Numbered from the stretch's first letter, positions 1 to 64,000 are shown. The stretch is 64,000 nucleotides of DNA from Clostridiales bacterium UBA5888 (GCA_002431965.1 DJEW01000001.1:1504-65503), one strand, 5' to 3'. A program made the numbers and translations. The notes: generated by a model not told the origin, from the sequence alone.

Positions 1-2
1 AC

Positions 3-338
3 TTTTCGTTCTCAGATGAGATCATTGAGGAGGACGGCAAGCTCAACTTTTATATTCAGGCGGATTTCAATGTAGATTCTGCATTCGGGACATTTGTCTG
101 CACTGATCAGAATGACGACTGGCTCAACATTTACGCCAACTATGATGTAGAGCAGGATCGGCTATGCGACACACTGGAACTGAACCTCTGCAAGGGAGAC
201 GGTTCGGAAGAAAGCTGGCTTTACCGTCTCAACGCTGCCGAACAGGAAGTCCTGCTCCGCAAAATGGAGACCTTCTGTCAGCAGCAGACCGGCATGAGTC
301 TGCACGATTACACCCAGCAACTTCGAGATGATAAATGA
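3..338 (+). CDS. hypothetical protein, C-terminal part (5' end lies outside the window)
   Basis: Frame 3 is open from the window edge to TGA at 336-338 (my translation ...DDWLNIYANYDVEQDRLCDTLELNL...LRKMETFCQQQTGMSLHDYTQQLRDDK*). It overlaps the next ORF by 11 nt. No family recognised. Confidence 0.35.
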   Translation, partial: FSFSDEIIEEDGKLNFYIQADFNVDSAFGTFVCTDQNDDWLNIYANYDVEQDRLCDTLELNLCKGDGSEESWLYRLNAAEQEVLLRKMETFCQQQTGMSLHDYTQQLRDDK

Positions 339-681
339 CGGTGGGTATGTAGGGACAGTTAATCGATGTCAAATCTCTTTGGAGGTAACAGAGGAACTTA
401 AAAATATCATCTGTGATTACTACATTGATAAAGCATCTGGCTTCGCTTACGTTATAAATGGGAAGGTTCACTTATTTGGCCAAGATTTGTGTTTTCCTGT
501 CATGCGTAGACTTGACTGTGTGCATGTTGATGATCCTGCAAAAGTAAAAACAAAGCTTGCTGTCCTTGACGTTGGTGACACTTTGAAGCTCACATTTGTT
601 GGTACTGCCGATGGTGAAGTTGCAAATTATGTAGACGCTTTTTACTCAGAAAACATTGAAGAGCAGCTTTTTCGACGTTGA
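328..681 (+). CDS. hypothetical protein (117 aa), AT-rich orphan
   Basis: ORF track. It is coupled to the preceding open frame. One 60-nt row hand-counts at about 33% G+C, against about 58% in the neighbouring cluster. A hairpin terminator lies about 90 nt downstream. Confidence 0.35.
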   Translation: MINDGGYVGTVNRCQISLEVTEELKNIICDYYIDKASGFAYVINGKVHLFGQDLCFPVMRRLDCVHVDDPAKVKTKLAVLDVGDTLKLTFVGTADGEVANYVDAFYSENIEEQLFRR

Positions 682-772
682 AGTCATTGCCATGCGGATT
701 ACGAAAATTGACAAGGAACTGCAATAAATGAAGTAGAAATCCTTGTCCTCAAAATTGGCTGCCCCTGCCATA

Positions 773-808
773 CCGCTGCAAGCGAAACGAAAGCTTGCGG
801 CGGTTTTT
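773..808 (+). terminator. rho-independent terminator
   Basis: ccgctgcaagc / gcttgcggcgg stem (11 bp, one G-U pair), 9-nt loop, followed by TTTTT. Confidence 0.5.
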
Positions 809-1334
809 ATAGTTTGTGTTAAAAATAGCGGTTTTTCGTCAATAGCCGGTGTGAAATTGAAATGGATCAGGAAGCATCAGCATATGCCAAAAGGTTATAA
901 TTCACATTGGAAGCCTTGACAAGCTCTGACGCGGGCAATAATATATATATCTCTTCCACAAGGCGGTGACGTATGTACAACCCACAGCATGAGACCTTCA
1001 TCCGCGTGGCGGATGCGGGCAGCTTCCGATGGAGCTGTGGTTTGGGAGCCAGCAGCGCTTTCTTGACGCGGCGAAGGAGGTCGGCAAGGAACCATACGGT
1101 TGATACGAAAACGATTATTGTAGATTTGTCAATGACGTGTGACACACTCGGAAGAAAAAAGGACATCCTCAGGAGTCTTCCAGCCGTGCGGGCGCACAGG
1201 TAAATTATTATACTGCCGTTGACTGACAGTAAGCTGTCTGGCAAAATCATCTCCGGGTATATGTCTCATTCAATTTTATGTAAACCACATTATTTATACC
1301 TTTTATGCTGCGCGAATAATGACATATAGAGTTC

Positions 1335-1361
1335 CCCCGCTGCCTGCAAACGGCAGCGGGG
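1335..1361 (-). terminator. hairpin downstream of the ligase gene (weak terminator candidate)
   Basis: ccccgctgcc tgcaaac ggcagcgggg is a perfect 10-bp GC-rich stem 25 nt past the stop of the 1386..2963 gene. No clean T-run follows. Confidence 0.3.
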
Positions 1362-1385
1362 ACGTATTATGGGGACGTATTATAT

Positions 1386-2963
1386 TTATTTCAATTTGCT
1401 TTTTTTCTTTCTCCATGCCAGTATCTGATGACCGTTCGGGACTTTTATGAATGAAAATCCGGAGCCGGTATCATCGCAAAGCTCTCTTTCGGAGACAAGC
1501 CTGCTCTTGCTTATCTTTCCGGACTGATCTCGCGGCATCTTATCTATCAGCTCGACGGTCTTTGGCAATTTATAATTGCTCAGGCGTCTGAAGCAGAAAT
1601 CGGCAAAGGAATAGAGCTTGAATTCCGATGCAGGGCATGCAGGCTCAATAACAGCATGCACTCGCTTCCCCCACACTTCATCCGGCAAGCCTATAACCAG
1701 CGCATCCGCAACCTGCGGATATTCCTTGATGAGATTCTCAACCTCCGTAGAATAAACATTCTTGCCGCCGGTGATTATCATGTCGCTCCGGCGATCCACG
1801 AGGTAAACATAGCCGTCGCTGTCTTTATATCCAAGGTCGCCCACGCTGACCGAGCCGTCCGGAGCGCTTTTCAGCTTTTGAGTTCCCAGCAGATAATGCG
1901 AGGACTTACTCTGAAGATTTTTGAAGAAAACATTTCCTGTCACGCCGCTGTCAACGGGCTGATAATTATCGTCAAGTATCTCTATCTCGCAGCCGAACGG
2001 TCTGCCAACGCTGCTGGGATGCGCAAGCCACTCGTCGCCGCGGATCGCCGCAATGCCGACCTTCTCAGACATGGAATAGAACTCGTACACCCTTTCTCCT
2101 CCGAGGCGCTCTATCCATTTCTGCTTCAGCCAGCCGGGGCAGGCTGCGCCCGCATGATGCATACACTCGACGCTGCTGAGATCCGCTCCCGCAAATTCGC
2201 TGTTGCGATAGATCTTTCCCATCATCGTCGGAACAAGCACAAAACAATTCACATTGTATTTTGCTATGCTCTTGAGAAAAAGGGTATCGTCAAAGCGCTT
2301 AAACAATACAATCGTGTCGCCCATTGCAAGCTCCATGAAAAATGCATTGCTGAAGAGGCTGTGGTGCAGGGAGCCGCAGATAAGGGCTGTCTGACCCGGA
2401 TGCTGCCCTGTGAGCATCTGCCAGGCATAAAAGTCCGGCAAGCCGAACTCCATCGGGATGTCTTCAATTATGATTTTCGGTATACCCGTGCTGCCGCCGG
2501 TCGCCGAAGCCCTTGCCGGAACCGCGCACACGTCCTCTATCTGCTCTTCCGGCTCGTGAAGACTGCTCAGAAAACGGTCTGTTATGTTGGCAGACCTGTA
2601 ACTGTCAGACCTGAGCTTTCCGGCAACGAAATTCGGCTTGATCTGCTCAAGCAGGAGTGCAAGCTCATTTTCAGGCAATTCTGCCGACAGTGTAAACACG
2701 CAGGCCCCGATATGCCACGCCGCCAACGGCGTCACCACGGCTGCCAGCGAATTGGGAAGAACAGTAACGATCCTCGAATTCCGTCCAAGTCCCTGCTCCT
2801 TGAAGTATGCAGCAAGCCTATCCGTCTGCCGCAGCAGCTCACCCCAGTTGTATACTGACTCCGCGCCGTCTTTTTCCGTGATTATCACGGCTGTTTTCTC
2901 CGGCGCCGTCGCTGCATGCTCTTTTACCAGCACGTATATCGGTTTTTTCTCTGTTTCCTGCAT
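1386..2963 (-). CDS. AMP-dependent acyl-CoA synthetase/ligase (ANL superfamily)
   Basis: Motifs TGGSTGIPK, GDLGYKDSDGYVYLVDRRSDMIITGGKNV and YKLPKTVELIDKMPRDQSGKISKSRL. Start moved to the internal ATG at 2963 (MQETEKK...), which is preceded by CAGGAGGAAAAA. Confidence 0.85.
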   Translation of the reverse strand: MQETEKKPIYVLVKEHAATAPEKTAVIITEKDGAESVYNWGELLRQTDRLAAYFKEQGLGRNSRIVTVLPNSLAAVVTPLAAWHIGACVFTLSAELPENELALLLEQIKPNFVAGKLRSDSYRSANITDRFLSSLHEPEEQIEDVCAVPARASATGGSTGIPKIIIEDIPMEFGLPDFYAWQMLTGQHPGQTALICGSLHHSLFSNAFFMELAMGDTIVLFKRFDDTLFLKSIAKYNVNCFVLVPTMMGKIYRNSEFAGADLSSVECMHHAGAACPGWLKQKWIERLGGERVYEFYSMSEKVGIAAIRGDEWLAHPSSVGRPFGCEIEILDDNYQPVDSGVTGNVFFKNLQSKSSHYLLGTQKLKSAPDGSVSVGDLGYKDSDGYVYLVDRRSDMIITGGKNVYSTEVENLIKEYPQVADALVIGLPDEVWGKRVHAVIEPACPASEFKLYSFADFCFRRLSNYKLPKTVELIDKMPRDQSGKISKSRLVSERELCDDTGSGFSFIKVPNGHQILAWRKKKSKLK

Positions 2964-3117
2964 TTTTTCCTCCTGTATATTTATCTGCCTTCGCCGCAGC
3001 AGTTTGTTGCTTGTTTCACAAACAATCATAGCAGTTATACACAGGATAGCTCTTCAAAATCTTCAATTTTTCTCTCAGCCGTATTTCTAAATTATCACAA
3101 ACAGATACCGTGCTTCA

Positions 3118-3687
3118 CTATATTATTGCCTTTTTATTGCTCTCATGCAGAAGTATCCCATAGAGCTCCACAACGTACATATACTTCATTTTGTTGGTGA
3201 AGTAATCTTCTTCGCTCTTCTGTTGGGCAAGAAATGCAAATATATTCTCAACCCGCTTGCAGTCCGCTTCAGATATCTGCGCAATTATCGCTCCCTGCGG
3301 GACAACGAAAGAATTCACCTTGACATACGGATTGCTCATCATGTACATATATATTCCGCTATCCATACGGCAGTATGCAAGACTGACAGCGCTCCCCTCG
3401 TCCGGCACTATGGAGCAGCTGTGAAAAGGTCCTACGCACACAAACGATCCCCTTTTTATCTCGTTCGCTTCATTATTAACCATAATCCTGCCGCAGCCGG
3501 CGGTAACTATCGCCAGCGTATTTCCCTCAGAGCTCATATAAGGCGTCGGAGCTGAGACCGTTTTTGCAACGCCGGATATGTTAAGAAGTGATCCGCAGCG
3601 GCTGAAATAGTCGCTCATTCCAAAGCGGACCGAGTAGTCGATATTGTCATATACTTTTTCTATATTCTCTGCCATACGCTCAGCCAT
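3118..3687 (-). CDS. cupin-like protein resembling an AraC ligand-binding domain, with no DNA-binding domain
   Basis: 189 aa with a beta-rich core (LAIVTAGCGRIMVNNEANEIKRGSFVCVGPFHSCSIV) followed by a helical tail. No HTH is present. Its ATG overlaps the stop of the upstream AraC gene (ATGGCTGA). Confidence 0.5.
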   Translation of the reverse strand: MAERMAENIEKVYDNIDYSVRFGMSDYFSRCGSLLNISGVAKTVSAPTPYMSSEGNTLAIVTAGCGRIMVNNEANEIKRGSFVCVGPFHSCSIVPDEGSAVSLAYCRMDSGIYMYMMSNPYVKVNSFVVPQGAIIAQISEADCKRVENIFAFLAQQKSEEDYFTNKMKYMYVVELYGILLHESNKKAII

Positions 3688-4909
3688 TCCTTTCCCTGCA
3701 TTCTTTTCTGTAATCGCTTGGCAGCTGCCCGTTTATTTCCTTGAAAACGCGGCTGAACGAGCTTACGGAATTGAAGCCTACAACAATTGCAATATCCAGG
3801 AGGTTCATTTCAGACGAGGCCAGCAGCATTTCCGAATACCTTGTGCGCAGCACCTGCAGCAGGCGCTTGAAGCCGATCCCATAAGCCTTCTGGAGCAGAT
3901 TGCGGATAATATTGGGTGAGAGAAATGTATCCCTTGCGATTTTCTCCAGGCTGACCTCCTCGCCAATGTTTCTGTACAGGTAGTCCACTACCGACAAAAG
4001 CCTGTCGTCAGCTATAAGGCCGCGGTACACGCGGTCTTTTCCGCCCGGGCAGAGATTCATATCCCGGTACTCGCTGGGAGTTACGCCGACAACCTTCTTG
4101 AAGCAGCGGTAGAATGTCACATCGGATTCAAACCCGGATACCGATGCAATATAATCCAGCGGCAAGTTTTCGCACAGCAAATATGACATTGCCGTCAGGC
4201 ACCGGTTTCTGCGCAGGGTCTGATCGTAATTGAGCGAGGTCGCTATCCTAAGCTGCGAATTGAGCGTTACCGGGTCGGTATTCAGCTCACCTGCCGCTTT
4301 TTTTATTGAACACCCATCGCGGCTGTGCATGGCAATATATATGCTGGCCTGCCAGCCCAAGGGGAACTTCTCAGCCGCTGGTATCTCTCTGCCGCCTATA
4401 GTCATGCCAAAGAGCAGGGACAGCCGCCCGAGAAGAGATGTCTTTACCATCGCCGTGCCATTGTCATAACGCGCATCTATATTGTTGAAATCCTCAAATA
4501 TCTGCCTGAACTCCTGAGTGCTGCCATCTTCGGGGTATAATATGGGTGACTGTGTGACTACGGACATTCTCGTAGCCAGGGGGCTGGACATGAACATATG
4601 ATAATTGATCAGAACATAATCGTAAGTTATGCTCCACAATTCCAGTCCGGTCTTCGTATCCGGTCTGACAGACAGCACCTGTGTTCCCTGTATCCAGCAG
4701 ACGCAGTCCTTATAAATTTCAAACGCAACTCCGTTTATAATAAGCTGACCTTTTCCTGCTCTGACAAAAATGAAGTAACTGTCATCTTCCATCACGGGCA
4801 GCATGTTCTGGCTCACCGAATGCTTGCACAGATGCAGGAACTTATTCGGCGCACAAAAAACACCCTTTACCGGTTTCTCGTAAAGAGGAATAGCTCTTAA
4901 ACTGTTCAA
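3680..4909 (-). CDS. AraC-family transcriptional regulator with two complete AraC-type DNA-binding domains
   Basis: N-terminal cupin-like region, then two roughly 95-aa AraC HTH modules (...YIASVSGFESDVTFYRCFKKVVGVTPSEYR and ...DIAIVVGFNSVSSFSRVFKEINGQLPSDYRKE). TTG start preceded by GAGAGG. Confidence 0.8.
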   Translation of the reverse strand: MNSLRAIPLYEKPVKGVFCAPNKFLHLCKHSVSQNMLPVMEDDSYFIFVRAGKGQLIINGVAFEIYKDCVCWIQGTQVLSVRPDTKTGLELWSITYDYVLINYHMFMSSPLATRMSVVTQSPILYPEDGSTQEFRQIFEDFNNIDARYDNGTAMVKTSLLGRLSLLFGMTIGGREIPAAEKFPLGWQASIYIAMHSRDGCSIKKAAGELNTDPVTLNSQLRIATSLNYDQTLRRNRCLTAMSYLLCENLPLDYIASVSGFESDVTFYRCFKKVVGVTPSEYRDMNLCPGGKDRVYRGLIADDRLLSVVDYLYRNIGEEVSLEKIARDTFLSPNIIRNLLQKAYGIGFKRLLQVLRTRYSEMLLASSEMNLLDIAIVVGFNSVSSFSRVFKEINGQLPSDYRKECRERNG

Positions 4910-5297
4910 AGCACTGCCTCTCTTTCATATAATAATATTATATTTTTAACAAAACCGCCGTGGAATTTCAAGTGTTCACACCCGAATTGACTGTTGGCGG
5001 CAATGTCTGATGCAAAAAATCCGTTTTTTGAAGAATAATCAATTATTTAATTTATATTTTTTGCGTACTTTCAGGCAATCTTCTTTAGATGCACAGAAGA
5101 AGTAAATGCTTCCAATATCTTAAATACAGCAGCATACATTGATAGTAACCATTCATTTTATACGCGATATATTGCAATAAAAAAATCAACTTGTCTCTGC
5201 GCCTGTGTCGATGACTATGTTAAAATAAACTCAATTCGTTAAGCAAAAGGCAAAGCAGCAGTACCGTCCACACAAAATTATAGCAGGAGGAAATAAA

Positions 5298-6596
5298 ATG
5301 CACAATTTACTTGAAGGCGTCCGCGTAGTTGAAACCGCCAGCTACATGATGGGTCCGATCGCAGGGCGCATCCTTGCCGACTGGGGCGCAGAAGTGATAA
5401 AGATCGAGCCGGACGTTGCTCACCCGCCCTTTGACGGCGACCGTATACGCGGAACCGGTCTTGCGCGCGGCATCATGAACGGTGACCTTGGCATATACTA
5501 TTTTGTCAATGGCAACAAGAAATCCGTTGCAATCGACACCAACTGCAAGCAGGGTCAGATCATTCAGCAGAAGCTCTGCGCGAGCGCGGATATAGTTATC
5601 CACCACCTCAACCACGCTGACCAGAAGAAGCTTGGCATTGACTATGCCACGCTCTCCAAGATGAAGCCCGGGATCATTGTAGCGTCCACAAGCGGCTATG
5701 GCATCAAGGGTCCCGACAAGGACCGTCCCGGCTTTGATGCTGTCGCGTATGCCGCGCGCTCCGGTATGCTCACAAGCTGCGCACCTGACGGTACGCCTTT
5801 CATTCCTTTCATGGGATACGGCGATGTCCCCTCCGGCTCATATTTAGCCGGCGCGATCATGGCGGCTTATATACACAAGCTGAAAACCGGCGAAGGCAAC
5901 AATGTTTCAGTATCACTATACGGTTCAGCTATCTGGACCGCCGGTCTTCCCATCATTTCCGCTCCTTACGGCGATCCGTATCCCACTCCGCTGGATGCCG
6001 GTCTTCCCTCAGCCAGAATGTTCCGCTGCGGCGACGGCAAGTGGCTTTACATGATGTGCAACGACTGGGATCGTTCCATCGTCAAGTTCAAGATGGTCAT
6101 GCCTTCGTTCCCCGAGGACGCAGAAAAGCGCTGGCCCAACTACTTTGCCGCAAAGGCAGACTCGAAGGGTATCGCCGAAATATTCGCCGCAGAGTTTGCT
6201 TCTCACAACCGTGAATACTGGGTCGAGAAGCTTACCGCCGCAAAGATTCCTTTCGACATCATTGCCGATTTTGCGGATATACAGAAAGATGTGCAGGCCT
6301 GGGAAGGCGGGCATCTCATTCACCCGAACGGAGCCGGAACAGAGACATATCCGTATGAGACCGGCATTCCCGTCGCTCCCGGACAGTTTAAGAACGGCGG
6401 TACTCCGGAGGTCAGCGTAAGCAATGTGGGCGAGCATACCAGAGAGCAGCTCAAGCTTATAGGCTACACGGATGAGCAGGTAGACAAGTTCCGCGCCAAG
6501 AAGGTTCTGACAGAGGGCGACCAGTATGAGCCTGACCGCTTCAATGTCATGAAGCCCGGGACATACTACAACAAGCTTTTCTCTGCACTGAGATAA
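5298..6596 (+). CDS. family III CoA-transferase (CaiB/BaiF superfamily)
   Basis: N-terminal GVRVVETASYMMGPIAGRILADWGAEVIKIEP signature. 432 aa. RBS AGGAGGAAATAAA precedes the ATG. Confidence 0.9.
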   Translation: MHNLLEGVRVVETASYMMGPIAGRILADWGAEVIKIEPDVAHPPFDGDRIRGTGLARGIMNGDLGIYYFVNGNKKSVAIDTNCKQGQIIQQKLCASADIVIHHLNHADQKKLGIDYATLSKMKPGIIVASTSGYGIKGPDKDRPGFDAVAYAARSGMLTSCAPDGTPFIPFMGYGDVPSGSYLAGAIMAAYIHKLKTGEGNNVSVSLYGSAIWTAGLPIISAPYGDPYPTPLDAGLPSARMFRCGDGKWLYMMCNDWDRSIVKFKMVMPSFPEDAEKRWPNYFAAKADSKGIAEIFAAEFASHNREYWVEKLTAAKIPFDIIADFADIQKDVQAWEGGHLIHPNGAGTETYPYETGIPVAPGQFKNGGTPEVSVSNVGEHTREQLKLIGYTDEQVDKFRAKKVLTEGDQYEPDRFNVMKPGTYYNKLFSALR

Positions 6597-6716
6597 CGTC
6601 TTTCAGCGCAGTGCACCCACGGCTGACAGCCGTGCGTCCCTGTCAGCCATGGGGATCGCGCGGGCATACTTTGCCGTCTTGCAAAGCCCGATACAAAAGT
6701 ATAAGTATATCTCAAA

Positions 6717-6759
6717 CTCCCGCGTGCTGTCAGCCATCGGCAGTCCGCGGGAGCTTTTT
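6717..6759 (+). terminator. hairpin terminator between convergent genes
   Basis: ctcccgcg ... cgcgggag stem followed by CTTTTT. It lies between the stops of the 5298..6596 and 6758..8173 genes. Confidence 0.4.
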
Positions 6760-8173
6760 ACAGCAGATGTATGCACCTTGCGATATAGTCAGCCGCCTCC
6801 TGACCGGTAAGGCACTGCTCGGGCGGAAGTTTCTGCATATGATCCAGCCACATGTTGAGCTGCCTTATCATCGCACTGCCGGAGATGGAATATACCGTCT
6901 GGTTTTCCCCGCCGCGCAGATTCATGGCAAACGCCGTGTGCTGGTTTGTAAAGACCGACACCGAAAGATCATCATAATTGCAGATCTTATTCTGGGTGGG
7001 CAGAATATACACCTGTCCGGGGTTCCTTTTCAGCTGCGCCGCCATATTTTTCAGGTGCTGCAGCCTGTCCTCGGGCGGCACCTCTATAAGCCCACCCATC
7101 ACCATGAGCCGCCCGGTATAGATATAGTCCACAAGAGCAAGCTGGTATATCAGGACAGACTCAAAGAAATCGGAGCCGTTGAAAAAAAACTGCATCTCAC
7201 TGGCAAGCTCAGGATGCATTGCAGCGAACTTTTTCTTCAGACTGTCAGGGAGGAAAAACGGCTGCATCCGATCAAGCAGGGAGCGGCAATGCGGCTGGAT
7301 AAGAAAATCGAGAAAATACTTCTTTTCCATCAGCTGCTTAATGCTTACCGCCTTTGCCGCCGGAAGTCTGTCGCGGATATAGGCATCCGCCGAGCTGCAG
7401 TAGCGCTCGATAATATTTCTGTCTCCCGACTCCAGCAGATGCACCTCTCTGGAAAACGGCTCCCGGATATATTGCAGGAGCAGTGCGTCCCGGATAAGAT
7501 ACACATAGCCTGTTCTGTCGAGGCGCGCCCCATAGAATTCATAGCGTATTTTCCTGCCCAGTCCCATCAGATAGCAGAACGAACGGCATGAAATATCGGT
7601 CCTCGATCCGAAATCATCCATATCTATAAACTGTATCACGCGCAGCTCAGTCCCTGCCGGAAGAATATCTGTGACCCGCCCGAAAAACGAATCATTGTTC
7701 TTGAACTGGATATGTATCGGCGTCGTACATATCATGTCCAGCCGCCTGGCAGGCGGCGTTTGCTGCAGCGCAGTGAAAATACTTTCAGGAAACAACGCAA
7801 TATCCTTCACAGGACCGATCATAGCGTTTTCCCTTCCGGTTTTCTCCGGCGCGGGAGCGCGCTTTTTCCGCTCTTCGACCAGCGCGGCGGCAAGCATTGA
7901 AGCAAGCGCGCCTGAAAACGCCGCGTCTGTCAGGTTATCGCATTCAAGATTAAACTGTCCCGCTATCCGCGCCCGCACATCAGGATCCGTGTTCTCCGTC
8001 AGATACGCCGCGATCTTCATAAACAGCTCGTCGTTGTTGCGCAGCGCAGGGAGTTTCACTCCGTTTACCCACCGGCTGATATAAGAGGGATCATATCCGA
8101 GCGCGTCGGCAAGATTGCAGCGTTTTACGCCGCACAGCTTTGTCAGCTCCTGCAATGTTCTGCCAAATGTCAT
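6758..8173 (-). CDS. XRE-family HTH transcriptional regulator with a large uncharacterised C-terminal domain
   Basis: N-terminus MTFGRTLQELTKLCGVKRCNLADALGYDPSYISRWVNG is a classic Cro/C1 HTH. Start set at the ATG at 8173, preceded by GGAGGGCGATT. Transcribed divergently from the SnoaL-SDR-flavoenzyme operon. Confidence 0.75.
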   Translation of the reverse strand: MTFGRTLQELTKLCGVKRCNLADALGYDPSYISRWVNGVKLPALRNNDELFMKIAAYLTENTDPDVRARIAGQFNLECDNLTDAAFSGALASMLAAALVEERKKRAPAPEKTGRENAMIGPVKDIALFPESIFTALQQTPPARRLDMICTTPIHIQFKNNDSFFGRVTDILPAGTELRVIQFIDMDDFGSRTDISCRSFCYLMGLGRKIRYEFYGARLDRTGYVYLIRDALLLQYIREPFSREVHLLESGDRNIIERYCSSADAYIRDRLPAAKAVSIKQLMEKKYFLDFLIQPHCRSLLDRMQPFFLPDSLKKKFAAMHPELASEMQFFFNGSDFFESVLIYQLALVDYIYTGRLMVMGGLIEVPPEDRLQHLKNMAAQLKRNPGQVYILPTQNKICNYDDLSVSVFTNQHTAFAMNLRGGENQTVYSISGSAMIRQLNMWLDHMQKLPPEQCLTGQEAADYIARCIHLL

Positions 8174-8355
8174 AATCGCCCTCCAGAAACGTGAATTCAT
8201 CTTGACCAGTTGTACGTGCATTTCCCTCGATGCATATAAACAATATAGCTCACCGGCATGTTTTTTGCAACAGTCATTCGCACAGCGCCGGAATTACGTC
8301 ACTTTTCGCTTGACCGTTTTTTATTCGTCAAGACAACCAAAGTCAATTTTCATCA

Positions 8356-8398
8356 GTAAAAAGCACAGTGCATCAAGATGATACACTGTGCTTTTTAC
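8356..8398. promoter_or_regulatory. perfect inverted repeat (15-bp arms, 13-nt spacer) in the divergent control region
   Basis: GTAAAAAGCACAGTG-N13-CACTGTGCTTTTTAC. The flanking A-run and T-run give it the shape of a bidirectional terminator or attenuator. It could equally be an operator. Confidence 0.4.
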
Positions 8399-8521
8399 CG
8401 CGCAAATGATAATATTATGTCAAACTTGGCATGCGCGCATCGAATATATGGTTTTTGCCGTATGTTTTGCGCGGCGTGTATAAGGAAAAGCAAGTGTAAA
8501 AGTATAAAGGAGGAATTCAGC

Positions 8522-9025
8522 TTGACCATCGATCCCGACAAGAAAATAAAAGAGCTGTCACGGGTCATCATAGAGGATGCCGGACTGCCCTACACTGCCG
8601 CTCAGCTTGCGGAGATCCCGTCTATCCTGGCCGCAAAGAGCCGGTATTTCTGGTGCATCGACAATCAGGAATTTGACCTGATGCCGGATGTATTCACAGC
8701 CGAGGGCTTCCAGACCTTCTGGAGCGGTCGCCCGGGCTTCAAAGACCGCGACAAGCAGGTTCAGCAGAACAGGAATACCTGCGGGGACGACATGGTGCCA
8801 ATGCACTTCGGCTACAACCAGATAGTCCGTTTTACGGGCGAGCGCAGCGCCCAGCTGCTCACGCGCATGCACGACTACCATACATACAAGGACAACGGAG
8901 AGACATATTCCGGTTACGGTCTGTATGTTGACGATCTTGTAAAGTGCAGCGACGACCGCTGGCGCATAAAGACGCTGCGGCTTACCTACCGTGTTCTTGA
9001 AGGAAAATTAAGGAGGAGTAAATAA
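8522..9025 (+). CDS. SnoaL/NTF2-fold protein, BaiE-like (candidate steroid/bile-acid dehydratase)
   Basis: TTG start at 8522, 6 nt after AAGGAGGAA, gives 167 aa. The pattern KSRYFWCIDNQEFD ... MHFGYNQIV ... GYGLYVDDLVKCSDDRWRI parallels the BaiE pattern as I recall it (YFRCLD ... MHMGH ... GQWYI). The stop overlaps the next ATG (TAATG). Confidence 0.65.
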   Translation: MTIDPDKKIKELSRVIIEDAGLPYTAAQLAEIPSILAAKSRYFWCIDNQEFDLMPDVFTAEGFQTFWSGRPGFKDRDKQVQQNRNTCGDDMVPMHFGYNQIVRFTGERSAQLLTRMHDYHTYKDNGETYSGYGLYVDDLVKCSDDRWRIKTLRLTYRVLEGKLRRSK

Positions 9026-9786
9026 TGGACAGATTGAAAGACAAAGTAGCGATAATCACCGGCGCCGGCGGCGGCATATGCCACAAAGCTTCGGAGCTTT
9101 TCTGCCGCGAGGGGGCAAAGGTCGTCATGGTCGATATTGACCCTCAGGTCGAGGATTTCAGCCGCGAGATCAACGAAAACGGCGGAGACACGACAGCCGT
9201 CGTTGCCGACGTCTCCCTGCGCGACACATGGGTGGATCTTCAGAAGCTCACCCTGGAGAAATACGGTCGTATAGACACCGTCGTCAACGGCGCAGCCGCA
9301 TTCTCGCCCCCGACCCACGACTGGGCTTACATCACCTCCGAAATGATACACGAGGTCATGCGCGTCAACATCGACTCCATGGTATATTCCTATCAGACCG
9401 TGCTGCGCTACATGATGAAAAAGAAGATCCGCGGCAGCTTCCTCAACTTCGCATCCTCCACCGCGCTGGCGTACAACGGCGCTGCAACGCAGGGCTATCC
9501 GTTCTCCAAGGCATGCATAAAGCTCGCCACGCAGAACATGGTGAATCAGGTCAGCAAAAAATACGGCATACGCTTCAATTGCCTCGCCCCGAATTATGTA
9601 TGGGTGCCGAAGCAGGCAAAGGTCTTTGACATGTACAAGGAGCATTTCATAGCCTCAACGCCGATGCCGTATATCGGCGAGCCGGAGGACGCTGCATGGG
9701 CAATTGTTTACCTGTGCTCCGATGAAGCAAAATACATAAACGGCGTGTGCCTGCCGGTAGACGGCGGCTGGGCCGTTCAGAAATAA
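9025..9786 (+). CDS. short-chain dehydrogenase/reductase (SDR)
   Basis: TGAGGGIC cofactor motif and YPFSK (YxxxK) catalytic motif. 253 aa. Confidence 0.9.
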   Translation: MDRLKDKVAIITGAGGGICHKASELFCREGAKVVMVDIDPQVEDFSREINENGGDTTAVVADVSLRDTWVDLQKLTLEKYGRIDTVVNGAAAFSPPTHDWAYITSEMIHEVMRVNIDSMVYSYQTVLRYMMKKKIRGSFLNFASSTALAYNGAATQGYPFSKACIKLATQNMVNQVSKKYGIRFNCLAPNYVWVPKQAKVFDMYKEHFIASTPMPYIGEPEDAAWAIVYLCSDEAKYINGVCLPVDGGWAVQK

Positions 9787-9807
9787 ATTCCGGAAGGAGT
9801 GAGAGCT

Positions 9808-11745
9808 ATGCCATCCCTTTTGTCGGCGCCTTTCAGAATAGGCAGCATGGAGCTGAAAAACAGAATGGTAATGGCGCCCATGGGAGTCACCGTGGGCAAT
9901 ATGAGCAGAAGCACCGTGGAGTATTTCGTTGAGCGCGCCAGAGGCGGCGCGGCGATGATATCCTGCAATATCCGCGCGTCGCTGTCCTTTGAAAGCGGCG
10001 AGCACTCAATATTTTTCTGCGAAGAGACGGAACCGCTTTTTGCGGAAATGACAAGGCGCTGCCACAGCTTCGGCTGCCGGGTCGCCGCTCAGATACAGCC
10101 CGGCGATGGTCGGATCGGCGGACCGTCCGTAAAATACAGGGTGCCCATAAGCGCGTCGGACTGCTCATGGATGCATGTGCCAAAGATGCGCTGTCACGCG
10201 CTGAGCATAGACGAGATACGTGAGCTTGAAGGCGACTTTCGCCGCAGTGTACAGGCCGCGATCCGCTGCGGCGCAGACTGCATCGGCATCCACGCCTACG
10301 GCGGGTATCTCACGGACCAGTTTTTGACCGAACGCTGGAATAAACGCCGCGACGAATACGGCGGTTCGCTGGAAAACCGCGCGAGATTTCTCAAGGAGCT
10401 CATCGGCATATGCAAGGAAGAGGGCGGCTCCGATTTCCCTGTAATAGTGAAATTCACCCCGGATCACTACATGGACGGCGAAGGCTACCGGCACATCGAT
10501 GAAGGCATCGCGCTTGCAAAGCTCATCGTAAGCTACGGAGCCGACGCGCTGCATGTGGACGCCGGCTGTCACGAGAACTGGCCGAACGCAATGCCGCCCG
10601 CCGGTATGCAGATGATGACTCTCCAGTCGCGCTCGGCAAAGATCATAAAGGCCGTCGTTGATGTTCCCGTGCTTACTCACGGGCGTTTCGGTGACGTGCA
10701 GAAGGCAGAGGCTGCGCTGCGCGACAGCGTATGCGACATTGCGGTTATCGGGCGCGGTCTTCTCGCCGATCCGGATCTGCCGAACAAGGTGCTTTCCGGT
10801 CGTCCGGACGATATACGCCCCTGCATTTCTTGCAACGAGGGCTGCATAGGGCGCGTATACAACAACGAGCCCGCTACCTGCGCGATGAATCCCCGCTGCG
10901 GGCACGAGGACGGAAGCATAGACATTCCAAAGCCCGCCGCGCCGAAAAAGCTTCTTGTTATAGGCGCCGGTCCCGGAGGGTGCATGGCCGCGCTCTACGC
11001 AAAGCAGGCCGGACACAGCGTTGAGATCTGGGAAAAAAGCGACCACATCGGCGGCAACGCGCTCAATGCCTGCAAGCCGTATTTCAAGACCGACATGCAC
11101 CGGATGATAAGGTATTTTGAGCGGGAGCTGCTTATTAACGGTATTCCCGTGCGCTATTACACCGAGCCGGACGCCGCAGCAGTAAAAGAATACGCTCCCG
11201 ATCACATTATTCTGGCCGCAGGCGGACGTCCGATCCTTCCCCGCTCCATCCCCGGTCTCGATCTTCCGAAGGTCTACCCCGCAACGGAAGCACTGAGCTG
11301 CTGCTGCGATGTAGGCGAGCGGGTGCTGGTCGTAGGAGGCGGTCTTGTCGGCGTGGAGACCGCGCTTCAGATGGACATGTGGGGAAAGCACGTCACGTGC
11401 ATTGATATGGCAAAAACCATTCCCTCCGAGCCCGGCTTCAAAATGAACGACATGCTCATGAAACAGTACATGCTCAAATCCAATGTGCAGTTCATGCCGT
11501 CCACAAGGCTTATCAGGATAGACGGAGATGAATTCACCTGCACTGTTACCGTTGAATCCGAGGGCGTGCAGCGCACCGTCGAATACGACACGGTGCTCCT
11601 TGCGCTCGGCTTTCTTCCGACGGCGGATCTGGCCGGGGAGTACGATTCGATCGCGCCTGTCACCGTCATTGGCGACAGCCGGCGTCCAAGGAAGATTATC
11701 TTTGCGATTGAGGATGCGCACAATGCCGTAAGGGCTCTCAGCTGA
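9808..11745 (+). CDS. NADH:flavin oxidoreductase of the OYE / 2,4-dienoyl-CoA reductase / BaiCD-BaiH type (FMN + 4Fe-4S + FAD/NAD domains)
   Basis: N-terminal FRIGSMELKNRMVMAPMG, Cys cluster CISCNEGCIGR, and Rossmann motifs VIGAGPGG and VVGGGLVGVE. Start set at the ATG at 9808, 8 nt after GGAAGGAG. Confidence 0.9.
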   Translation: MPSLLSAPFRIGSMELKNRMVMAPMGVTVGNMSRSTVEYFVERARGGAAMISCNIRASLSFESGEHSIFFCEETEPLFAEMTRRCHSFGCRVAAQIQPGDGRIGGPSVKYRVPISASDCSWMHVPKMRCHALSIDEIRELEGDFRRSVQAAIRCGADCIGIHAYGGYLTDQFLTERWNKRRDEYGGSLENRARFLKELIGICKEEGGSDFPVIVKFTPDHYMDGEGYRHIDEGIALAKLIVSYGADALHVDAGCHENWPNAMPPAGMQMMTLQSRSAKIIKAVVDVPVLTHGRFGDVQKAEAALRDSVCDIAVIGRGLLADPDLPNKVLSGRPDDIRPCISCNEGCIGRVYNNEPATCAMNPRCGHEDGSIDIPKPAAPKKLLVIGAGPGGCMAALYAKQAGHSVEIWEKSDHIGGNALNACKPYFKTDMHRMIRYFERELLINGIPVRYYTEPDAAAVKEYAPDHIILAAGGRPILPRSIPGLDLPKVYPATEALSCCCDVGERVLVVGGGLVGVETALQMDMWGKHVTCIDMAKTIPSEPGFKMNDMLMKQYMLKSNVQFMPSTRLIRIDGDEFTCTVTVESEGVQRTVEYDTVLLALGFLPTADLAGEYDSIAPVTVIGDSRRPRKIIFAIEDAHNAVRALS

Positions 11746-12023
11746 GACGTGAAGCCGTTGTTATTGGAATTTTCCCCACGCTGTTCTCCATGTTTGCACG
11801 GTTGAAGCGCATTATTATATTTTGTGCGCATTCATGCTTGTCAAATTTCACATTTTGTCGGCGGCATCTATATAAAAACATAAGGCAAAGCCCGGAAATG
11901 TCAAAAAAATAATGTTAAAATATTATCGTTCCATGACATAGCAATACCGGTAATGCTGATCCGGAGCTACGGGAAAGCTTCGGAGAGACGCAAAAAATCT
12001 TGTATTAAGAAAGGAATAGCAAA

Positions 12024-12791
12024 ATGTTTGAAAACGAATTCAAGGGTAAAGTAGTACTGGTCACCGGCGGCAGCCGCGGCATCGGCTTTGCCGCAGTAAA
12101 AGGCTTCCTCGCAGCCGGCGCAAAGGTGTATTTCCTCAGCCATTATGAAGAGACCGGCGCGAAGGCTCTGGCTGCTCTCAAGGAGATCAACCCCGACTAC
12201 GAAGTCATGACCAAGGCCATCGACCTGTGCGACTACAAGGCGGTTCAGGATCTGTACAAGGAGATCGAGGAAAAATGGGGTCGTCTGGATGTTCTCGTCA
12301 ACAACGCAGGCACCGACTCCAGCACATGGATAACCAAGCTCAAGCAGTCCGAGTGGGATTCCGTGTGCGACCTGAACATGAAGGCTCCTTTCACCATGAC
12401 CAAGTACGCCATTCCTTATCTTGTCAAGACCAAGGGCTGCGTCGTCAACACCGCATCCGTTGCAGGCGTTTACGGCTCCCCCACCGGTCTGCCCTACCCC
12501 GCTTCCAAGGGCGGTCTTATTGCAATGACCAAGTCCATTGCATACTCCTTCGCCAACAAGGGCGTGCGCGTCAATGCTGTCGCCCCCGGCGTTGTTGCAA
12601 CTGACCTCGTTGCAAATCTCCCCAAGTTCGCAAAGGATTCCATCGGCGACACCATTCCCATGAAGCGCTTTGCCGATCCCGAAGAGATTGCAAACGGCAT
12701 CATGTTCCTCTCCTCCAGCGCCGCATCCTACGTCACCGGCGTCTGCCTCCAGATCGACGGCGGCTACCGTCCCAGCAATCTCACCACCTGA
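12024..12791 (+). CDS. short-chain dehydrogenase/reductase (SDR)
   Basis: VTGGSRGIG and YPASK motifs. 255 aa. A 278-nt gap upstream suggests a separate promoter. Confidence 0.9.
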   Translation: MFENEFKGKVVLVTGGSRGIGFAAVKGFLAAGAKVYFLSHYEETGAKALAALKEINPDYEVMTKAIDLCDYKAVQDLYKEIEEKWGRLDVLVNNAGTDSSTWITKLKQSEWDSVCDLNMKAPFTMTKYAIPYLVKTKGCVVNTASVAGVYGSPTGLPYPASKGGLIAMTKSIAYSFANKGVRVNAVAPGVVATDLVANLPKFAKDSIGDTIPMKRFADPEEIANGIMFLSSSAASYVTGVCLQIDGGYRPSNLTT

Positions 12792-12860
12792 TAAAAAGAT
12801 ACTCTCTGCCCTGCTTAAAGCAGGGCAGGGGCAAATCCGGGAATATGCGAGGTCTTTTTC

Positions 12861-14387
12861 ATGGGAGCCAATACTGAACACTTCAATTACTTCAACACCT
12901 CCGAGGAGAGCTTCTTTACTCCCGGGCGGCAGCTTGCCGACATTGCGCACGTCAAGCCTGATGCGCCCGCAATAATCTATGTTTCTCCGGAGAACAGTGA
13001 GTCCGTTATGTCCTGGCGCGAGCTGGAAACTCTGTCCAATCGCATTGCATGGTATCTTATCGGTCAGGGCATAGGTCCCGGTAAAAGCGTCCTCGCCGCA
13101 CTCCCCAACATTCCCACGCATATAGCGCTTGCATTCGGCATATGGAAGACCGGAGCCTGCTATGTTCCGGTGTCCAACCGTGTGCCCCAGCGCAATATGG
13201 CTGAGATCTGCGAATGCGTCGCCCCTTCCCTCGTCATAACCAACCGAAAAAAGCCAGTCGGTTACCCGTCCCTCTCGACGGCGGAGCTGCGTGAGCTCTG
13301 CATGCCCTTGTCGGATGAAATGCCGCCCGACATACTCGCCGTTCCCAATCTCACCAACTGCTCCGGCGGTACTACCGGCAAAACGAAGGTCATCCAGCAG
13401 GATATGCCTGCCGGCGAGAGCGACGAGGGGCTCAAGACATGGTTTGCCGTGTCGGGCATGAGCTTTGAAATGCGCCAGCTGCTTGCCGGTCCGCTCTTCC
13501 ACGGCGCCCCGCATTCCGCCGCTTTCAACGGTCTCTACTGCGGCAACACCATTGTAATGCCTGCAAATCTCGACCCTGAGACGATCGTCCGCTGCATCAA
13601 AAAGTATGAGATCGAATATGTGCAGATGGTTCCGACGCTGATGCAGCGCATCATCAAAATGCCCGGCTTCCAAAAGGACGATCTGAAGAGTCTGAAAGCG
13701 CTGTGCCATACCGGCGGGGTATGCTCCGCCGATCTCAAGCGCGAATGGCTTGAGGTGCTCGAACCCGAACAGCTGTACGAGATCTATTCAATGACCGAGT
13801 GCATCGGAATGACTCATATCCGCGGCGACGAATGGCTCCGTCATCAGGGCTCAGTAGGGCGGATACTCTGCGGAAAGATTTCCATCCGCGGCGACGACGG
13901 GCGCGAGCTGCCCTCGGGAGAGGTCGGCAGCATATACATGTCCTGGGGGGCGAACGCTCCGAAGGTCGAGTACAAGAACATCACCCCGATCGAATGCGAT
14001 GAAAACGGCTTTAAGAGCGTCGGCGATATGGGCTATGTCGATGATGAGGGTTATCTCTATTTTGCTGACAGGCGCAGCGATATGATAGTTACCGGAGGGG
14101 AAAACGTTTTTGCCGCCGAAGTCGAAGCTGCGCTTATGAAGCACCCCGCCGTGGTTGACGCGGTAGTAGTCGGTCTGCCCGACAGGGACTGGGGGCACCG
14201 TATCCACGCTATTGTGGAGACGAGAGCGCCTGTGACTCAGAAAGAGCTCATCAGATTTGCCCTGAATTATCTTATACCGTATAAGCTGCCCAAATCCATA
14301 GAATTTACAGATCATATCCCCCGCAACGAAAGCGGAAAAGTTGTGCGCAGTCAGCTCGTTGAAGAAAGCCTTAAAAAGGGTTTCTGA
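12861..14387 (+). CDS. AMP-dependent acyl-CoA synthetase/ligase (second copy)
   Basis: CSGGTTGKTK, GDMGYVDDEGYLYFADRRSDMIVTGGENV and YKLPKSIEFTDHIPRNESGKVVRSQL. Confidence 0.85.
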   Translation: MGANTEHFNYFNTSEESFFTPGRQLADIAHVKPDAPAIIYVSPENSESVMSWRELETLSNRIAWYLIGQGIGPGKSVLAALPNIPTHIALAFGIWKTGACYVPVSNRVPQRNMAEICECVAPSLVITNRKKPVGYPSLSTAELRELCMPLSDEMPPDILAVPNLTNCSGGTTGKTKVIQQDMPAGESDEGLKTWFAVSGMSFEMRQLLAGPLFHGAPHSAAFNGLYCGNTIVMPANLDPETIVRCIKKYEIEYVQMVPTLMQRIIKMPGFQKDDLKSLKALCHTGGVCSADLKREWLEVLEPEQLYEIYSMTECIGMTHIRGDEWLRHQGSVGRILCGKISIRGDDGRELPSGEVGSIYMSWGANAPKVEYKNITPIECDENGFKSVGDMGYVDDEGYLYFADRRSDMIVTGGENVFAAEVEAALMKHPAVVDAVVVGLPDRDWGHRIHAIVETRAPVTQKELIRFALNYLIPYKLPKSIEFTDHIPRNESGKVVRSQLVEESLKKGF

Positions 14388-14457
14388 GCCGATCGTGCAT
14401 ACATGAAAATTGCTGAGCATACGCCAGCAAAAAAGGAAAGAAAAAAGGAGAAAAATA

Positions 14458-15738
14458 ATGGAGAAAAAACAGTTCAAAGGCTGGGGCGTTCTGGTCGCCG
14501 CTTTCCTGATGGCCTTCATCCCCACCGGCATAATGAACAACTGCTTCGCGCTGTACATGGCTCCCGTATGCGCAGATCTCGGATTCAGCACGACAAGCTG
14601 GTCCATGGTCAACCTCATCGGTTCCTTTGCAAGCGCAGCCGGCGCGATGATAATCGCAGGTCTCTATCAGAAGAAGAACATGAAGATCGTAGCCGCTGTT
14701 GTAACCGTCTGCACTTCTCTCTGCTGGCTCGTTGCGACCAGGTGCACCGCTATCTGGCAGTTCTACATTGTCTTCGCCCTGTCCAACATCTTCCTCGCCG
14801 GTCTGACCCAGCTGCCCATCTCCATGCTCATCACCGCATGGTTTGAGGACAAGCGTTCTACCATGATGTCCATCGCCTTTGCCGGTGCCGGTCTCGGCGG
14901 CGCTGTCTGGGCTCCCGTCATTTCCAAGTTCATCGCCTCCGGCACCTCCGGCTGGAAGTCCGCAATGCTCTTCTCTGCCGCTGTCGTCGGCATCGTAATG
15001 GTTCTTGCCTCTCTGTTCCTTGTCAAGCGCTCTCCTGCCGAGTACGGCACCGAGCCTTACCGCACCGCCAAGAAGGATGATTCCTCCTCTGACGCGGCCG
15101 CAGCAAAGAGCTCTGCATGGGTCGGCGTTTCCAAGAAGGTCGCTACCAAGTCCAGCGCGTGGGGCTGTGTTCTCGCAGTCGTTATCCTCATCGGCTTTAT
15201 CTCTGCCGGTGTTACCACTCACGTTCCCAACTTCGTTACCTCTATCGCTCAGGACGGCGGCAAGCTCCAGGGCACCATTCTTTCCGTTTACTCCATCGTT
15301 TCCATCCTCGGTGTTGTAGCAGGCGGCGCATTCATGGATAAGCTGGGCATCCGCAAGGCCGTTCTTGGCGCAGTCGTGCTTGTCATCGTCGGTCTGGCCT
15401 GCCTGTACATCTACTCCATCACCGGCACCGTCGCTATCGCCTTCGGTTACTCCGTGTTCTTCGCAATCGCAATGTTCCTGCCCAGAGTTCTGCCTGCAGT
15501 TCTCATGTCCGCGGTCTTCGGCACCAAGGATTACGCCTCCATCTACGCTCTGGCCAACCTCTTCTTCCTCGTCGGCTGCGCTGTCGGCTCCGTGCTGACC
15601 TCCATCATTCAGGGTATTGCCGGTTACGGCGTCACCTGGATCGTATACATGGTCTTCGCAGTTCTTCTGTTCCTGGCCGTCTCAGGCGCTATCAAGGGCG
15701 GCGAGAAGCTCAAGGCTCAGTATCCCGAGGGAGACTGA
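14458..15738 (+). CDS. MFS transporter
   Basis: About 12 predicted hydrophobic segments. Start at the ATG at 14458 (MEKKQFKGWGVLVAAF...) after AAAAAGGAGAAAAATA. Confidence 0.85.
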   Translation: MEKKQFKGWGVLVAAFLMAFIPTGIMNNCFALYMAPVCADLGFSTTSWSMVNLIGSFASAAGAMIIAGLYQKKNMKIVAAVVTVCTSLCWLVATRCTAIWQFYIVFALSNIFLAGLTQLPISMLITAWFEDKRSTMMSIAFAGAGLGGAVWAPVISKFIASGTSGWKSAMLFSAAVVGIVMVLASLFLVKRSPAEYGTEPYRTAKKDDSSSDAAAAKSSAWVGVSKKVATKSSAWGCVLAVVILIGFISAGVTTHVPNFVTSIAQDGGKLQGTILSVYSIVSILGVVAGGAFMDKLGIRKAVLGAVVLVIVGLACLYIYSITGTVAIAFGYSVFFAIAMFLPRVLPAVLMSAVFGTKDYASIYALANLFFLVGCAVGSVLTSIIQGIAGYGVTWIVYMVFAVLLFLAVSGAIKGGEKLKAQYPEGD

Positions 15739-15828
15739 TAATCTCCGCACCGTAAACGTCAGCATGCATATGACATGCTGACGTGAGTGAAAATAACAAA
15801 ATCAGAATTTTCAGAAAGGATCTCAGCA

Positions 15829-17187
15829 ATGAAACAGATTGACAACAAGCTGACGCAAAAGTTCAGCGAGTACCCCGAATTCGGCGTTCTCAAGGGCGTT
15901 AAGGTTTTCGTGACCGGCACGAACATTGCCGGCCCCTTCGCCGGTTCCCTGATGGCTGAGATGGGCGCAAAGGTCCTTCAGGCCGAGGCTCCCACCATCG
16001 CATGCCAGACCCGCGGCACTCTTGCATGGTCCCAGAACCATCGCAACGAGTACTCCATCACCATCAACTCCGCCACTCCCGCAGGCAAGAAGATATTCCT
16101 CAAGTGCATCGAGTGGGCAGATATATGGATAGAGGCAGGTCGTCCCGGCTCCTATGCAAAACGCGGTCTCACCGATGAAGTATGCTGGAAGCACAACAAG
16201 GCGCTCTCCATCGTCCACGTCTCCGGCTACGGTCAGTTCGGTCCGTCCAAGAACAAGCCCTCCTACGACGTCTCCGGTCAGGCAATGGGCGGCTACATGT
16301 ACATGAACGGCGTGTCCCCCACTTCCGGACCGCTGAAGGTCAATCCGTATCTGTCCGACTATATCACCGCTTACAACGCCTGCATCTGCGCAATGGCCGG
16401 CTACATCAACGCCAAGAACAGCGGCGAGGGTGATTCCTGCGACGTCGCGCAGTATGACACCATGTTCCGCCTGCTCGACAACTACCCCGCCAACTGGTTC
16501 AACAAGGGTTATCCCAAGCAGGGCGAGCCCGTACCCTACCGCACCGGCAACAAGAGCGATCAGGCAGCCTGCTTCTCCTTCTACGACACGAAGGACGGCA
16601 ACGCAATGTTCGTTGCAATTGTCGGTCAGGGTCCTGTTGAGCGCGGCTATCCCATCATCGGCATGCCCAAGCCCGGCACCAGCCCCGAAGTTCCCAAGGA
16701 TTGCACCGGCTTCCCGCTCTTCGATCCGCGCGGCAAGAAGGCGGACGAGCTGTGCGCGAAGTTCTGCGCAGAGCGCACCTGCGACGAGCTGGAAGAGATC
16801 TTCAACAAGGCCGGCATTCCCTGCCAGCGTGCCTACGGTCCGGCTGACATTGAAAAGGATCCTCAGTATGAAGCCCGTGAAAACATTGTCGAGTGGGACG
16901 ACCAGTGCTTCGGCCGCATGAAGGGCATCGGTCTGACCAACATCTTCAAGAAGAATCCTTCCCAGATCGTTGCTTCCGCCCCCTGCTTCGGCGAGCACAA
17001 CCGCGAGGTTCTCGAAAGCTTCGGTTATACCGAAGAGGAGATTGACGCTCTCTACAAGAAGGGCGAGCTTGCGACCTGGACTCCCGCAGATACCGCGAAG
17101 AAGAAGAACTTCGTCGAATGGCACTTCTTCTGGGATCCTGAGAGACAGGCAAAGCGCATCGGTCTTGACTATCCCCCCAAGAAATAA
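15829..17187 (+). CDS. family III CoA-transferase, CaiB/BaiF-like (tandem paralog 1)
   Basis: FGVLKGVKVFVTGTNIAGPFAGSLMAEMGAKVLQAE, HVSGYGQFG, NPYLSDY and DVAQYDTMFRL. These resemble CaiB/BaiF sequences as I recall them. Start set at the ATG at 15829. Confidence 0.88.
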   Translation: MKQIDNKLTQKFSEYPEFGVLKGVKVFVTGTNIAGPFAGSLMAEMGAKVLQAEAPTIACQTRGTLAWSQNHRNEYSITINSATPAGKKIFLKCIEWADIWIEAGRPGSYAKRGLTDEVCWKHNKALSIVHVSGYGQFGPSKNKPSYDVSGQAMGGYMYMNGVSPTSGPLKVNPYLSDYITAYNACICAMAGYINAKNSGEGDSCDVAQYDTMFRLLDNYPANWFNKGYPKQGEPVPYRTGNKSDQAACFSFYDTKDGNAMFVAIVGQGPVERGYPIIGMPKPGTSPEVPKDCTGFPLFDPRGKKADELCAKFCAERTCDELEEIFNKAGIPCQRAYGPADIEKDPQYEARENIVEWDDQCFGRMKGIGLTNIFKKNPSQIVASAPCFGEHNREVLESFGYTEEEIDALYKKGELATWTPADTAKKKNFVEWHFFWDPERQAKRIGLDYPPKK

Positions 17188-17309
17188 GATCAGCACCAGC
17201 GCATAAGCAAAGATAGGCTGCCATTACTGACCTGTGTCAGCGTATGGCAGCTTATCTTGAATGAGCCGAAAATTGAATTGAAAATGCAGAAAAAGGAGGC
17301 GCAAAATAT

Positions 17310-18677
17310 ATGAGCTTTAAGAAAATTGACTGCAAGCTCACGCAGAAATTCAATGAGTATCCGAATTTCGGCGTTCTGAACGATGTAAAGGTGTTCGTAT
17401 CCGGAACCGCTATCGCCGGTCCGTTTGCCGGCTGCCTCATGGCTGAAATGGGCGCAAAGGTCCTTCAGTCTGAAGCTCCGACAATATCCTGCGGCACGCG
17501 CGGCACCACCAGCTGGTCTCAGAACCACCGCAACGAGTTTTCCATCACCTGCAATCCCCGCACTCCCGCCGGCAAGAAGATATTCAAAAAATGCCTTGAG
17601 TGGGCCGATATATGGATAGAATCCAGCAAGGCCGGCACCTATGCCCGCATGGGGCTTACCGACGAGGTATGCTGGAGCGTCAACAGCAAGTTGTGCATAG
17701 TGCATGTCTCCGGCTACGGTCAGACAGGTCCGTATAAATCCAAGGCGTCTTATGACGTTTCCGGTCAGGCGATGGGCGGCTACATGTATATGAACGGCGC
17801 ATCTCCCGACTCTCCCCCGCTGAAAATAAATCCGTATCTGTCCGACTATGTTACGGCGTACAACGCCTGCATGACGGCTCTGTCCGCATATGTCCACGCG
17901 CTCAAGACCGGAAAGGGCGAATCCTGCGATGTGGCACAGTATGATACGATGTTCCGTCTGCTCGACAACTATCCCGTGCTCTGGTACAACAAGGGTTACC
18001 CCAAAGACGGCGAGCCTGTCCCCTACCGTACCGGCAACCGCTCCGATCTCGCCGCATGCTTCTCGTTCTATACTACCAAGGACAACAAGCAGCTTTTCGT
18101 TGCCATAAACGGTCCCGGTCCTGTCGAGAAGGGTTACCCCATTATCGGCGTGGGCACTCCGGGTGTTACTCCGGGTCTGCCGAAGGGCATCCCCGGCTTC
18201 CCTCTCAACACGCCTATGGGGCAGAAAGCGGACGCCGCTCTCGCAAAGTTCTGCGCCGAGCACACCTGCGATGAGCTTGAAGAGATATTCAACAAGGTCA
18301 ATATCCCCAACCAGAGAGCTTATGAGCCGGGCGACATAGAAAACGATCCTCAGTACGCCGAGCGCGAGAATCTCGTCGAGTGGGAGGATCAGATATTCGG
18401 CGATATGAAGGGCATCGGCATTACCAACCGCTTCAAGAACAATCCCTCTCGGATCGTTGCCTCCGCTCCGTGCTTTGGCGAACACAACCGCGAGGTTTTG
18501 CAGTCATTCGGATATACCGATGATGAAATCGACGCCCTGTACAAGAAGGGTGAGATCGTCACATGGACGCCTGCTGATACCGCGCGCATCCGTCATCTGC
18601 CTGACTGGGGCTTTTTCTGGGACACCGAGCGTCAGTGCGAGCGCATTGGCATGGAATGGCCGCTCGAAAACAAATAA
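17310..18677 (+). CDS. family III CoA-transferase, CaiB/BaiF-like (tandem paralog 2)
   Basis: Collinear with the 15829..17187 product. By-eye identity is about 75% over the first 150 aligned residues. RBS AAAAAGGAGG. Confidence 0.88.
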   Translation: MSFKKIDCKLTQKFNEYPNFGVLNDVKVFVSGTAIAGPFAGCLMAEMGAKVLQSEAPTISCGTRGTTSWSQNHRNEFSITCNPRTPAGKKIFKKCLEWADIWIESSKAGTYARMGLTDEVCWSVNSKLCIVHVSGYGQTGPYKSKASYDVSGQAMGGYMYMNGASPDSPPLKINPYLSDYVTAYNACMTALSAYVHALKTGKGESCDVAQYDTMFRLLDNYPVLWYNKGYPKDGEPVPYRTGNRSDLAACFSFYTTKDNKQLFVAINGPGPVEKGYPIIGVGTPGVTPGLPKGIPGFPLNTPMGQKADAALAKFCAEHTCDELEEIFNKVNIPNQRAYEPGDIENDPQYAERENLVEWEDQIFGDMKGIGITNRFKNNPSRIVASAPCFGEHNREVLQSFGYTDDEIDALYKKGEIVTWTPADTARIRHLPDWGFFWDTERQCERIGMEWPLENK

Positions 18678-18773
18678 ATAAAACAAGGGTCGGGCATTCG
18701 CAGAGACAGTCTCGTCTCTGCGCCGCCCGCCCGCGCATAAAATAATTCTGCATAATCTGCAAAGGAGAAACAA

Positions 18774-19559
18774 ATGGGTAGACTCGATGGGAAGGTCTGT
18801 TTCGTTACAGGCGCAGGCTCCGGTATAGGTGCAAAAACCGCTGAACTCTTCGCACAGGAGGGTGCAAGCGTTATAATGGCAGACATGCATGAGGAAAACC
18901 TCAACAGCGTCGCCGAGGGCATAAAGGCCGCAGGCGGCGATGTCATGACGGTCGCGGTAAATATAACCGATAACGACGCCGTAAAAGCCGCCGTCGCAGC
19001 AGGCATCGAAAAGTACGGCAAGATCGACGCGCTGGCAAACATTGCCGGCGTCCTCGACGTGGCGATGAGACCTATCGACGATTTTCTTACCGCTGATCTT
19101 GATATGACCTTCGGCGTTAATGTCAAAGGAACGATGTATGTCACCCGCGCGATCGTCAAGCAGTTTGTCGAGCAGGGCTATGGCGCGATTGCAACAGTTT
19201 CATCTGTCGGCGGCGTGACCGGCAACGGCAGCGCCGCTTATACTGTCTCCAAGGGCGCGGAGATCTCGCTCACCAAGCATATCGCCCTGCGCTTTGCAAA
19301 CGGCGAGCAGAAGATCCGTGCGAACTGTGTATGCCCCGGCACCGTCATGACCCCGATGACCCACCGCGCCATGAAAGCAAGAGGCAAGTACACGAAGGCT
19401 GCAAAGGCAATGCAGGCATCCACCGCAAAGCACTCCACGCTGGATGTCGGCGCATGCTCCGATCTTGACATTGCAAAGATCCTCCTCTTCCTGTGCAGCG
19501 ACGATTCCGCGCCGATCAACGGGCAGGCAATTGTCGCAGACTACGGCGCAAATCTCTGA
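18774..19559 (+). CDS. short-chain dehydrogenase/reductase (SDR)
   Basis: VTGAGSGIG and YTVSK motifs. 261 aa. Confidence 0.9.
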   Translation: MGRLDGKVCFVTGAGSGIGAKTAELFAQEGASVIMADMHEENLNSVAEGIKAAGGDVMTVAVNITDNDAVKAAVAAGIEKYGKIDALANIAGVLDVAMRPIDDFLTADLDMTFGVNVKGTMYVTRAIVKQFVEQGYGAIATVSSVGGVTGNGSAAYTVSKGAEISLTKHIALRFANGEQKIRANCVCPGTVMTPMTHRAMKARGKYTKAAKAMQASTAKHSTLDVGACSDLDIAKILLFLCSDDSAPINGQAIVADYGANL

Positions 19560-19629
19560 TTTATATTCCTGCACTCACAACAGCTCCCAACAATGTAAAT
19601 AGTACGATTAAAGAAAGGAACTGCACAAC

Positions 19630-20388
19630 ATGAGCAACAGACTGGAAGGAAAAATCGCGCTGGTGACCGCATGCACCAGGGGCATAGGCCGCGCAATCGC
19701 TGATTTATTTGTCGATGAGGGCGCCAAGGTATATTACGCCTGCCGTAATATGGAGACTGGCAAAGCCGCAGTCGAAGCCGCGCGCGCACGCGGCGGTCAG
19801 GCCGAGCTTGTATACTTTGAGGCGCATGAGCCTGAAACGCACAGAAGCATGATAAACGAGTGCATTGCCAAAGAAGGCCGTCTCGATGTTCTTGTCAACA
19901 ACTTCGGCGAATCCAACCCCCGCAAGGATCTTGACATAACGAAATGCACCTACAAAGAGTTTGAAAAAACCGTGTGCGTTGATCTTTCGACCGTGTTCAA
20001 CGCCTCTCAGGAGGCTCTCAACAAGGCGATGATCAAGCAGCATTCCGGCAGCATCATCAACATCGGCTCTGTCGCGGCTGTCTGCCCTGACAAGACCCAG
20101 GTAGGCTACGGCGTCGCAAAGTCCGGCATTAACCACCTCAGCCGTCAGATGGCGCGTCAGGTCGCTCATGCCGGTGTGCGCGTCAATGTGCTTAACCCCG
20201 GCATCATTGCTACCGAGGCTGTCGCAAAATTCCTTACTCCTGAAACTCAGGCCCGCTACACGACCAACTGCATGATCAAGCGTCTGGGCGAGCCTATCGA
20301 CATCGCTTATATGGCGCTCTACCTCGCCTCGGACGAGTCCAAGTACGTCACTGCACATGTGATGAACGTCTCCGGCGGCTGGATGTGA
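19630..20388 (+). CDS. short-chain dehydrogenase/reductase (SDR)
   Basis: VTACTRGIG and YGVAK motifs. 252 aa. Confidence 0.9.
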   Translation: MSNRLEGKIALVTACTRGIGRAIADLFVDEGAKVYYACRNMETGKAAVEAARARGGQAELVYFEAHEPETHRSMINECIAKEGRLDVLVNNFGESNPRKDLDITKCTYKEFEKTVCVDLSTVFNASQEALNKAMIKQHSGSIINIGSVAAVCPDKTQVGYGVAKSGINHLSRQMARQVAHAGVRVNVLNPGIIATEAVAKFLTPETQARYTTNCMIKRLGEPIDIAYMALYLASDESKYVTAHVMNVSGGWM

Positions 20389-20426
20389 AAAGCACATTTA
20401 CCGACTGACATCTTTTATGGCAAAAA

Positions 20427-20456
20427 TGAGTCCGGCGAAAGCCGGGCTCATTTTTT
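20427..20456 (+). terminator. rho-independent terminator ending the cluster
   Basis: tgagtccggc gaaa gccgggctca stem followed by TTTTTT. Confidence 0.6.
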
Positions 20457-20466
20457 CAGCCTGTCA

Positions 20467-20490
20467 TAAAAGTCCTCACAGGACTTTTTT
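20467..20490 (+). terminator. second (tandem) terminator
   Basis: aaaagtcct cac aggactttt hairpin with a T-run. Confidence 0.45.
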
Positions 20491-20632
20491 GACCGCGCTT
20501 TCCGCCGGACATTTTGAAAGCGTTCAAAATGCTGTTGCCGAAAGCCTTAAGGCAGCACCGCGCATACGTCTGCGGCATCTGGCGAAAAAGCGGAATTAGC
20601 GCGAGACGGCTTTTGATGCCAGGCATGAAAAG

Positions 20633-20662
20633 CCGCCGCAAGCAATACAAGGCTTGCGGCGG
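20633..20662 (-). terminator. hairpin just downstream of tRNA-Leu
   Basis: ccgccgcaagc / gcttgcggcgg perfect 11-bp stem immediately 3' of the tRNA on the minus strand, followed by CTTTTC. Confidence 0.4.
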
Positions 20663-20664
20663 TC

Positions 20665-20750
20665 TGGTGCCGGTGACCGGACTCGAACCGGTACGTTGCT
20701 GCCAACGAGGGATTTTAAGTCCCTTGTGTCTACCATTCCACCACACCGGC
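20665..20750 (-). tRNA. tRNA-Leu (anticodon UAA), CCA-encoded
   Basis: The reverse complement reads GCCGGTG TG GTGGAATGGTAGACAC A AGGGA CTTAAAA TCCCT ..long variable arm.. CGGTTCGAGTCCGG TCACCGGC ACCA. Cloverleaf folded by hand. Anticodon loop CU-UAA-AA. Confidence 0.9.
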
Positions 20751-20938
20751 GTATGATAACATACAATAATAATTTATCACCCATTGGCGCGTTAGTCAAG
20801 CACAGAAATGCCACAGGCGGCGGATGCGGATATATGCGCTGCTTTCTTCATTATGATTATGCAAAAGGTGTTGACCCGGACCGGCTGTATGCGATAGAAT
20901 CATTCAGCAGAAAGCAGCGCTCCAGGAGGGAAGATGAA

Positions 20939-22084
20939 ATGATACTTTCGGAAAAACACAGGCTTTTGCAGAAGCGTTTTCGCGAGTTTGCGGAAAAGGA
21001 GTTTACCCGGGAGCTTATAGACCGGCTGGATGACACCGGCGAGTTTGACCGGGATATATACCAGAAAATGGCGGAAGCCGGGTTTATGGGCATGAAGATC
21101 CCCAAAAAATACGGCGGGCAGGGAGGCGACACGCTTGCCTATGTGCTCATGCTGGAGGAATTTGCGCGTGTCAGCCCGGTGCTGTCCATTTATGCAAACA
21201 CGCCAAACTCCCTTGGCGCAGGCCCGCTGCTTGCCTGCGCGAGCGAAGAGCAGCTCATGAAATATCTGCCCGGCATCGCCGCGGGCAAAAGTCTGCTGGC
21301 GTTCTGCATCACCGAGCCGGACGCGGGTTCTGACGCAGGCGGGGTCATGACCTCCGCCGCAGACTGCGGGGACTATTATCTGCTCAACGGGCGCAAGCGC
21401 TTTGCTTCCGGCGCCCCTATGGCGGACTACGCGCTCGTGTCCGCGCGCACTGACCCCGCTCAGCAGGGCAGCCGGGGCATCTCGCTTTTCATCGCTGACA
21501 TGAAGCTGCCCGGCATAAAGTGCGGCGCGTATGAGGACAAAATGGGCATTCGCGGCTACCCGACGAGCGATGTAAGCTTCAAGGATGTACACGTGCCGAA
21601 GGACTGCCTTATCGGTCCGCTGCACTGCGGCTTTGCCGCCGCGATGAAAACGCTCGACGGAGGGCGGCTCGGCATCGCGGCGCAGGCGCTCGGCATTGCT
21701 CAGGCCTGCCTTGACGAGGCCGTGACCTATGCCAGAACGCGCAGGCAGTTCGGCAGGACAATCGGCAGCTTTGAGGGCGTGAGCTTTATGATTGCCGACA
21801 TGGCGACGGAGCTTCAGGCGGCGCGCGAGCTGGTATACGGCACTGCCGTCCTCATGGACGCCGGCAGCCCGGAGGTCAGCGTCCGCTGCGCGATGAGCAA
21901 GTATTACGCGGCGGAGATGTGCAACCGCGCGGCATACAAGGCGGTGCAGATATTCGGCGGTCGCGGGTATATAAAGGGGTGCAGGGCAGAGCGTCTTTAC
22001 CGCGATGCGCGCATAACGTCGATATATGAGGGCACATCGCAGATCCAGCAGATGATCATAGCCAACAGCCTGCTGAAAGATTAA
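20939..22084 (+). CDS. acyl-CoA dehydrogenase (butyryl-CoA dehydrogenase-like)
   Basis: 381 aa starting MILSEKHRLLQKRFREFAEKEF, 9 nt after AGGAGG. C-terminal GGRGYIKGCRAERLYRDARITSIYEGTSQIQ carries the catalytic Glu context. The longer tracked ORF (from 20654) would run through the tRNA. Confidence 0.9.
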   Translation: MILSEKHRLLQKRFREFAEKEFTRELIDRLDDTGEFDRDIYQKMAEAGFMGMKIPKKYGGQGGDTLAYVLMLEEFARVSPVLSIYANTPNSLGAGPLLACASEEQLMKYLPGIAAGKSLLAFCITEPDAGSDAGGVMTSAADCGDYYLLNGRKRFASGAPMADYALVSARTDPAQQGSRGISLFIADMKLPGIKCGAYEDKMGIRGYPTSDVSFKDVHVPKDCLIGPLHCGFAAAMKTLDGGRLGIAAQALGIAQACLDEAVTYARTRRQFGRTIGSFEGVSFMIADMATELQAARELVYGTAVLMDAGSPEVSVRCAMSKYYAAEMCNRAAYKAVQIFGGRGYIKGCRAERLYRDARITSIYEGTSQIQQMIIANSLLKD

Positions 22085-22100
22085 AGGCTGACCATTGAAA

Positions 22101-22144
22101 ACAGCGGGAAGACCAACGCACAAATCCGATGGTCTTCCCGCTGT
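22101..22144. terminator. bidirectional hairpin between convergent genes
   Basis: acagcgggaagacca-N14-tggtcttcccgctgt, with perfect 15-bp arms. Confidence 0.55.
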
Positions 22145-22181
22145 ATGTCTGAGTCAGTCGCCTGCACATAGACGCCGCAGC

Positions 22182-22757
22182 TCACAGGTGGTACGGCTCG
22201 TTATCACGCCGGTGCATCCATTCGCGCAGACGCACGAAACGGCTGCGCTTGCTCACAAACAGCTTCCCGGTTTTTTTCTCAATAAAGCTGCGGAATTCCT
22301 CGCTCCTGCCGCCAAGCTCGGACTTCGGGATCATGTACCCGCCGAATTCCGTGCGGAATATATAATAGTTATAGAGATCCGCCCCCAGCCCGGCGACCTC
22401 GGAATAAGGGAGCGGGGCAAGCTCCGAATTATTGGGCAGGGTAATGATGCGCATACGGTTCTCTTCAAAAAGGTATTTGGATGAGGGGTATTCTCCGCCG
22501 GATTCCCTGATCTGCATGGCAAGCTTTTTTGCAGTACGGTTTGCGGCGGCGTATTTGCTGGAGATGAGATAGCTTCCATATGCGATCAGCAGCAGCCCCC
22601 ACCACTGCGTGCAGTTCAGTGCGCCAAAAACAAAAAGACCCGCGGCGACAGCCGTTCTTCCAATCCGGTTGCCAGTGCAGAAAAGATCGTACTGCATGTG
22701 CGCGAGGGCGGTGAGGGTTTCTTCATTGTGCTTGATATGCGTTTCGTATAATATCAT
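22182..22757 (-). CDS. membrane protein, YcxB-like
   Basis: Two hydrophobic helices (AAGLFVFGALNCTQWWGLLLIAYGSYLI) followed by a soluble C-terminal domain. The start is uncertain (ATG at 22757 after GGGAG, or ATG at 22769). The tracked 245-aa N-terminal extension is unlikely. Confidence 0.5.
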   Translation of the reverse strand: MILYETHIKHNEETLTALAHMQYDLFCTGNRIGRTAVAAGLFVFGALNCTQWWGLLLIAYGSYLISSKYAAANRTAKKLAMQIRESGGEYPSSKYLFEENRMRIITLPNNSELAPLPYSEVAGLGADLYNYYIFRTEFGGYMIPKSELGGRSEEFRSFIEKKTGKLFVSKRSRFVRLREWMHRRDNEPYHL

Positions 22758-23085
22758 TGCAGCTCCCATGTAATAGATATCGCCCCATGAAACGGATGGA
22801 GCCCGGTGAGACAAGTTTACATCATACGGCGAGAAATGAAAACAATTGTTAAAATAATATTTATAACAAAAAAATCCGGGCATTTTGTTGCAAAACGCCA
22901 ATCTTTTTGTTTTGGGCATAGATTACAAGAAAACAGATTGACATACAGCAAAAACAAGGTGTATGCTAAGGATGCGTTAACAATCTGTTAATAGCTATAT
23001 TTTTTATGCGGCATATGTAAAGAACGTGTAATGAGAATGTATATGCTGCGTAAATAACCCGCGGAATCCGCAAAAACAAAACGCG

Positions 23086-23130
23086 AAAACAGGATCCTGT
23101 TTTCAGCTTTCATAAATGAAAGCTGAAAAC
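23086..23130. promoter_or_regulatory. two overlapping perfect palindromes upstream of the TRAP operon
   Basis: AAAACAGGATCCTGTTTT (23086..23103) and GTTTTCAGCTTTCAT-AA-ATGAAAGCTGAAAAC (23099..23130), about 100 nt upstream of the SBP start. Confidence 0.4.
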
Positions 23131-23226
23131 GTCTTGCCGGAGCGCAGAGGATTGCGGACTGTCTCGCGGGGAAAAGCTCGGAGCAGAGAGTTGAAATACG
23201 AAAAATTCAAAAACAAGGAGAGACAA

Positions 23227-24348
23227 ATGAAAAAATTTATTGCAATGCTTCTGGCAGCAGTCATGGTCTTTGCACTGTGCGCATGCGGCAGCACCGACAC
23301 AGCCGCTCCCGCGGCGGACGCGACCACCGATGAGACCCCCGCTGCCGATGCAGCAGCGACCGATGCATCCTCCTCAGATGTCGCCGCGGCGGACGATGCA
23401 GCCGACGATTTCTATCTGGACATCAAGTTCTCCAACGTCTTCCAGCCCACCGAGTGGAACTACAAGGCGTCCGAGAAGCTCGCCAAGATGATCACCGAGC
23501 AGACTGACGGTCACATCAACGTCACCTACTACGGTCAGAACGAGCTTGACTGCTACGGCGACTCCGTCACCCGCGCCGTCAACGGCGAGAACTGGATGGG
23601 TCTTGAGGAGCCTTCCCTGTTTGCAGACTACGCAGGCGATGCCGCCATGGTTCTCGCCCCGATGCTCTACAGCACCAATGCCGAGTACAACTACGTTATG
23701 GATTCCGACTTCGTTGCAAACCTTGAGAAAGAGCTGGCGGCGCAGGGCATTCACATCCTTGACACGCACTACTCCTTCGGTTTCCGCTCCGTCGTCACCA
23801 ACCTTGACGTTTACACTCCCGAGGATCTGAACGGTCACATTCTCCGCGCCACCTCCTCCGCGCTCTTCACCAAGACCCTTGAGTGCCTTGGCGCAACCGC
23901 GAACCCCATGAGCTTCACCGAGTGCCTCTCCGCCATCTCTTCCGGCGTTGTTGAAGGCTTCGAGGGTTCCGTCTCCACCCTTGCCGGCGCGGGCAACCCC
24001 TACGAGCTGGTCAAGAAGGTTGCCGAGACCAACCATCTGATCGCTACCCGCTGGCTGTTCATCTCCGAGGATTGCTGGAACACCATCCCCGAGAAGTACC
24101 AGAAGATCATTGAGAACTGCGCTTACGAGTGCGGCATGTGGGAGCAGACCTCCTGCGAGGACGACGAAGCCACCCAGATCGAGTTCCTGAAGAGTCAGGG
24201 CGTCACCTGGAACGAAGTCGATCTCGACGCCTTCTCCAAGGCCTGCGAGCCGGTCATCGACTGGATCGTTGAGGAGTACGGCTCTTCCTACGAGGCGTAT
24301 GAGCAGCTGAAGGGTCTTGTCGCCGAGTACCGCGCCAACAACGAGTAA
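23227..24348 (+). CDS. TRAP transporter substrate-binding lipoprotein (DctP family)
   Basis: Start MKKFIAMLLAAVMVFALCACGS (lipobox LCAC) after AAGGAGAGACAA. An Ala/Asp/Thr-rich linker precedes the DctP-like body. DctQ and DctM genes follow. Confidence 0.85.
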   Translation: MKKFIAMLLAAVMVFALCACGSTDTAAPAADATTDETPAADAAATDASSSDVAAADDAADDFYLDIKFSNVFQPTEWNYKASEKLAKMITEQTDGHINVTYYGQNELDCYGDSVTRAVNGENWMGLEEPSLFADYAGDAAMVLAPMLYSTNAEYNYVMDSDFVANLEKELAAQGIHILDTHYSFGFRSVVTNLDVYTPEDLNGHILRATSSALFTKTLECLGATANPMSFTECLSAISSGVVEGFEGSVSTLAGAGNPYELVKKVAETNHLIATRWLFISEDCWNTIPEKYQKIIENCAYECGMWEQTSCEDDEATQIEFLKSQGVTWNEVDLDAFSKACEPVIDWIVEEYGSSYEAYEQLKGLVAEYRANNE

Positions 24349-24388
24349 ACCCATTCACTGATTCGACATTTAATATCTGCTTACGACA

Positions 24389-24416
24389 GGACTGCCTGAA
24401 TCCATTCAGGCAGTCC
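24389..24416 (+). promoter_or_regulatory. intra-operon stem-loop between the SBP and permease genes
   Basis: ggactgcctgaat cc attcaggcagtcc with 13-bp arms and no T-run. This is typical of mRNA-stabilising or attenuating hairpins that follow binding-protein genes. Confidence 0.4.
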
Positions 24417-24549
24417 GTGTCGGATGTATGGAGCTTTGTTAAGATTCTTCACGCAAGCACATGAATCCTTGGCAAGAAATTTATGTATAGCGTTGATAAA
24501 CGCAAAATAAGTTGAAGTTAATCAAATCTGCTGTTAAAGGAATCCATTG

Positions 24550-25101
24550 ATGAAGAAAAAAAGTACCTTTAAACACATACTGAAAAACCTCGACGCTGTC
24601 ATTACCGGCACGACCCTTGTGCTCTGTGTCGTCCTCGTTAACCTGAACGTCATAATGCGCTACGTGCTCAACTCGCCGATTCACGGGAGCGAAGAGGTCG
24701 TCACGAGTCTGTTCGTATGGACGGTTTTCATCGGCAGCGCCTATGCCTACCGCAAGCATGCCCACCTCGGCGTTGATATTGTCGTCAACCTGCTGCACGG
24801 CAAGACAAAGAAAACGGTTATGTTCATTGTCAGCATCCTTGAGCTTATGATACTCATAATGCTTACAATAATCTGCTCACAGTATGCCTATAACCTCGTA
24901 TTCTTCAGAGGAGCGTACAAGCTTGCAGTCACAGATGTTCTGCGCATACCCAAGATATACACGGGCATTGCAGTGCCTATCGGCTTTGCTCTGTCCACGG
25001 GATATTCCATCTACTTCATGCTGACCGAAAGGCTGCATATCGTTAAGAAGAAAAACGACGATGAGTCCGGCGAATACCAGGTTGAAGGAGGGAACTTCTG
25101 A
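24550..25101 (+). CDS. TRAP transporter small permease (DctQ family)
   Basis: About 183 aa with four hydrophobic segments. The stop overlaps the DctM ATG (TGATG). Confidence 0.85.
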   Translation: MKKKSTFKHILKNLDAVITGTTLVLCVVLVNLNVIMRYVLNSPIHGSEEVVTSLFVWTVFIGSAYAYRKHAHLGVDIVVNLLHGKTKKTVMFIVSILELMILIMLTIICSQYAYNLVFFRGAYKLAVTDVLRIPKIYTGIAVPIGFALSTGYSIYFMLTERLHIVKKKNDDESGEYQVEGGNF

Positions 25102-26420
25102 TGGAATTGACATTTACACAGTTGATCCCGGTCTTTCTGGTGTTCATACTCTATTTTGCCGGTCTTCCGATAGTGTACGCGCTGTTCGGCTCTACGTTCT
25201 TCTATTTTCTTGTTCTTGACCCCAGCACCCAGTGCTGGCTGCTGCTGCAGAAGGTCATGAACGCAACGCAGTCCTTCTCCATGCTGGCGATCCCGTTTTT
25301 CATCATGTCCGGTTCGGTCATGAACTTCGGCGGCATTAGCGACAAGATGATGGACTTCTGCGAATGCGTCACCGGCCATATGCGCGGCGGTCTTGCGCAG
25401 GTCAACGTTCTGCTGTCCATGCTGATGGGCGGCTGCTCCGGCTCCGCAAACGCCGACTGCGCCATGCAGTCGAAGATGCTTGTTCCCGAAATGGAGAAAC
25501 GCGGATACTCCAAGGCGTTCTCCGCGGCGATCACCGCAGCGTCATCGGCAGCCACGCCGGTTATTCCTCCCGGAGTCAACCTTATTGTTTTCTGCCTCAT
25601 TGCGCAGGCGTCTCTCGGCCGCACCTTCGCAGCCGGCTATGTCCCCGGCATACTGATGTCTGCATCGATGATGATCACGGTTGCAATCATTGCGAAAAAG
25701 CGCAATTATCCCACCACGCGCGAGAAATTCCCCCCGGCAAAGGTCATCATCAAGCAGGCGCTTGATTCTTTCTGGGGTCTGTTCTTCCCGTTCGGCATAA
25801 TTCTTGGTATGCGCTTCGGTCTGTTCACCCCGTCCGAGGGCGGCGCGGTTGCGGTGCTGTACTGCTTTATTATAGGCAAGCTCGTCTATAAGCGCCTGTC
25901 TTTCCGCAAGCACTTTATTCCCATCGTCCTCGATACTATTGCAGGCACCTCCAGCGTTGTCCTGATCATGGTCTCCGCCTCGGTCTTCGGGCAGTACATG
26001 ACATGGATCAACCTGCCCAAGATCGTCACCACTGCCGTTCTTGACCTCACCTCCAACAAGTATGTGTTCCTCATGCTCACGAACGTTATCCTGCTTGTCA
26101 TGGGTATGTTCCTTGAAGGCGGCGCTGCCCTGATGATCATCACCCCGCTGCTGCTGCCCGTGGCAAGAAGCCTTGGCATCGGCGTTTACCACTTTGGTCT
26201 TGTTGCGATCGTCAACATCATGATCGGCGGCATCACTCCTCCGTTCGGCTCGATGATGTTCACGACCTGCGGCATCACCAAGTGCCCGATAAGCGACTTT
26301 TTGAAGGAGATATGGCCGTTCATCCTCTGCCTGTTTATCGTCCTGCTCCTGCTCACCTTCTGCCCGACTCTGATCAATATCGTTCCCGATCTTATCTATG
26401 GCGCCGAAGGCGGGCTTTGA
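25101..26420 (+). CDS. TRAP transporter large permease (DctM family)
   Basis: 439 aa, polytopic, in the DctM position and of DctM size. Confidence 0.88.
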   Translation: MELTFTQLIPVFLVFILYFAGLPIVYALFGSTFFYFLVLDPSTQCWLLLQKVMNATQSFSMLAIPFFIMSGSVMNFGGISDKMMDFCECVTGHMRGGLAQVNVLLSMLMGGCSGSANADCAMQSKMLVPEMEKRGYSKAFSAAITAASSAATPVIPPGVNLIVFCLIAQASLGRTFAAGYVPGILMSASMMITVAIIAKKRNYPTTREKFPPAKVIIKQALDSFWGLFFPFGIILGMRFGLFTPSEGGAVAVLYCFIIGKLVYKRLSFRKHFIPIVLDTIAGTSSVVLIMVSASVFGQYMTWINLPKIVTTAVLDLTSNKYVFLMLTNVILLVMGMFLEGGAALMIITPLLLPVARSLGIGVYHFGLVAIVNIMIGGITPPFGSMMFTTCGITKCPISDFLKEIWPFILCLFIVLLLLTFCPTLINIVPDLIYGAEGGL

Positions 26421-26490
26421 TTCAAGAAAAGCCAACGGCTTCAATTGAATAGAGCTCTGTGCCGTCAGCCGGCACAGAGCCCGGAAAAAG

Positions 26491-26526
26491 TCAAATCCCT
26501 TTGCCCGTTTCGGCAAAGGGATTTGA
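26491..26526. terminator. bidirectional terminator
   Basis: tcaaatccctttgcc cgtttc ggcaaagggatttga with perfect 15-bp arms, between convergent operons. Confidence 0.6.
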
Positions 26527-26551
26527 TGCGTTTAAAACGGTGTATGCGGCG

Positions 26552-26866
26552 TTATTTATACTGCTCCTTGACGGAATTTACTGCGGCGACAAGCTCCGGT
26601 TTATACTGTGCGTAGTGCTTTTCCAGCTCGTCGAGCACGAAGACTATGTCCGCCCGGCGCCTGTTCTCCCGGTCGCGGCGCAGCAGCTCCTCAAACTCCG
26701 CAGTGCTTTCACCGCCCTGAAAATATCCATAACAGCAGCACTGCGCATCCTCCCCGGCATCCTTGAGATCCATGAACTGCTTGTTGAGATAGTATTCGAT
26801 CTTGCAGGGGTCGCCATCGGCGCGAAGCTCCTCAAGATCCTGTGCAAATCCATATCTGTCTAACAT
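26552..26866 (-). CDS. small acidic hypothetical protein (104 aa)
   Basis: ATG at 26866, 7 nt after AAGGAG. It overlaps the stop of the upstream gene (ATGTTAG). Last gene of a 4-gene coupled operon. Confidence 0.55.
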   Translation of the reverse strand: MLDRYGFAQDLEELRADGDPCKIEYYLNKQFMDLKDAGEDAQCCCYGYFQGGESTAEFEELLRRDRENRRRADIVFVLDELEKHYAQYKPELVAAVNSVKEQYK

Positions 26867-27468
26867 TTTATGCTCCTTTCGCAATCTTCAACAGATTTGT
26901 AACCGTACATTTTTGCCATCTGCTCCCGCACGAGAAAGGTCAGGTTTTTTCCCTCCTGCCCGCAGCGGAATACAAATTCACAGTATAATAGCTGGGTATC
27001 CTCGCCGTATGAGTACAGCTCGCCGCGCTGATACGTTTCCACCGACGTCAGACCGCAGCATTCGTCAGCAGCGCGTATGATCCTGCCGCGCCCGGCAAAT
27101 TTCGGAAAGCGCCGCGCAAAATCCTCTGCCCACTGCACCTGCATCTGCACGGCAGGCTCCATGAACGCGCGGCGCTCAGGACTAATATCCGGCAGCACGT
27201 GCTTTATCCGTTCGTATCCGGCAGGATCGGTGCGCTCCATCATAAAGGCATACTTGTTGAAAATCAGGTTGCGTCCCTCTATACCGGCCGTCAGCAGATC
27301 AGAGTAATACGACTGCAAAAGTTCTTCCGTCCAGACCGAAAACTGACTGGCACGCATGATGTCGAACTGCCGTCTGTCGTTCTGACAGGAGGCTCGACCG
27401 CCCTCGTTGTTCACAAGCTGGAACTGCGCCCACTCTTCATCGACGATTTTTTCTATAAGCTTATTCAT
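26860..27468 (-). CDS. conserved hypothetical protein (possibly DUF4125-like; unverified)
   Basis: 202 aa, MNKLIEKIVDEEWAQFQLVNNEGGRASCQNDRRQFDIMRASQF.... The family name is from memory only. Confidence 0.55.
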   Translation of the reverse strand: MNKLIEKIVDEEWAQFQLVNNEGGRASCQNDRRQFDIMRASQFSVWTEELLQSYYSDLLTAGIEGRNLIFNKYAFMMERTDPAGYERIKHVLPDISPERRAFMEPAVQMQVQWAEDFARRFPKFAGRGRIIRAADECCGLTSVETYQRGELYSYGEDTQLLYCEFVFRCGQEGKNLTFLVREQMAKMYGYKSVEDCERSIKC

Positions 27469-27477
27469 CGCCTTATA

Positions 27478-28437
27478 TCACCCCATTAAAACCGGCAGAT
27501 TTTTTATCTCCGGGTTTTTTATTCCGCCCGTTACGGCGTATGCCTGCCGTTCAAGATACCCGTCCTCCAGATCGCTCAGCCCCTGCTCGTGCAGCAGCGC
27601 AATGACGCTTGCGCACACCGCGCCGATAATCGGCTCTGCATCGCCGGCATCGAGTGCGCCGACGCCGGCAAGCTCACATAGCAGCGCGGGAAGCCCGGCC
27701 TGGCAGGGCAGCCTTTCCAGCCCCCGCCACATCCACTTGTAGTACGGGCAGTATTGTCCATTGAGCAGATACAGCGCGCGCATGGCATGCTCAATGAACT
27801 GGTCGAGCGCCAGGCGCGCTGCGACAGCGTCGCGCCGCTGCGCCATGCGGAAATAATTCACCTGTCCGGCATGCGCCATGCGCACAAGATTTGCCGCCAG
27901 CTTCTTGCGGCGGACGTCCTCCGGGTAGAAGGCGAGCAGCTTTTCGCGCGTGCGGACAAACTCAGTATCCGGCGCGTGGAACAGCGCTCCGTTCGTCGCC
28001 GCGGCAAGATATGTCTCCGGTATTGCAAGCCATTCGCGCGGAGTTCCCGGCGCGTCGCGCCTGGCGAGAAACTTCATGTAAAAATCCCCGGTGCGCATTA
28101 CGCCGCGCCGCGCCGCAGCCTGCCATCGGCGGTATTTATACCGCACGCCCAGGTATTCCTGCGGCAGGGAAGCGTACAGCTGCGCAAGCGCGCCGCCTAT
28201 TTCGCCGTACAGACCGTCCGACAGCCATATGCACAGCGACGGACCGTAATCATGATCCATCGAAAGCAGATCGTCAAAGCCGAAGCACTCAGAGCCCTCG
28301 CCGGCAAGCCCGACAGTGAGCGCGTCCATATACTGCCCGAAGTGCTCTTGCAGGAGCGGCCGGCAGCAGTCGAAATAATAGCGCCGCGACAGCTCCGCGC
28401 CGGAAACTGCAAGGCGCAGCTCCTGACCCTCAGGCAT
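27478..28437 (-). CDS. DUF4037-like protein with a minimal nucleotidyltransferase-type motif
   Basis: GLAGEGSECFGFDDLLSMDHDYGPS (GS ... DD ... DHD). Start set at the ATG at 28437 (MPEGQELRL), which overlaps the TPR gene stop by 8 nt. Confidence 0.6.
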   Translation of the reverse strand: MPEGQELRLAVSGAELSRRYYFDCCRPLLQEHFGQYMDALTVGLAGEGSECFGFDDLLSMDHDYGPSLCIWLSDGLYGEIGGALAQLYASLPQEYLGVRYKYRRWQAAARRGVMRTGDFYMKFLARRDAPGTPREWLAIPETYLAAATNGALFHAPDTEFVRTREKLLAFYPEDVRRKKLAANLVRMAHAGQVNYFRMAQRRDAVAARLALDQFIEHAMRALYLLNGQYCPYYKWMWRGLERLPCQAGLPALLCELAGVGALDAGDAEPIIGAVCASVIALLHEQGLSDLEDGYLERQAYAVTGGIKNPEIKNLPVLMG

Positions 28438-28981
28438 TTTCCGCCGCCTTCTTTGCGGCGTTGTAGTTTTTGCGCACAAGCTCAAGGTCTTTGCCGTCCA
28501 TATTCACGCGCTCGGCAATGTGCCACGCTTTTTCCGCATAGTAAAGCGCATCTTCATTGCGCCCGGTTTCAAGCGCCGTCACGCAGATATTGTTGTAAAG
28601 CCCCGCCATGCGCCTGTCGCCGACATTTTCCGATATGAATATCGGCTCGCATTTTTTGTATATGGCAAGCGCGGAGTCAGGGTCTCCGCCGGCTTTGCAG
28701 ACGGTGGCAATGTTCAGCATGGCGGTCGCCGCATCGGATGTGCCCCACAGATCCAGCAGATCTATAAGCCCGATCAGCTTGTCAACGCAGCGCCATGCCG
28801 CGTCAAGATCCCCCACACTGCGGTAGTAGCCGGTAAGCTCGTTGAAAAGCGACATTGCAGTGCCGTAGCTTCTTTCACTGATTGCCTGCTCCGCCATTTG
28901 CCGCAGATACGCGCACGCCTCCTGCGGTCTGTCGTCGTCAAAAAGCTCGTCGGCATGTTTTAGTATGGCGTTGGTGTCCAT
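28430..28981 (-). CDS. tetratricopeptide-repeat (TPR) protein
   Basis: 183 aa of repeated helical A/Y/L-rich roughly 34-aa units (..YGTAMSLFNELTGYYRSVGDLDAAW.., ..AGLYNNICVTALETGRNEDALYYAEKAW..). Confidence 0.65.
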   Translation of the reverse strand: MDTNAILKHADELFDDDRPQEACAYLRQMAEQAISERSYGTAMSLFNELTGYYRSVGDLDAAWRCVDKLIGLIDLLDLWGTSDAATAMLNIATVCKAGGDPDSALAIYKKCEPIFISENVGDRRMAGLYNNICVTALETGRNEDALYYAEKAWHIAERVNMDGKDLELVRKNYNAAKKAAENA

Positions 28982-28995
28982 GTGTTCCTCCTGCT

Positions 28996-29859
28996 TCAGC
29001 CCGGGAGCTCCGCAAGGCTCTCCGCGGGCATGCCGAAATATTTGATATAGGCCGCTTTGCGCTCGGCGGCGTTTGAAAGCGGGATCTCAGTAAGCACGCC
29101 GTCGTTGTGCAGGCGCAGAGTGTCATCCTGAATGGCGGCGCTGCCGTTCTCGCGCAGAACGTTGAGCACGCGCTCGTTGCGGAAGCGCGCGTGGTCGCCG
29201 CGGCTCATGTATACGCCGAGCGCGACGAAATCCATCTTGGAAAACTCGTTGTCGGAGAAAAGATGCAGCGGCATCTCCGTTCCGTCGCGCTGTATGTATG
29301 TGAATTTATACAGTCCGTCGGGGCGCTTCTCGTAGCGGAACGCGAGCCGCCCGGAGTGCTGAACCTCAGTGCAGTCAAGATACAGCGCGCCAAGCGGCGT
29401 CGGACCGCCGAAACCGACGTCGCACACGACACGCTTCCCGTCGGACAGGGTGACTATCGTAGAGCGATGCCCTATCGGGGGAAACTCGCCCTCAAACAGC
29501 ACGCGCACGGCGATGGCGCGGCACACGAAGCCGAGCGATTCCAGCAGTGCGCAGAAAAGCCCATTGAGCTCAAAGCAGAAGCCGCCGCGCCGCCGCCGGA
29601 CAATTTTGTCGAAAACGCTGTCAATTTCAAGCGACACCTCGCGGCCAAGCTCATAGATGTCCAGATCCTCGAACGGAACGCTCATAAGATGCGCGCGGAC
29701 AAGCGTATCCAGCGCGGTCTTGTCATGCGGCGCGCTGAACGCGGACGGGGAGTCCGGCAGCCCCGGGTGCAAGGATTTTCTGTAATCGTCAGGGTCAAGA
29801 CCGATGCGTGCAAGATATGCGCCGGGGTCGGGGATGGGGCTGAATACTCCTTCGTACAT
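28996..29859 (-). CDS. arylamine N-acetyltransferase (NAT family)
   Basis: RRRRGGFCFELNGLF (catalytic Cys context), then IGHRSTIVTL and VVCDVGFGG (His and Asp of the triad). Start set at the ATG at 29859. Confidence 0.85.
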   Translation of the reverse strand: MYEGVFSPIPDPGAYLARIGLDPDDYRKSLHPGLPDSPSAFSAPHDKTALDTLVRAHLMSVPFEDLDIYELGREVSLEIDSVFDKIVRRRRGGFCFELNGLFCALLESLGFVCRAIAVRVLFEGEFPPIGHRSTIVTLSDGKRVVCDVGFGGPTPLGALYLDCTEVQHSGRLAFRYEKRPDGLYKFTYIQRDGTEMPLHLFSDNEFSKMDFVALGVYMSRGDHARFRNERVLNVLRENGSAAIQDDTLRLHNDGVLTEIPLSNAAERKAAYIKYFGMPAESLAELPG

Positions 29860-29887
29860 TTTTCCGTCCTCGCTATATAAAAAATTC

Positions 29888-30745
29888 TTATTTTGCAGGG
29901 TAAAGCTCGTCAACCCGTTTTCCGAGATACTCCGCCGCTTTTGCGATGGCGATGTCCTGCCGCACCTTTGCCTCTTCGCGCCGCGCAAATATTTCGCGCA
30001 GACGCTGCGCCGGCATCATCGACATATCCGCCAGACGCGCCAGCTCTGCGGTGTACTCATCCTCCGTTGCGAGCAGGTTTTCTTTCTTTGCAAGCTCATA
30101 CAGGGCGAGGCGGGAATGCAGCTGTTTTTTCGCCTCGCGCATGAAGTCGGCAAAAAGCGCCTGCTCGCTGGTGCCGCACTCCTTATAATAATCCTCGATT
30201 TTTTTCCCGTTGTTGTCAAGCTGCTGCTCGAAAGCGCCGATCATCTGTGATGCGCGCTCGCTTGCCATCGTATCCGGCACGACGCCCTCGCATATTTTGT
30301 CGAGCTGCTTTACCATGGCGGTCTGAAGAAGGTAGCGCCGCGTCTCGGCGCGGTTGGCTTCCGGAACGGTCAGCGCCTCTTGCCCGATCTCGGCAACCTC
30401 GCCGGCGTCGAGCTTGAGCGCATGATAGTCGCCCAATGTGAATTCCGGGTCTATCTGCACCTTTGCCGCGCATACGATGCCGCGCTTCTCGTCATCCTGC
30501 TCGAGAGTGAGGGCAGGAATGTAGTATATCTCCCGCGGGTACTCCATGGCGGCCTTTGAATATGCCTTGCGCACCATTTCGGTTATCACCGCGCGGCGCA
30601 GATCGCCCCCGGAGCGCGCGGAGTCAAGGAATTCTTTTCTGTTCTTTGCGGCATATTCCTTTGCCGCCTCGGCGTATTCCTCCGCCGTGAAGCTGAACAC
30701 GAACCGCAGATTATTGGAATTTATGTTTTCAACAGTATAAGTCAT
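29888..30745 (-). CDS. trigger-factor-like protein lacking the PPIase domain
   Basis: 285 aa. The TF N-terminal-like and C-terminal-like helical regions were recognised by eye. Assignment is weak. Confidence 0.45.
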   Translation of the reverse strand: MTYTVENINSNNLRFVFSFTAEEYAEAAKEYAAKNRKEFLDSARSGGDLRRAVITEMVRKAYSKAAMEYPREIYYIPALTLEQDDEKRGIVCAAKVQIDPEFTLGDYHALKLDAGEVAEIGQEALTVPEANRAETRRYLLQTAMVKQLDKICEGVVPDTMASERASQMIGAFEQQLDNNGKKIEDYYKECGTSEQALFADFMREAKKQLHSRLALYELAKKENLLATEDEYTAELARLADMSMMPAQRLREIFARREEAKVRQDIAIAKAAEYLGKRVDELYPAK

Positions 30746-30764
30746 GTCATTTCTCCGTATCTTG

Positions 30765-31424
30765 TTATATCTGATTATTCACGAAATCGGCAACGGGTCT
30801 GGCTTTCTCCTCGATCAGCTCAAGATTTTCTATCCTGATCTGCCCATCCTCGGTGCGGCTCAGAGCGCCCTCGGCGATAAAACTGTCAAGGATGTTATAA
30901 AGATTACGCCGGCTCATGCGCAGATATTCACATGTTTTGTACAGACTCTGCATCATACACAGCGTGCTGCCGTGGGAGCATTCAAGAAGGTGATATGCAA
31001 GCTGCTCCTGCTGAGAAAAAAGGTGCTTCGCCAGATCTTTCTTGTACATAATGTATAAGCGGTTTGTGACTTTCAGATAGAAAAAACGGCTGAACTCGAT
31101 CTCCTGCATGAGCTGCAGAAAGCTTTCTATCGGTATCTGGAGAAGCGTACACTTCGTGACCGCGATGCTGTCGGTATAGAAATTCTGCCCGAACAGATTT
31201 GAAAGATGACCGACAAAGCATCCGGGCGGTATCTCGTCAACAACAATACGCTTGCCGTTGCTGCTGCACGCGACCACCCTGACCTCGCCCTCAAGCAGGA
31301 ACCATATATACCTGTTTTCCTCGCTTGCGCGGAGGATAAGAGCGTTCTTCTTGAAGGTGACTATTTCAAAGCTTGTCTTGTAGTCCTTGATGAACGGATA
31401 TATCGCAGACTCTGCCAGAATCAT
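30765..31424 (-). CDS. Crp/Fnr-family transcriptional regulator
   Basis: cNMP-binding-like beta-roll (WFLLEGEVRVV...) plus a C-terminal HTH (TCEYLRMSRRNLYNILDSFIAEGAL). ATG at 31424, 8 nt after AGGAG. Divergent from hpdB. Confidence 0.8.
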   Translation of the reverse strand: MILAESAIYPFIKDYKTSFEIVTFKKNALILRASEENRYIWFLLEGEVRVVACSSNGKRIVVDEIPPGCFVGHLSNLFGQNFYTDSIAVTKCTLLQIPIESFLQLMQEIEFSRFFYLKVTNRLYIMYKKDLAKHLFSQQEQLAYHLLECSHGSTLCMMQSLYKTCEYLRMSRRNLYNILDSFIAEGALSRTEDGQIRIENLELIEEKARPVADFVNNQI

Positions 31425-31589
31425 CCCACGCACTCCTTTATTAGATATAAGCTTATATAAATCCGGATTACAGATTACATGATTTACGGAGCCTTGCCAA
31501 TACTCCAAAAAGCATTCTCTGCACGAAGGCGTACAGCGCGGCAAACTTTCTCTGTCTAATTTATATCAAAAGAGGAGGGGCGCGAGATA

Positions 31590-31685
31590 GTGCAAAATGC
31601 ACGGTTTTGTGATAGTTGTTGAGAACCGTCGAAAAAAATATGCTGCATGTGTGAAAAATGCACTACTCATTTCGTGAAAAATCAG
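31590..31685. promoter_or_regulatory. three copies of a GTG(C/A)AAAAT(GCAC) motif in the hpd control region
   Basis: GTGCAAAATGCAC (31590..31602, a palindrome), GTGAAAAATGCAC (31651..31663) and GTGAAAAATCAG (31674..31685). Confidence 0.35.
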
Positions 31686-31744
31686 ATAATATCAAATCAT
31701 GCTTCCGATAGGAGGAGCCCAAAAAACCAACAAGGAGGAAAATC

Positions 31745-34438
31745 ATGTCTAACGAAGCCAAAATTCAGGAAATTTTGAAAAGACGTGGTCTTGACGTCAG
31801 CGAGGACAGCGGATTCGCTGATGAAGCCATAGCCGAACCCTCACCCCGCTTCACAAAGCTGATTAACATCTACTATGCGATGAAGAATACCATCGACATG
31901 GAGTACCCGTACTGGTACAACCGTGTGTGGTGGGAGAATGACGGTGACATCACCGAGATCCGCCGCGCAAAAGCGGAGGCCGCCGCACTGAGCCATATGA
32001 CGCCGACCATTCTTCCCGGCGAGCTGCTCTTCGGCAACAAGACCCGCAACTTCCGCGGTGCGTTCTGCTTCCCGTGGGTTGACGCATCCTTCTTCAACGC
32101 CGCAGCAGAGGCGATGATGGCCGGTGTTGACGCGCCCCCCATGGCGGCAGCCGACGCTGTTTCCGTCGTCGGCGCCGGCGGCGGCAATGTGACGAAGGAC
32201 TTCGGCAACGTCGTTTCCATCGCGCAGAAGTTCGGTCTTCGCCGCGAAGAGGTTCCCTGCCTTGTCAAGTGCGCGAAGTACTGGGATAACGGCTCTGTTG
32301 AGCGTGTTTCCGCGCGTCTGGCAGAGGCTCGCCCCGATTACGACAAGTGGGCCGGCTACCGCAACTCCGTCCTCGTCATGTTCGACTCCTGGGCGATCCC
32401 TCAGGGACGCGAGGTCATCAACTACTACCTCCCTCTGGAGTACGGCTTTGATAAGATAATCGAGCTGTGCGACGAGAAGATAGCCGAAACTCTCGGCGAG
32501 GCCGGCGACGACGGCATCCTCGGCATGAGCCGCGGCTACTACTACATGGCATGCAAGATCATCGCCCAGGGCGTTTCCAAGTGGATCGAGAACTATGCAC
32601 GCCGCGCAGAATACCTTGCAGAGCATGAAACCGACGCTCAGCAGAAAAAGGAATATCTCGACATCGCCGCCATCGCGCACCACATCGCGCACAAGCAGCC
32701 CGAGACCTTCCGCCAGGCGCTCAACCTCACCCTTATGTGCCACTACGGCGTCACCAACGAGGACCCACACTCAGGTCAGTCCATCGGACGTCTCGGTCAG
32801 ATACTCTACCCCTGGTATGAAAAGGACATCGCGGACGGCACCACCAACGACGAGGAAGTCATTGAGCTTCTGGAGCTCTACCGCGTGAAGATAACCGCTA
32901 TCGAGTGCTTCGCCTCCTCCGGCGTCACCGGCGGCGTTCTCTCCGGCAACACCTTCAACAACCTCTCCATCGGCGGTCTCGGCTACGACGGTCTGACGGC
33001 GGTCACTCCGCTTGAGTACCTCATCGTTGAGGCAGGTATGCGCGGCAAGACCACCCAGCCGACCCTCTCGCTGCTGTATGATGAAAAGACCCCCGAGGAC
33101 TTCCTCCTCAAGGTCGCACAGTGCATCAAGCTCGGTCTCGGCTACCCCGCCATCATGAACAACCAGGGCGGCATGAACTTCATGCTGCGCCAGTACGGTC
33201 CCGAGGGCATGAACATATACGATGCGCGCGCATGGGCGCCCGGCGGATGCCTTGAGTCCTCCCCCGGATGCTTCCAGCCGCTGCATTACAACGGCAAGAC
33301 CTACATGATCCCCGGCGGCGCAGGTCCGACCGCAGGCACCGGCATTCACTTCACCGGCATGCCGAAGCTGCTGGAGCTTGTTCTCAGCAACGGCTATGAC
33401 AGACGCACCGGCATCCAGGTCTTTGCCCCGCATAACCACAAGCTCGACACCTATGAGGATCTGCTTGATGTTTACTACAACATCTATCTTCAGGAGCTGC
33501 TTGAGGTCTCCAACCGCATGAACAACCTCCAGATGGATACCCACAGAAAGATCTGCCCGACCGTCTGGGCCTCCCTGCTGAAGGCCGACTGCTTCACAAA
33601 GGGTCAGAACCAGAGCCACCTCGGCGCACGCTACAACGGCACCATCAACTTCGAGTCCTGCGGCACTATCAACTTTATCAACTCCCTCGCCTCCATCAAG
33701 AAGAACGTGTATGATGAAAAGAAGTACACGCTTGCGGAGATGGAAGACGCAATGTGGAACAACTTCGGCTTCAAGACCGCTTTCGAGACCGGCGTTTTCT
33801 CTCCCGACCGCCGCGAGGCCACCGAAAACGCACCGAAGTACGAGAAGATATTCAACGACTGCGTCAACGCACCGAAGTACGGCAACGCCGATCCCTATGT
33901 TGACTCCATACTCGTTGACTACGAGGACCGCATGCTCCCGAAGATGCTCGAGCTGCGCTCCTACATGGGTAAGCAGTACTACATGTGCCAGATCTCCGTC
34001 TCCACCCACGGTCCGCAGGGCGCAATCACCCTCGCCACCGCTGACGGTCGTCTCTGCGGCACCACCTACGCCGACGCTTCCATGTCTCCCGCTCCCAACA
34101 CCGACAAGAACGGCATCTACGCTTTGTTCACCTCCGCTACCTGCTACGACCACGCGATGTGCCAGAACAGCCAGATGAACATAAAGATCCATCCGTCGGC
34201 AGTCAAGGGCACGCAGGGCACGCACAAGCTGCTCGACGTCTACCGCGCCTATATGCGCAAGGGCGGCTTCCACATCCAGTTCAACGTCACGTCTTCCAAG
34301 ACGCTGCGCGAGGCTCAGGTCAAGCCCGATGATTACCGCGATCTCATGGTTCGTGTCGCAGGCTTCACACAGTACTGGTGCGAGATAGGCAAGCCCATTC
34401 AGGACGAGGTCATCTTCCGCACGGAGTACGACACCTGA
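31745..34438 (+). CDS. hpdB: glycyl radical enzyme, 4-hydroxyphenylacetate decarboxylase large subunit type
   Basis: 897 aa. C-terminal glycyl-radical motif RVAGF has its Gly at residue 873 by my count. The thiyl loop GGCLES gives Cys502 and Glu504. It is followed by the diagnostic small subunit and activase genes. Confidence 0.88.
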   Translation: MSNEAKIQEILKRRGLDVSEDSGFADEAIAEPSPRFTKLINIYYAMKNTIDMEYPYWYNRVWWENDGDITEIRRAKAEAAALSHMTPTILPGELLFGNKTRNFRGAFCFPWVDASFFNAAAEAMMAGVDAPPMAAADAVSVVGAGGGNVTKDFGNVVSIAQKFGLRREEVPCLVKCAKYWDNGSVERVSARLAEARPDYDKWAGYRNSVLVMFDSWAIPQGREVINYYLPLEYGFDKIIELCDEKIAETLGEAGDDGILGMSRGYYYMACKIIAQGVSKWIENYARRAEYLAEHETDAQQKKEYLDIAAIAHHIAHKQPETFRQALNLTLMCHYGVTNEDPHSGQSIGRLGQILYPWYEKDIADGTTNDEEVIELLELYRVKITAIECFASSGVTGGVLSGNTFNNLSIGGLGYDGLTAVTPLEYLIVEAGMRGKTTQPTLSLLYDEKTPEDFLLKVAQCIKLGLGYPAIMNNQGGMNFMLRQYGPEGMNIYDARAWAPGGCLESSPGCFQPLHYNGKTYMIPGGAGPTAGTGIHFTGMPKLLELVLSNGYDRRTGIQVFAPHNHKLDTYEDLLDVYYNIYLQELLEVSNRMNNLQMDTHRKICPTVWASLLKADCFTKGQNQSHLGARYNGTINFESCGTINFINSLASIKKNVYDEKKYTLAEMEDAMWNNFGFKTAFETGVFSPDRREATENAPKYEKIFNDCVNAPKYGNADPYVDSILVDYEDRMLPKMLELRSYMGKQYYMCQISVSTHGPQGAITLATADGRLCGTTYADASMSPAPNTDKNGIYALFTSATCYDHAMCQNSQMNIKIHPSAVKGTQGTHKLLDVYRAYMRKGGFHIQFNVTSSKTLREAQVKPDDYRDLMVRVAGFTQYWCEIGKPIQDEVIFRTEYDT

Positions 34439-34564
34439 TTTATCCCATCAACGGATGCTCTCCCCGCGGACGGCTCTCCGCGCGGGAGGCGTCCGGGAAG
34501 ACACGGCAACGGATAACGGGCATACGCCCATCGAAACACTAAACTATAACGGAGGTATTATATA

Positions 34565-34825
34565 ATGAAACATTGCGAATGCGCAAATTTCCTGCACCTC
34601 GACTGCGAAAAAGGTATGTGCGCCCTGTCAAAGTGCATCGTTCCCATTGACGGCGAAGGCTCCGACGCATGCCCACGCTTCCAGGAAGGCTTCATGTGCA
34701 AATTCTGCAAGCACTTTGGCGACGCCGACAAGTACGGCATCGGCACCTGCAAGGGCTATGACAAGGAAAACTGGGCATACGCTCAGTGCGGCGCTTTCAG
34801 CTGCGACAAATTCGAGAGAATCTGA
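34565..34825 (+). CDS. hpdC: 4-hydroxyphenylacetate decarboxylase small (gamma) subunit, Cys-rich Fe-S protein
   Basis: 86 aa with 13 Cys arranged in clusters (C4,C6..C14,C19,C24 / C36..C45,C48..C62 / C75,C80). Size and position match HpdC/CsdC. Confidence 0.8.
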   Translation: MKHCECANFLHLDCEKGMCALSKCIVPIDGEGSDACPRFQEGFMCKFCKHFGDADKYGIGTCKGYDKENWAYAQCGAFSCDKFERI

Positions 34826-34907
34826 TCACAGGATAAAACATATATGGGGAAGACGCTGTCTTCCCCATACGCAAAATGTCAAGCTCTTATACGGAAGGGT
34901 GTAATTT

Positions 34908-35855
34908 ATGCCAGAAGCAACAACAGGGATGATTTTTGACATCCAGAGCTATTCGGTTCATGACGGTCCCGGATGCCGCACGACAGTGTTTTTTGTCGGC
35001 TGTCCGCTGCAATGCAGATGGTGCGCGAACCCGGAGAGCTGGGCGGTGAAAAAGCATCTGCTTTTCGCCGAACGTACCTGCAAATGGGAACAGGGCTGCA
35101 CCGCCTGCCGCAACGCCTGCCCGAACGGCGCGCTGACGTTTGACGAGAAGGGCAAGCCGGTCCTCAACTGGGCGATCTGCAACAAGTGCCAGACGATAGA
35201 GTGCAGCGAGGTCTGCGCCGCGCACGCGCTCAAGCAGTGCGTCCGCTTTATGACGGTAGACGACCTGATGAAGATCCTGATGCGCGACTACCCGAATTGG
35301 GGTTCTGACGGCGGCGTTACATTCTCCGGCGGGGAGCCGCTGCTGCACCATGAATTTCTTGATCAGGTGCTCCGGCGCTGCCGCAAGGAGCAGATGCATA
35401 CCGCCATCGAAACAAGCGCTTTCACGTCTCCCGAGATATTCGAGAAGATATTCCGCAATCTGAACTTCGCGTTCATCGACGTGAAGAACATGGACGATGA
35501 GATGCACAAGTGGGGAACCGGCGTCAGCAACAAGCCGATCCTCCGCAATATATCCACGCTGGCGCATGCCGATTGGTGGCGCGGCAGGCTTGTTTTGCGC
35601 CAGCCGACCATTCACGGCTACAACGACAGCACCGAGAACGCCAAGCGCCTCATCGATTTCATGAACGAGAACGGTCTCTTTGAGATAAATCTGCTCCGCT
35701 TCCACCGCATGGGCGGCACCAAGTGGGAGCAGCTCGGCAAGGTCTATGAATACAGCAACAAGGGCGACATGCCCGAGGAGCGGCTGCTTGAGCTTCAGGA
35801 GCTGTATCTGGACAACGACATCGCCTGCTATATCGGAGAGGACACTCCTTTCTGA
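34908..35855 (+). CDS. hpdA: glycyl-radical enzyme activating enzyme (radical SAM)
   Basis: CPLQCRWC (CX3CX2C) near the N-terminus, plus two ferredoxin-like Cys motifs (CKWEQGCTACRNACP, CNKCQTIECSEVC). Confidence 0.9.
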   Translation: MPEATTGMIFDIQSYSVHDGPGCRTTVFFVGCPLQCRWCANPESWAVKKHLLFAERTCKWEQGCTACRNACPNGALTFDEKGKPVLNWAICNKCQTIECSEVCAAHALKQCVRFMTVDDLMKILMRDYPNWGSDGGVTFSGGEPLLHHEFLDQVLRRCRKEQMHTAIETSAFTSPEIFEKIFRNLNFAFIDVKNMDDEMHKWGTGVSNKPILRNISTLAHADWWRGRLVLRQPTIHGYNDSTENAKRLIDFMNENGLFEINLLRFHRMGGTKWEQLGKVYEYSNKGDMPEERLLELQELYLDNDIACYIGEDTPF

Positions 35856-35946
35856 CCGGCAGGAGCAAATAATCCCCCCTTACCCCCCCGCACCCCGGCA
35901 TTTAACCGCGGGAAAAAAGATAGGAAGTAATGATTGGAGGATCATA

Positions 35947-37272
35947 ATGAATTCCATATCTGAAGAAAAGGCGAAAAAATACGGTATATGCACCGTAATG
36001 TCTGCCTTCCTTGCAGTATTCTGCCTGTTTGGCTATCGCTCCAGCTTTTCAATAATGCAGGGTCTCATCATCGCGGACACGGGCTGGACCACCATCCAGA
36101 CCTCTCTGGGCTACTGCATCATGATGACCATCTACGCAATCACCGCGTTCTTCTCCGGCGGTCTGGTCGACAAGAAGGGCACCCGTCCCACCTACTTCAT
36201 GGGTGCGATATGCTGCTTCCTCGGCTTCTTCCTGACCTCCATTTTCGTCAAGCCCGGTTCTGAGAGCGCATACATAGTTTACCTTTTCACCTACGGTCTG
36301 TTCGCAGGCGTCGGCACCGGTATGCTCTGGGTCAGCTCCACGATCTCCTGCCGTCAGTGGTACGTCGGTACGCGCTATGGCACCATGTGGGGCATTGCCT
36401 TTGCCGGTGCTCCACTTGCGCAGCTCCTGCTCACGCTCGTGCTCAAGCCCGTTCTGAAGAATATGGGCTGGCAGGCAGGCATGCAGCTGATGGCGATTAT
36501 CTGCGCGGTATTTCTCATTGCGGCCGCCCTCATTGCAAAGCGCACCCCCAATTACTACAACGTTCAGCCCTTCGGTATGGAGACGCTCAAAAAGAAGGAC
36601 GGTCCTGCAAGACGCGCCGTCACGCTCAAGGAAGCTTTCTCCACATACGCGATCTGGGCGGATATTCTCTGCTTTCTGACCGCTATGGCGGGCGAATTCC
36701 TCATCTGGTCGCAGGCTGTCGGCTTCTTCCAGAGCGACATGGGCATGGATGCCGACAAGGCAGCCAACGTCTATATGCTCATCGGCGCGTTCGGCGTGTT
36801 CATGATGCCCGTCACCGGCAAAATCTCCGACGCGCTTGTCAAGAAGCTCGGCTCTGAGGTCAGAGGGCGCAAGCTCATGCTCATCATCGGACCTGCCTGC
36901 GGCGCCATCGGCGTTGCGCTGAGCCTGACGAAGAGCCTGCCGCTGTGCGTTGTCGCCATGTTCTTCCTCGCCACCTACTGGGGCATTGAGCCGGGCGGCT
37001 GTGCGGGCTATGCGGGCGCTGTGTTCGGCGGCGCCGGTCTCGGACGCACATGGGGTCTCGCCACGCTCATCGTTATGGGCATCGGGCCTTCCTTCGGCAC
37101 GTTCATGGGTGCATGGTTCAAGGATAACTTCGGTTCCTACATTCCCGCGTTCATCTTCTGCCTGTGCGCATATCTCATCTCCATGGTCATTGCGATCACT
37201 CTGCCTCTCAAGACCAAGGTAGAAGCCAAGATAGATGCCGAGATGGCAGCCGCGGCTGCAGCTCAGCAGTAA
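35947..37272 (+). CDS. MFS transporter (oxalate/formate-antiporter-like)
   Basis: Start MNSISEEKAKKYG after TTGGAGGATCATA. 12 hydrophobic segments. The tracked N-terminal extension overlaps hpdA and is rejected. Confidence 0.85.
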   Translation: MNSISEEKAKKYGICTVMSAFLAVFCLFGYRSSFSIMQGLIIADTGWTTIQTSLGYCIMMTIYAITAFFSGGLVDKKGTRPTYFMGAICCFLGFFLTSIFVKPGSESAYIVYLFTYGLFAGVGTGMLWVSSTISCRQWYVGTRYGTMWGIAFAGAPLAQLLLTLVLKPVLKNMGWQAGMQLMAIICAVFLIAAALIAKRTPNYYNVQPFGMETLKKKDGPARRAVTLKEAFSTYAIWADILCFLTAMAGEFLIWSQAVGFFQSDMGMDADKAANVYMLIGAFGVFMMPVTGKISDALVKKLGSEVRGRKLMLIIGPACGAIGVALSLTKSLPLCVVAMFFLATYWGIEPGGCAGYAGAVFGGAGLGRTWGLATLIVMGIGPSFGTFMGAWFKDNFGSYIPAFIFCLCAYLISMVIAITLPLKTKVEAKIDAEMAAAAAAQQ

Positions 37273-37312
37273 TCGCTGCATATTCGGCGCTGTAAATAAG
37301 AATTCAAGCCAG

Positions 37313-37355
37313 AAGTTGGGGCATCCGGGAAAACCCGGACGCCCCAACTTTTTGT
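37313..37355 (+). terminator. rho-independent terminator of the hpd-MFS operon
   Basis: aagttggggcatccggg aaaa cccggacgccccaactt followed by TTTTGTT. Confidence 0.7.
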
Positions 37356-37468
37356 TCCGATTTGCTTTACGCAGATTTTACATAATACCGGCGGCGGATT
37401 TGACATTTCTCCTTTATTATATAAGTTGGGTAATGTTAATGTAAAATTCATCTGCGAGGTATGGAGTA

Positions 37469-39232
37469 ATGGATATTTTCAACGTGCTGACGATGATAGG
37501 CGGGCTGTCGCTTTTCCTGTTTGGCATGAATCTCATGGGGCAGGCGCTGGAGCGGCGCGCGGGCAGCAAGCTGCGCAGCCTGCTGGACAGGATGACAAGC
37601 AATGTGATGATGGGCTTTCTGACGGGGCTTGGCATAACGGCGATAATACAAAGCTCGTCCGCGACGACGGTGATGGTCGTGGGTTTTGTCAACTCCGGGC
37701 TGATGACGCTGCGTCAGGCAATAAACGTTATAATGGGCGCGAACGTCGGCACAACGGTGACAGCGTGGCTTTTGAGCCTGAGCGGTATCGACGGCAGCAG
37801 TCTGTGGATACGCCTTCTGAAGCCGTCCTCCTTCACGCCTGTGCTGGCGCTCATCGGCATCATATTTTATATGTTCTCTTCCGACACGAAGAAAAAAGAC
37901 ACCGGAACAATACTCCTCGGCTTTGCAACGCTGATGTTCGGCATGGAGACGATGAGCGGGGCGGTATCCGGACTGAAGGACGTACCGGGCTTCGTCAACC
38001 TCTTTATCGCTTTTGAAAACCCGGTGCTGGGCATGCTTGCAGGTATGGTGCTCACCGCGATAATCCAGTCCAGCTCCGCATCGGTCGGTATACTTCAGGC
38101 GCTCGCCGCAACGGGAGCGGTCAGCTATGCCGCCGCCATCCCCATCATCATGGGGCAGAACATCGGCACATGCGTCACGGCGATGATCTCCTCCGTCGGC
38201 ACTAATAAAAACGCCCAGCGGGCGGCGGTGGTGCATCTGATGTTCAACGTCATCGGCGTTATCGTGCTGCTGAGCGTATTCTGCATCGTGCGTGCGGTTT
38301 TTGCACCTGCGATACTCGACGAGCACGCGACAATGTACGGCATTGCCATTGCGCATTCCGTTTTCAACATACTCTGCACGGCAATGCTGCTTCCGGCGGG
38401 CAATCTTCTCGAAAAGCTGTCCATACGGCTCGTACCAGACGGGAAGCGCGGGGCGCAGCAGGTCGTCGAGCTGGACGAGCGCCTTCTTGCGACGCCATCG
38501 CTGGCTCTGTCACGCAGCCGCGCAGTCGCCTCTGAAATGGCGGAGATTGCCGTGCGCGCGCTGAAAAACTCCGTGACCGCGATACGCGCGCTCACGCCTG
38601 AGCTGGCGCAGAGCATACGCGACGACGAAAGCCTGTGCGATCATTATGAGGACATAATCGGCACATATCTCGTCAAGCTCAGCGCGCGGCGCATGGGCGA
38701 GGCGGAAAGCGAGGAAGCGACGGAGCTTTTAAAATCCATAGGGGATTTTGAACGCATATCCGACCACGCGGTGAATATTCTCGCCTCGGCCGAAGAAATC
38801 GACGAAAAGAAGCTGACTTTTTCTCCGTCCGCCGAGAGCGAACTTGACGTGCTGTTCGCCGCAATAAAGCGCATACTCGACCTGTCGCTGGATGCGTTTG
38901 AGCGCGGCGACACCGCCGTCGCCGCAGAGGTGGAGCCGCTGGAGCAGGTGATAGACACGCTCAAGGAGCAGATGCGCACGCGGCACATTCTCCGCATGCA
39001 GCAGGGCAATTGCAGCATTGAGGCGGGCTTTGTCTGGTCCGACCTGCTGACGGATCTTGAGCGCACATCCGACCACTGCTCAAACATTGCCGGCTGCGTG
39101 ATCGACGCGGCGCAGCACAACCTCAACCTGCACGAAACCCTGCGCGCCGCGCGCAGCGAGGACGATTGCTTCCGCCGCCGCTTTAAGCACTACGCCCACG
39201 AATACGCCCTTCCAGTTCCCTCCGCGCAGTAA
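37469..39232 (+). CDS. Na/Pi cotransporter family protein with a PhoU-like C-terminal domain
   Basis: N-terminal MDIFNVLTMIGGLSLFLFGMNLMGQALE and QSSSATTVMVVGF repeats, then a helical PhoU-like tail. Confidence 0.85.
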   Translation: MDIFNVLTMIGGLSLFLFGMNLMGQALERRAGSKLRSLLDRMTSNVMMGFLTGLGITAIIQSSSATTVMVVGFVNSGLMTLRQAINVIMGANVGTTVTAWLLSLSGIDGSSLWIRLLKPSSFTPVLALIGIIFYMFSSDTKKKDTGTILLGFATLMFGMETMSGAVSGLKDVPGFVNLFIAFENPVLGMLAGMVLTAIIQSSSASVGILQALAATGAVSYAAAIPIIMGQNIGTCVTAMISSVGTNKNAQRAAVVHLMFNVIGVIVLLSVFCIVRAVFAPAILDEHATMYGIAIAHSVFNILCTAMLLPAGNLLEKLSIRLVPDGKRGAQQVVELDERLLATPSLALSRSRAVASEMAEIAVRALKNSVTAIRALTPELAQSIRDDESLCDHYEDIIGTYLVKLSARRMGEAESEEATELLKSIGDFERISDHAVNILASAEEIDEKKLTFSPSAESELDVLFAAIKRILDLSLDAFERGDTAVAAEVEPLEQVIDTLKEQMRTRHILRMQQGNCSIEAGFVWSDLLTDLERTSDHCSNIAGCVIDAAQHNLNLHETLRAARSEDDCFRRRFKHYAHEYALPVPSAQ

Positions 39233-39249
39233 CATAAGGCGCATGGCAT

Positions 39250-39285
39250 CGCCCCGGCTGTCAAAGCACAGCCGGGGCGGTTTTC
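39250..39285. terminator. terminator between convergent genes
   Basis: cgccccggctgt caaagc acagccggggcg followed by GTTTTCTG. Confidence 0.6.
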
Positions 39286-39289
39286 TGCC

Positions 39290-39907
39290 TTATCTGATGA
39301 AATTCGTATACACCTTCACGTTCTCCGGGTGGACTACGCCGTTTTCCCTGCCCAGCGCGATGCACCGCATAAGCCACGCCATGTTTTTGCCGATATTGTA
39401 CATTGTGGCAAGCCCCTCTTTGTCGCCGGAAACCTCGCCCGGCTGATTGCCGTAAACATGGTTCCAGTACGTGGAGGAAACAACGGGCATGGAATTGATG
39501 GTGAAATACTTATTGATTACATCGAAGGACGCCGTTGTTCCCGCGCGGCGCGCGGAGAGCACCGCCGCGGCAGGCTTGAAGCGCAGCGCATCGCCGCCGG
39601 AATAGAACACCCTGTCCATGAATGACAGCAGCCGCCCGCTCGGATGCGCGTAATACACCGGAGAGCCGAACACAAAGCCGTCCGCTGTGCGGGCTTTCTC
39701 TACAAACGTGTTGACAGAGTCGTCAAAAACGCACCTGTCGTGCTCATGACAAAAGCCGCACGCCGTGCAGTCCGCGATCGGCGTGTTGCCGATGAAAACA
39801 AGCTCAGTCTCCATGCCCTCTGCGTTGAGCGCGCGCTCCACCTCTTTGAGCGCCGCGCCCGTGCAGCCGTTTGCGCGCGAGCTGCCGTTGACCAAAAGAA
39901 CCTTCAT
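39290..39907 (-). CDS. flavodoxin-family NAD(P)H-dependent FMN reductase / iron-sulfur flavoprotein-like
   Basis: MKVLLVNGSSRANGCT start, a CTACGFCHEHDRC Cys motif, and FGSPVYY. Confidence 0.75.
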   Translation of the reverse strand: MKVLLVNGSSRANGCTGAALKEVERALNAEGMETELVFIGNTPIADCTACGFCHEHDRCVFDDSVNTFVEKARTADGFVFGSPVYYAHPSGRLLSFMDRVFYSGGDALRFKPAAAVLSARRAGTTASFDVINKYFTINSMPVVSSTYWNHVYGNQPGEVSGDKEGLATMYNIGKNMAWLMRCIALGRENGVVHPENVKVYTNFIR

Positions 39908-40224
39908 AGGATAACCCTCCTCTATTTTATATAAAAACAGTATACCACTTTGCAGCTTTTTTTGAAATACTGTTCACGCAGCAGGCTCAGCAAGATTCCA
40001 TGGTATTCCTCCTTATGTGAGCGCTCTCACATATATAGACGCATTTCCCGGGGAAAACCTTACACGGATTTTCGCCAGATGCCGCAGGCGTATTGCACGG
40101 CGCTGCCTTGCTTCTTTTTTTGATCATAACATGGGCTTTTTATCCTTGATATAAAAGTTTTGCTGTGTTAAAATAATTTGTCTTATTATCAGATCATCCG
40201 GGGCTGTAATGCCTTGACCCCGGC

Positions 40225-41670
40225 ATGAAACATTATTTCCGGCAAAGGCGGGTGAAGTCAGTGGCAGACAAAAACGAAAACAAAATACTGGACTTCGATA
40301 CCATACAGGAGAAGCGCACGGACGAGCTGATGGAGCTGCTCGACAAGCGCGACATGAAGCAGCTTCAGCGGCGCATGGAGGAAATGAACGAATTCGACGT
40401 TGCGGAATTCCTCTCGGAGCTTGACAGCAGCCGCATGCCGATGGTGTTCAGGCTGCTCTCAAAGGAGACCGCAGCGGAGGTTTTCGCCAACTTTGACGCG
40501 CCCGAGCAGGAAGAGATCATCAACTCCATCACCGATTCCGAGCTTGCCGGGATCATGGACGAAATGTACGTTGACGACGCGGTGGACATGATGGAGGAGC
40601 TGCCTGCAAACGTCGTCAAGCGCGCAATGCGCACCGCGACCCCCGCCACGCGCAATCTGATCAACCAGTACCTCCGTTATCCCGACAACTCCGCAGGCAG
40701 CATAATGACGGCGGAATTCATCGATTTGAAAAAATACATGAGCGTGAAGGAATCGCTCGCGCGGATACGCCGCATCGGCGAGGACAAGGAAACGATCTAC
40801 GTGTGCTTTGTCATCTCTGCCGACCGCAAGCTCGAGGGCATCGTCACGGTGAAGGATCTGCTGCTGGCAGACGACGACACCATCATTGAAGACCTCATGG
40901 ACAGAAACGTCATCTTCGCCTCGACGACGGAGGATCAGGAGAGCGTGTCGGAGAAATTCTCCGATTATGACCTGATGGCGCTTCCGGTCGTGGACAAGGA
41001 AGGGCGGCTCGTCGGCATCGTCACGGTTGACGACATCATCGACGTTATGGAGCAGGAGACGACCGAGGACTTTGAGATCATGGCCGGTATGACGCCGTCC
41101 GACAAGCCCTATTCGCGCACAAGCATTTTCGAGATGTGGAAAAACCGCATCCCATGGCTGATGTTCCTCATGCTCTCCGCGACGTTCACAAGCATGATCC
41201 TAACGGATTTTGAGAACATACTCGCCGCGCAGGCGGGGCTCGTCGCGTTCATCCCGATGCTCATGGGCACGGGCGGCAACTCCGGCGCGCAGGCCTCCAC
41301 CGCCGTCATTCGTTCGCTCTCTCTGGGCGATACCGAGCCGCGCGACGTGCTGCGCGTGATGTGGAAGGAATGGCGCGTGTCGCTCATCTGCGGGCTGACG
41401 CTGGCAGTCGTGAACTTTGTGAAGATGCTGCTGGTTGACGGTCTTCTGCTGCAAAACGCAAATGTGACCGTCGCTGTCGCAGCAACCGTCAGTCTCTCCA
41501 TCATCTTCATCGTTATGTTCGCCAAGGTCGTGGGCAGCGCTCTGCCCATAGCGGCGGAAAAGATAGGCGTTGACCCCGCCGTCATGTCAAATCCGCTGAT
41601 CTCCACGCTGACTGACGCGGTGTCGCTGCTGATATATATTTACGTCGCCAAGCTCATGCTGCATATATAA
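40225..41670 (+). CDS. mgtE: magnesium transporter MgtE
   Basis: N-terminal MgtE_N-like region, a CBS pair (..IYVCFVISADRKLEGIVTVKDLL.., ..ALPVVDKEGRLVGIVTVDDII..), and a TM domain with GTGGNSGAQAST. The start is uncertain (ATG at 40225 or GTG at 40261). Confidence 0.88.
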   Translation: MKHYFRQRRVKSVADKNENKILDFDTIQEKRTDELMELLDKRDMKQLQRRMEEMNEFDVAEFLSELDSSRMPMVFRLLSKETAAEVFANFDAPEQEEIINSITDSELAGIMDEMYVDDAVDMMEELPANVVKRAMRTATPATRNLINQYLRYPDNSAGSIMTAEFIDLKKYMSVKESLARIRRIGEDKETIYVCFVISADRKLEGIVTVKDLLLADDDTIIEDLMDRNVIFASTTEDQESVSEKFSDYDLMALPVVDKEGRLVGIVTVDDIIDVMEQETTEDFEIMAGMTPSDKPYSRTSIFEMWKNRIPWLMFLMLSATFTSMILTDFENILAAQAGLVAFIPMLMGTGGNSGAQASTAVIRSLSLGDTEPRDVLRVMWKEWRVSLICGLTLAVVNFVKMLLVDGLLLQNANVTVAVAATVSLSIIFIVMFAKVVGSALPIAAEKIGVDPAVMSNPLISTLTDAVSLLIYIYVAKLMLHI

Positions 41671-41703
41671 TAATGCGGCAATTGCCTTACCCGGAGGACC
41701 TAC

Positions 41704-42630
41704 ATGGATCTTATGAGCCTTATTTCCAAAATGATAACATTTATCGCGCTGATGCTGGTGGGCTATGTCGGCGCCCGGCGCAGGCTGTTCGACGGCGCTT
41801 TCGCCCGGTCGCTATCGCAGCTTGTGATGAACGTTTTTCTCACATGCACCGTCATCAATTCCGTTCTCTCCGAGCGTCCCGAGTTTTACGGCGGTCAGCT
41901 TCTGCACGTGCTGCTCATGCTGACGCTTGCTATGCTGATCACCTACTGCGGCGCGGCGGCGTGCACAAGGCTTTTTCGCATAAAGGGCGTCAACGCCCCG
42001 GTGTTTGAGCTTCTTGCCGGCGTGCCGAACAATATGTTTATCGGGCTTCCCCTTCTGCAGGGGCTTTACGGCACAACGGCGGTGCTCTACTGCGCGCTCA
42101 GCTGCATTCCGTTCAACGTGCTGTTTTACTCCTATGGCGTGTGGCGGCTCAAGAGCTGCAAGGAGCTTACCGGCGGCGGCATCCGTGTGCAGGATGTGCT
42201 GACGGTACCGTTTGCTGCCACGCTTGTCGCGCTCGTCATCTTTATTTTAGACATCAGCCTTCCAACGGTTCTGACCGATCTTATAAGCTCCGCCTCCGCT
42301 GCGACAATGCCCTTATCTATGATCGTCATCGGCGCAACGCTCGGCGGCATACCGCTGACGGAAGCATTCCGCGAAAAGCAGGTATACCTTCTCTGCGCAC
42401 TGCGCCTTGCCGTGCTGCCCGCGATCGCGTGGCTCATTCTCGGCGCACTGACGCAGAACGCGCTGCTGCTCAAGACCTGCGTGATACTCGCGGCGTGCCC
42501 CAGCGCCGTCGTGGTGACGGTGCTGGCGCTGCAATATGACTACGACGCTTCGTTCTCCTCCAAGGGCATACTTGTCACAACGGTGCTGAGCATGATAACG
42601 CTGCCTGTCTGGGCGCTCATCCTCGGCTGA
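41704..42630 (+). CDS. AEC (auxin efflux carrier) family transporter
   Basis: 308 aa with about 10 hydrophobic segments and AEC-like termini. Confidence 0.7.
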   Translation: MDLMSLISKMITFIALMLVGYVGARRRLFDGAFARSLSQLVMNVFLTCTVINSVLSERPEFYGGQLLHVLLMLTLAMLITYCGAAACTRLFRIKGVNAPVFELLAGVPNNMFIGLPLLQGLYGTTAVLYCALSCIPFNVLFYSYGVWRLKSCKELTGGGIRVQDVLTVPFAATLVALVIFILDISLPTVLTDLISSASAATMPLSMIVIGATLGGIPLTEAFREKQVYLLCALRLAVLPAIAWLILGALTQNALLLKTCVILAACPSAVVVTVLALQYDYDASFSSKGILVTTVLSMITLPVWALILG

Positions 42631-42644
42631 GGGGGTGGAAGCAT

Positions 42645-43265
42645 ATGCATATTCCAAGCGGCGCGAGCCAGACGGTCGAGCTTCTGGGCTTTGACGATGC
42701 GCTCGCCCTCTCCGGCAGATCCGGGGAGTACGACAGCAAGAAGTGGCTCTATGTGCCGGACTTCTATACTGAGTACCGTTATATACTCGGCACGCGCGGG
42801 GAAAACCCGCTCATCTGCATCGGCATCAACCCCTCCACCGCAGCGCCCGATGCTCTTGACAACACGCTCAAGTCCGTTGCGCGCATTGCCGCGGGCAACG
42901 GATACGACAGCTGGATAATGTTCAACGTCTACGCCCAGCGCGCCACGCGCCCGGATGACATGGACGTCACGAAAAACGGGCGTCTGCACGCGGAGAATAT
43001 GCGTGCGTTTGAATACATACTCAGCGCCGTTTCCGCCGCAGGGTACTCCCCCGCTATCTGGGCGGCATGGGGAACGATAATCGAAAAGCGCGCCTATCTG
43101 CCCGGCTGTGTGCGGGATATGGTCGCGCTGGGCAAAAAATACGGCGGGCACTGGCTTTGCGCCGGAAAATGCTCCGTCAAGGGGCACCCGCACCACCCGC
43201 TGTACCTGCGCAGGGATGAAAAGACAGCGGAATTTGATATTGAAAGGTATCTTGATTTGCTATGA
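42645..43265 (+). CDS. DUF1643-like protein
   Basis: RYILGTRGENPLICIGINPSTAAPDALDNTLKSV ... HPLYL. The family name is from memory. Coupled to the next gene by an ATGA overlap. Confidence 0.5.
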   Translation: MHIPSGASQTVELLGFDDALALSGRSGEYDSKKWLYVPDFYTEYRYILGTRGENPLICIGINPSTAAPDALDNTLKSVARIAAGNGYDSWIMFNVYAQRATRPDDMDVTKNGRLHAENMRAFEYILSAVSAAGYSPAIWAAWGTIIEKRAYLPGCVRDMVALGKKYGGHWLCAGKCSVKGHPHHPLYLRRDEKTAEFDIERYLDLL

Positions 43266-44080
43266 ACACTGTGAAAATCGCCGCGCTGCAGATAAGAACG
43301 GAGCTGGATCAGGACGCGACCCTTGAGAAGGCCGGGCGCATGGTGCGCGAGGCGGCGCAAAACGGCGCGCAGATCGCCGTACTGCCGGAAATGTTCAACT
43401 GTCCGTACTCCCGGCACTACTTCCGCCCAATCGCTCATCTCGGTCATGAAAAGACCGTCACCGCCATGTCCCGATGGGCGCGGGATAACTCCGTGCTGAT
43501 TGTCGGCGGCTCTATCCCGGAGACCGACGGCGAAAATATATATAACACATGCTTCGTCTTTGACGAACAGGGGCGGCAGCTCGCGCGGCATCGCAAGGTG
43601 CATCTTTTCGATGTGGACATTCCCGGCATGCGCTTCAGCGAGTCTGCAACATTCACCCCTGGCAATGAGATAACGGTCTTCGACACGAAGTACGGCAAGA
43701 TGGGGGCTGCTGTGTGCTTTGACGTGCGCTTTCCCGAGCTTTTCCGCGCCATGGCAGAGCGCGGGGCGCAGGTTGCCTTCCTGCCCGCGCAGTTCAACAC
43801 CGCCACAGGTCCCTCCCACTGGGAAATGTCGCTGCAATCGCGCGCTGTGGATAACGAATTCTTTGTCGTCGGCGCGTCTGCTGCGCGATACGAAGGCTTC
43901 GACTACGAGTGCTGGGGGCACTCCACGGTGTGCGACCCGTTCGGAACGGTGCTCGACACCTGCGATGAGCGCGAGCAGATACTGTATTCCACCATTGATC
44001 TTGACCGTGTGGACGAGGTGCGCCGCCAGCTGCCGACGTTCCTTCACCTGCGGCGCGACGTATATGCGGTGGCGGAATGA
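43262..44080 (+). CDS. carbon-nitrogen hydrolase (nitrilase superfamily, omega-amidase-like)
   Basis: Glu-Lys-Cys triad contexts LPEMFN, HRKVHLFD and GAAVCFDVRFPEL. Confidence 0.85.
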   Translation: MNTVKIAALQIRTELDQDATLEKAGRMVREAAQNGAQIAVLPEMFNCPYSRHYFRPIAHLGHEKTVTAMSRWARDNSVLIVGGSIPETDGENIYNTCFVFDEQGRQLARHRKVHLFDVDIPGMRFSESATFTPGNEITVFDTKYGKMGAAVCFDVRFPELFRAMAERGAQVAFLPAQFNTATGPSHWEMSLQSRAVDNEFFVVGASAARYEGFDYECWGHSTVCDPFGTVLDTCDEREQILYSTIDLDRVDEVRRQLPTFLHLRRDVYAVAE

Positions 44081-44685
44081 TAACAGACGATATTCTCGCC
44101 TACCGCCCCTGCTGCGAGCAGGAGACGCGCGACAAGGCTGTAATTCTGGATTTTCTCGCAAAAAATGACGACGCTTTTCTCCGCACCAATCTCATCGCGC
44201 ATATGACAGCCTCCGCATGGGTCGTCGATGGCGAGCGTGAGCATGTGCTGATGGTGTATCACAACATATACGATTCCTGGTCATGGACGGGCGGTCACGC
44301 CGACGGCGAGCGGGATCTTCTCTCCGTCGCGCTGCGCGAGGTGCGCGAGGAGACCGGAGTGCAGCATGTGCGCCCCGTGACGGAGGATATTTTCTCGCTC
44401 GAAGTGCTGACCGTTGACGGGCACGAAAAGCGCGGGGAATACGTTCCAAGTCATCTGCATTTGAACATCACCTACCTTCTTGAGGCGGACAGGCGAGACA
44501 CGCTGCACATATGCGCCTCGGAAAACAGCGGCGTGCGCTGGTTCACGCCGGAGGATGCTCTCAAAGCGTCGAGCGAGCCGTGGTTTGTCGAGCGGATATA
44601 TAAAAAGCTCAATGCAAAGCTCTCGGCATATGTGAAGGATGAGAGCAATGATCATCATCTTCGCCGCGTTCATCTGCAGCTATAA
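44077..44685 (+). CDS. NUDIX hydrolase
   Basis: Nudix box GGHADGERDLLSVALREVREETGV. ATGA overlap with the upstream gene. Confidence 0.85.
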   Translation: MITDDILAYRPCCEQETRDKAVILDFLAKNDDAFLRTNLIAHMTASAWVVDGEREHVLMVYHNIYDSWSWTGGHADGERDLLSVALREVREETGVQHVRPVTEDIFSLEVLTVDGHEKRGEYVPSHLHLNITYLLEADRRDTLHICASENSGVRWFTPEDALKASSEPWFVERIYKKLNAKLSAYVKDESNDHHLRRVHLQL

Positions 44686-44771
44686 CTCTGCGCTCACCGG
44701 GCGCATAAATGGCGTGATAATCGTCTGCCCCGCCAATCTCCGCCAGAGCTGACGAAAGGAGAAAATTGCAT

Positions 44772-45296
44772 ATGCAGAATATTCTTATTGTCGTTGATAT
44801 GCAGAACGACTTTATAACCGGTGCGCTCGGCACAAAGGAGGCGCAAGCCGTTGTTCCAAAAGTCGCCGAGAAGATACGCGGCTTTTCCGGGCGCGTCATT
44901 TTCACGCGCGACACTCATTTTGAAAACTACCTCTCCACGCAGGAGGGGCGTATGCTGCCCGTGCCGCATTGCATAAAGGGCACGGACGGATGGCAGCTAT
45001 GCCCGGAGATGCAGGCGCTGTGCACCGAGCCGCCAATTGACAAGCCCACTTTCGGCAGTTATACCCTCGGCGAGCTGCTGTCCGTGGCGAATGTGCGCGA
45101 GCCTGTCGGCAGCGTCACGCTCGTGGGGCTGTGCACGGACATATGCGTCATCTCCAACGCCCTGCTCATCAAGGCGTTTTTGCCAGAGGTCGAAGTGCAT
45201 GTGGACGCAGCATGCTGCGCCGGCGTCACGCCGGAAAGCCACCGCACCGCCCTTGCCGCAATGAAACCCTGCCAGATAATTATCGATAATGAGTAA
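44772..45296 (+). CDS. isochorismatase-family cysteine hydrolase (nicotinamidase-like)
   Basis: IVVDMQNDF and LVGLCTDICV motifs. ATG at 44772 after AAGGAGAAAA. Confidence 0.8.
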   Translation: MQNILIVVDMQNDFITGALGTKEAQAVVPKVAEKIRGFSGRVIFTRDTHFENYLSTQEGRMLPVPHCIKGTDGWQLCPEMQALCTEPPIDKPTFGSYTLGELLSVANVREPVGSVTLVGLCTDICVISNALLIKAFLPEVEVHVDAACCAGVTPESHRTALAAMKPCQIIIDNE

Positions 45297-45301
45297 AATG
45301 G

Positions 45302-45341
45302 CACAGCTCCGTTTCCGCCCTGCGGCGAAAACGGAGCTGTG
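45302..45341. terminator. hairpin shared by the isochorismatase gene (+) and tmRNA (-)
   Basis: cacagctccgttt-N14-aaacggagctgtg with perfect 13-bp arms. Confidence 0.55.
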
Positions 45342-45357
45342 CCGATTTATTATGGTG

Positions 45358-45707
45358 TGGTGGAGGCGAGGGGAGTTGAACCCCTGTCCGAAAGCGTTTT
45401 GACAGCAACTTCTCCGGGCGCAGACGGTTATTTGCATTCCCTTGCCCCGGCGCGAACCGTCACGCTCCGCGGCTTGGTAGCTTCATTATGCGTGGCGCGC
45501 TCAAAGCTTTGCGCGCTCACGTTCACCACTGATCGACGCCCCGTCCCGAGCCGTGGTACTCTCAGGCGGAACGCTCGCTAATTAAGCAGCGAGAAGAACG
45601 GTATCGTTGTCGTTCTTTAATTTATAAGGTTTGCCCGTTTTATGGATGTCAGGCGCATCCGCCCGCTATTCCTGCCTCCGCACCCCCGTCGAAACCGTTA
45701 CGCCCCC
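45358..45707 (-). ncRNA. ssrA: tmRNA (SsrA)
   Basis: On the minus strand the 5' end is GGGGGCGTAACGGTTTCGACGGGGG and the 3' end is GGGGTTCAACTCCCCTCGCCTCCACCA. An internal tag frame ends ...AAG AAC GAC AAC GAT ACC GTT CTT CTC GCT GCT TAA. smpB is nearby. Confidence 0.9.
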
Positions 45708-45756
45708 ATGGGCAGACCTCATGAGCGAGGTCTGCGGAGTCTGAAATATAATATGC

Positions 45757-46275
45757 TTATGCCTTCTCAGGCTCGGGATACTCAACGCCAAATGTCTCTA
45801 CCGTGATCTTCTTCATGACCTGCGGCGTTTTGGGGCGGTCGTTATAGTCCGTGCGTACCTCGCAGATACGGTCAACAGCCTCTATGCCCTCCGTCACCTT
45901 GCCGAACGCCGCATACTGCCCGTCGAGATGAGGGGAGTTCTCGTGCATGATGAAAAACTGGCTGCCGGCAGAGTTTGGCGCCATGGTGCGCGCCATTGAG
46001 AGCACGCCGCGATCATGTTTAAGGTCGTTTTTGAAGCCGTTAGCAGTGAATTCGCCCTTGATGGAATACCCTGGACCGCCCATACCGCTGCCCTTGGGGT
46101 CGCCCCCCTGTATCATGAAGCCGGGAATAACGCGGTGGAAAATAAGCCCGTCATAAAAGCCCTTGTTGACAAGGGAAATAAAATTGTTGACGGTATTGGG
46201 TGCTGTCTCCGGATAAAGCTCCGCCTTTATGACGTCGCCATTTTCCAATTCAAACGTAACAACAGGATTGCTCAT
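45757..46275 (-). CDS. ppiB: peptidyl-prolyl cis-trans isomerase, cyclophilin type
   Basis: [15 protein letters not shown] and [17 protein letters not shown] motifs. Confidence 0.9.
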
Positions 46276-46748
46276 TGGTAATTCCTTTCTTTCATCATTC
46301 TGTCTATATCGCGCTTCGACTGGCGTTCAGCCTCGCTGTCGCGCTTATCGTGAAGCTTCTTGCCCTTGCACAGCCCGAGCTCGACCTTGACACGGCTGTC
46401 CTTGAAGTACAGCGAGAGGGGGATGAGCGCGACGCCGTCCTGCATGACGCGGGAGTTGAGCTTTGTTATCTCGCGCTTGTGCATGAGCAGGCGGCGCGGA
46501 CGCACCGGGTCGCGGTTGAAAATATTCCCCTGCTCATAAGGGGATATGTGCATGCCTCTGACAAAAAGCTCACCGTTTTTTACAGTGCAGAACGCATCCT
46601 TGAGATTGACGTTGCCCGCGCGGATTGATTTGACCTCCGTCCCGGCAAGCTCAATGCCCGCCTCAAAGCGCTCCAGCACAAAGTACTCATGAAAAGCCTT
46701 GCGGTTGCTCGTTATCTCCTTTATGCCCTGCTGCTTCGGCACGTGCAT
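46272..46748 (-). CDS. smpB: SsrA-binding protein SmpB
   Basis: [33 protein letters not shown] overlap with ppiB. Start set at the ATG at 46748. Confidence 0.9.
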
Positions 46749-46888
46749 CTCACTTCCTCTCATTCATACGGTATTTTACCACACGGCGCAGGAAAATAAA
46801 AGCCTAAATTGTGAACATCCGCCGCGGATGCACGCACAGTTTGATTTGGGTTGAATTATATGAAGATTTGAGGTGAAACAAAATTGAA

Positions 46889-47207
46889 ATGGTGATAACG
46901 AAGGTGCTGCCGAAAAACAGCGTGCAGAGCGGCAAGCTGCCGCATGAGGTGCTTGAGGAGGTAATCGCCCAGCTCTGCGCAAATAACCCCGCCGATATGT
47001 TTGTCACGATGTGGCTTGGCGTAGTTGAGATCTCCACGGGGCGGCTCATCTGCGCGAACGCGGGGCATGAATATCCGGCACAGCGGCAGTGCCGTGGGAG
47101 CGCTTCTGCCGGATCTAAAGGCGGATCTGGACGCATTCGTTGCAGGCGCGCCGCAGTTCGACGATATTACAATGCCGGCAATGCGCTACAACGGAGCGAA
47201 GAAGTAA
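46889..47207 (+). pseudogene. relic of a PP2C/SpoIIE-family serine phosphatase (N-terminally truncated, internally deleted and frameshifted)
   Basis: Frame A reads ...ADMFVTMWLGVVEISTGRLICANAGHEYPA and then degenerates. Frame B (47025..47207) ends ...DLDAFVAGAPQFDDITMPAMRYNGAKK*. The catalytic region between these two conserved blocks is missing. Confidence 0.55.
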
Positions 47208-47223
47208 ATATTACGGCACAAAT

Positions 47224-47256
47224 GCAGGAGCGCCGTCCGATTGGGCGCGCTCCTGC
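47224..47256. terminator. hairpin between the relic and the convergent flavoprotein gene
   Basis: gcaggagcgc-N13-gcgctcctgc. Confidence 0.45.
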
Positions 47257-47290
47257 GTTGACTATATTCGATTTTGGAATCTCGCTGAGT

Positions 47291-48829
47291 TCATCTCGAC
47301 TCATGATATTCTTTTTCGGTGTTCACATTCCACACGGCGCTTTTGTCCGCGCAGCCAGTCTTGATGCACTTCACGGCTTCAAACGCTGTCATCATTGAAT
47401 GGTCGAGGTTATTGTACCTGTGCTGTCCGTTGCGCCCAACGCAGAAAAGATTGTCTATCGTGTTCAGGTAGGCTATAAGCGTGTCGATCTCGGCATAGGT
47501 ATCGAAATATGCCGGATACGCCTTTTTCACCTTTTCCATGTGGGTGTCCAGTACCTGCGAGCGTTCGGATATCAGCCCGATGCGAATCATCTCATCCACA
47601 CCGAGCTTGGCAAACTCATCTTCGCTCTGATTCCAGAAGGCGTCACCCTCGTTGCAGAAGTATTCCAGCCCTACCCATACGGTATTCTCCAGATCTTTCA
47701 CGAGATACGGACTCCAGTTATTATATATCTGGAATCTGCCCATTTTCACGTTTCTGTCCTGAACATACACCCAGCAGTCTGGCACAATGCCGCCAATCGT
47801 GGCAATGTTCGTCTTGTTTTCGAGTGCAAGCCCTTTGACAAGCACACCCAGCGTCATGTAGTCGCGGTATGGCAGCCCAGCCGCGATACGCGCCGCATCT
47901 GCCGGGACATCGTTCATGCCTGCAATCAGATCCTTGAGCGGCATGGATGAAATGAAATAGTCTCCCTCAAAGGTATCACCATCAGCTGTGCTGACAGACA
48001 TTATCCTCGTGCCGTCCTTTTTCAGCGACACTACCTTGGCATTTTTCACTATCCTGCCGCCTAGCTTCTCTATCTCAGCCGCAGTCACATCCCACAGCTC
48101 TCCCGGACCCAGCTTCGGATACTTGAATTCTTCAATGAGCGAAGTGTTTACATCGCGGTTTTTTACGGCAAAAACCTTGCCGAAAACGTTCTTTATTATT
48201 CCACCGATCGACAGCCCCTTTGTGCGCTGTGCGCCCCACGAGGCATCGATCTCGCTTGGATGCCGTCCCCACAGGTTCTCCGTGTAATACTCGAAGAACA
48301 TAGAATATAGCTGACGACCGAAGGAGTTAATATAGAAATTCTCCAAATTATCCTCCGGCAGCTTATGCAGCATTGCACCAAGGTATGACACACCGCATTT
48401 CACCGTATTTGCAAAGCCCATGTTTTTGAACGTCTCCGGCTTGAGTGATATGGGATAATCATAGAATTTGCCGTCAAAGAATATGCGCGAGACTCTGTTT
48501 CGGTGCAGCATTACGCGATCCTCTTTCTCAGGATCGGGTCCGTCCGGGGAGAGGGCGACACTACGTGCAAGGGCTATGTCATCACAGGACGGAGAACCTT
48601 GGAGCGGCAGCATTTTTTCCCACCATTCGTTGACCTCAGGTGCCTTGGAAAAGAATCTGTGCCCTCCCATATCCATGCGGTTGCCCTTATAGTTTACCGT
48701 TTTTGAAATGCCGCCAAACACATCGCTTTCTTCCAGCAATGTGACATCAACATCTTCAACGCCCGTCAACAGCTCATACGCCGACGTAAGTCCGGCAGGT
48801 CCACCGCCTATCACGATTGCTTTTTTCAT
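47291..48829 (-). CDS. NAD(P)/FAD-dependent oxidoreductase (amine-oxidase / UDP-galactopyranose-mutase-like fold)
   Basis: [21 protein letters not shown] dinucleotide-binding start. 512 aa. ATGA-coupled to the upstream membrane protein gene. Confidence 0.75.
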
Positions 48830-50397
48830 AGTGCCATATCCTTTTCATTTTTTCGCAGTATCAAGAATGCAAACGGTATAAACACGGGAAACGTATAGAA
48901 GAAAAACCTCCAGTCTGAGCCCGTGAGCAGCAGCGCCGTGCCAAAGTTGTAGCATAGTATCGGAAGAGCATGTACACCTCTCAGCAGCTCAGACCATCGA
49001 GCTATATCTGACAGTGAAAACGCTATGATCAGCAGATCCAATAAACCCACACAATAGAATAGATATTGCGCGACGTCACCGTGCACCAACTGTGCCCATA
49101 TATTCACGACATCAAGGCAATAACCTCTGGTTGCCGCATCTACCGTTATGTCAGTCTCCTCTTCACAACTGCCTGCGTAAATAGCTCCAGTTACATCGAT
49201 TTTCCATATCATGTCCGTTAGCGAAAGGAATCCGCGCAGGGCGTGAGCTTTGTCTGCCTTGATAGCTTCAATGGTATATCTGAGTATTGTTCCGTATCCG
49301 GCTTCATCAATCACGTTTGTGTCTGTTTCCTCATGAAATTTTATGCTGTTAAAGCTGCCGCTTCTGTAACTTTCTTCCCAGACCTTTTGAGGCGCGACCT
49401 CGTACAAAAAATCTTTTATATACTCCGGCAGCGCGTCCGGATTCTCCAGCAGTACATCGCCCATAACCGTCATGCATGCGCCGGTCGTCTCAACGATCCG
49501 CCTATCCGGCTTCTCCACATTGTACAGGCTGTAGACTGGTCCTTTTATGAGCAAAAGGACCATGATATACCCGCCTATCAAGCCCCCTGCGATCAGCTTG
49601 CTCCTCTTTATGCAGAGAAGCACCGTCACAGTAAAGAGCGGGAGCACAAAGAGTACCGCATTGTGGCGCACAAGCGTTGTGAGAACCGAGATAACAATAA
49701 AGGAGATGAAGTTTGCTGGCTTTTTAAGCCACATGCCATTTGTGCAGACTATGTTCACATACTGCGCTGCGAGAACCACAGCAAAGATCGTAAGTCCGCA
49801 GTCTTTCCATGGGTACATCATTATGTTCCCGGTTGCAGGAGACAGCAGAACAAGCATCAGCTCTGCAAAACAAGCCAAACGTGAACAACCGTTTGCACGG
49901 AGAGAGTAATTCAAATACCCCAGCGCAACGGAAAACCATAGAAGCTGCATTAAGACTATAAACTCAATACGTCCGCCAAACAGCTTCAGTGGAAGGGTAA
50001 AGAACAGGAGTGTATGAATAAAGGGATGCCAATCATCATAAATACCGGTTTGCGCCTGCTCTAATTGATCGTAGGAATCCGGAGAATACGCTCCGGGATA
50101 AAATGCGAAATAATACGTCAGCAAAACGCAAAGAGATATTGCCAACGTTGCGCAAAACCATATAACGCATTCTTTCCCGGATGCGCCGGCACTGCTGATG
50201 CCGCGTGACGCTGCGCCTTTGGAGCGCAGGAAAACGCAGGTAAGAAAAACCGCAATCAGCAGCCAAATTATGAGAAACACATTTTTGTAATAAATATATG
50301 TGTACTCTGCGATTTGCCGGGCGATTTGTATAGCAAACAAATACATACACAACATAACTGCGCACAACACATTGGGTATGCTGATCCGTTTCTTCAT
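48826..50397 (-). CDS. large polytopic membrane protein (possible GT-C-like glycosyltransferase)
   Basis: About 520 aa with more than 10 hydrophobic segments plus a soluble loop. ATG at 50397 after GGAGAG. It sits between gtrA and the flavoprotein gene. Confidence 0.55.
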
Positions 50398-50441
50398 ATA
50401 TTCTCTCTCCAAATAAAGTAGTGCAGTCGCGCTATGTCGTG

Positions 50442-50876
50442 CTATTCAGATCGTTTATCCCTGAACACAAGCATTTTGCTGAATATGTAATTTGCCATCG
50501 TTACAACAACCGCTGCAATGAATATTTTTGACACCCAATACCCCAGACCAATAACATTCACACAAATCGTCATTATGACCACTTCCAATATCCACGTTGA
50601 CACTCGTGAGCCGACAAACCCCATAAATTCCGAAAACATATGCGGGTTTACACTCTGAAACACCCATTTTCTGTTTAGTGGGTATGCGAAACACACGCCG
50701 GCGATCCACCCAATTGTGTTTATAATGCTGTTCTGCCATGACACTTGAGGGTCAAGAAAAAAATGCTCACATACCCAACATACTCCCCACACAAATACAG
50801 TAGTCATGACGCCTACCACAAGATACGCTATCATCTCTCGATATTTTCTTAAAAGGCAGACTATTTTGTCTATCAT
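50442..50876 (-). CDS. GtrA-family membrane protein
   Basis: 144 aa with four TM segments and a GtrA-like pattern (YLVVGVMTTVFVWGV..., NYIFSKMLVFR). Confidence 0.75.
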   Translation of the reverse strand: MIDKIVCLLRKYREMIAYLVVGVMTTVFVWGVCWVCEHFFLDPQVSWQNSIINTIGWIAGVCFAYPLNRKWVFQSVNPHMFSEFMGFVGSRVSTWILEVVIMTICVNVIGLGYWVSKIFIAAVVVTMANYIFSKMLVFRDKRSE

Positions 50877-51088
50877 TCCACTTCTCTTTTCATCTTGAAA
50901 TCAACAGTCTATCATGTCCACAGATTTATCTGTGGACATGGAGAGGCGCCTCTCCATGTATTTTTCCATATTATTTCGTTCTTGGCGTATTATAGCATTT
51001 CCTGGTCTGCTATGCAACCGGTTTCGCGAAATATTGCCAGCTTTCGTGCAGGTTTACATACGCCGAATCATAGACTTGTCATTGCATG

Positions 51089-51994
51089 TCAGCACTTATG
51101 ATTTTCAAAATACGCTCTCGCCGCGTCTTCATCGCGCCGGATCTGTTCGGAAAGCTCCTTGAGGGAGGCAAACTTCCGCTCGTCGCGCAGAAAGCTGTAA
51201 AACTCCACCCGCGCCTGCCGTCCATAGAGATTACCAGAATAATCCAGCAAATGGCTTTCCACGCTGACACGGCCGCTGTCGCTGACCGTGGGGCGAACGC
51301 CGATATTCGTGACGGCGATGTAGCTGCTGCCATCCTCCAGAAACACCTTCGCGGCGTAAACGCCGTGGCGCGGAACGAGCACCCCCTCGGGGAAGCACAT
51401 ATTGATCGTCGGTGCGCCGAGGTTCGTGCCGAGATGATAACCGGAACGGACAGTGTCCGAGAGCGTGTGCGGATGACCGAGAAAGCGGTTTGCCGTTTCA
51501 ATATCGCCTTTTGCTATAAGCTCACGTATATATGTGGAGCTGACAACGCGCCCGTCGATTTTGAGCGCGGGGATGACATCACAGCCGATGCCGTGCGCCG
51601 CGCAGTATTCCGAAAGCCGCGCCGCCGTGCCCTCACCCTTGTAGCCAAAGCAAAAATCGTGCCCGACGACTATCCACGCAATGCCAAGCTCCCTGATGAT
51701 TGAGGAGATAAACTCATCCCACGGCATGTGCATCATATGCCGGTTGAAGTGAAGAAAAACGACATTGTCGATACCGTAGCAGCGGCGGATAAGCTCCTCG
51801 CGCCCGATGGCGGAGTTGATGAGCGGAATCTCCCTGTGAAACACCAGCGTGTCCGGGTGCACATCAAAGCTGAGCACTGAGGGCGTCGCACCGATCTCTT
51901 CGGCGCGGCGCTTTGCCATTTTCAAAAGCTCACCGTGCCCTGCGTGGACTCCGTCAAAGAAGCCCAGCGCAATTGCTCTTTTTGTCTGTGCCAT
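51089..51994 (-). CDS. ribF: bifunctional riboflavin kinase / FMN adenylyltransferase
   Basis: ALGFFDGVHAGHGELL and a C-terminal riboflavin-kinase region. Confidence 0.9.
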   Translation of the reverse strand: MAQTKRAIALGFFDGVHAGHGELLKMAKRRAEEIGATPSVLSFDVHPDTLVFHREIPLINSAIGREELIRRCYGIDNVVFLHFNRHMMHMPWDEFISSIIRELGIAWIVVGHDFCFGYKGEGTAARLSEYCAAHGIGCDVIPALKIDGRVVSSTYIRELIAKGDIETANRFLGHPHTLSDTVRSGYHLGTNLGAPTINMCFPEGVLVPRHGVYAAKVFLEDGSSYIAVTNIGVRPTVSDSGRVSVESHLLDYSGNLYGRQARVEFYSFLRDERKFASLKELSEQIRRDEDAARAYFENHKC

Positions 51995-52011
51995 GCATAT
52001 ACCTCTTATTT

Positions 52012-52887
52012 CTATACCTCAAAAAAGCTTTTTACCGTTTTCATCACGCCATCCCGCGCGCGGCCAAGCATAAGAAACTCGCCCGTTTGGGCGGAGTACA
52101 CCCGGTACTCTCCGTCGGCAAGACCGGCAGCGTTAACCTCGTTTCCGCAGCGTATACGCCGCTCCGCAGCAGCTCCCGCCTGCCACGCGGGATATGACGC
52201 AAAAAGCGTATCCACCGGAATGAAGAGCTTTTCAACCTCGCCCGCATTTGCCGCAGCGATGACCTCGTCCAGCGTATGCGACGCGTCAACGGTGAAATTC
52301 CCCGCCGCGGTGCGCCGAAGCGCGCTCATACACCCGCCGCAGCCGAGCGCCGCGCCAATATCGTCGCACAAGGCGCGGATATACGTGCCCTTGGAGCAGC
52401 GCACATCCAGCACATAATCTCCCTCGTCCTCTCCGATGAGCGTGAGCGCGTCTATTCTGATCCTGCGCGGCTTGCGCTCTGCCGTGCCGCCCGCGCGGGC
52501 GATCTCATAGAGCTTTTTCCCGTTGAGCTTAATTGCGGAATACATCGGAGGGGTCTGCTCCTGCTCGCCGAGAAAGCGCGCAAGCACCGCGCGCACATCG
52601 TCCGCCGTCACGCTGACATCATTCCGTGCGAGCACGGCACCGGTGATGTCCTGCGTGTCCGTGACCATGCCAAGGCGCAGGTGCGCGGTATAACGCTTGT
52701 CATGCGCTTCGGCAAACTCCACAGCGCGCGTCGCCCTGCCGGCAAATACCGTCAGCAGCCCTGTCGCCATGGGGTCGAGCGTTCCGGCATGCCCGACGCG
52801 CCGCTGGTGCAGCACGCCCTTGAGCTTGACCACAACGTCGCTGCTCGTCCAGCCCGCGCTCTTGTCGATGAGCAGTATGCCGTTCAT
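52012..52887 (-). CDS. truB: tRNA pseudouridine(55) synthase
   Basis: GILLIDKSAGWTSSDVV and GHAGTLDPMATGLL. Confidence 0.92.
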   Translation of the reverse strand: MNGILLIDKSAGWTSSDVVVKLKGVLHQRRVGHAGTLDPMATGLLTVFAGRATRAVEFAEAHDKRYTAHLRLGMVTDTQDITGAVLARNDVSVTADDVRAVLARFLGEQEQTPPMYSAIKLNGKKLYEIARAGGTAERKPRRIRIDALTLIGEDEGDYVLDVRCSKGTYIRALCDDIGAALGCGGCMSALRRTAAGNFTVDASHTLDEVIAAANAGEVEKLFIPVDTLFASYPAWQAGAAAERRIRCGNEVNAAGLADGEYRVYSAQTGEFLMLGRARDGVMKTVKSFFEV

Positions 52888-53819
52888 TTCCAGACCTCGT
52901 TTATAACGTCAAGTATCATTTCGCGCACCCTGTCAGGTGTGCCGGACACGGTGCAGCCTGCGGCAAGGGCATGCCCGCCGCCGCCGAACACGGCGCATAT
53001 CTCGCTGCTGTTGACCTCCTCGGTAGAGCGCAGGGACAAACGGCACGTGCCGTCGGACTGCTCGCGTATGGTCACGCTGAGCGCACAGCCCTCGGCTCTG
53101 CCGGGGAGGCTTGCAATGTCGTCCATGTCCTCCTCCGATACGCCCGCCGTGCGCATCATGTCCTGTGTTATCTCCGCCACGACGATCTTCCCCTCGCGGT
53201 AATAGCTCATTGAAAGATAGATAAGCCCTTCCAGCTTTATACGCGCAGGTGACGCCATGCGGAAAAAACGCATGTTTATCTCGCCGTTGTCCGCGCCGAA
53301 GCGCATCAGCTCCGCCGCCGCGCGGAATGATGCGGCGTTGGTGTTGGCATATCTGAAGCAGCCGTTATCCGTGGCGAGCGCCATATATAAAAGCGTCGCC
53401 TCGCACCTGGTCACGCTGCCGCGCAGCGCCTTGATCACTTCCAGCACCACCTCTCCGCAGGAAGAGCGTTCGCCGCAGACAAGGGTGCTCGCGGCATAGT
53501 GCGTATTCGTCGGATGATGGTCGATACAAAGGTCAACGCCGCCGGTATATCCCGGGGTAAGAAGTCCCTCCGTGGCAATATCCACAGCGACAACAAACGC
53601 ATGTGCGTAGCCCTCCGGCGCATGAAACGGCGCGATATAGCCGCCCAGCTTGTCAGTCAGCGCCGGGTTCGGCATGACATACGCCGTCTTGCCCGCGCGT
53701 TGCAGTGCGCTGCACAGCGCCGCCGCGCTGCCGACAGTGTCTCCGTCCGGGTTTTTATGCGTGAGCAGAAGAAAGTTGTCGTTCTTTTTCAGAAGCTCCG
53801 CGCAGTCCTTGAAGTTCAT
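52884..53819 (-). CDS. nrnA: DHH-family phosphoesterase (NrnA-like oligoribonuclease / pAp phosphatase)
   Basis: HKNPDGDTVGSAAAL, CIDHHPTN and GGGHALAAG motifs. Confidence 0.85.
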   Translation of the reverse strand: MNFKDCAELLKKNDNFLLLTHKNPDGDTVGSAAALCSALQRAGKTAYVMPNPALTDKLGGYIAPFHAPEGYAHAFVVAVDIATEGLLTPGYTGGVDLCIDHHPTNTHYAASTLVCGERSSCGEVVLEVIKALRGSVTRCEATLLYMALATDNGCFRYANTNAASFRAAAELMRFGADNGEINMRFFRMASPARIKLEGLIYLSMSYYREGKIVVAEITQDMMRTAGVSEEDMDDIASLPGRAEGCALSVTIREQSDGTCRLSLRSTEEVNSSEICAVFGGGGHALAAGCTVSGTPDRVREMILDVINEVWK

Positions 53820-53836
53820 AGCAGCACCCCCGGCCT

Positions 53837-54202
53837 TTATTTTCCGCTTTCGCCGTCGTGACCGATGTCAAGCGAATTGATGACCTCGTTTATATGCGCG
53901 CCGTATTCAATGCTGTGGTCTATCTCGAACACAAGCTCCGGCGTGTAGCGGAGGTTCATGCTGATTCCCAGTTCGTGACGAAGCCATCCGGACGCAGATT
54001 TCAGCCCGCGCCTGAACTCCTTCTCGTCCTTCATGCCCATCACTGACAGCCAGATCTTTGAATAGCGCAGATCGCCCGTAGTCTCCACGCGCGTCACGCT
54101 TATCATCCCCTGCTGCACCCGCGGATCCTTCACCTCGCGCAGGAGTCTGGAGATGACAAACTGTATATCATCGTTTGTTCTTGCAAGCTTATTTGATGCC
54201 AT
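53837..54202 (-). CDS. rbfA: ribosome-binding factor A
   Basis: ISRLLREVKDPRV...ITRVETTGDLRYSKIW. Start set at the ATG at 54202. Confidence 0.88.
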   Translation of the reverse strand: MASNKLARTNDDIQFVISRLLREVKDPRVQQGMISVTRVETTGDLRYSKIWLSVMGMKDEKEFRRGLKSASGWLRHELGISMNLRYTPELVFEIDHSIEYGAHINEVINSLDIGHDGESGK

Positions 54203-54271
54203 AATGCTTTCTACCTCATATGTCTTCATATGCGCGCAGGTGCTTTGCTTGCAAAGCACCTGCATATAAAA

Positions 54272-56656
54272 TCACTGGTTTATCTGCTCCATGACGAAGC
54301 ACTCAATAACGTCGCCGACCTTGATGTCGTTGAATTTCTCGACCTGCATGCCGCATTCATATCCGGAGGCGACCTCCTTGACGTCGTCCTTGAAGCGGCG
54401 GAGGGAAGCAAGTTCGCCCTCATGGATGACGATGTTGTCGCGCAGCACGCGCACCTGGCAGCCGCGCTGGATCTTGCCGTCCGTGCAGTAGCAGCCGCAG
54501 ACCGTGCCGACCTTGGAGACCTTATAAGTCTCGCGTACCTCGGCATGACCGATGACGACCTCCCTGAATTTCGGCGCGAGCATGCCCTTCATTGCCGCCT
54601 CGATCTCATTGATGCAGTCGTAAATGACGCGGTACATCCGCATATCGACATGGCTTCTCGCGGCGCTGTCACGCGCGGCATTGTCCGGACGGACGTTGAA
54701 GCCGACGATGATAGCCCCGGATGTCGCCGCAAGCATGACGTCCGACTCGTTTATCGCGCCGACGGCGCTGTGGATGACCTTAACGCGAACCTCGTCATTG
54801 GATATTTTCTCCAGCGACGCCTTGACCGCCTCGGCGGAGCCCTGAACGTCCGCCTTGACGATGATGTTGAGCGTCTTCATCTCTCCCGCCTGGATCTGAC
54901 TGAAGAGATCCTCAAGGCTGACCTTCTTCGCGCCGCCCATGGCGTTGTTCATCTGCTGGACGCGGCGTTCCTCCGCAAGCTCTCTCGCCATGCGCTCGTC
55001 AGCGACGGCGTTGAACACATCGCCCGCACTCGGCACTTCGCTGAGACCGGAGATCTCCACAGGTGTGGAAGGTCCGGCTTCCGTGACACGCTGCCCCTTG
55101 TCGTTTATCATCGTGCGCACACGGCCAACGCAGGTTCCGGCAATTATAATATCGCCCATATGGAGCGTACCGTTCTGCACGAGAACGGTCATTATCGGGC
55201 CGCGTCCCTTGTCAAGCCGCGCCTCGATGACCGTGCCCTTTGCGGCGCGGTTGGGATTCGCCTTCAGCTCCTGCACCTCGGCAAGAACGACGAGGTTTTC
55301 AAGCAGATTGTCTATCCCCATGCCGGTCTTGGCGGAGATCGGGCAAATGATGGTGTCGCCGCCCCACTCCTCGCTGACAAGATCGTACTCCGTGAGCTGC
55401 TGCTTGATGCGCTCGGGATTCGCGCCGACGGCGTCCATCTTGTTTATCGCAACGACTACCGGGATACCCGCCGCCTTCGCGTGGTTGATGCTTTCAACCG
55501 TCTGCGGCATGATGCCGTCGTCCGCCGCAACGACAAGGATTGCAATATCCGTGACCATAGCGCCGCGGGCACGCATGGAGGTGAATGCCTCATGACCCGG
55601 CGTGTCAAGAAAAGTGATCGGGCTGCCGTTTATCTCGACGGTATATGCGCCGATATGCTGCGTGATGCCGCCCGCCTCGCCTGAAACGACGTTCGCATGG
55701 CGGATATAGTCCAGAAGCGAGGTCTTGCCGTGATCGACATGACCCATGACCACAACGACCGGGGCGCGGGGGACGAGATCCTCCGGCTTATCCTCATGAT
55801 CGTCAATAAGGCGCTCCTCAACGGTAACGATGACTTCCTTCTCGACCTTGCAGCCAAGCTCCATCGCCACAAGGGCGGCAGTGTCATAGTCTATTATCTC
55901 CGAAACGGAGGCAAATACGCCGAGCTTGAACAGCTGCTTTATGACCTCGGACGCGGTCTTCTTCATGCGCGAGGCAAGCTCGCCCACGCTGATCTCATCC
56001 GGGATCTGCACCTTGAGCTGCTGCTTCTTGGCAATTTCAAGCTGCAGCTTATTCATCTTGTCGCGCTCCTCCTGGCGGCGCTTCGCGGAAGCGAGCTGCT
56101 GCCCCGGGCGCTGCTTGGATTTGCTGGTTATCTTTTCCTTGTTGCCGCGGCGCAGGTTATCGTCCTTCGCCTTCATGCCCGCCATGTCTTCGAACTTCTC
56201 GTTATATTTCTCGATGTTCACGGCAGCGCCGCCGCGCGTGTCAACAACGCGCTTTTCCGCGACCTGACGCGGCGTGTGAGGCTTGTCGGGCTTTGCAGTC
56301 TTCGTCTGCTGGGGCTGGGCGGCAGTCTGCGCCTGCGCAGGGGCAGACTGTGCCTTTGCGCCCGAAGCCGGCGCGTTCTGCGGCTTTGCCCCCTTTGCGG
56401 CGTCTGCGCTCTTTGCCTCTGCGTTCTTTTCGTTTGCAGGGGCTTCCTTGGGTTTGACATTGAATATCTCCTCAAGGCTCGCCACCTGATTGTGCTGTGT
56501 CATATACTCGAAGATAACGTCGAGCTCAGGCGTCTCCAGCACCTGCATATGGTTTTTGGGTGTGGTGGCATAATCCGTGAGTATCTGGGTTATCACCTTT
56601 GACCCAACGTTAAAATCCTTTGCCACCTCATGCACTCTGTACTTTATCATGCTCAT
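54272..56656 (-). CDS. infB: translation initiation factor IF-2
   Basis: G-domain [22 protein letters not shown] and NKMD. 794 aa. Confidence 0.95.
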
Positions 56657-57087
56657 ACGCCAGTCCTCCTTTTTCCGTTCCTCTTGTTCCTCTCGTGAGC
56701 CGCGGCTTCCTTTTTGCGGCGCTCCGCCTTTGCAAAGCGCGCCTCCAGCTCTCCGGCAGCCTCGTCATACCTGCTGCCGTACTCCTGCCGCAATGCTTTC
56801 AGAAAGGCGTTGGCAAAGCCTATGTCCGTCACCGCTGCCATTGAGCAGCCGTTCACCCCCACATGGACGGATATTTCCTCCTTTGTGAATGGCAGGCACA
56901 CCGTGACCGTGCTGCGCCCGCGTGCGAACCCTGCCGCCCGGCTTCGGGCGTTGTCGGATGCGTCCGCCGCCAGCAGCAAAGCCTTCGCCTTGCCCGCGCG
57001 GCACGCGCCGCCTGTGTTGACCTCGCCTATTGCGATCGCACCGGCCTTTCTCATAAGACCGAGCATATTCAAAAGTCTCTCGCTCAT
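56653..57087 (-). CDS. L7Ae/YlxQ-family RNA-binding protein with a basic C-terminal extension
   Basis: [14 protein letters not shown] core, followed by a roughly 45-aa Lys/Arg/Glu-rich tail. Overlaps the infB start by 4 nt. Confidence 0.75.
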
Positions 57088-57350
57088 ACGCCGGTCTCCA
57101 TTTCCGCCTGAAGCTTTTCATATACCTCATCCGGTATCTGCGCGGAGAATGCGCGCTCCAATGCGCGCGCCTTCATCGCTTTTTTCAGGCACTCCGCCTT
57201 AGGGCATATATACGCCCCGCGCCCCGGGGCTTTGCCCCTGAAGTCCAGACTGACCCCGCCCTCCGGCGAGCGCACCACTCGTATCAGCTCGCGCTTTGGC
57301 TTCATCTCGCGGCAGCCAAGGCACTGCCGCATCGGTATTTTCTTCTGCAC
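57084..57350 (-). CDS. ylxR: YlxR-family (DUF448) RNA-binding protein
   Basis: MRQCLGCREMKPKRELIRVV and GRGAYICP. Confidence 0.85.
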   Translation of the reverse strand: MQKKIPMRQCLGCREMKPKRELIRVVRSPEGGVSLDFRGKAPGRGAYICPKAECLKKAMKARALERAFSAQIPDEVYEKLQAEMETGV

Positions 57351-57383
57351 TGCCGCTGCCTCCTTTCAAGGGCTGTGTTTATC

Positions 57384-58436
57384 TCATGCCTCGGATTCGG
57401 GCTTGATGTCTATCTTATAGCCGGTGAGCTTTGCGGCAAGGCGGGCGTTCTGCCCCTCTTTGCCTATTGCAAGGGAGAGCTGAGCATCCGGCACTATTAC
57501 CCGGCAGCTTTTGCCGTCTTCAAGCATAGTTACGCTCACGACCTCTGACGGGCTGAGCGCGGCGGCAATATACTCCTCCGGGTTTTCGCTGTATTTTACA
57601 ATGTCGATTTTCTCACCGTTGAGCTCATTGACGATGCCGGCGACGCGCCCGCCCTTGGGGCCGACGCAGGCGCCTATCGGGTCAACGTCCGGGTCTGCCG
57701 ACCACACCGCCATCTTGGTGCGGCTGCCGGCCTCGCGCGCGATCGACTTGATTTCGACAGTGCCGTCGTATATTTCCGGCACTTCAAGCTCAAAAAGGCG
57801 CTTGACAAGACCGGGGTGGGTGCGGCTGATGAGCACCTGCGGTCCGCGCGTGGAGTTCCTGACCTCGACGACATACACCTTTATGCGGTCGCCCTCCTTG
57901 AGCTCCTCGTTCTTTATGCGCTCGTTTGCCGAGAGCATGGCCTCGGTATACTCGCTGTTGGAGGCAATGCGGATTGACACCGCGCCGTTTCTCGGCTCAA
58001 TGTGTGAGACGATACCGGTGAGTATCTCATGCTCCTTGGAGGTAAACTCCTCATAGATTATGCCGCGTTCAGCCTCGCGGATGCCCTGAATGATGACCTG
58101 CTTTGCCGACTGTGCGGCGATGCGTCCGAATTTCTTCGTTTCCACCGGAATGGGCAGCAGATCGCCGAGCTTGGCGCGGCGGCTTATCTTCTTCGCGACC
58201 TCAAGATTGATCTCGTGCGAGGGATCTTCGACCTCGTCAACAACGGTTTTGTTGACGTACATCTCCACGCGCTTGTTCTCCTCGTCAAGAATGACGTCAA
58301 CGTTATCCTCGCACTCGGGATTATCGCGGCGGAATGCCGCGAGCATCGCCTGCTTGATCTTGTCGTACATATAGTTTCTGGGGATGCCTTTTTCTTTCTC
58401 TATATCCTCTATGGCCTCGAAAAATTCTGCGTTCAT
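57384..58436 (-). CDS. nusA: transcription termination/antitermination factor NusA
   Basis: N-terminal domain, an S1 region and two KH regions (GACVGPKGGRV, LAIGKEGQNARLAAKLTG). Confidence 0.95.
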   Translation of the reverse strand: MNAEFFEAIEDIEKEKGIPRNYMYDKIKQAMLAAFRRDNPECEDNVDVILDEENKRVEMYVNKTVVDEVEDPSHEINLEVAKKISRRAKLGDLLPIPVETKKFGRIAAQSAKQVIIQGIREAERGIIYEEFTSKEHEILTGIVSHIEPRNGAVSIRIASNSEYTEAMLSANERIKNEELKEGDRIKVYVVEVRNSTRGPQVLISRTHPGLVKRLFELEVPEIYDGTVEIKSIAREAGSRTKMAVWSADPDVDPIGACVGPKGGRVAGIVNELNGEKIDIVKYSENPEEYIAAALSPSEVVSVTMLEDGKSCRVIVPDAQLSLAIGKEGQNARLAAKLTGYKIDIKPESEA

Positions 58437-58474
58437 TTCTGATTCTCCATTTCATTATTTATAAAGCAAAATAA

Positions 58475-58933
58475 TTATATCGACACGTGCAGCCTGACCT
58501 GCGCCGTCTGTGATTTTGCAAAGCTCAGCTCTTTCCCGCCGCGCTCTATCGTCACCGCGCCGTCTCCGGAATAGCCTTTGAGCGTGCCGACAAAGCTCTT
58601 GCTGCCGTCAAGCGGCTGATAGAGCTTCACCTCCACCTCGCTGCCCATAAACTGTTCAAAGTCGCCCGGACGCCTGAGTTCCCGCTCCGCCCCGGCAGAG
58701 CCGACCTCGAAAACGTAGCTGTCGGGAATGGGATCAGCTTCATCCAGCACCGGGTCAAGCTCGCGGCTTATTCGCTCGCAGTCGTCTATCGACACGCCGC
58801 CGGGCTTGTCGATATAGACGCGCAGATACCATGTCCCCGCCTCGCGGACATACTCAACGTCCCACAGCGTGCACCCAGCCTGTTCCACAAGCGGCTGTGC
58901 CAGCAATGCGACCTTATCGGTTATTTTACTCAT
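58475..58933 (-). CDS. rimP: ribosome maturation factor RimP
   Basis: Position ahead of nusA. LRVYIDKPGGVSIDDCERISRELDPVLD. Confidence 0.9.
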   Translation of the reverse strand: MSKITDKVALLAQPLVEQAGCTLWDVEYVREAGTWYLRVYIDKPGGVSIDDCERISRELDPVLDEADPIPDSYVFEVGSAGAERELRRPGDFEQFMGSEVEVKLYQPLDGSKSFVGTLKGYSGDGAVTIERGGKELSFAKSQTAQVRLHVSI

Positions 58934-58989
58934 TTTTTACGCCCTTTCAACGCCTATGCCCCGTGCCGGTATCAGGGGCAAAAGTCTCA

Positions 58990-59017
58990 CAAAAAAGAGT
59001 GGGCCGTGACCCACTCT
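58990..59017 (-). terminator. leader hairpin plus U-run between the promoter and rimP (attenuator candidate)
   Basis: The minus strand reads AGAGTGGG tcacgg CCCACTCT TTTTTTG, about 55 nt upstream of the rimP ATG. Confidence 0.5.
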
Positions 59018-59044
59018 GAGAAAACACTGATACTTACATATACT

Positions 59045-59073
59045 ATAATAGCACCATGCACGGAGCATTGCAA
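59045..59073 (-). promoter_or_regulatory. sigma-A type promoter of the rimP-nusA-infB operon
   Basis: On the minus strand, TTGCAA, a 17-nt spacer, then TATTAT. Confidence 0.55.
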
Positions 59074-59236
59074 GTGTTTTTTGCGGAAAAGCGAGATTTT
59101 TTTCTCGCTCATTTGCAGCTGCATCTCCGTTCCAGCTCCAGACCTTTCCGATTATTCGGGCAGAGCGCACAGCCCGAAAAACGGACGTTGAACGGCGGGA
59201 CGGCATCCTCCGGCTTGCCGCACATCCATGCGTTTT

Positions 59237-60067
59237 TCAGTACGTGAAGTCCGGGACATAATGCGCGTAGAATTCCTCCAGGCATATTCCCTGCTCCATG
59301 ATGAATTTGGCGGCCTCCTCGCCGACATAGCGGTAATGCCACGGCTCGTCCCAGCCGGTCAGCAGCAGCTTGCGCGTGGGGTAGCGCTTGATGAAGCCAT
59401 ACTCGGCGCAGTGCTCGTCCAGCCAGGCGAAGAAGTCAGGGTCCATGTCCTCATATACGACCTTGGTGCGCGCCTTGTCCAGCAGGTCTACCGCGAGACC
59501 GAGCTGATGCTCGCTTGCGCCGGGCAGCATGGTTATCTTCTTTGCCTCCTCGACCGCCTCCTGATATATGCCTGATGGGTCGTCAAAATCGACCGTCTTG
59601 CCGCCGGACATTTCGTAGGCTATCTGGCTCGCCTTTGTGTTGAACAGCTGACTCTGGTATGAATACGTTCTGTATGCGCCCCACACAAACGGAGTGAAGC
59701 CCGCCTCCTGCATCGCCGCAAGCATCGCGTTCAGCTCGTCAACATGATCGGAACGGAAATACATATATTTTGTGATCTCTATTCTTGTTACCGTCGGTTC
59801 ATATGCCGAGGAAAGAAGATTGTCCTCGTTCACTATCGAATATATGTCCAGCGTGATGTCAATATCCGGCCAGATGTCCTCCGTCGGCTCCGGCGTTTCC
59901 TCGGTCGCGTTTGGGTCAAGGAACGTGACGCTGTCGGAGCTGACATACGCGCCGTCAACGCCGCCGAAAATAACATTTGTCTGGCGGTTCATCCGGGATA
60001 TAACGATGGTATATAGAACAAGGCACAGAAATGCCATTGTGATGATCCAAAGTGTTTTTTTCTTCAT
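59237..60067 (-). CDS. M15-family D-alanyl-D-alanine carboxypeptidase (VanY-like) with an N-terminal membrane anchor
   Basis: MKKKTLWIITMAFLCLVLYTIV anchor and the SEHQLGLAVDL zinc-peptidase motif. Start set at 60067. Confidence 0.85.
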   Translation of the reverse strand: MKKKTLWIITMAFLCLVLYTIVISRMNRQTNVIFGGVDGAYVSSDSVTFLDPNATEETPEPTEDIWPDIDITLDIYSIVNEDNLLSSAYEPTVTRIEITKYMYFRSDHVDELNAMLAAMQEAGFTPFVWGAYRTYSYQSQLFNTKASQIAYEMSGGKTVDFDDPSGIYQEAVEEAKKITMLPGASEHQLGLAVDLLDKARTKVVYEDMDPDFFAWLDEHCAEYGFIKRYPTRKLLLTGWDEPWHYRYVGEEAAKFIMEQGICLEEFYAHYVPDFTY

Positions 60068-60291
60068 CTGCACACCCGCCTTTCGCTGCCCTAACCGGGC
60101 AGAATTTATCAAAGACGGAGGTATTATAGCACATGCTCTGCACAAATTCAAGTGCTCTGGCAGATGTTACCCACCCGTGCTCCACAAGGCGCATTATAAA
60201 GCCTGATTGGCCGCATGATCACTTGCCATGTGCCCCACTTGTGTGTAAATATGCTGAAATACTCCGGCGCTGTGCGCCGGAGCAGGCATAA

Positions 60292-60993
60292 TCATCCCGG
60301 GTTTGCGTCCTCTCCCAATGCCGCGCGCAGCTTTTCCAGCGCGCGTTTTTCTATGCGCGATACATACGAGCGGCTTATACCGCATAGCTTCGCCGTTTCG
60401 CGCTGGGTCATCGGCTTTGCTCCGCCAAGCCCATAGCGCAGAGTGATTATCATTCCCTCCCGCTCCGTCAGCTCATGCTGCACGCACTCGCGCAGACTCC
60501 GGCATATCTCTTCACTGCCGATGACATCCGCCATGTCATCCTCACACGCAACAACATCCATCACCGACAGACCGTTTCCGTCGCTGTCCACATCCAGCGC
60601 GTCCGACAGGCTCACATCCCCTGCCGTCTTCTTCTGCGCACGGAAATACATAAGGATTTCATTCTCAATGCATCTGCTGGCGTAAGTTGCGAGGCGGACG
60701 CCCTTATCGGCGCGGTAGGTGTTTATGCCCTTTATCAAGCCTATCGTGCCGATTGAGATCAGATCGTCGATATTATCCGTCTGCGTGTAGTATTTCTTCA
60801 TGATGTGCGCCACGAGCCGCAGGTTATGCTCAACAAGTTTGTTGCGCGCCTCCACATCGCCGTGCTCCGCCCAGCGGGAGAGACATTCTCGCTCCTCTTC
60901 CGCCTCCAGCGGCTTTGGAAACGAGTCTCCCGGCGCTATCCTCAGCGTCATCAGCAGTCCGTTCATCAGCAGTAGTATCGCCGTGTCAAGCAT
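60292..60993 (-). CDS. sigK: sporulation sigma factor SigK (pro-sigma-K), uninterrupted
   Basis: Pro-sequence, then FPKPL...LVEHNLRLVAHIMKKY...DLISIGTIGLIKGI...ATYASRCIENEILMYFR. The HNLRLVAHI and GLIKGI signatures fit SigK better than SigE. ATG at 60993 after GAGGTGAGAAA. Confidence 0.8.
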   Translation of the reverse strand: MLDTAILLLMNGLLMTLRIAPGDSFPKPLEAEEERECLSRWAEHGDVEARNKLVEHNLRLVAHIMKKYYTQTDNIDDLISIGTIGLIKGINTYRADKGVRLATYASRCIENEILMYFRAQKKTAGDVSLSDALDVDSDGNGLSVMDVVACEDDMADVIGSEEICRSLRECVQHELTEREGMIITLRYGLGGAKPMTQRETAKLCGISRSYVSRIEKRALEKLRAALGEDANPG

Positions 60994-61141
60994 TTTCTCA
61001 CCTCTGTTCATTCTATTTCACAGAGACTCGTACTATTTCGGCAATTTGTGCAGCTGATGTTTGAATGACGCGCAGGAGGGCTCTGCTTTGGATTCCTGTT
61101 CTGGGTTCTATGTATCTAGGTTATATGTATATTATTTCCTG

Positions 61142-61546
61142 TCAGTGCCATTGATAGCGGACAAGTGAAGCTTGGACTATGGGTGAAGCTGCAATCATTT
61201 TTTTGTAGTCCTCATATGATTGTTTGTCATTTTCACTGAGGTATTTTTCTAATGGAGCAGCATACTGAAATGCATCACGGAACATTTCCGCAATACATAT
61301 CCCTAGTCCAAAATCTTTGTCTCCCGGCAGAAGCTTTGCATAAGTTTGACTCACCCTGTCATAATAAAAAAATTTGTGCATATTCGGGTGCTCGATAAAC
61401 ACTTTATCTATGTCAGTCCACATCTGTACAAATCTTTCATAGACCTTGTCTTCAAATGAACTACGCGCATAATTGTTTCTTATAAAATTCGCAATTAAGG
61501 TGAAAACCGATACAACCAACGCTATAATTGATAAGGTATTTTCCAT
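61142..61546 (-). CDS. hypothetical membrane-anchored protein (134 aa), AT-rich
   Basis: N-terminal TM segment (LSIIALVVSVFTLIANFI). No family recognised. First gene of the AT-rich segment. Confidence 0.45.
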   Translation of the reverse strand: MENTLSIIALVVSVFTLIANFIRNNYARSSFEDKVYERFVQMWTDIDKVFIEHPNMHKFFYYDRVSQTYAKLLPGDKDFGLGICIAEMFRDAFQYAAPLEKYLSENDKQSYEDYKKMIAASPIVQASLVRYQWH

Positions 61547-62228
61547 ATCCTTCTCCTCTGTGTTTTATAGATGGTTTTGAAGTATTATGCCATGTTTAGT
61601 TCTATTGCCAAGATCTGCTGTGCTGATATTAACGCTGCGGAGCATACGGAGTGATCGAGCGCAATCATGATGACGTAATTACAGTTTCACCATAAAGGCT
61701 GTTTTTCCTATGGTATTTCCTTTTTTTACTTTTGTGCGTTCACGCCATGCTCCCTTTTATCGATTGTCTTTTATCAAGCATCAATCCTTTCTCAATAGCG
61801 TTACTGTTGTTTGGTATTTACATTATCTCTCCTCCCTCTATAAAAACTCATTTTATATGCAGTTTTTTGTATTCCTAATGTATATCTTAGATCTACATTT
61901 TCTTGCTACTCTCCTAAATCCACGGTCTTGTTTCAATTCTTTGAAAAACATCTCTCTGACCTTGGCTCCCAGATGCGCCTTTTTTCTTCTGTAATCCGTA
62001 TAGAGCGACTGCATTTTCATATGGGCGCATACGTTGCTGTTGTTTGTAACGTCTATCAGGAACTGCGACATCTTCTTTACAAACATGTACCATTTCCTCT
62101 CATCAGATGCTTCTCAATCTTAGCGTGAGGTTCTTCTCTTATAATTAGTAAATTTTATGCGCTGCTTAAATGTTCAATACAGTTTAATAACTTGTATAGT
62201 TTACGCACTGTTCTTACCCATGCGACTT

Positions 62229-63482
62229 TTATAATTCTCGCTTTCTTATATTGATGATTTTCTTGCGAAGTGTCAAATTTAATACAAGCTCTGATAGTAG
62301 TGGTGCAATGGCAGCACCGTTTGCAAAAAAAATAGCAATAAGTGAAAAATTGAGAAGAATCGTTGCTACAACTCCAAGAGCAAATGCCTCTCCATATTCT
62401 TTATCATGCCCACTTCCCAATAAGATTTGAATTCCCCACAGATTATTGTCAATAGAAACAATCAACCATAAAGACAAGGGGACAAGCCAAACATAATATG
62501 GAGCATACTCTGCTCCATAAAGCAGATTGACCACAAATTTTGAAAACACACAGACAATCAGCGCAATCAGCGAAAATATAGCTAATAATTTCTTTCTCAA
62601 TCTCAGCACGTAGAAATATCCATCGTCAAGACTGGCTATAAATTTTTTGCTCACAATTGGATATAAAATCTGTGAAATTGGAGTCCATAGCAAAATCATT
62701 ATAGTAGGTATCTTCTGAATTGCAGAAAACACACCAACTTCATAGCTGGTTGCAAAAATGCTCAAAAATGTAATTCCGATGGATCCGAACACCTTAGAAC
62801 AGAGCTGGGTTGTGAATACATAGAAACCATCCTTTAATTCCTCAAAAACCTCACTAATTTTCACTTTTACAAATTTTAGACGGTATTTCTTTTTTGCAAT
62901 AAAAAGACCAACAAACCCGCTCAAAAAAGGAGAAATCGAATATAGTAAACTGTATAGAATCAAATCGTTTGCACTATTGACTAATGCAAAAACTAATACG
63001 GTTGAAATCGTTCTTCCAAGAACATTGACGATTGAAATATATTTCATATCTTCTTTTCCCTGAAAGATCCAGTTCGTTTGGACGCAATATCCCAAAAGGC
63101 ATATCATCAATATCGCAAAGCTACCACATAGTTTTAAGTTGTTTAAATTCAATGAAATATATACTACACCTATAAGAATGCATCCGATAAGTAACACGGT
63201 TCGTCCTAAGACAACCGTTGTAAATGTTCGATTTAAAAGCTTATCATCTAATTCGGTGGCTACTTTTCTAGTAGCCGACATGCCGAATCCATATTCTACA
63301 ACAACTTGAAGATATGTAAGAATGTTTAATGAAATGGAGAAAACACCATAAGAACTTGCGCCTAAAACCCTTGTAATATAGGGAAGTGTCAACAGTGGCA
63401 CTACCAGATTAAAAAATTGCAGGGCATACATCCATAGACCATTAGATACCATTTCGCTTTTCAGAAACTTTTTTATATTCAT
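62229..63482 (-). CDS. wzx: polysaccharide flippase (Wzx / MOP superfamily)
   Basis: 417 aa with about 12 TM segments. N-terminus LWMYALQFFNLVVPLLTLPYITRVLGASSYGVFS is typical of Wzx-type exporters. Hand-counted rows give about 28-38% G+C. Confidence 0.8.
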   Translation of the reverse strand: MNIKKFLKSEMVSNGLWMYALQFFNLVVPLLTLPYITRVLGASSYGVFSISLNILTYLQVVVEYGFGMSATRKVATELDDKLLNRTFTTVVLGRTVLLIGCILIGVVYISLNLNNLKLCGSFAILMICLLGYCVQTNWIFQGKEDMKYISIVNVLGRTISTVLVFALVNSANDLILYSLLYSISPFLSGFVGLFIAKKKYRLKFVKVKISEVFEELKDGFYVFTTQLCSKVFGSIGITFLSIFATSYEVGVFSAIQKIPTIMILLWTPISQILYPIVSKKFIASLDDGYFYVLRLRKKLLAIFSLIALIVCVFSKFVVNLLYGAEYAPYYVWLVPLSLWLIVSIDNNLWGIQILLGSGHDKEYGEAFALGVVATILLNFSLIAIFFANGAAIAPLLSELVLNLTLRKKIINIRKREL

Positions 63483-63496
63483 TTACATTAAGTACC

Positions 63497-63918
63497 TTAC
63501 TTGTCTCCAAGAATGTCTGCAATGCCGATTGAACTTTTCCGGATACGGGCTGTAGATGTTATAGGTACGCAGTCCTGCCCCAAAATGACCAACCGGAACC
63601 TGCAAATAGAAACAAGCCAGCGCTGTCTCAAATGTAGTTGACGTGTCGCCATGTATCAACATGAGATCAGGTTTTACTTCTTCTAGTACATTTTTGATAC
63701 GTCAAGGATATTGACCATTACATCAAATAAGGGCTGTTTGACCTTCATAATAGACAAATCATAATCAGGGACAGCCGAGCATACTTCCAGCGCTTGATCC
63801 AGCATCTTACGATGCTGACCTGTTACGCAGGCAAGCGTTTCAACATTTTCCGTTTCTTTAGTTCATTGACCAGTGGGCTCATTTTGATTGCTTCCTAACG
63901 TATACCGAAAACGAGCAT
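63497..63918 (-). pseudogene. wecB: frameshifted, truncated UDP-N-acetylglucosamine 2-epimerase (wecB/mnaA) remnant
   Basis: My minus-strand translation gives KIMLVFG.., ..NVETLACVTGQHRKMLDQALEV.SAVPDYDLSIMKVKQPLFDV.VNIL, ..KPDLMLIHGDTSTTF.. and ..VGHFGAGLRTYNIYSPYPEKFNR, spread over several frames with in-frame stops. Only about the first 140 codons are present before wzx begins. Confidence 0.7.
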
Positions 63919-64000
63919 TATTTTTTGCTTGCCTCAATCAACTTCTTATAAATCCGATCCATTGTTGCTAAATTATCTGTCTGCTCATAGAACCTTTTAG
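63918..64000 (-). CDS. hypothetical protein, C-terminal end (rest outside the window)
   Basis: An open minus-strand frame ...KRFYEQTDNLATMDRIYKKLIEASKK* runs in from the window edge. Its stop overlaps the wecB-remnant ATG (TAATG). Confidence 0.35.
   Translation of the reverse strand, partial: KRFYEQTDNLATMDRIYKKLIEASKK

Follow-up and report, generated by a model that had tools for sequence, protein, structure and literature searches.

The locus at positions 1386–20388 of a 64-kb stretch of DNA (the whole stretch is called the window here) raises the question of which substrate its bai-type enzymes serve, and whether they amount to a complete bile-acid 7α-dehydroxylation pathway. A preliminary description had placed every bai enzyme class within 19 kb, in the order E-A-CD/H-A-B-G-F-F-A-A. 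Scans of the locus against Pfam and NCBIfam agree, recovering all the listed classes in that order and in the numbers given: two AMP-dependent acyl-CoA ligases, three family III CoA-transferases, four short-chain dehydrogenases/reductases (SDRs), one flavoenzyme, one SnoaL/NTF2 protein, described as having some 167 residues, and one MFS permease (Table 1). The reading we favor, with a probability of about 0.5, is that this is a composite bai-family bile-acid locus from an uncultured gut Oscillospiraceae, in which a three-enzyme cassette would serve a steroid that BaiCD and BaiE refuse. The cassette is undescribed, whereas the bai half beside it is of the known Oscillospiraceae type.

Table 1. 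Features of the locus and of its right-hand flank (window coordinates).
Position	Strand	Feature	Basis
1386–2963	−	Acyl-CoA ligase, distant BaiB paralog	Called at 525 aa; ORF reaches 3029
3118–3687	−	BarB-like small protein, 185–189 aa	28% identity to UMGS887 BarB, E = 3.5e-22
3680–4909	−	AraC-family regulator, BarA paralog	HTH_18 and HTH_AraC domains
5298–6596	+	Family III CoA-transferase, distant from BaiF	CoA_transf_3; 23% identity to BaiF
6714		Synteny breakpoint versus sibling species UMGS887	blastn
6758–8173	−	Putative cassette regulator, 471 aa	Divergent from cassette
8522–9025	+	NTF2/SnoaL_4 dehydratase-like protein, BaiI sister clade	SnoaL_4 domain, 167 aa
9025–9786	+	Cassette SDR, putative hydroxysteroid dehydrogenase	adh_short domains
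9799–11745	+	OYE + 4Fe-4S + FAD/NAD flavoenzyme	Oxidored_FMN and Pyr_redox_2; start also given as 9808
12024–12791	+	baiA, 3α-hydroxysteroid dehydrogenase on bile-acid CoA esters	Sequence match to BaiA2
12861–14387	+	baiB, bile acid-CoA ligase	NCBIfam BaiB, 889 bits (cut-off 650)
14410–15738	+	MFS permease, relative of bile-salt transporter family	MFS_1 domain; start also given as 14458
15787–17187	+	baiF copy 1, bile acid CoA-transferase	CoA_transf_3; 43% identity to C. hylemonae BaiF; start also given as 15829
17310–18677	+	baiF copy 2	45% identity to C. hylemonae BaiF
18774–19559	+	SDR, putative dehydrogenase	adh_short domain
19630–20388	+	7α-hydroxysteroid dehydrogenase-like SDR	Similarity to 5epo
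20665–20750	−	tRNA-Leu(UAA), taken as right-hand cluster boundary	ARAGORN and Rfam

An acyl-CoA dehydrogenase gene further right had been suggested as a possible member, but the opposite-strand tRNA gene and a terminator-like hairpin (20662–20633, minus strand) intervene and nothing ties that gene to the cluster.

The right half of the locus, baiA-baiB-MFS-baiF-baiF, is by sequence orthologous to the published Oscillospiraceae-type bai cluster of Firmicutes bacterium CAG:103 and Clostridiales bacterium UBA11811 (Vital 2019, PMC6692061; Kim 2022, PMC9426597). The two have in common baiA (255 aa), baiB (506–508 aa), a transporter, baiF (452 aa) and a second baiF, an AraC regulator with a partner of roughly 190 residues (barA/barB), and an origin in uncultured gut bacteria of the same family, although GC content is ~54% in the window versus 62% reported for CAG:103 (PMC9426597). 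Besides clearing its NCBIfam cut-off, BaiB matches PDB entry 4lgc at 582 bits and is 49% identical to C. hylemonae BaiB. The top PDB match of BaiA, a 255-residue SDR, is BaiA2 (4is2; 187 bits, runner-up 166). BaiA is 87% identical to the product of the gene after barA-barB in another cassette-bearing locus (L008), where the baiA promoter region of roughly 200 bp is also kept. The two baiF copies are 73% identical to each other, and the first is 85% identical to baiF of L008. That locus runs barA-barB-baiA-baiB-baiG-baiF, with 83–87% identity to the genes described here; UBA11811, whose BaiA and BaiB activities have been demonstrated experimentally (PMC9426597, section 7), shows the same order and two baiF genes (PMC9426597, Table 1). 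Thus, the gene order and copy number that had looked non-canonical, A-B-MFS-F-F with a doubled baiF, are the published Oscillospiraceae-type arrangement.

Two further SDR genes after baiF are extra relative to that arrangement. The first has a 79%-identical orthologue directly after the cassette in L008, and a PDB search gave it no specific assignment. For the second, the top PDB match is the 7α-hydroxysteroid dehydrogenase of C. absonum (5epo; 184 bits, next 154), the NCBIfam HdhA model scores 276 bits, short of its cut-off of 350, and a 48%-identical homologue scoring 332 bits on HdhA lies in the bai operon of locus L032. With the BaiB, BaiA2 and BaiF matches, this upholds the view that the locus is bai-related, and it very probably handles bile-acid CoA thioesters. 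The permease would import a bile acid, BaiB would join it to CoA, BaiA would oxidize its 3α-hydroxyl and BaiF would move CoA from the product to fresh substrate. The orthologous counterpart of this operon in the Oscillospiraceae-type cluster is the half controlled by barA/barB.

The transporter departs from the published type. It had been put in the BaiG class, of which only the MFS assignment stands: BLAST against BaiG returned no match and we rejected it as a BaiG homologue, and its place in L008 is taken by a true BaiG-type gene. Its top NCBIfam model is that of the conjugated bile salt MFS transporter (184 bits, cut-off 400). In Eubacterium sp. c-25, too, the gene behind baiB encodes a non-BaiG MFS protein (PMC8623032). 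This strain and Dorea sp. AM58-8 (Song 2021, PMC8623032) resemble the locus in having bai genes spread over several transcription units, among them a baiA-baiB-MFS-baiF unit with a remotely BaiG-like MFS, and in carrying barA and barB upstream. However, c-25 is a Lachnospiraceae-like isolate of 44.5% GC that, unlike the window, has recognizable baiCD-baiE and baiH, and a cassette of the present kind was not reported for it (PMC8623032).

The cassette lies directly upstream of the bai half, where it and its regulator are inserted ahead of baiA by comparison with the Oscillospiraceae type. Its SnoaL gene begins with TTG, 7 nt past an AAGGAGG ribosome-binding site. The product had been labeled BaiE/BaiI class and placed as E, but is BaiI-like rather than BaiE-like, with 28–31% identity to BaiI and 19–21% to BaiE; among 1.84 billion cluster representatives its nearest relatives are BaiI proteins. 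The split between cassette plus BaiI proteins and BaiE has a bootstrap of 293/300, and the cassette proteins form a clade of their own (300/300). Among solved structures, BaiE, the 7α-dehydratase (4leh, 4l8p, 4l8o), is the top match by sequence, and an hhalign comparison with it gives a probability of 98.8%. When the fold of the AlphaFold2 model (pLDDT 94.6) is compared with the PDB, the three best hits are all BaiE (E about 1e-10, TM about 0.72). The fold is common to both, as are the BaiE residues Y30, D35, H83, D106 and Y126, whose roles are described in PMC12065433 (section 12) and which correspond to Y42, D47, H95, D118 and Y135. By contrast, Y54 of BaiE is not conserved and R146 lacks an aligned counterpart, whereas an invariant arginine (R153) is present in both the cassette protein and BaiI and missing from BaiE. 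Even BaiI, the closest named relative, lacks a verified function (10.1101/758557; PMC12065433).

The flavoenzyme tells a similar story. Its cysteine motif, C339-x2-C342-x3-C346-x11-C358, is that of BaiH, to which it is about 30% identical (28% to BaiCD) and scores 240 bits versus 187 to BaiCD; it reaches 341 bits on the BaiCD model (cut-off 825) and 369 on the long bilirubin reductase model (cut-off 750). Phylogenetically it groups with neither BaiCD nor BaiH but falls in a third clade (bootstrap 200/200). PDB and NCBIfam gave no specific assignment for the cassette SDR. The arrangement recalls the baiH-baiI pair of the baiBCDEAFGHI operon in C. scindens and C. hylemonae, in which an Fe-S OYE flavoenzyme likewise adjoins a SnoaL_4 protein. 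Apart from the low identities and the strongly supported separate clades, the cassette differs from that pair in having its own SDR and regulator, in occurring in most genomes without any other bai gene, and in standing alongside true baiH and baiI in L032.

The 471-residue protein encoded divergently from the cassette has a weak N-terminal match to HTH_3/HTH_31 (XRE; E about 0.001), and a PDB search found no relative. A counterpart of 23–94% identity lies beside the cassette in ~24 of 40 species loci. We regard the cassette as autonomous, with a separate promoter region and a putative HTH-type regulator transcribed away from it. Three regulators, AraC-type, had been counted for the locus; three there are, but the AraC type holds for the BarA paralog, the others being this protein and the BarB-like protein of 185 residues.

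We surveyed about 40 species loci recovered with family patterns. In the great majority the SnoaL and OYE genes are adjacent, and in most the SDR (56–99% identity) accompanies them, in shuffled order. The cassette stands alone in most of these species, and we rejected the trio as diverged baiE/baiA/baiCD orthologues. Within or beside bai genes it occurs in at least four different arrangements: upstream of baiA (here and in the UMGS887 locus, L007), after baiF (L008), between baiG and baiI (L032), after a BaiF-like gene (L033) and before a BaiCD-like gene (L024–L027). Two of the bai-associated arrangements also include canonical baiE, and one of those two baiI.

The whole cluster recurs in identical arrangement in the metagenome-assembled genome (MAG) GCA_002404685.1 (uncultured Oscillospiraceae) and in at least five gut assemblies from ENA, and window positions 6714–19030 are collinear with positions 8196–20499 of L007 at 93% DNA identity over 12.3 kb (blastn; UMGS887 is a species representative), so the grouping is not due to chance. 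UMGS887 bears the full published Oscillospiraceae-type layout (baiE−, baiCD−, baiH+, barA, barB, baiA and so on) around the cassette, including canonical baiE (237 bits to 4l8o), baiCD (795 bits) and baiH; the E-A-CD/H trio, read earlier as baiE/baiA/baiCD-class genes, is thus a distinct cassette that co-occurs with the genes it was taken for. In L032, baiE, baiH, baiI and the cassette share one operon. Because of this co-occurrence, the cassette would act on a substrate that BaiCD and BaiE refuse rather than duplicate 7α-dehydration.

The window itself, however, contains no homologue of baiE, baiCD, baiH or baiI besides the cassette genes, and thus the cassette may do the ordinary 7α job here. 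It would then replace baiE, baiCD, baiH and possibly part of the role of baiA in a stand-alone, non-canonical conversion of cholate and chenodeoxycholate to deoxycholate and lithocholate, which is possible but doubtful. This is essentially how the preliminary description had read the locus. Intact baiA, baiB and two baiF genes would serve no purpose if dehydratase and flavoenzyme were missing, the SnoaL protein keeps all the BaiE catalytic residues, and one flavoenzyme could in principle cover several steps, since two reductions in succession have been reported for BaiH acting alone (10.1101/758557). Reviews also name a low-identity SnoaL_4 protein as the sole candidate in some 7α-dehydroxylating strains, C. 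leptum among them (PMC10382948), but C. leptum is absent from the 40 species recovered. Against it, the sibling UMGS887 keeps the canonical genes next to a cassette region that is 93% identical, and the L032 operon argues against redundancy. Moreover, in a related MAG (L055) the baiE-baiCD-baiH-barAB block occupies a locus separate from baiA/baiB, so the canonical genes may sit elsewhere in this genome too. The single flavoenzyme and lack of a second NTF2 gene noted at the outset hold for the locus and for the entire 64-kb window, but may fail genome-wide.

By analogy with BaiA, BaiCD and BaiE, the chemistry of the cassette is most likely oxidation, desaturation and dehydration of a hydroxylated 3-oxo-steroid. 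The SDR would make the 3-oxo group, the flavoenzyme would introduce and later re-reduce one or more conjugated double bonds, and the NTF2 enzyme would eliminate a vinylogous hydroxyl as water. The substrate is probably a bile acid, with 7β-, allo-, 6-hydroxylated or otherwise atypical bile acids as candidates for one that BaiCD and BaiE refuse.

Since most cassette loci are distant from any bai gene, and a goat reticulum MAG is the source of one, bile-acid specificity may not extend to the entire family. The substrate might instead be a neutral steroid, a plant sterol or saponin aglycone or another cyclic hydroxy-enone, handled free of CoA, with the bai adjacency reflecting a shared steroid-responsive island. 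BaiE-type enzymes do take CoA-free substrates (PMC12065433, sections 12 and 15). The cassette forms a self-contained unit in most species (regulator, sometimes MFS, OYE, SnoaL and SDR) with CoA ligase and transferase genes absent nearby. Some loci have GH2/GH3 glycosidases and sugar ABC transporters as neighbors, in one a 3β-HSD/epimerase-type enzyme takes the place of the SDR, and cassette-bearing MAGs include ones from rumen, reticulum, chicken and mouse. We nevertheless regard this as unlikely, given at least four independent juxtapositions to bai genes, including the insertion between baiG and baiI, the BaiI proteins as the closest SnoaL homologues, and cassette-linked MFS proteins whose best, if weak, match is the bile-salt MFS model.

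To the left of 6714 there is no alignment to L007 (blastn). The breakpoint takes out exactly the canonical block of UMGS887, leaving the locus without baiE, baiCD, baiH and true barA/barB, in place of which it has barA/barB paralogs (36% and 28%). This would fit a decaying or partial bai locus that has kept nothing beyond CoA ligation and HSDH-type oxidation or epimerization, perhaps depending on intermediates cross-fed within the community, and to which the cassette is unrelated. Many MAGs in bai-positive species bins were found to lack bai genes (Vital et al., PMC6692061), and partial Bai modules with community-assembled metabolism have been proposed (PMC13477222). Decay seems very improbable, however: no gene is truncated and conservation is high throughout (baiA, baiB and both baiF are intact and 93–98% identical to their UMGS887 counterparts), the locus is unchanged in at least six assemblies, and the recurrent pairing of the cassette with bai genes in other loci speaks against its being unrelated.

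The left arm has a lower GC content, 0.46–0.50, and gene content of its own. Its AraC regulator is 36% identical to UMGS887 BarA over 403 residues, and the BarB-like gene and the stop codon of the AraC gene overlap, as in the barA/barB pair. The BarB-like protein matched no Pfam family, and UMGS887 BarB gives weak matches to cupin and AraC_binding. The ligase, with AMP-binding and AMP-binding_C domains, has BaiB as its top NCBIfam model at 388 bits, below the cut-off of 650, and is 35% identical to the BaiB of the right half and 32% to C. hylemonae BaiB. A 38%-identical homologue of the left-arm CoA-transferase adjoins the L032 bai cluster. The lower-GC arm probably activates a second carboxylate substrate.

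ORF listing together with Pfam and NCBIfam scans recovered every gene class that a preliminary description had assigned to a non-canonical bai-like cluster at 1386-20388, in the order it gave (E-A-CD/H-A-B-G-F-F-A-A). Its count of one flavoenzyme and one NTF2 gene also holds, with no second copy of either anywhere in the 64-kb window. A tRNA-Leu on the opposite strand ends the gene block. The rest of the window carries housekeeping genes (IF-2, trigger factor, tmRNA) and is therefore chromosomal DNA. Rfam detected no riboswitch or other RNA element in the cluster. Promoter-like sites were found by a consensus scan in the gap at 11746-12023, terminators occur at chance-level frequency, and such scans are not decisive for operon structure.

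Genes of the bai-like block, with positions in the window
Feature	Position	Strand	Remark
AMP-ligase	1386-3029	-	Pfam/NCBIfam
185-189-aa protein	3118-3687	-	no Pfam match
AraC regulator	3680-4909	-	Pfam/NCBIfam
Family III CoA-transferase, 432 aa	5298-6596	+	Pfam/NCBIfam
471-aa protein	6758-8173	-	weak N-terminal HTH_3/XRE match
167-aa SnoaL_4 protein (cassette)	8522-9025	+	TTG start behind good ribosome-binding site
SDR (cassette)	9025-9786	+	Pfam/NCBIfam
OYE/Fe-S/FAD flavoenzyme (cassette)	9799-11745	+	Oxidored_FMN + Pyr_redox_2
SDR (baiA)	12024-12791	+	279-bp gap precedes gene
Ligase (baiB)	12861-14387	+	NCBIfam BaiB
MFS permease	14410-15738	+	Pfam/NCBIfam
CoA-transferases (baiF pair)	15787-17187, 17310-18677	+	73% identical to one another
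SDRs	18774-19559, 19630-20388	+	Pfam/NCBIfam

We favour, at a probability of about 0.5, a composite bai locus in which the three-gene cassette of SnoaL protein, SDR and flavoenzyme would add an activity of the dehydroxylation type, directed at some bile-acid variant outside the range of BaiCD and BaiE.

The right half of the block (baiA-baiB-MFS-baiF-baiF) is recognizable by sequence as a true bai sub-operon of a kind already known. Its ligase scores 889 bits on the NCBIfam BaiB model NF038344 (cut-off 650), aligns with the BaiB crystal structure (PDB 4lgc) at 582 bits and is 49% identical to C. hylemonae BaiB. The SDR preceding it has BaiA2 (4is2, 187 bits) as its best PDB match, as expected of a BaiA, and is the positional orthologue (87% identity) of the gene that follows barA-barB in comparison locus L008. 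Both transferases are 43-45% identical to C. hylemonae BaiF over their full length, a BaiF call based on identity rather than on a curated BaiF model, with the CaiB model below cut-off. Identities as carnitine (CaiB), formyl-CoA or succinate-glutarate transferases all scored far under the curated cut-offs. The SDR at 19630-20388 has the 7alpha-hydroxysteroid dehydrogenase (7alpha-HSDH) of C. absonum as its best match. The canonical bai operon used as reference (L059) supplied barA, baiB, baiCD, baiE, baiF, baiG, baiH and baiI; the sources name its baiI product C. hylemonae.

The MFS permease had been taken for BaiG, yet BLAST gives no match to BaiG of either C. hylemonae or L008; the 64-kb window holds no homologue of BaiG or of BaiE. 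The permease shows weak similarity to the family of conjugated bile-salt MFS transporters, and in Eubacterium sp. c-25 a non-BaiG MFS likewise follows baiB (PMC8623032). The layout baiA-baiB-transporter-baiF-baiF behind barA/barB has been described for the dominant uncultured Oscillospiraceae clade (PMC9426597, Table 1; PMC6692061), whose BaiA and BaiB were active as recombinant proteins (PMC9426597). Publications already cover the baiA-B-MFS-F-F unit as well as split bai clusters. For the cassette, a limited search of open-access text gave no earlier account.

The acyl-CoA dehydrogenase at 20939-22084, proposed as a possible further member, finds no support, as the opposite-strand tRNA-Leu and a hairpin intervene. 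It scores best on the acryloyl-CoA reductase model (354 bits, cut-off 640), and no Etf genes were seen beside it. It is followed, up to 26420, by a 245-aa protein without a family match and a TRAP transporter (DctP, DctM).

The NTF2 protein that opens the cassette is not BaiE, with which it shares 19% identity (E 1e-4). In a neighbor-joining tree of 33 non-redundant sequences (Poisson distances, 300 bootstraps), the cassette (300/300), BaiE (282/300) and BaiI (270/300) form separate clades, and a split supported in 293/300 replicates sets the cassette and BaiI, as sister groups, apart from BaiE. The protein is 28-31% identical to BaiI (mean across BaiI sequences 25-31%) and lies outside the BaiI clade, whose orthologues are ~45-55% identical to one another. 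Unlike baiI, which directly follows baiH in the canonical bai operon, the window gene comes first in its own unit, and comparison locus L032 (UMGS893) holds a true baiI alongside the cassette SnoaL gene. Among 1.84 billion cluster representatives, a profile search returned only nine clusters at E <= 1e-30, after which the first identifiable full-length match is a BaiI protein. Direct BLASTP against the BaiE of UMGS887, the sibling species representative, gives nothing; the relation emerges with profile methods only, profile-profile alignment with BaiE reaching 98.8% probability.

The confident AlphaFold2 model of the NTF2 protein (pLDDT 94.6) has BaiE structures as its three best PDB fold matches. 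In BaiE, catalysis and substrate contact involve Y30 as general acid, H83 as general base, D35, D106 and Y126 (PMC12065433), and their cassette counterparts, Y42, H95, D47, D118 and Y135, do not vary within the family. The protein has the NTF2 fold and these five residues of a BaiE-type dehydratase. No arginine aligns with the BaiE substrate contact R146; R153, three positions earlier, is common to BaiI and the cassette clade, whereas BaiE has glycine there. Residues and modeled fold support a predicted enone-assisted dehydration of the BaiE type and are mute on hydroxyl position and stereochemistry. The closest named relative, BaiI, yields no firm functional transfer because its own function is unverified: in vitro, cholate is dehydroxylated without it, and proposals cast it as a 7beta-dehydratase or an isomerase (10.1101/758557; PMC10382948; PMC12065433). 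Several ~470-aa proteins of the representative library (P0270, P0280, P0283) carry two to three tandem domains matching the cassette SnoaL profile.

The flavoenzyme was expected to be BaiCD or BaiH and is neither. It reaches 341 bits on the NCBIfam BaiCD model (cut-off 825), is 28% identical to BaiCD and falls in a separate clade (200/200); it is ~30% identical to BaiH orthologues, which share 74-88% among themselves. The letters 'E-A-CD/H' in the preliminary gene order therefore stand for something different, since both enzymes lie outside the BaiE, BaiCD and BaiH clades. The architecture is that of 2,4-dienoyl-CoA reductase and BaiCD-type Fe-S flavoenzymes, namely an OYE TIM barrel (Oxidored_FMN, residues 10-337), a four-cysteine motif (C-x2-C-x3-C-x11-C at 339-358) and a C-terminal FAD/NAD(P) region (Pyr_redox_2, 384-614). 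PDB matches are 6qkg (NCR) and 1ps9 (2,4-dienoyl-CoA reductase). As a long-form bilirubin reductase BilR it scores 369 bits against an NCBIfam cut-off of 750, and as a mycofactocin OYE it is far under the curated cut-off.

The SnoaL family was found in 40 species when each GTDB species was scanned for the family pattern in a single genome. At all loci that extend far enough, the SnoaL gene has its cognate OYE gene beside it, and the SDR is usually there too, in the orders SnoaL-SDR-OYE, SnoaL-OYE-SDR or OYE-SnoaL-SDR. The 471-aa protein, a putative cassette regulator without a relative in the PDB at E <= 5, has divergently transcribed homologues at ~24 of these loci. One subgroup has an MFS permease ahead of the enzymes, and at most loci no CoA ligase or transferase is nearby. 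In the protein collection searched, the two largest cassette clusters hold 906 and 529 member sequences, the same order of abundance as the dominant BaiE clusters (667 and 557).

The position of the cassette relative to bai genes varies. It stands upstream of baiA in the window and UMGS887, after baiF in L008, after a BaiF-like gene in L033 and ahead of a BaiCD-like gene (40-45% identical) in L024-L027, and in L032 it forms part of an operon baiCD-baiE-SDR-SDR-7alphaHSDH-like-...-baiH-baiG-cassette-baiI. The strongest case for bile acids or very similar steroids as cassette substrates comes from this repeated and independent juxtaposition. A substrate other than a bile acid would fit those cassettes that stand alone next to glycosidases and sugar transporters, and the one in a goat reticulum MAG; we regard it as rather improbable. 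The comparison shows Oscillospiraceae bai clusters to be modular, repeatedly recruiting an extra dehydratase/flavoenzyme/SDR cassette.

The L032 operon (133-16914) is unusually rich. It starts with baiCD, baiE and two BaiA-like SDRs, followed by a 7alpha-HSDH-like SDR (332 bits, cut-off 350), a 169-aa SnoaL_4 gene and baiH (85% identity with C. hylemonae). Next come a fragment of baiH, then baiG, the cassette and baiI and, further on, a homologue of the 432-aa CoA-transferase of the window.

The exact BaiB-like protein and the entire arrangement are also present in MAG GCA_002404685.1 and in several ENA gut assemblies, and relatives are labeled at source as uncultured Oscillospiraceae or Clostridiales. 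From window position 6714 onward, the locus of UMGS887 (L007) is collinear with the window, at a DNA identity of 93%, as far as 19030 or beyond; the retrieved L007 locus stops at that point. Upstream of the shared regulator-cassette-baiA block, UMGS887 carries canonical genes: baiE (237 bits to 4l8o), baiCD (795 bits, slightly below the cut-off of 825), a baiH-like gene, barA and barB. In L032, baiE and baiI coexist with the cassette. That the cassette is kept beside the canonical enzymes in both suggests a non-redundant function. It might instead do the ordinary 7alpha job in a genome without baiE, baiCD and baiH, and the window indeed holds no other BaiCD candidate; given the coexistence in these relatives, we consider this doubtful.

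Left of the breakpoint at 6714, a lower-GC arm takes the place of the canonical block. In it, paralogs of BarA and BarB (36% and 28% identical) are paired with a paralog of BaiB (32-35%) and a distant CoA-transferase of family III. This suggests that the arm is a second CoA-activation unit, under regulation of its own, for another acid. GC is 0.46-0.50 in the arm against 0.53-0.56, and the arm is not collinear with the sibling species. That the whole is a partial locus in decay seems to us very improbable. In a related MAG (L055), a baiE-baiCD-baiH-barAB block sits at a separate locus unlinked to baiA/baiB, and by analogy the genome of the window may carry its canonical block elsewhere. Four close clusters of UMGS887 BaiE were looked up, and none mapped to GCA_002404685.1 or to the samples of the window cluster.

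Beyond the composite locus with its added activity, a wider proposal can be put forward tentatively. The SnoaL-SDR-flavoenzyme set with its HTH regulator, and often its own MFS, could be a self-sufficient, CoA-independent steroid dehydroxylation cassette, a second system parallel to Bai that is widespread in gut Clostridia and removes a hydroxyl the Bai enzymes do not handle. Targets might then be, for example, the 7beta-hydroxyl of ursodeoxycholate or a hydroxyl at position 6; allo-bile acids, conjugated bile acids and neutral steroids are further candidates. To our knowledge, BaiI has been without a function since the operon was sequenced, and this proposal, if true, would open the first way to the function of the BaiI branch.

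Secondary bile acids shape colonization resistance to C. difficile, the risk of liver and colon cancer, and host metabolism. In metagenomic surveys, uncultured Oscillospiraceae account for most of the potential for 7-dehydroxylation in humans (PMC6692061, PMC9426597). Were the cassette to remove another hydroxyl or take other bile-acid stereoisomers, it would explain bile-acid conversions without known genes and help to assign the function of BaiI. It would also change how metagenomes are scored for bile-acid metabolism, as baiE/baiCD markers alone would miss this genome.

Some canonical baiCD-baiE loci of Oscillospiraceae have a further feature. In L054 (2541-5904), L055 (10610-15076) and L063 (7025-8647), an ATP-grasp gene (PF14397) directly follows baiE, and after it come a SnoaL_4 gene (164 aa, without relation to BaiE/BaiI), another ATP-grasp gene and an SSF transporter. 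Only in L054 is baiI inserted, behind the SnoaL_4 gene and ahead of the second ATP-grasp gene, and in L063 a single fusion protein of 540 aa combines the ATP-grasp and SnoaL_4 parts. Such closely bai-linked ATP-grasp amide ligases might have a bearing on bile-acid conjugation.

Elsewhere in the window, the 640-nt 'permuted' tmRNA called by ARAGORN at 44811-45450 (-) looks artefactual, since Rfam finds a standard full-length tmRNA at 45358-45707 (154 bits). The segment 31745-37272 encodes an 897-aa glycyl-radical enzyme (PFL-like + Gly_radical) and, after it, a 315-aa ORF, possibly its activase, and an MFS transporter.
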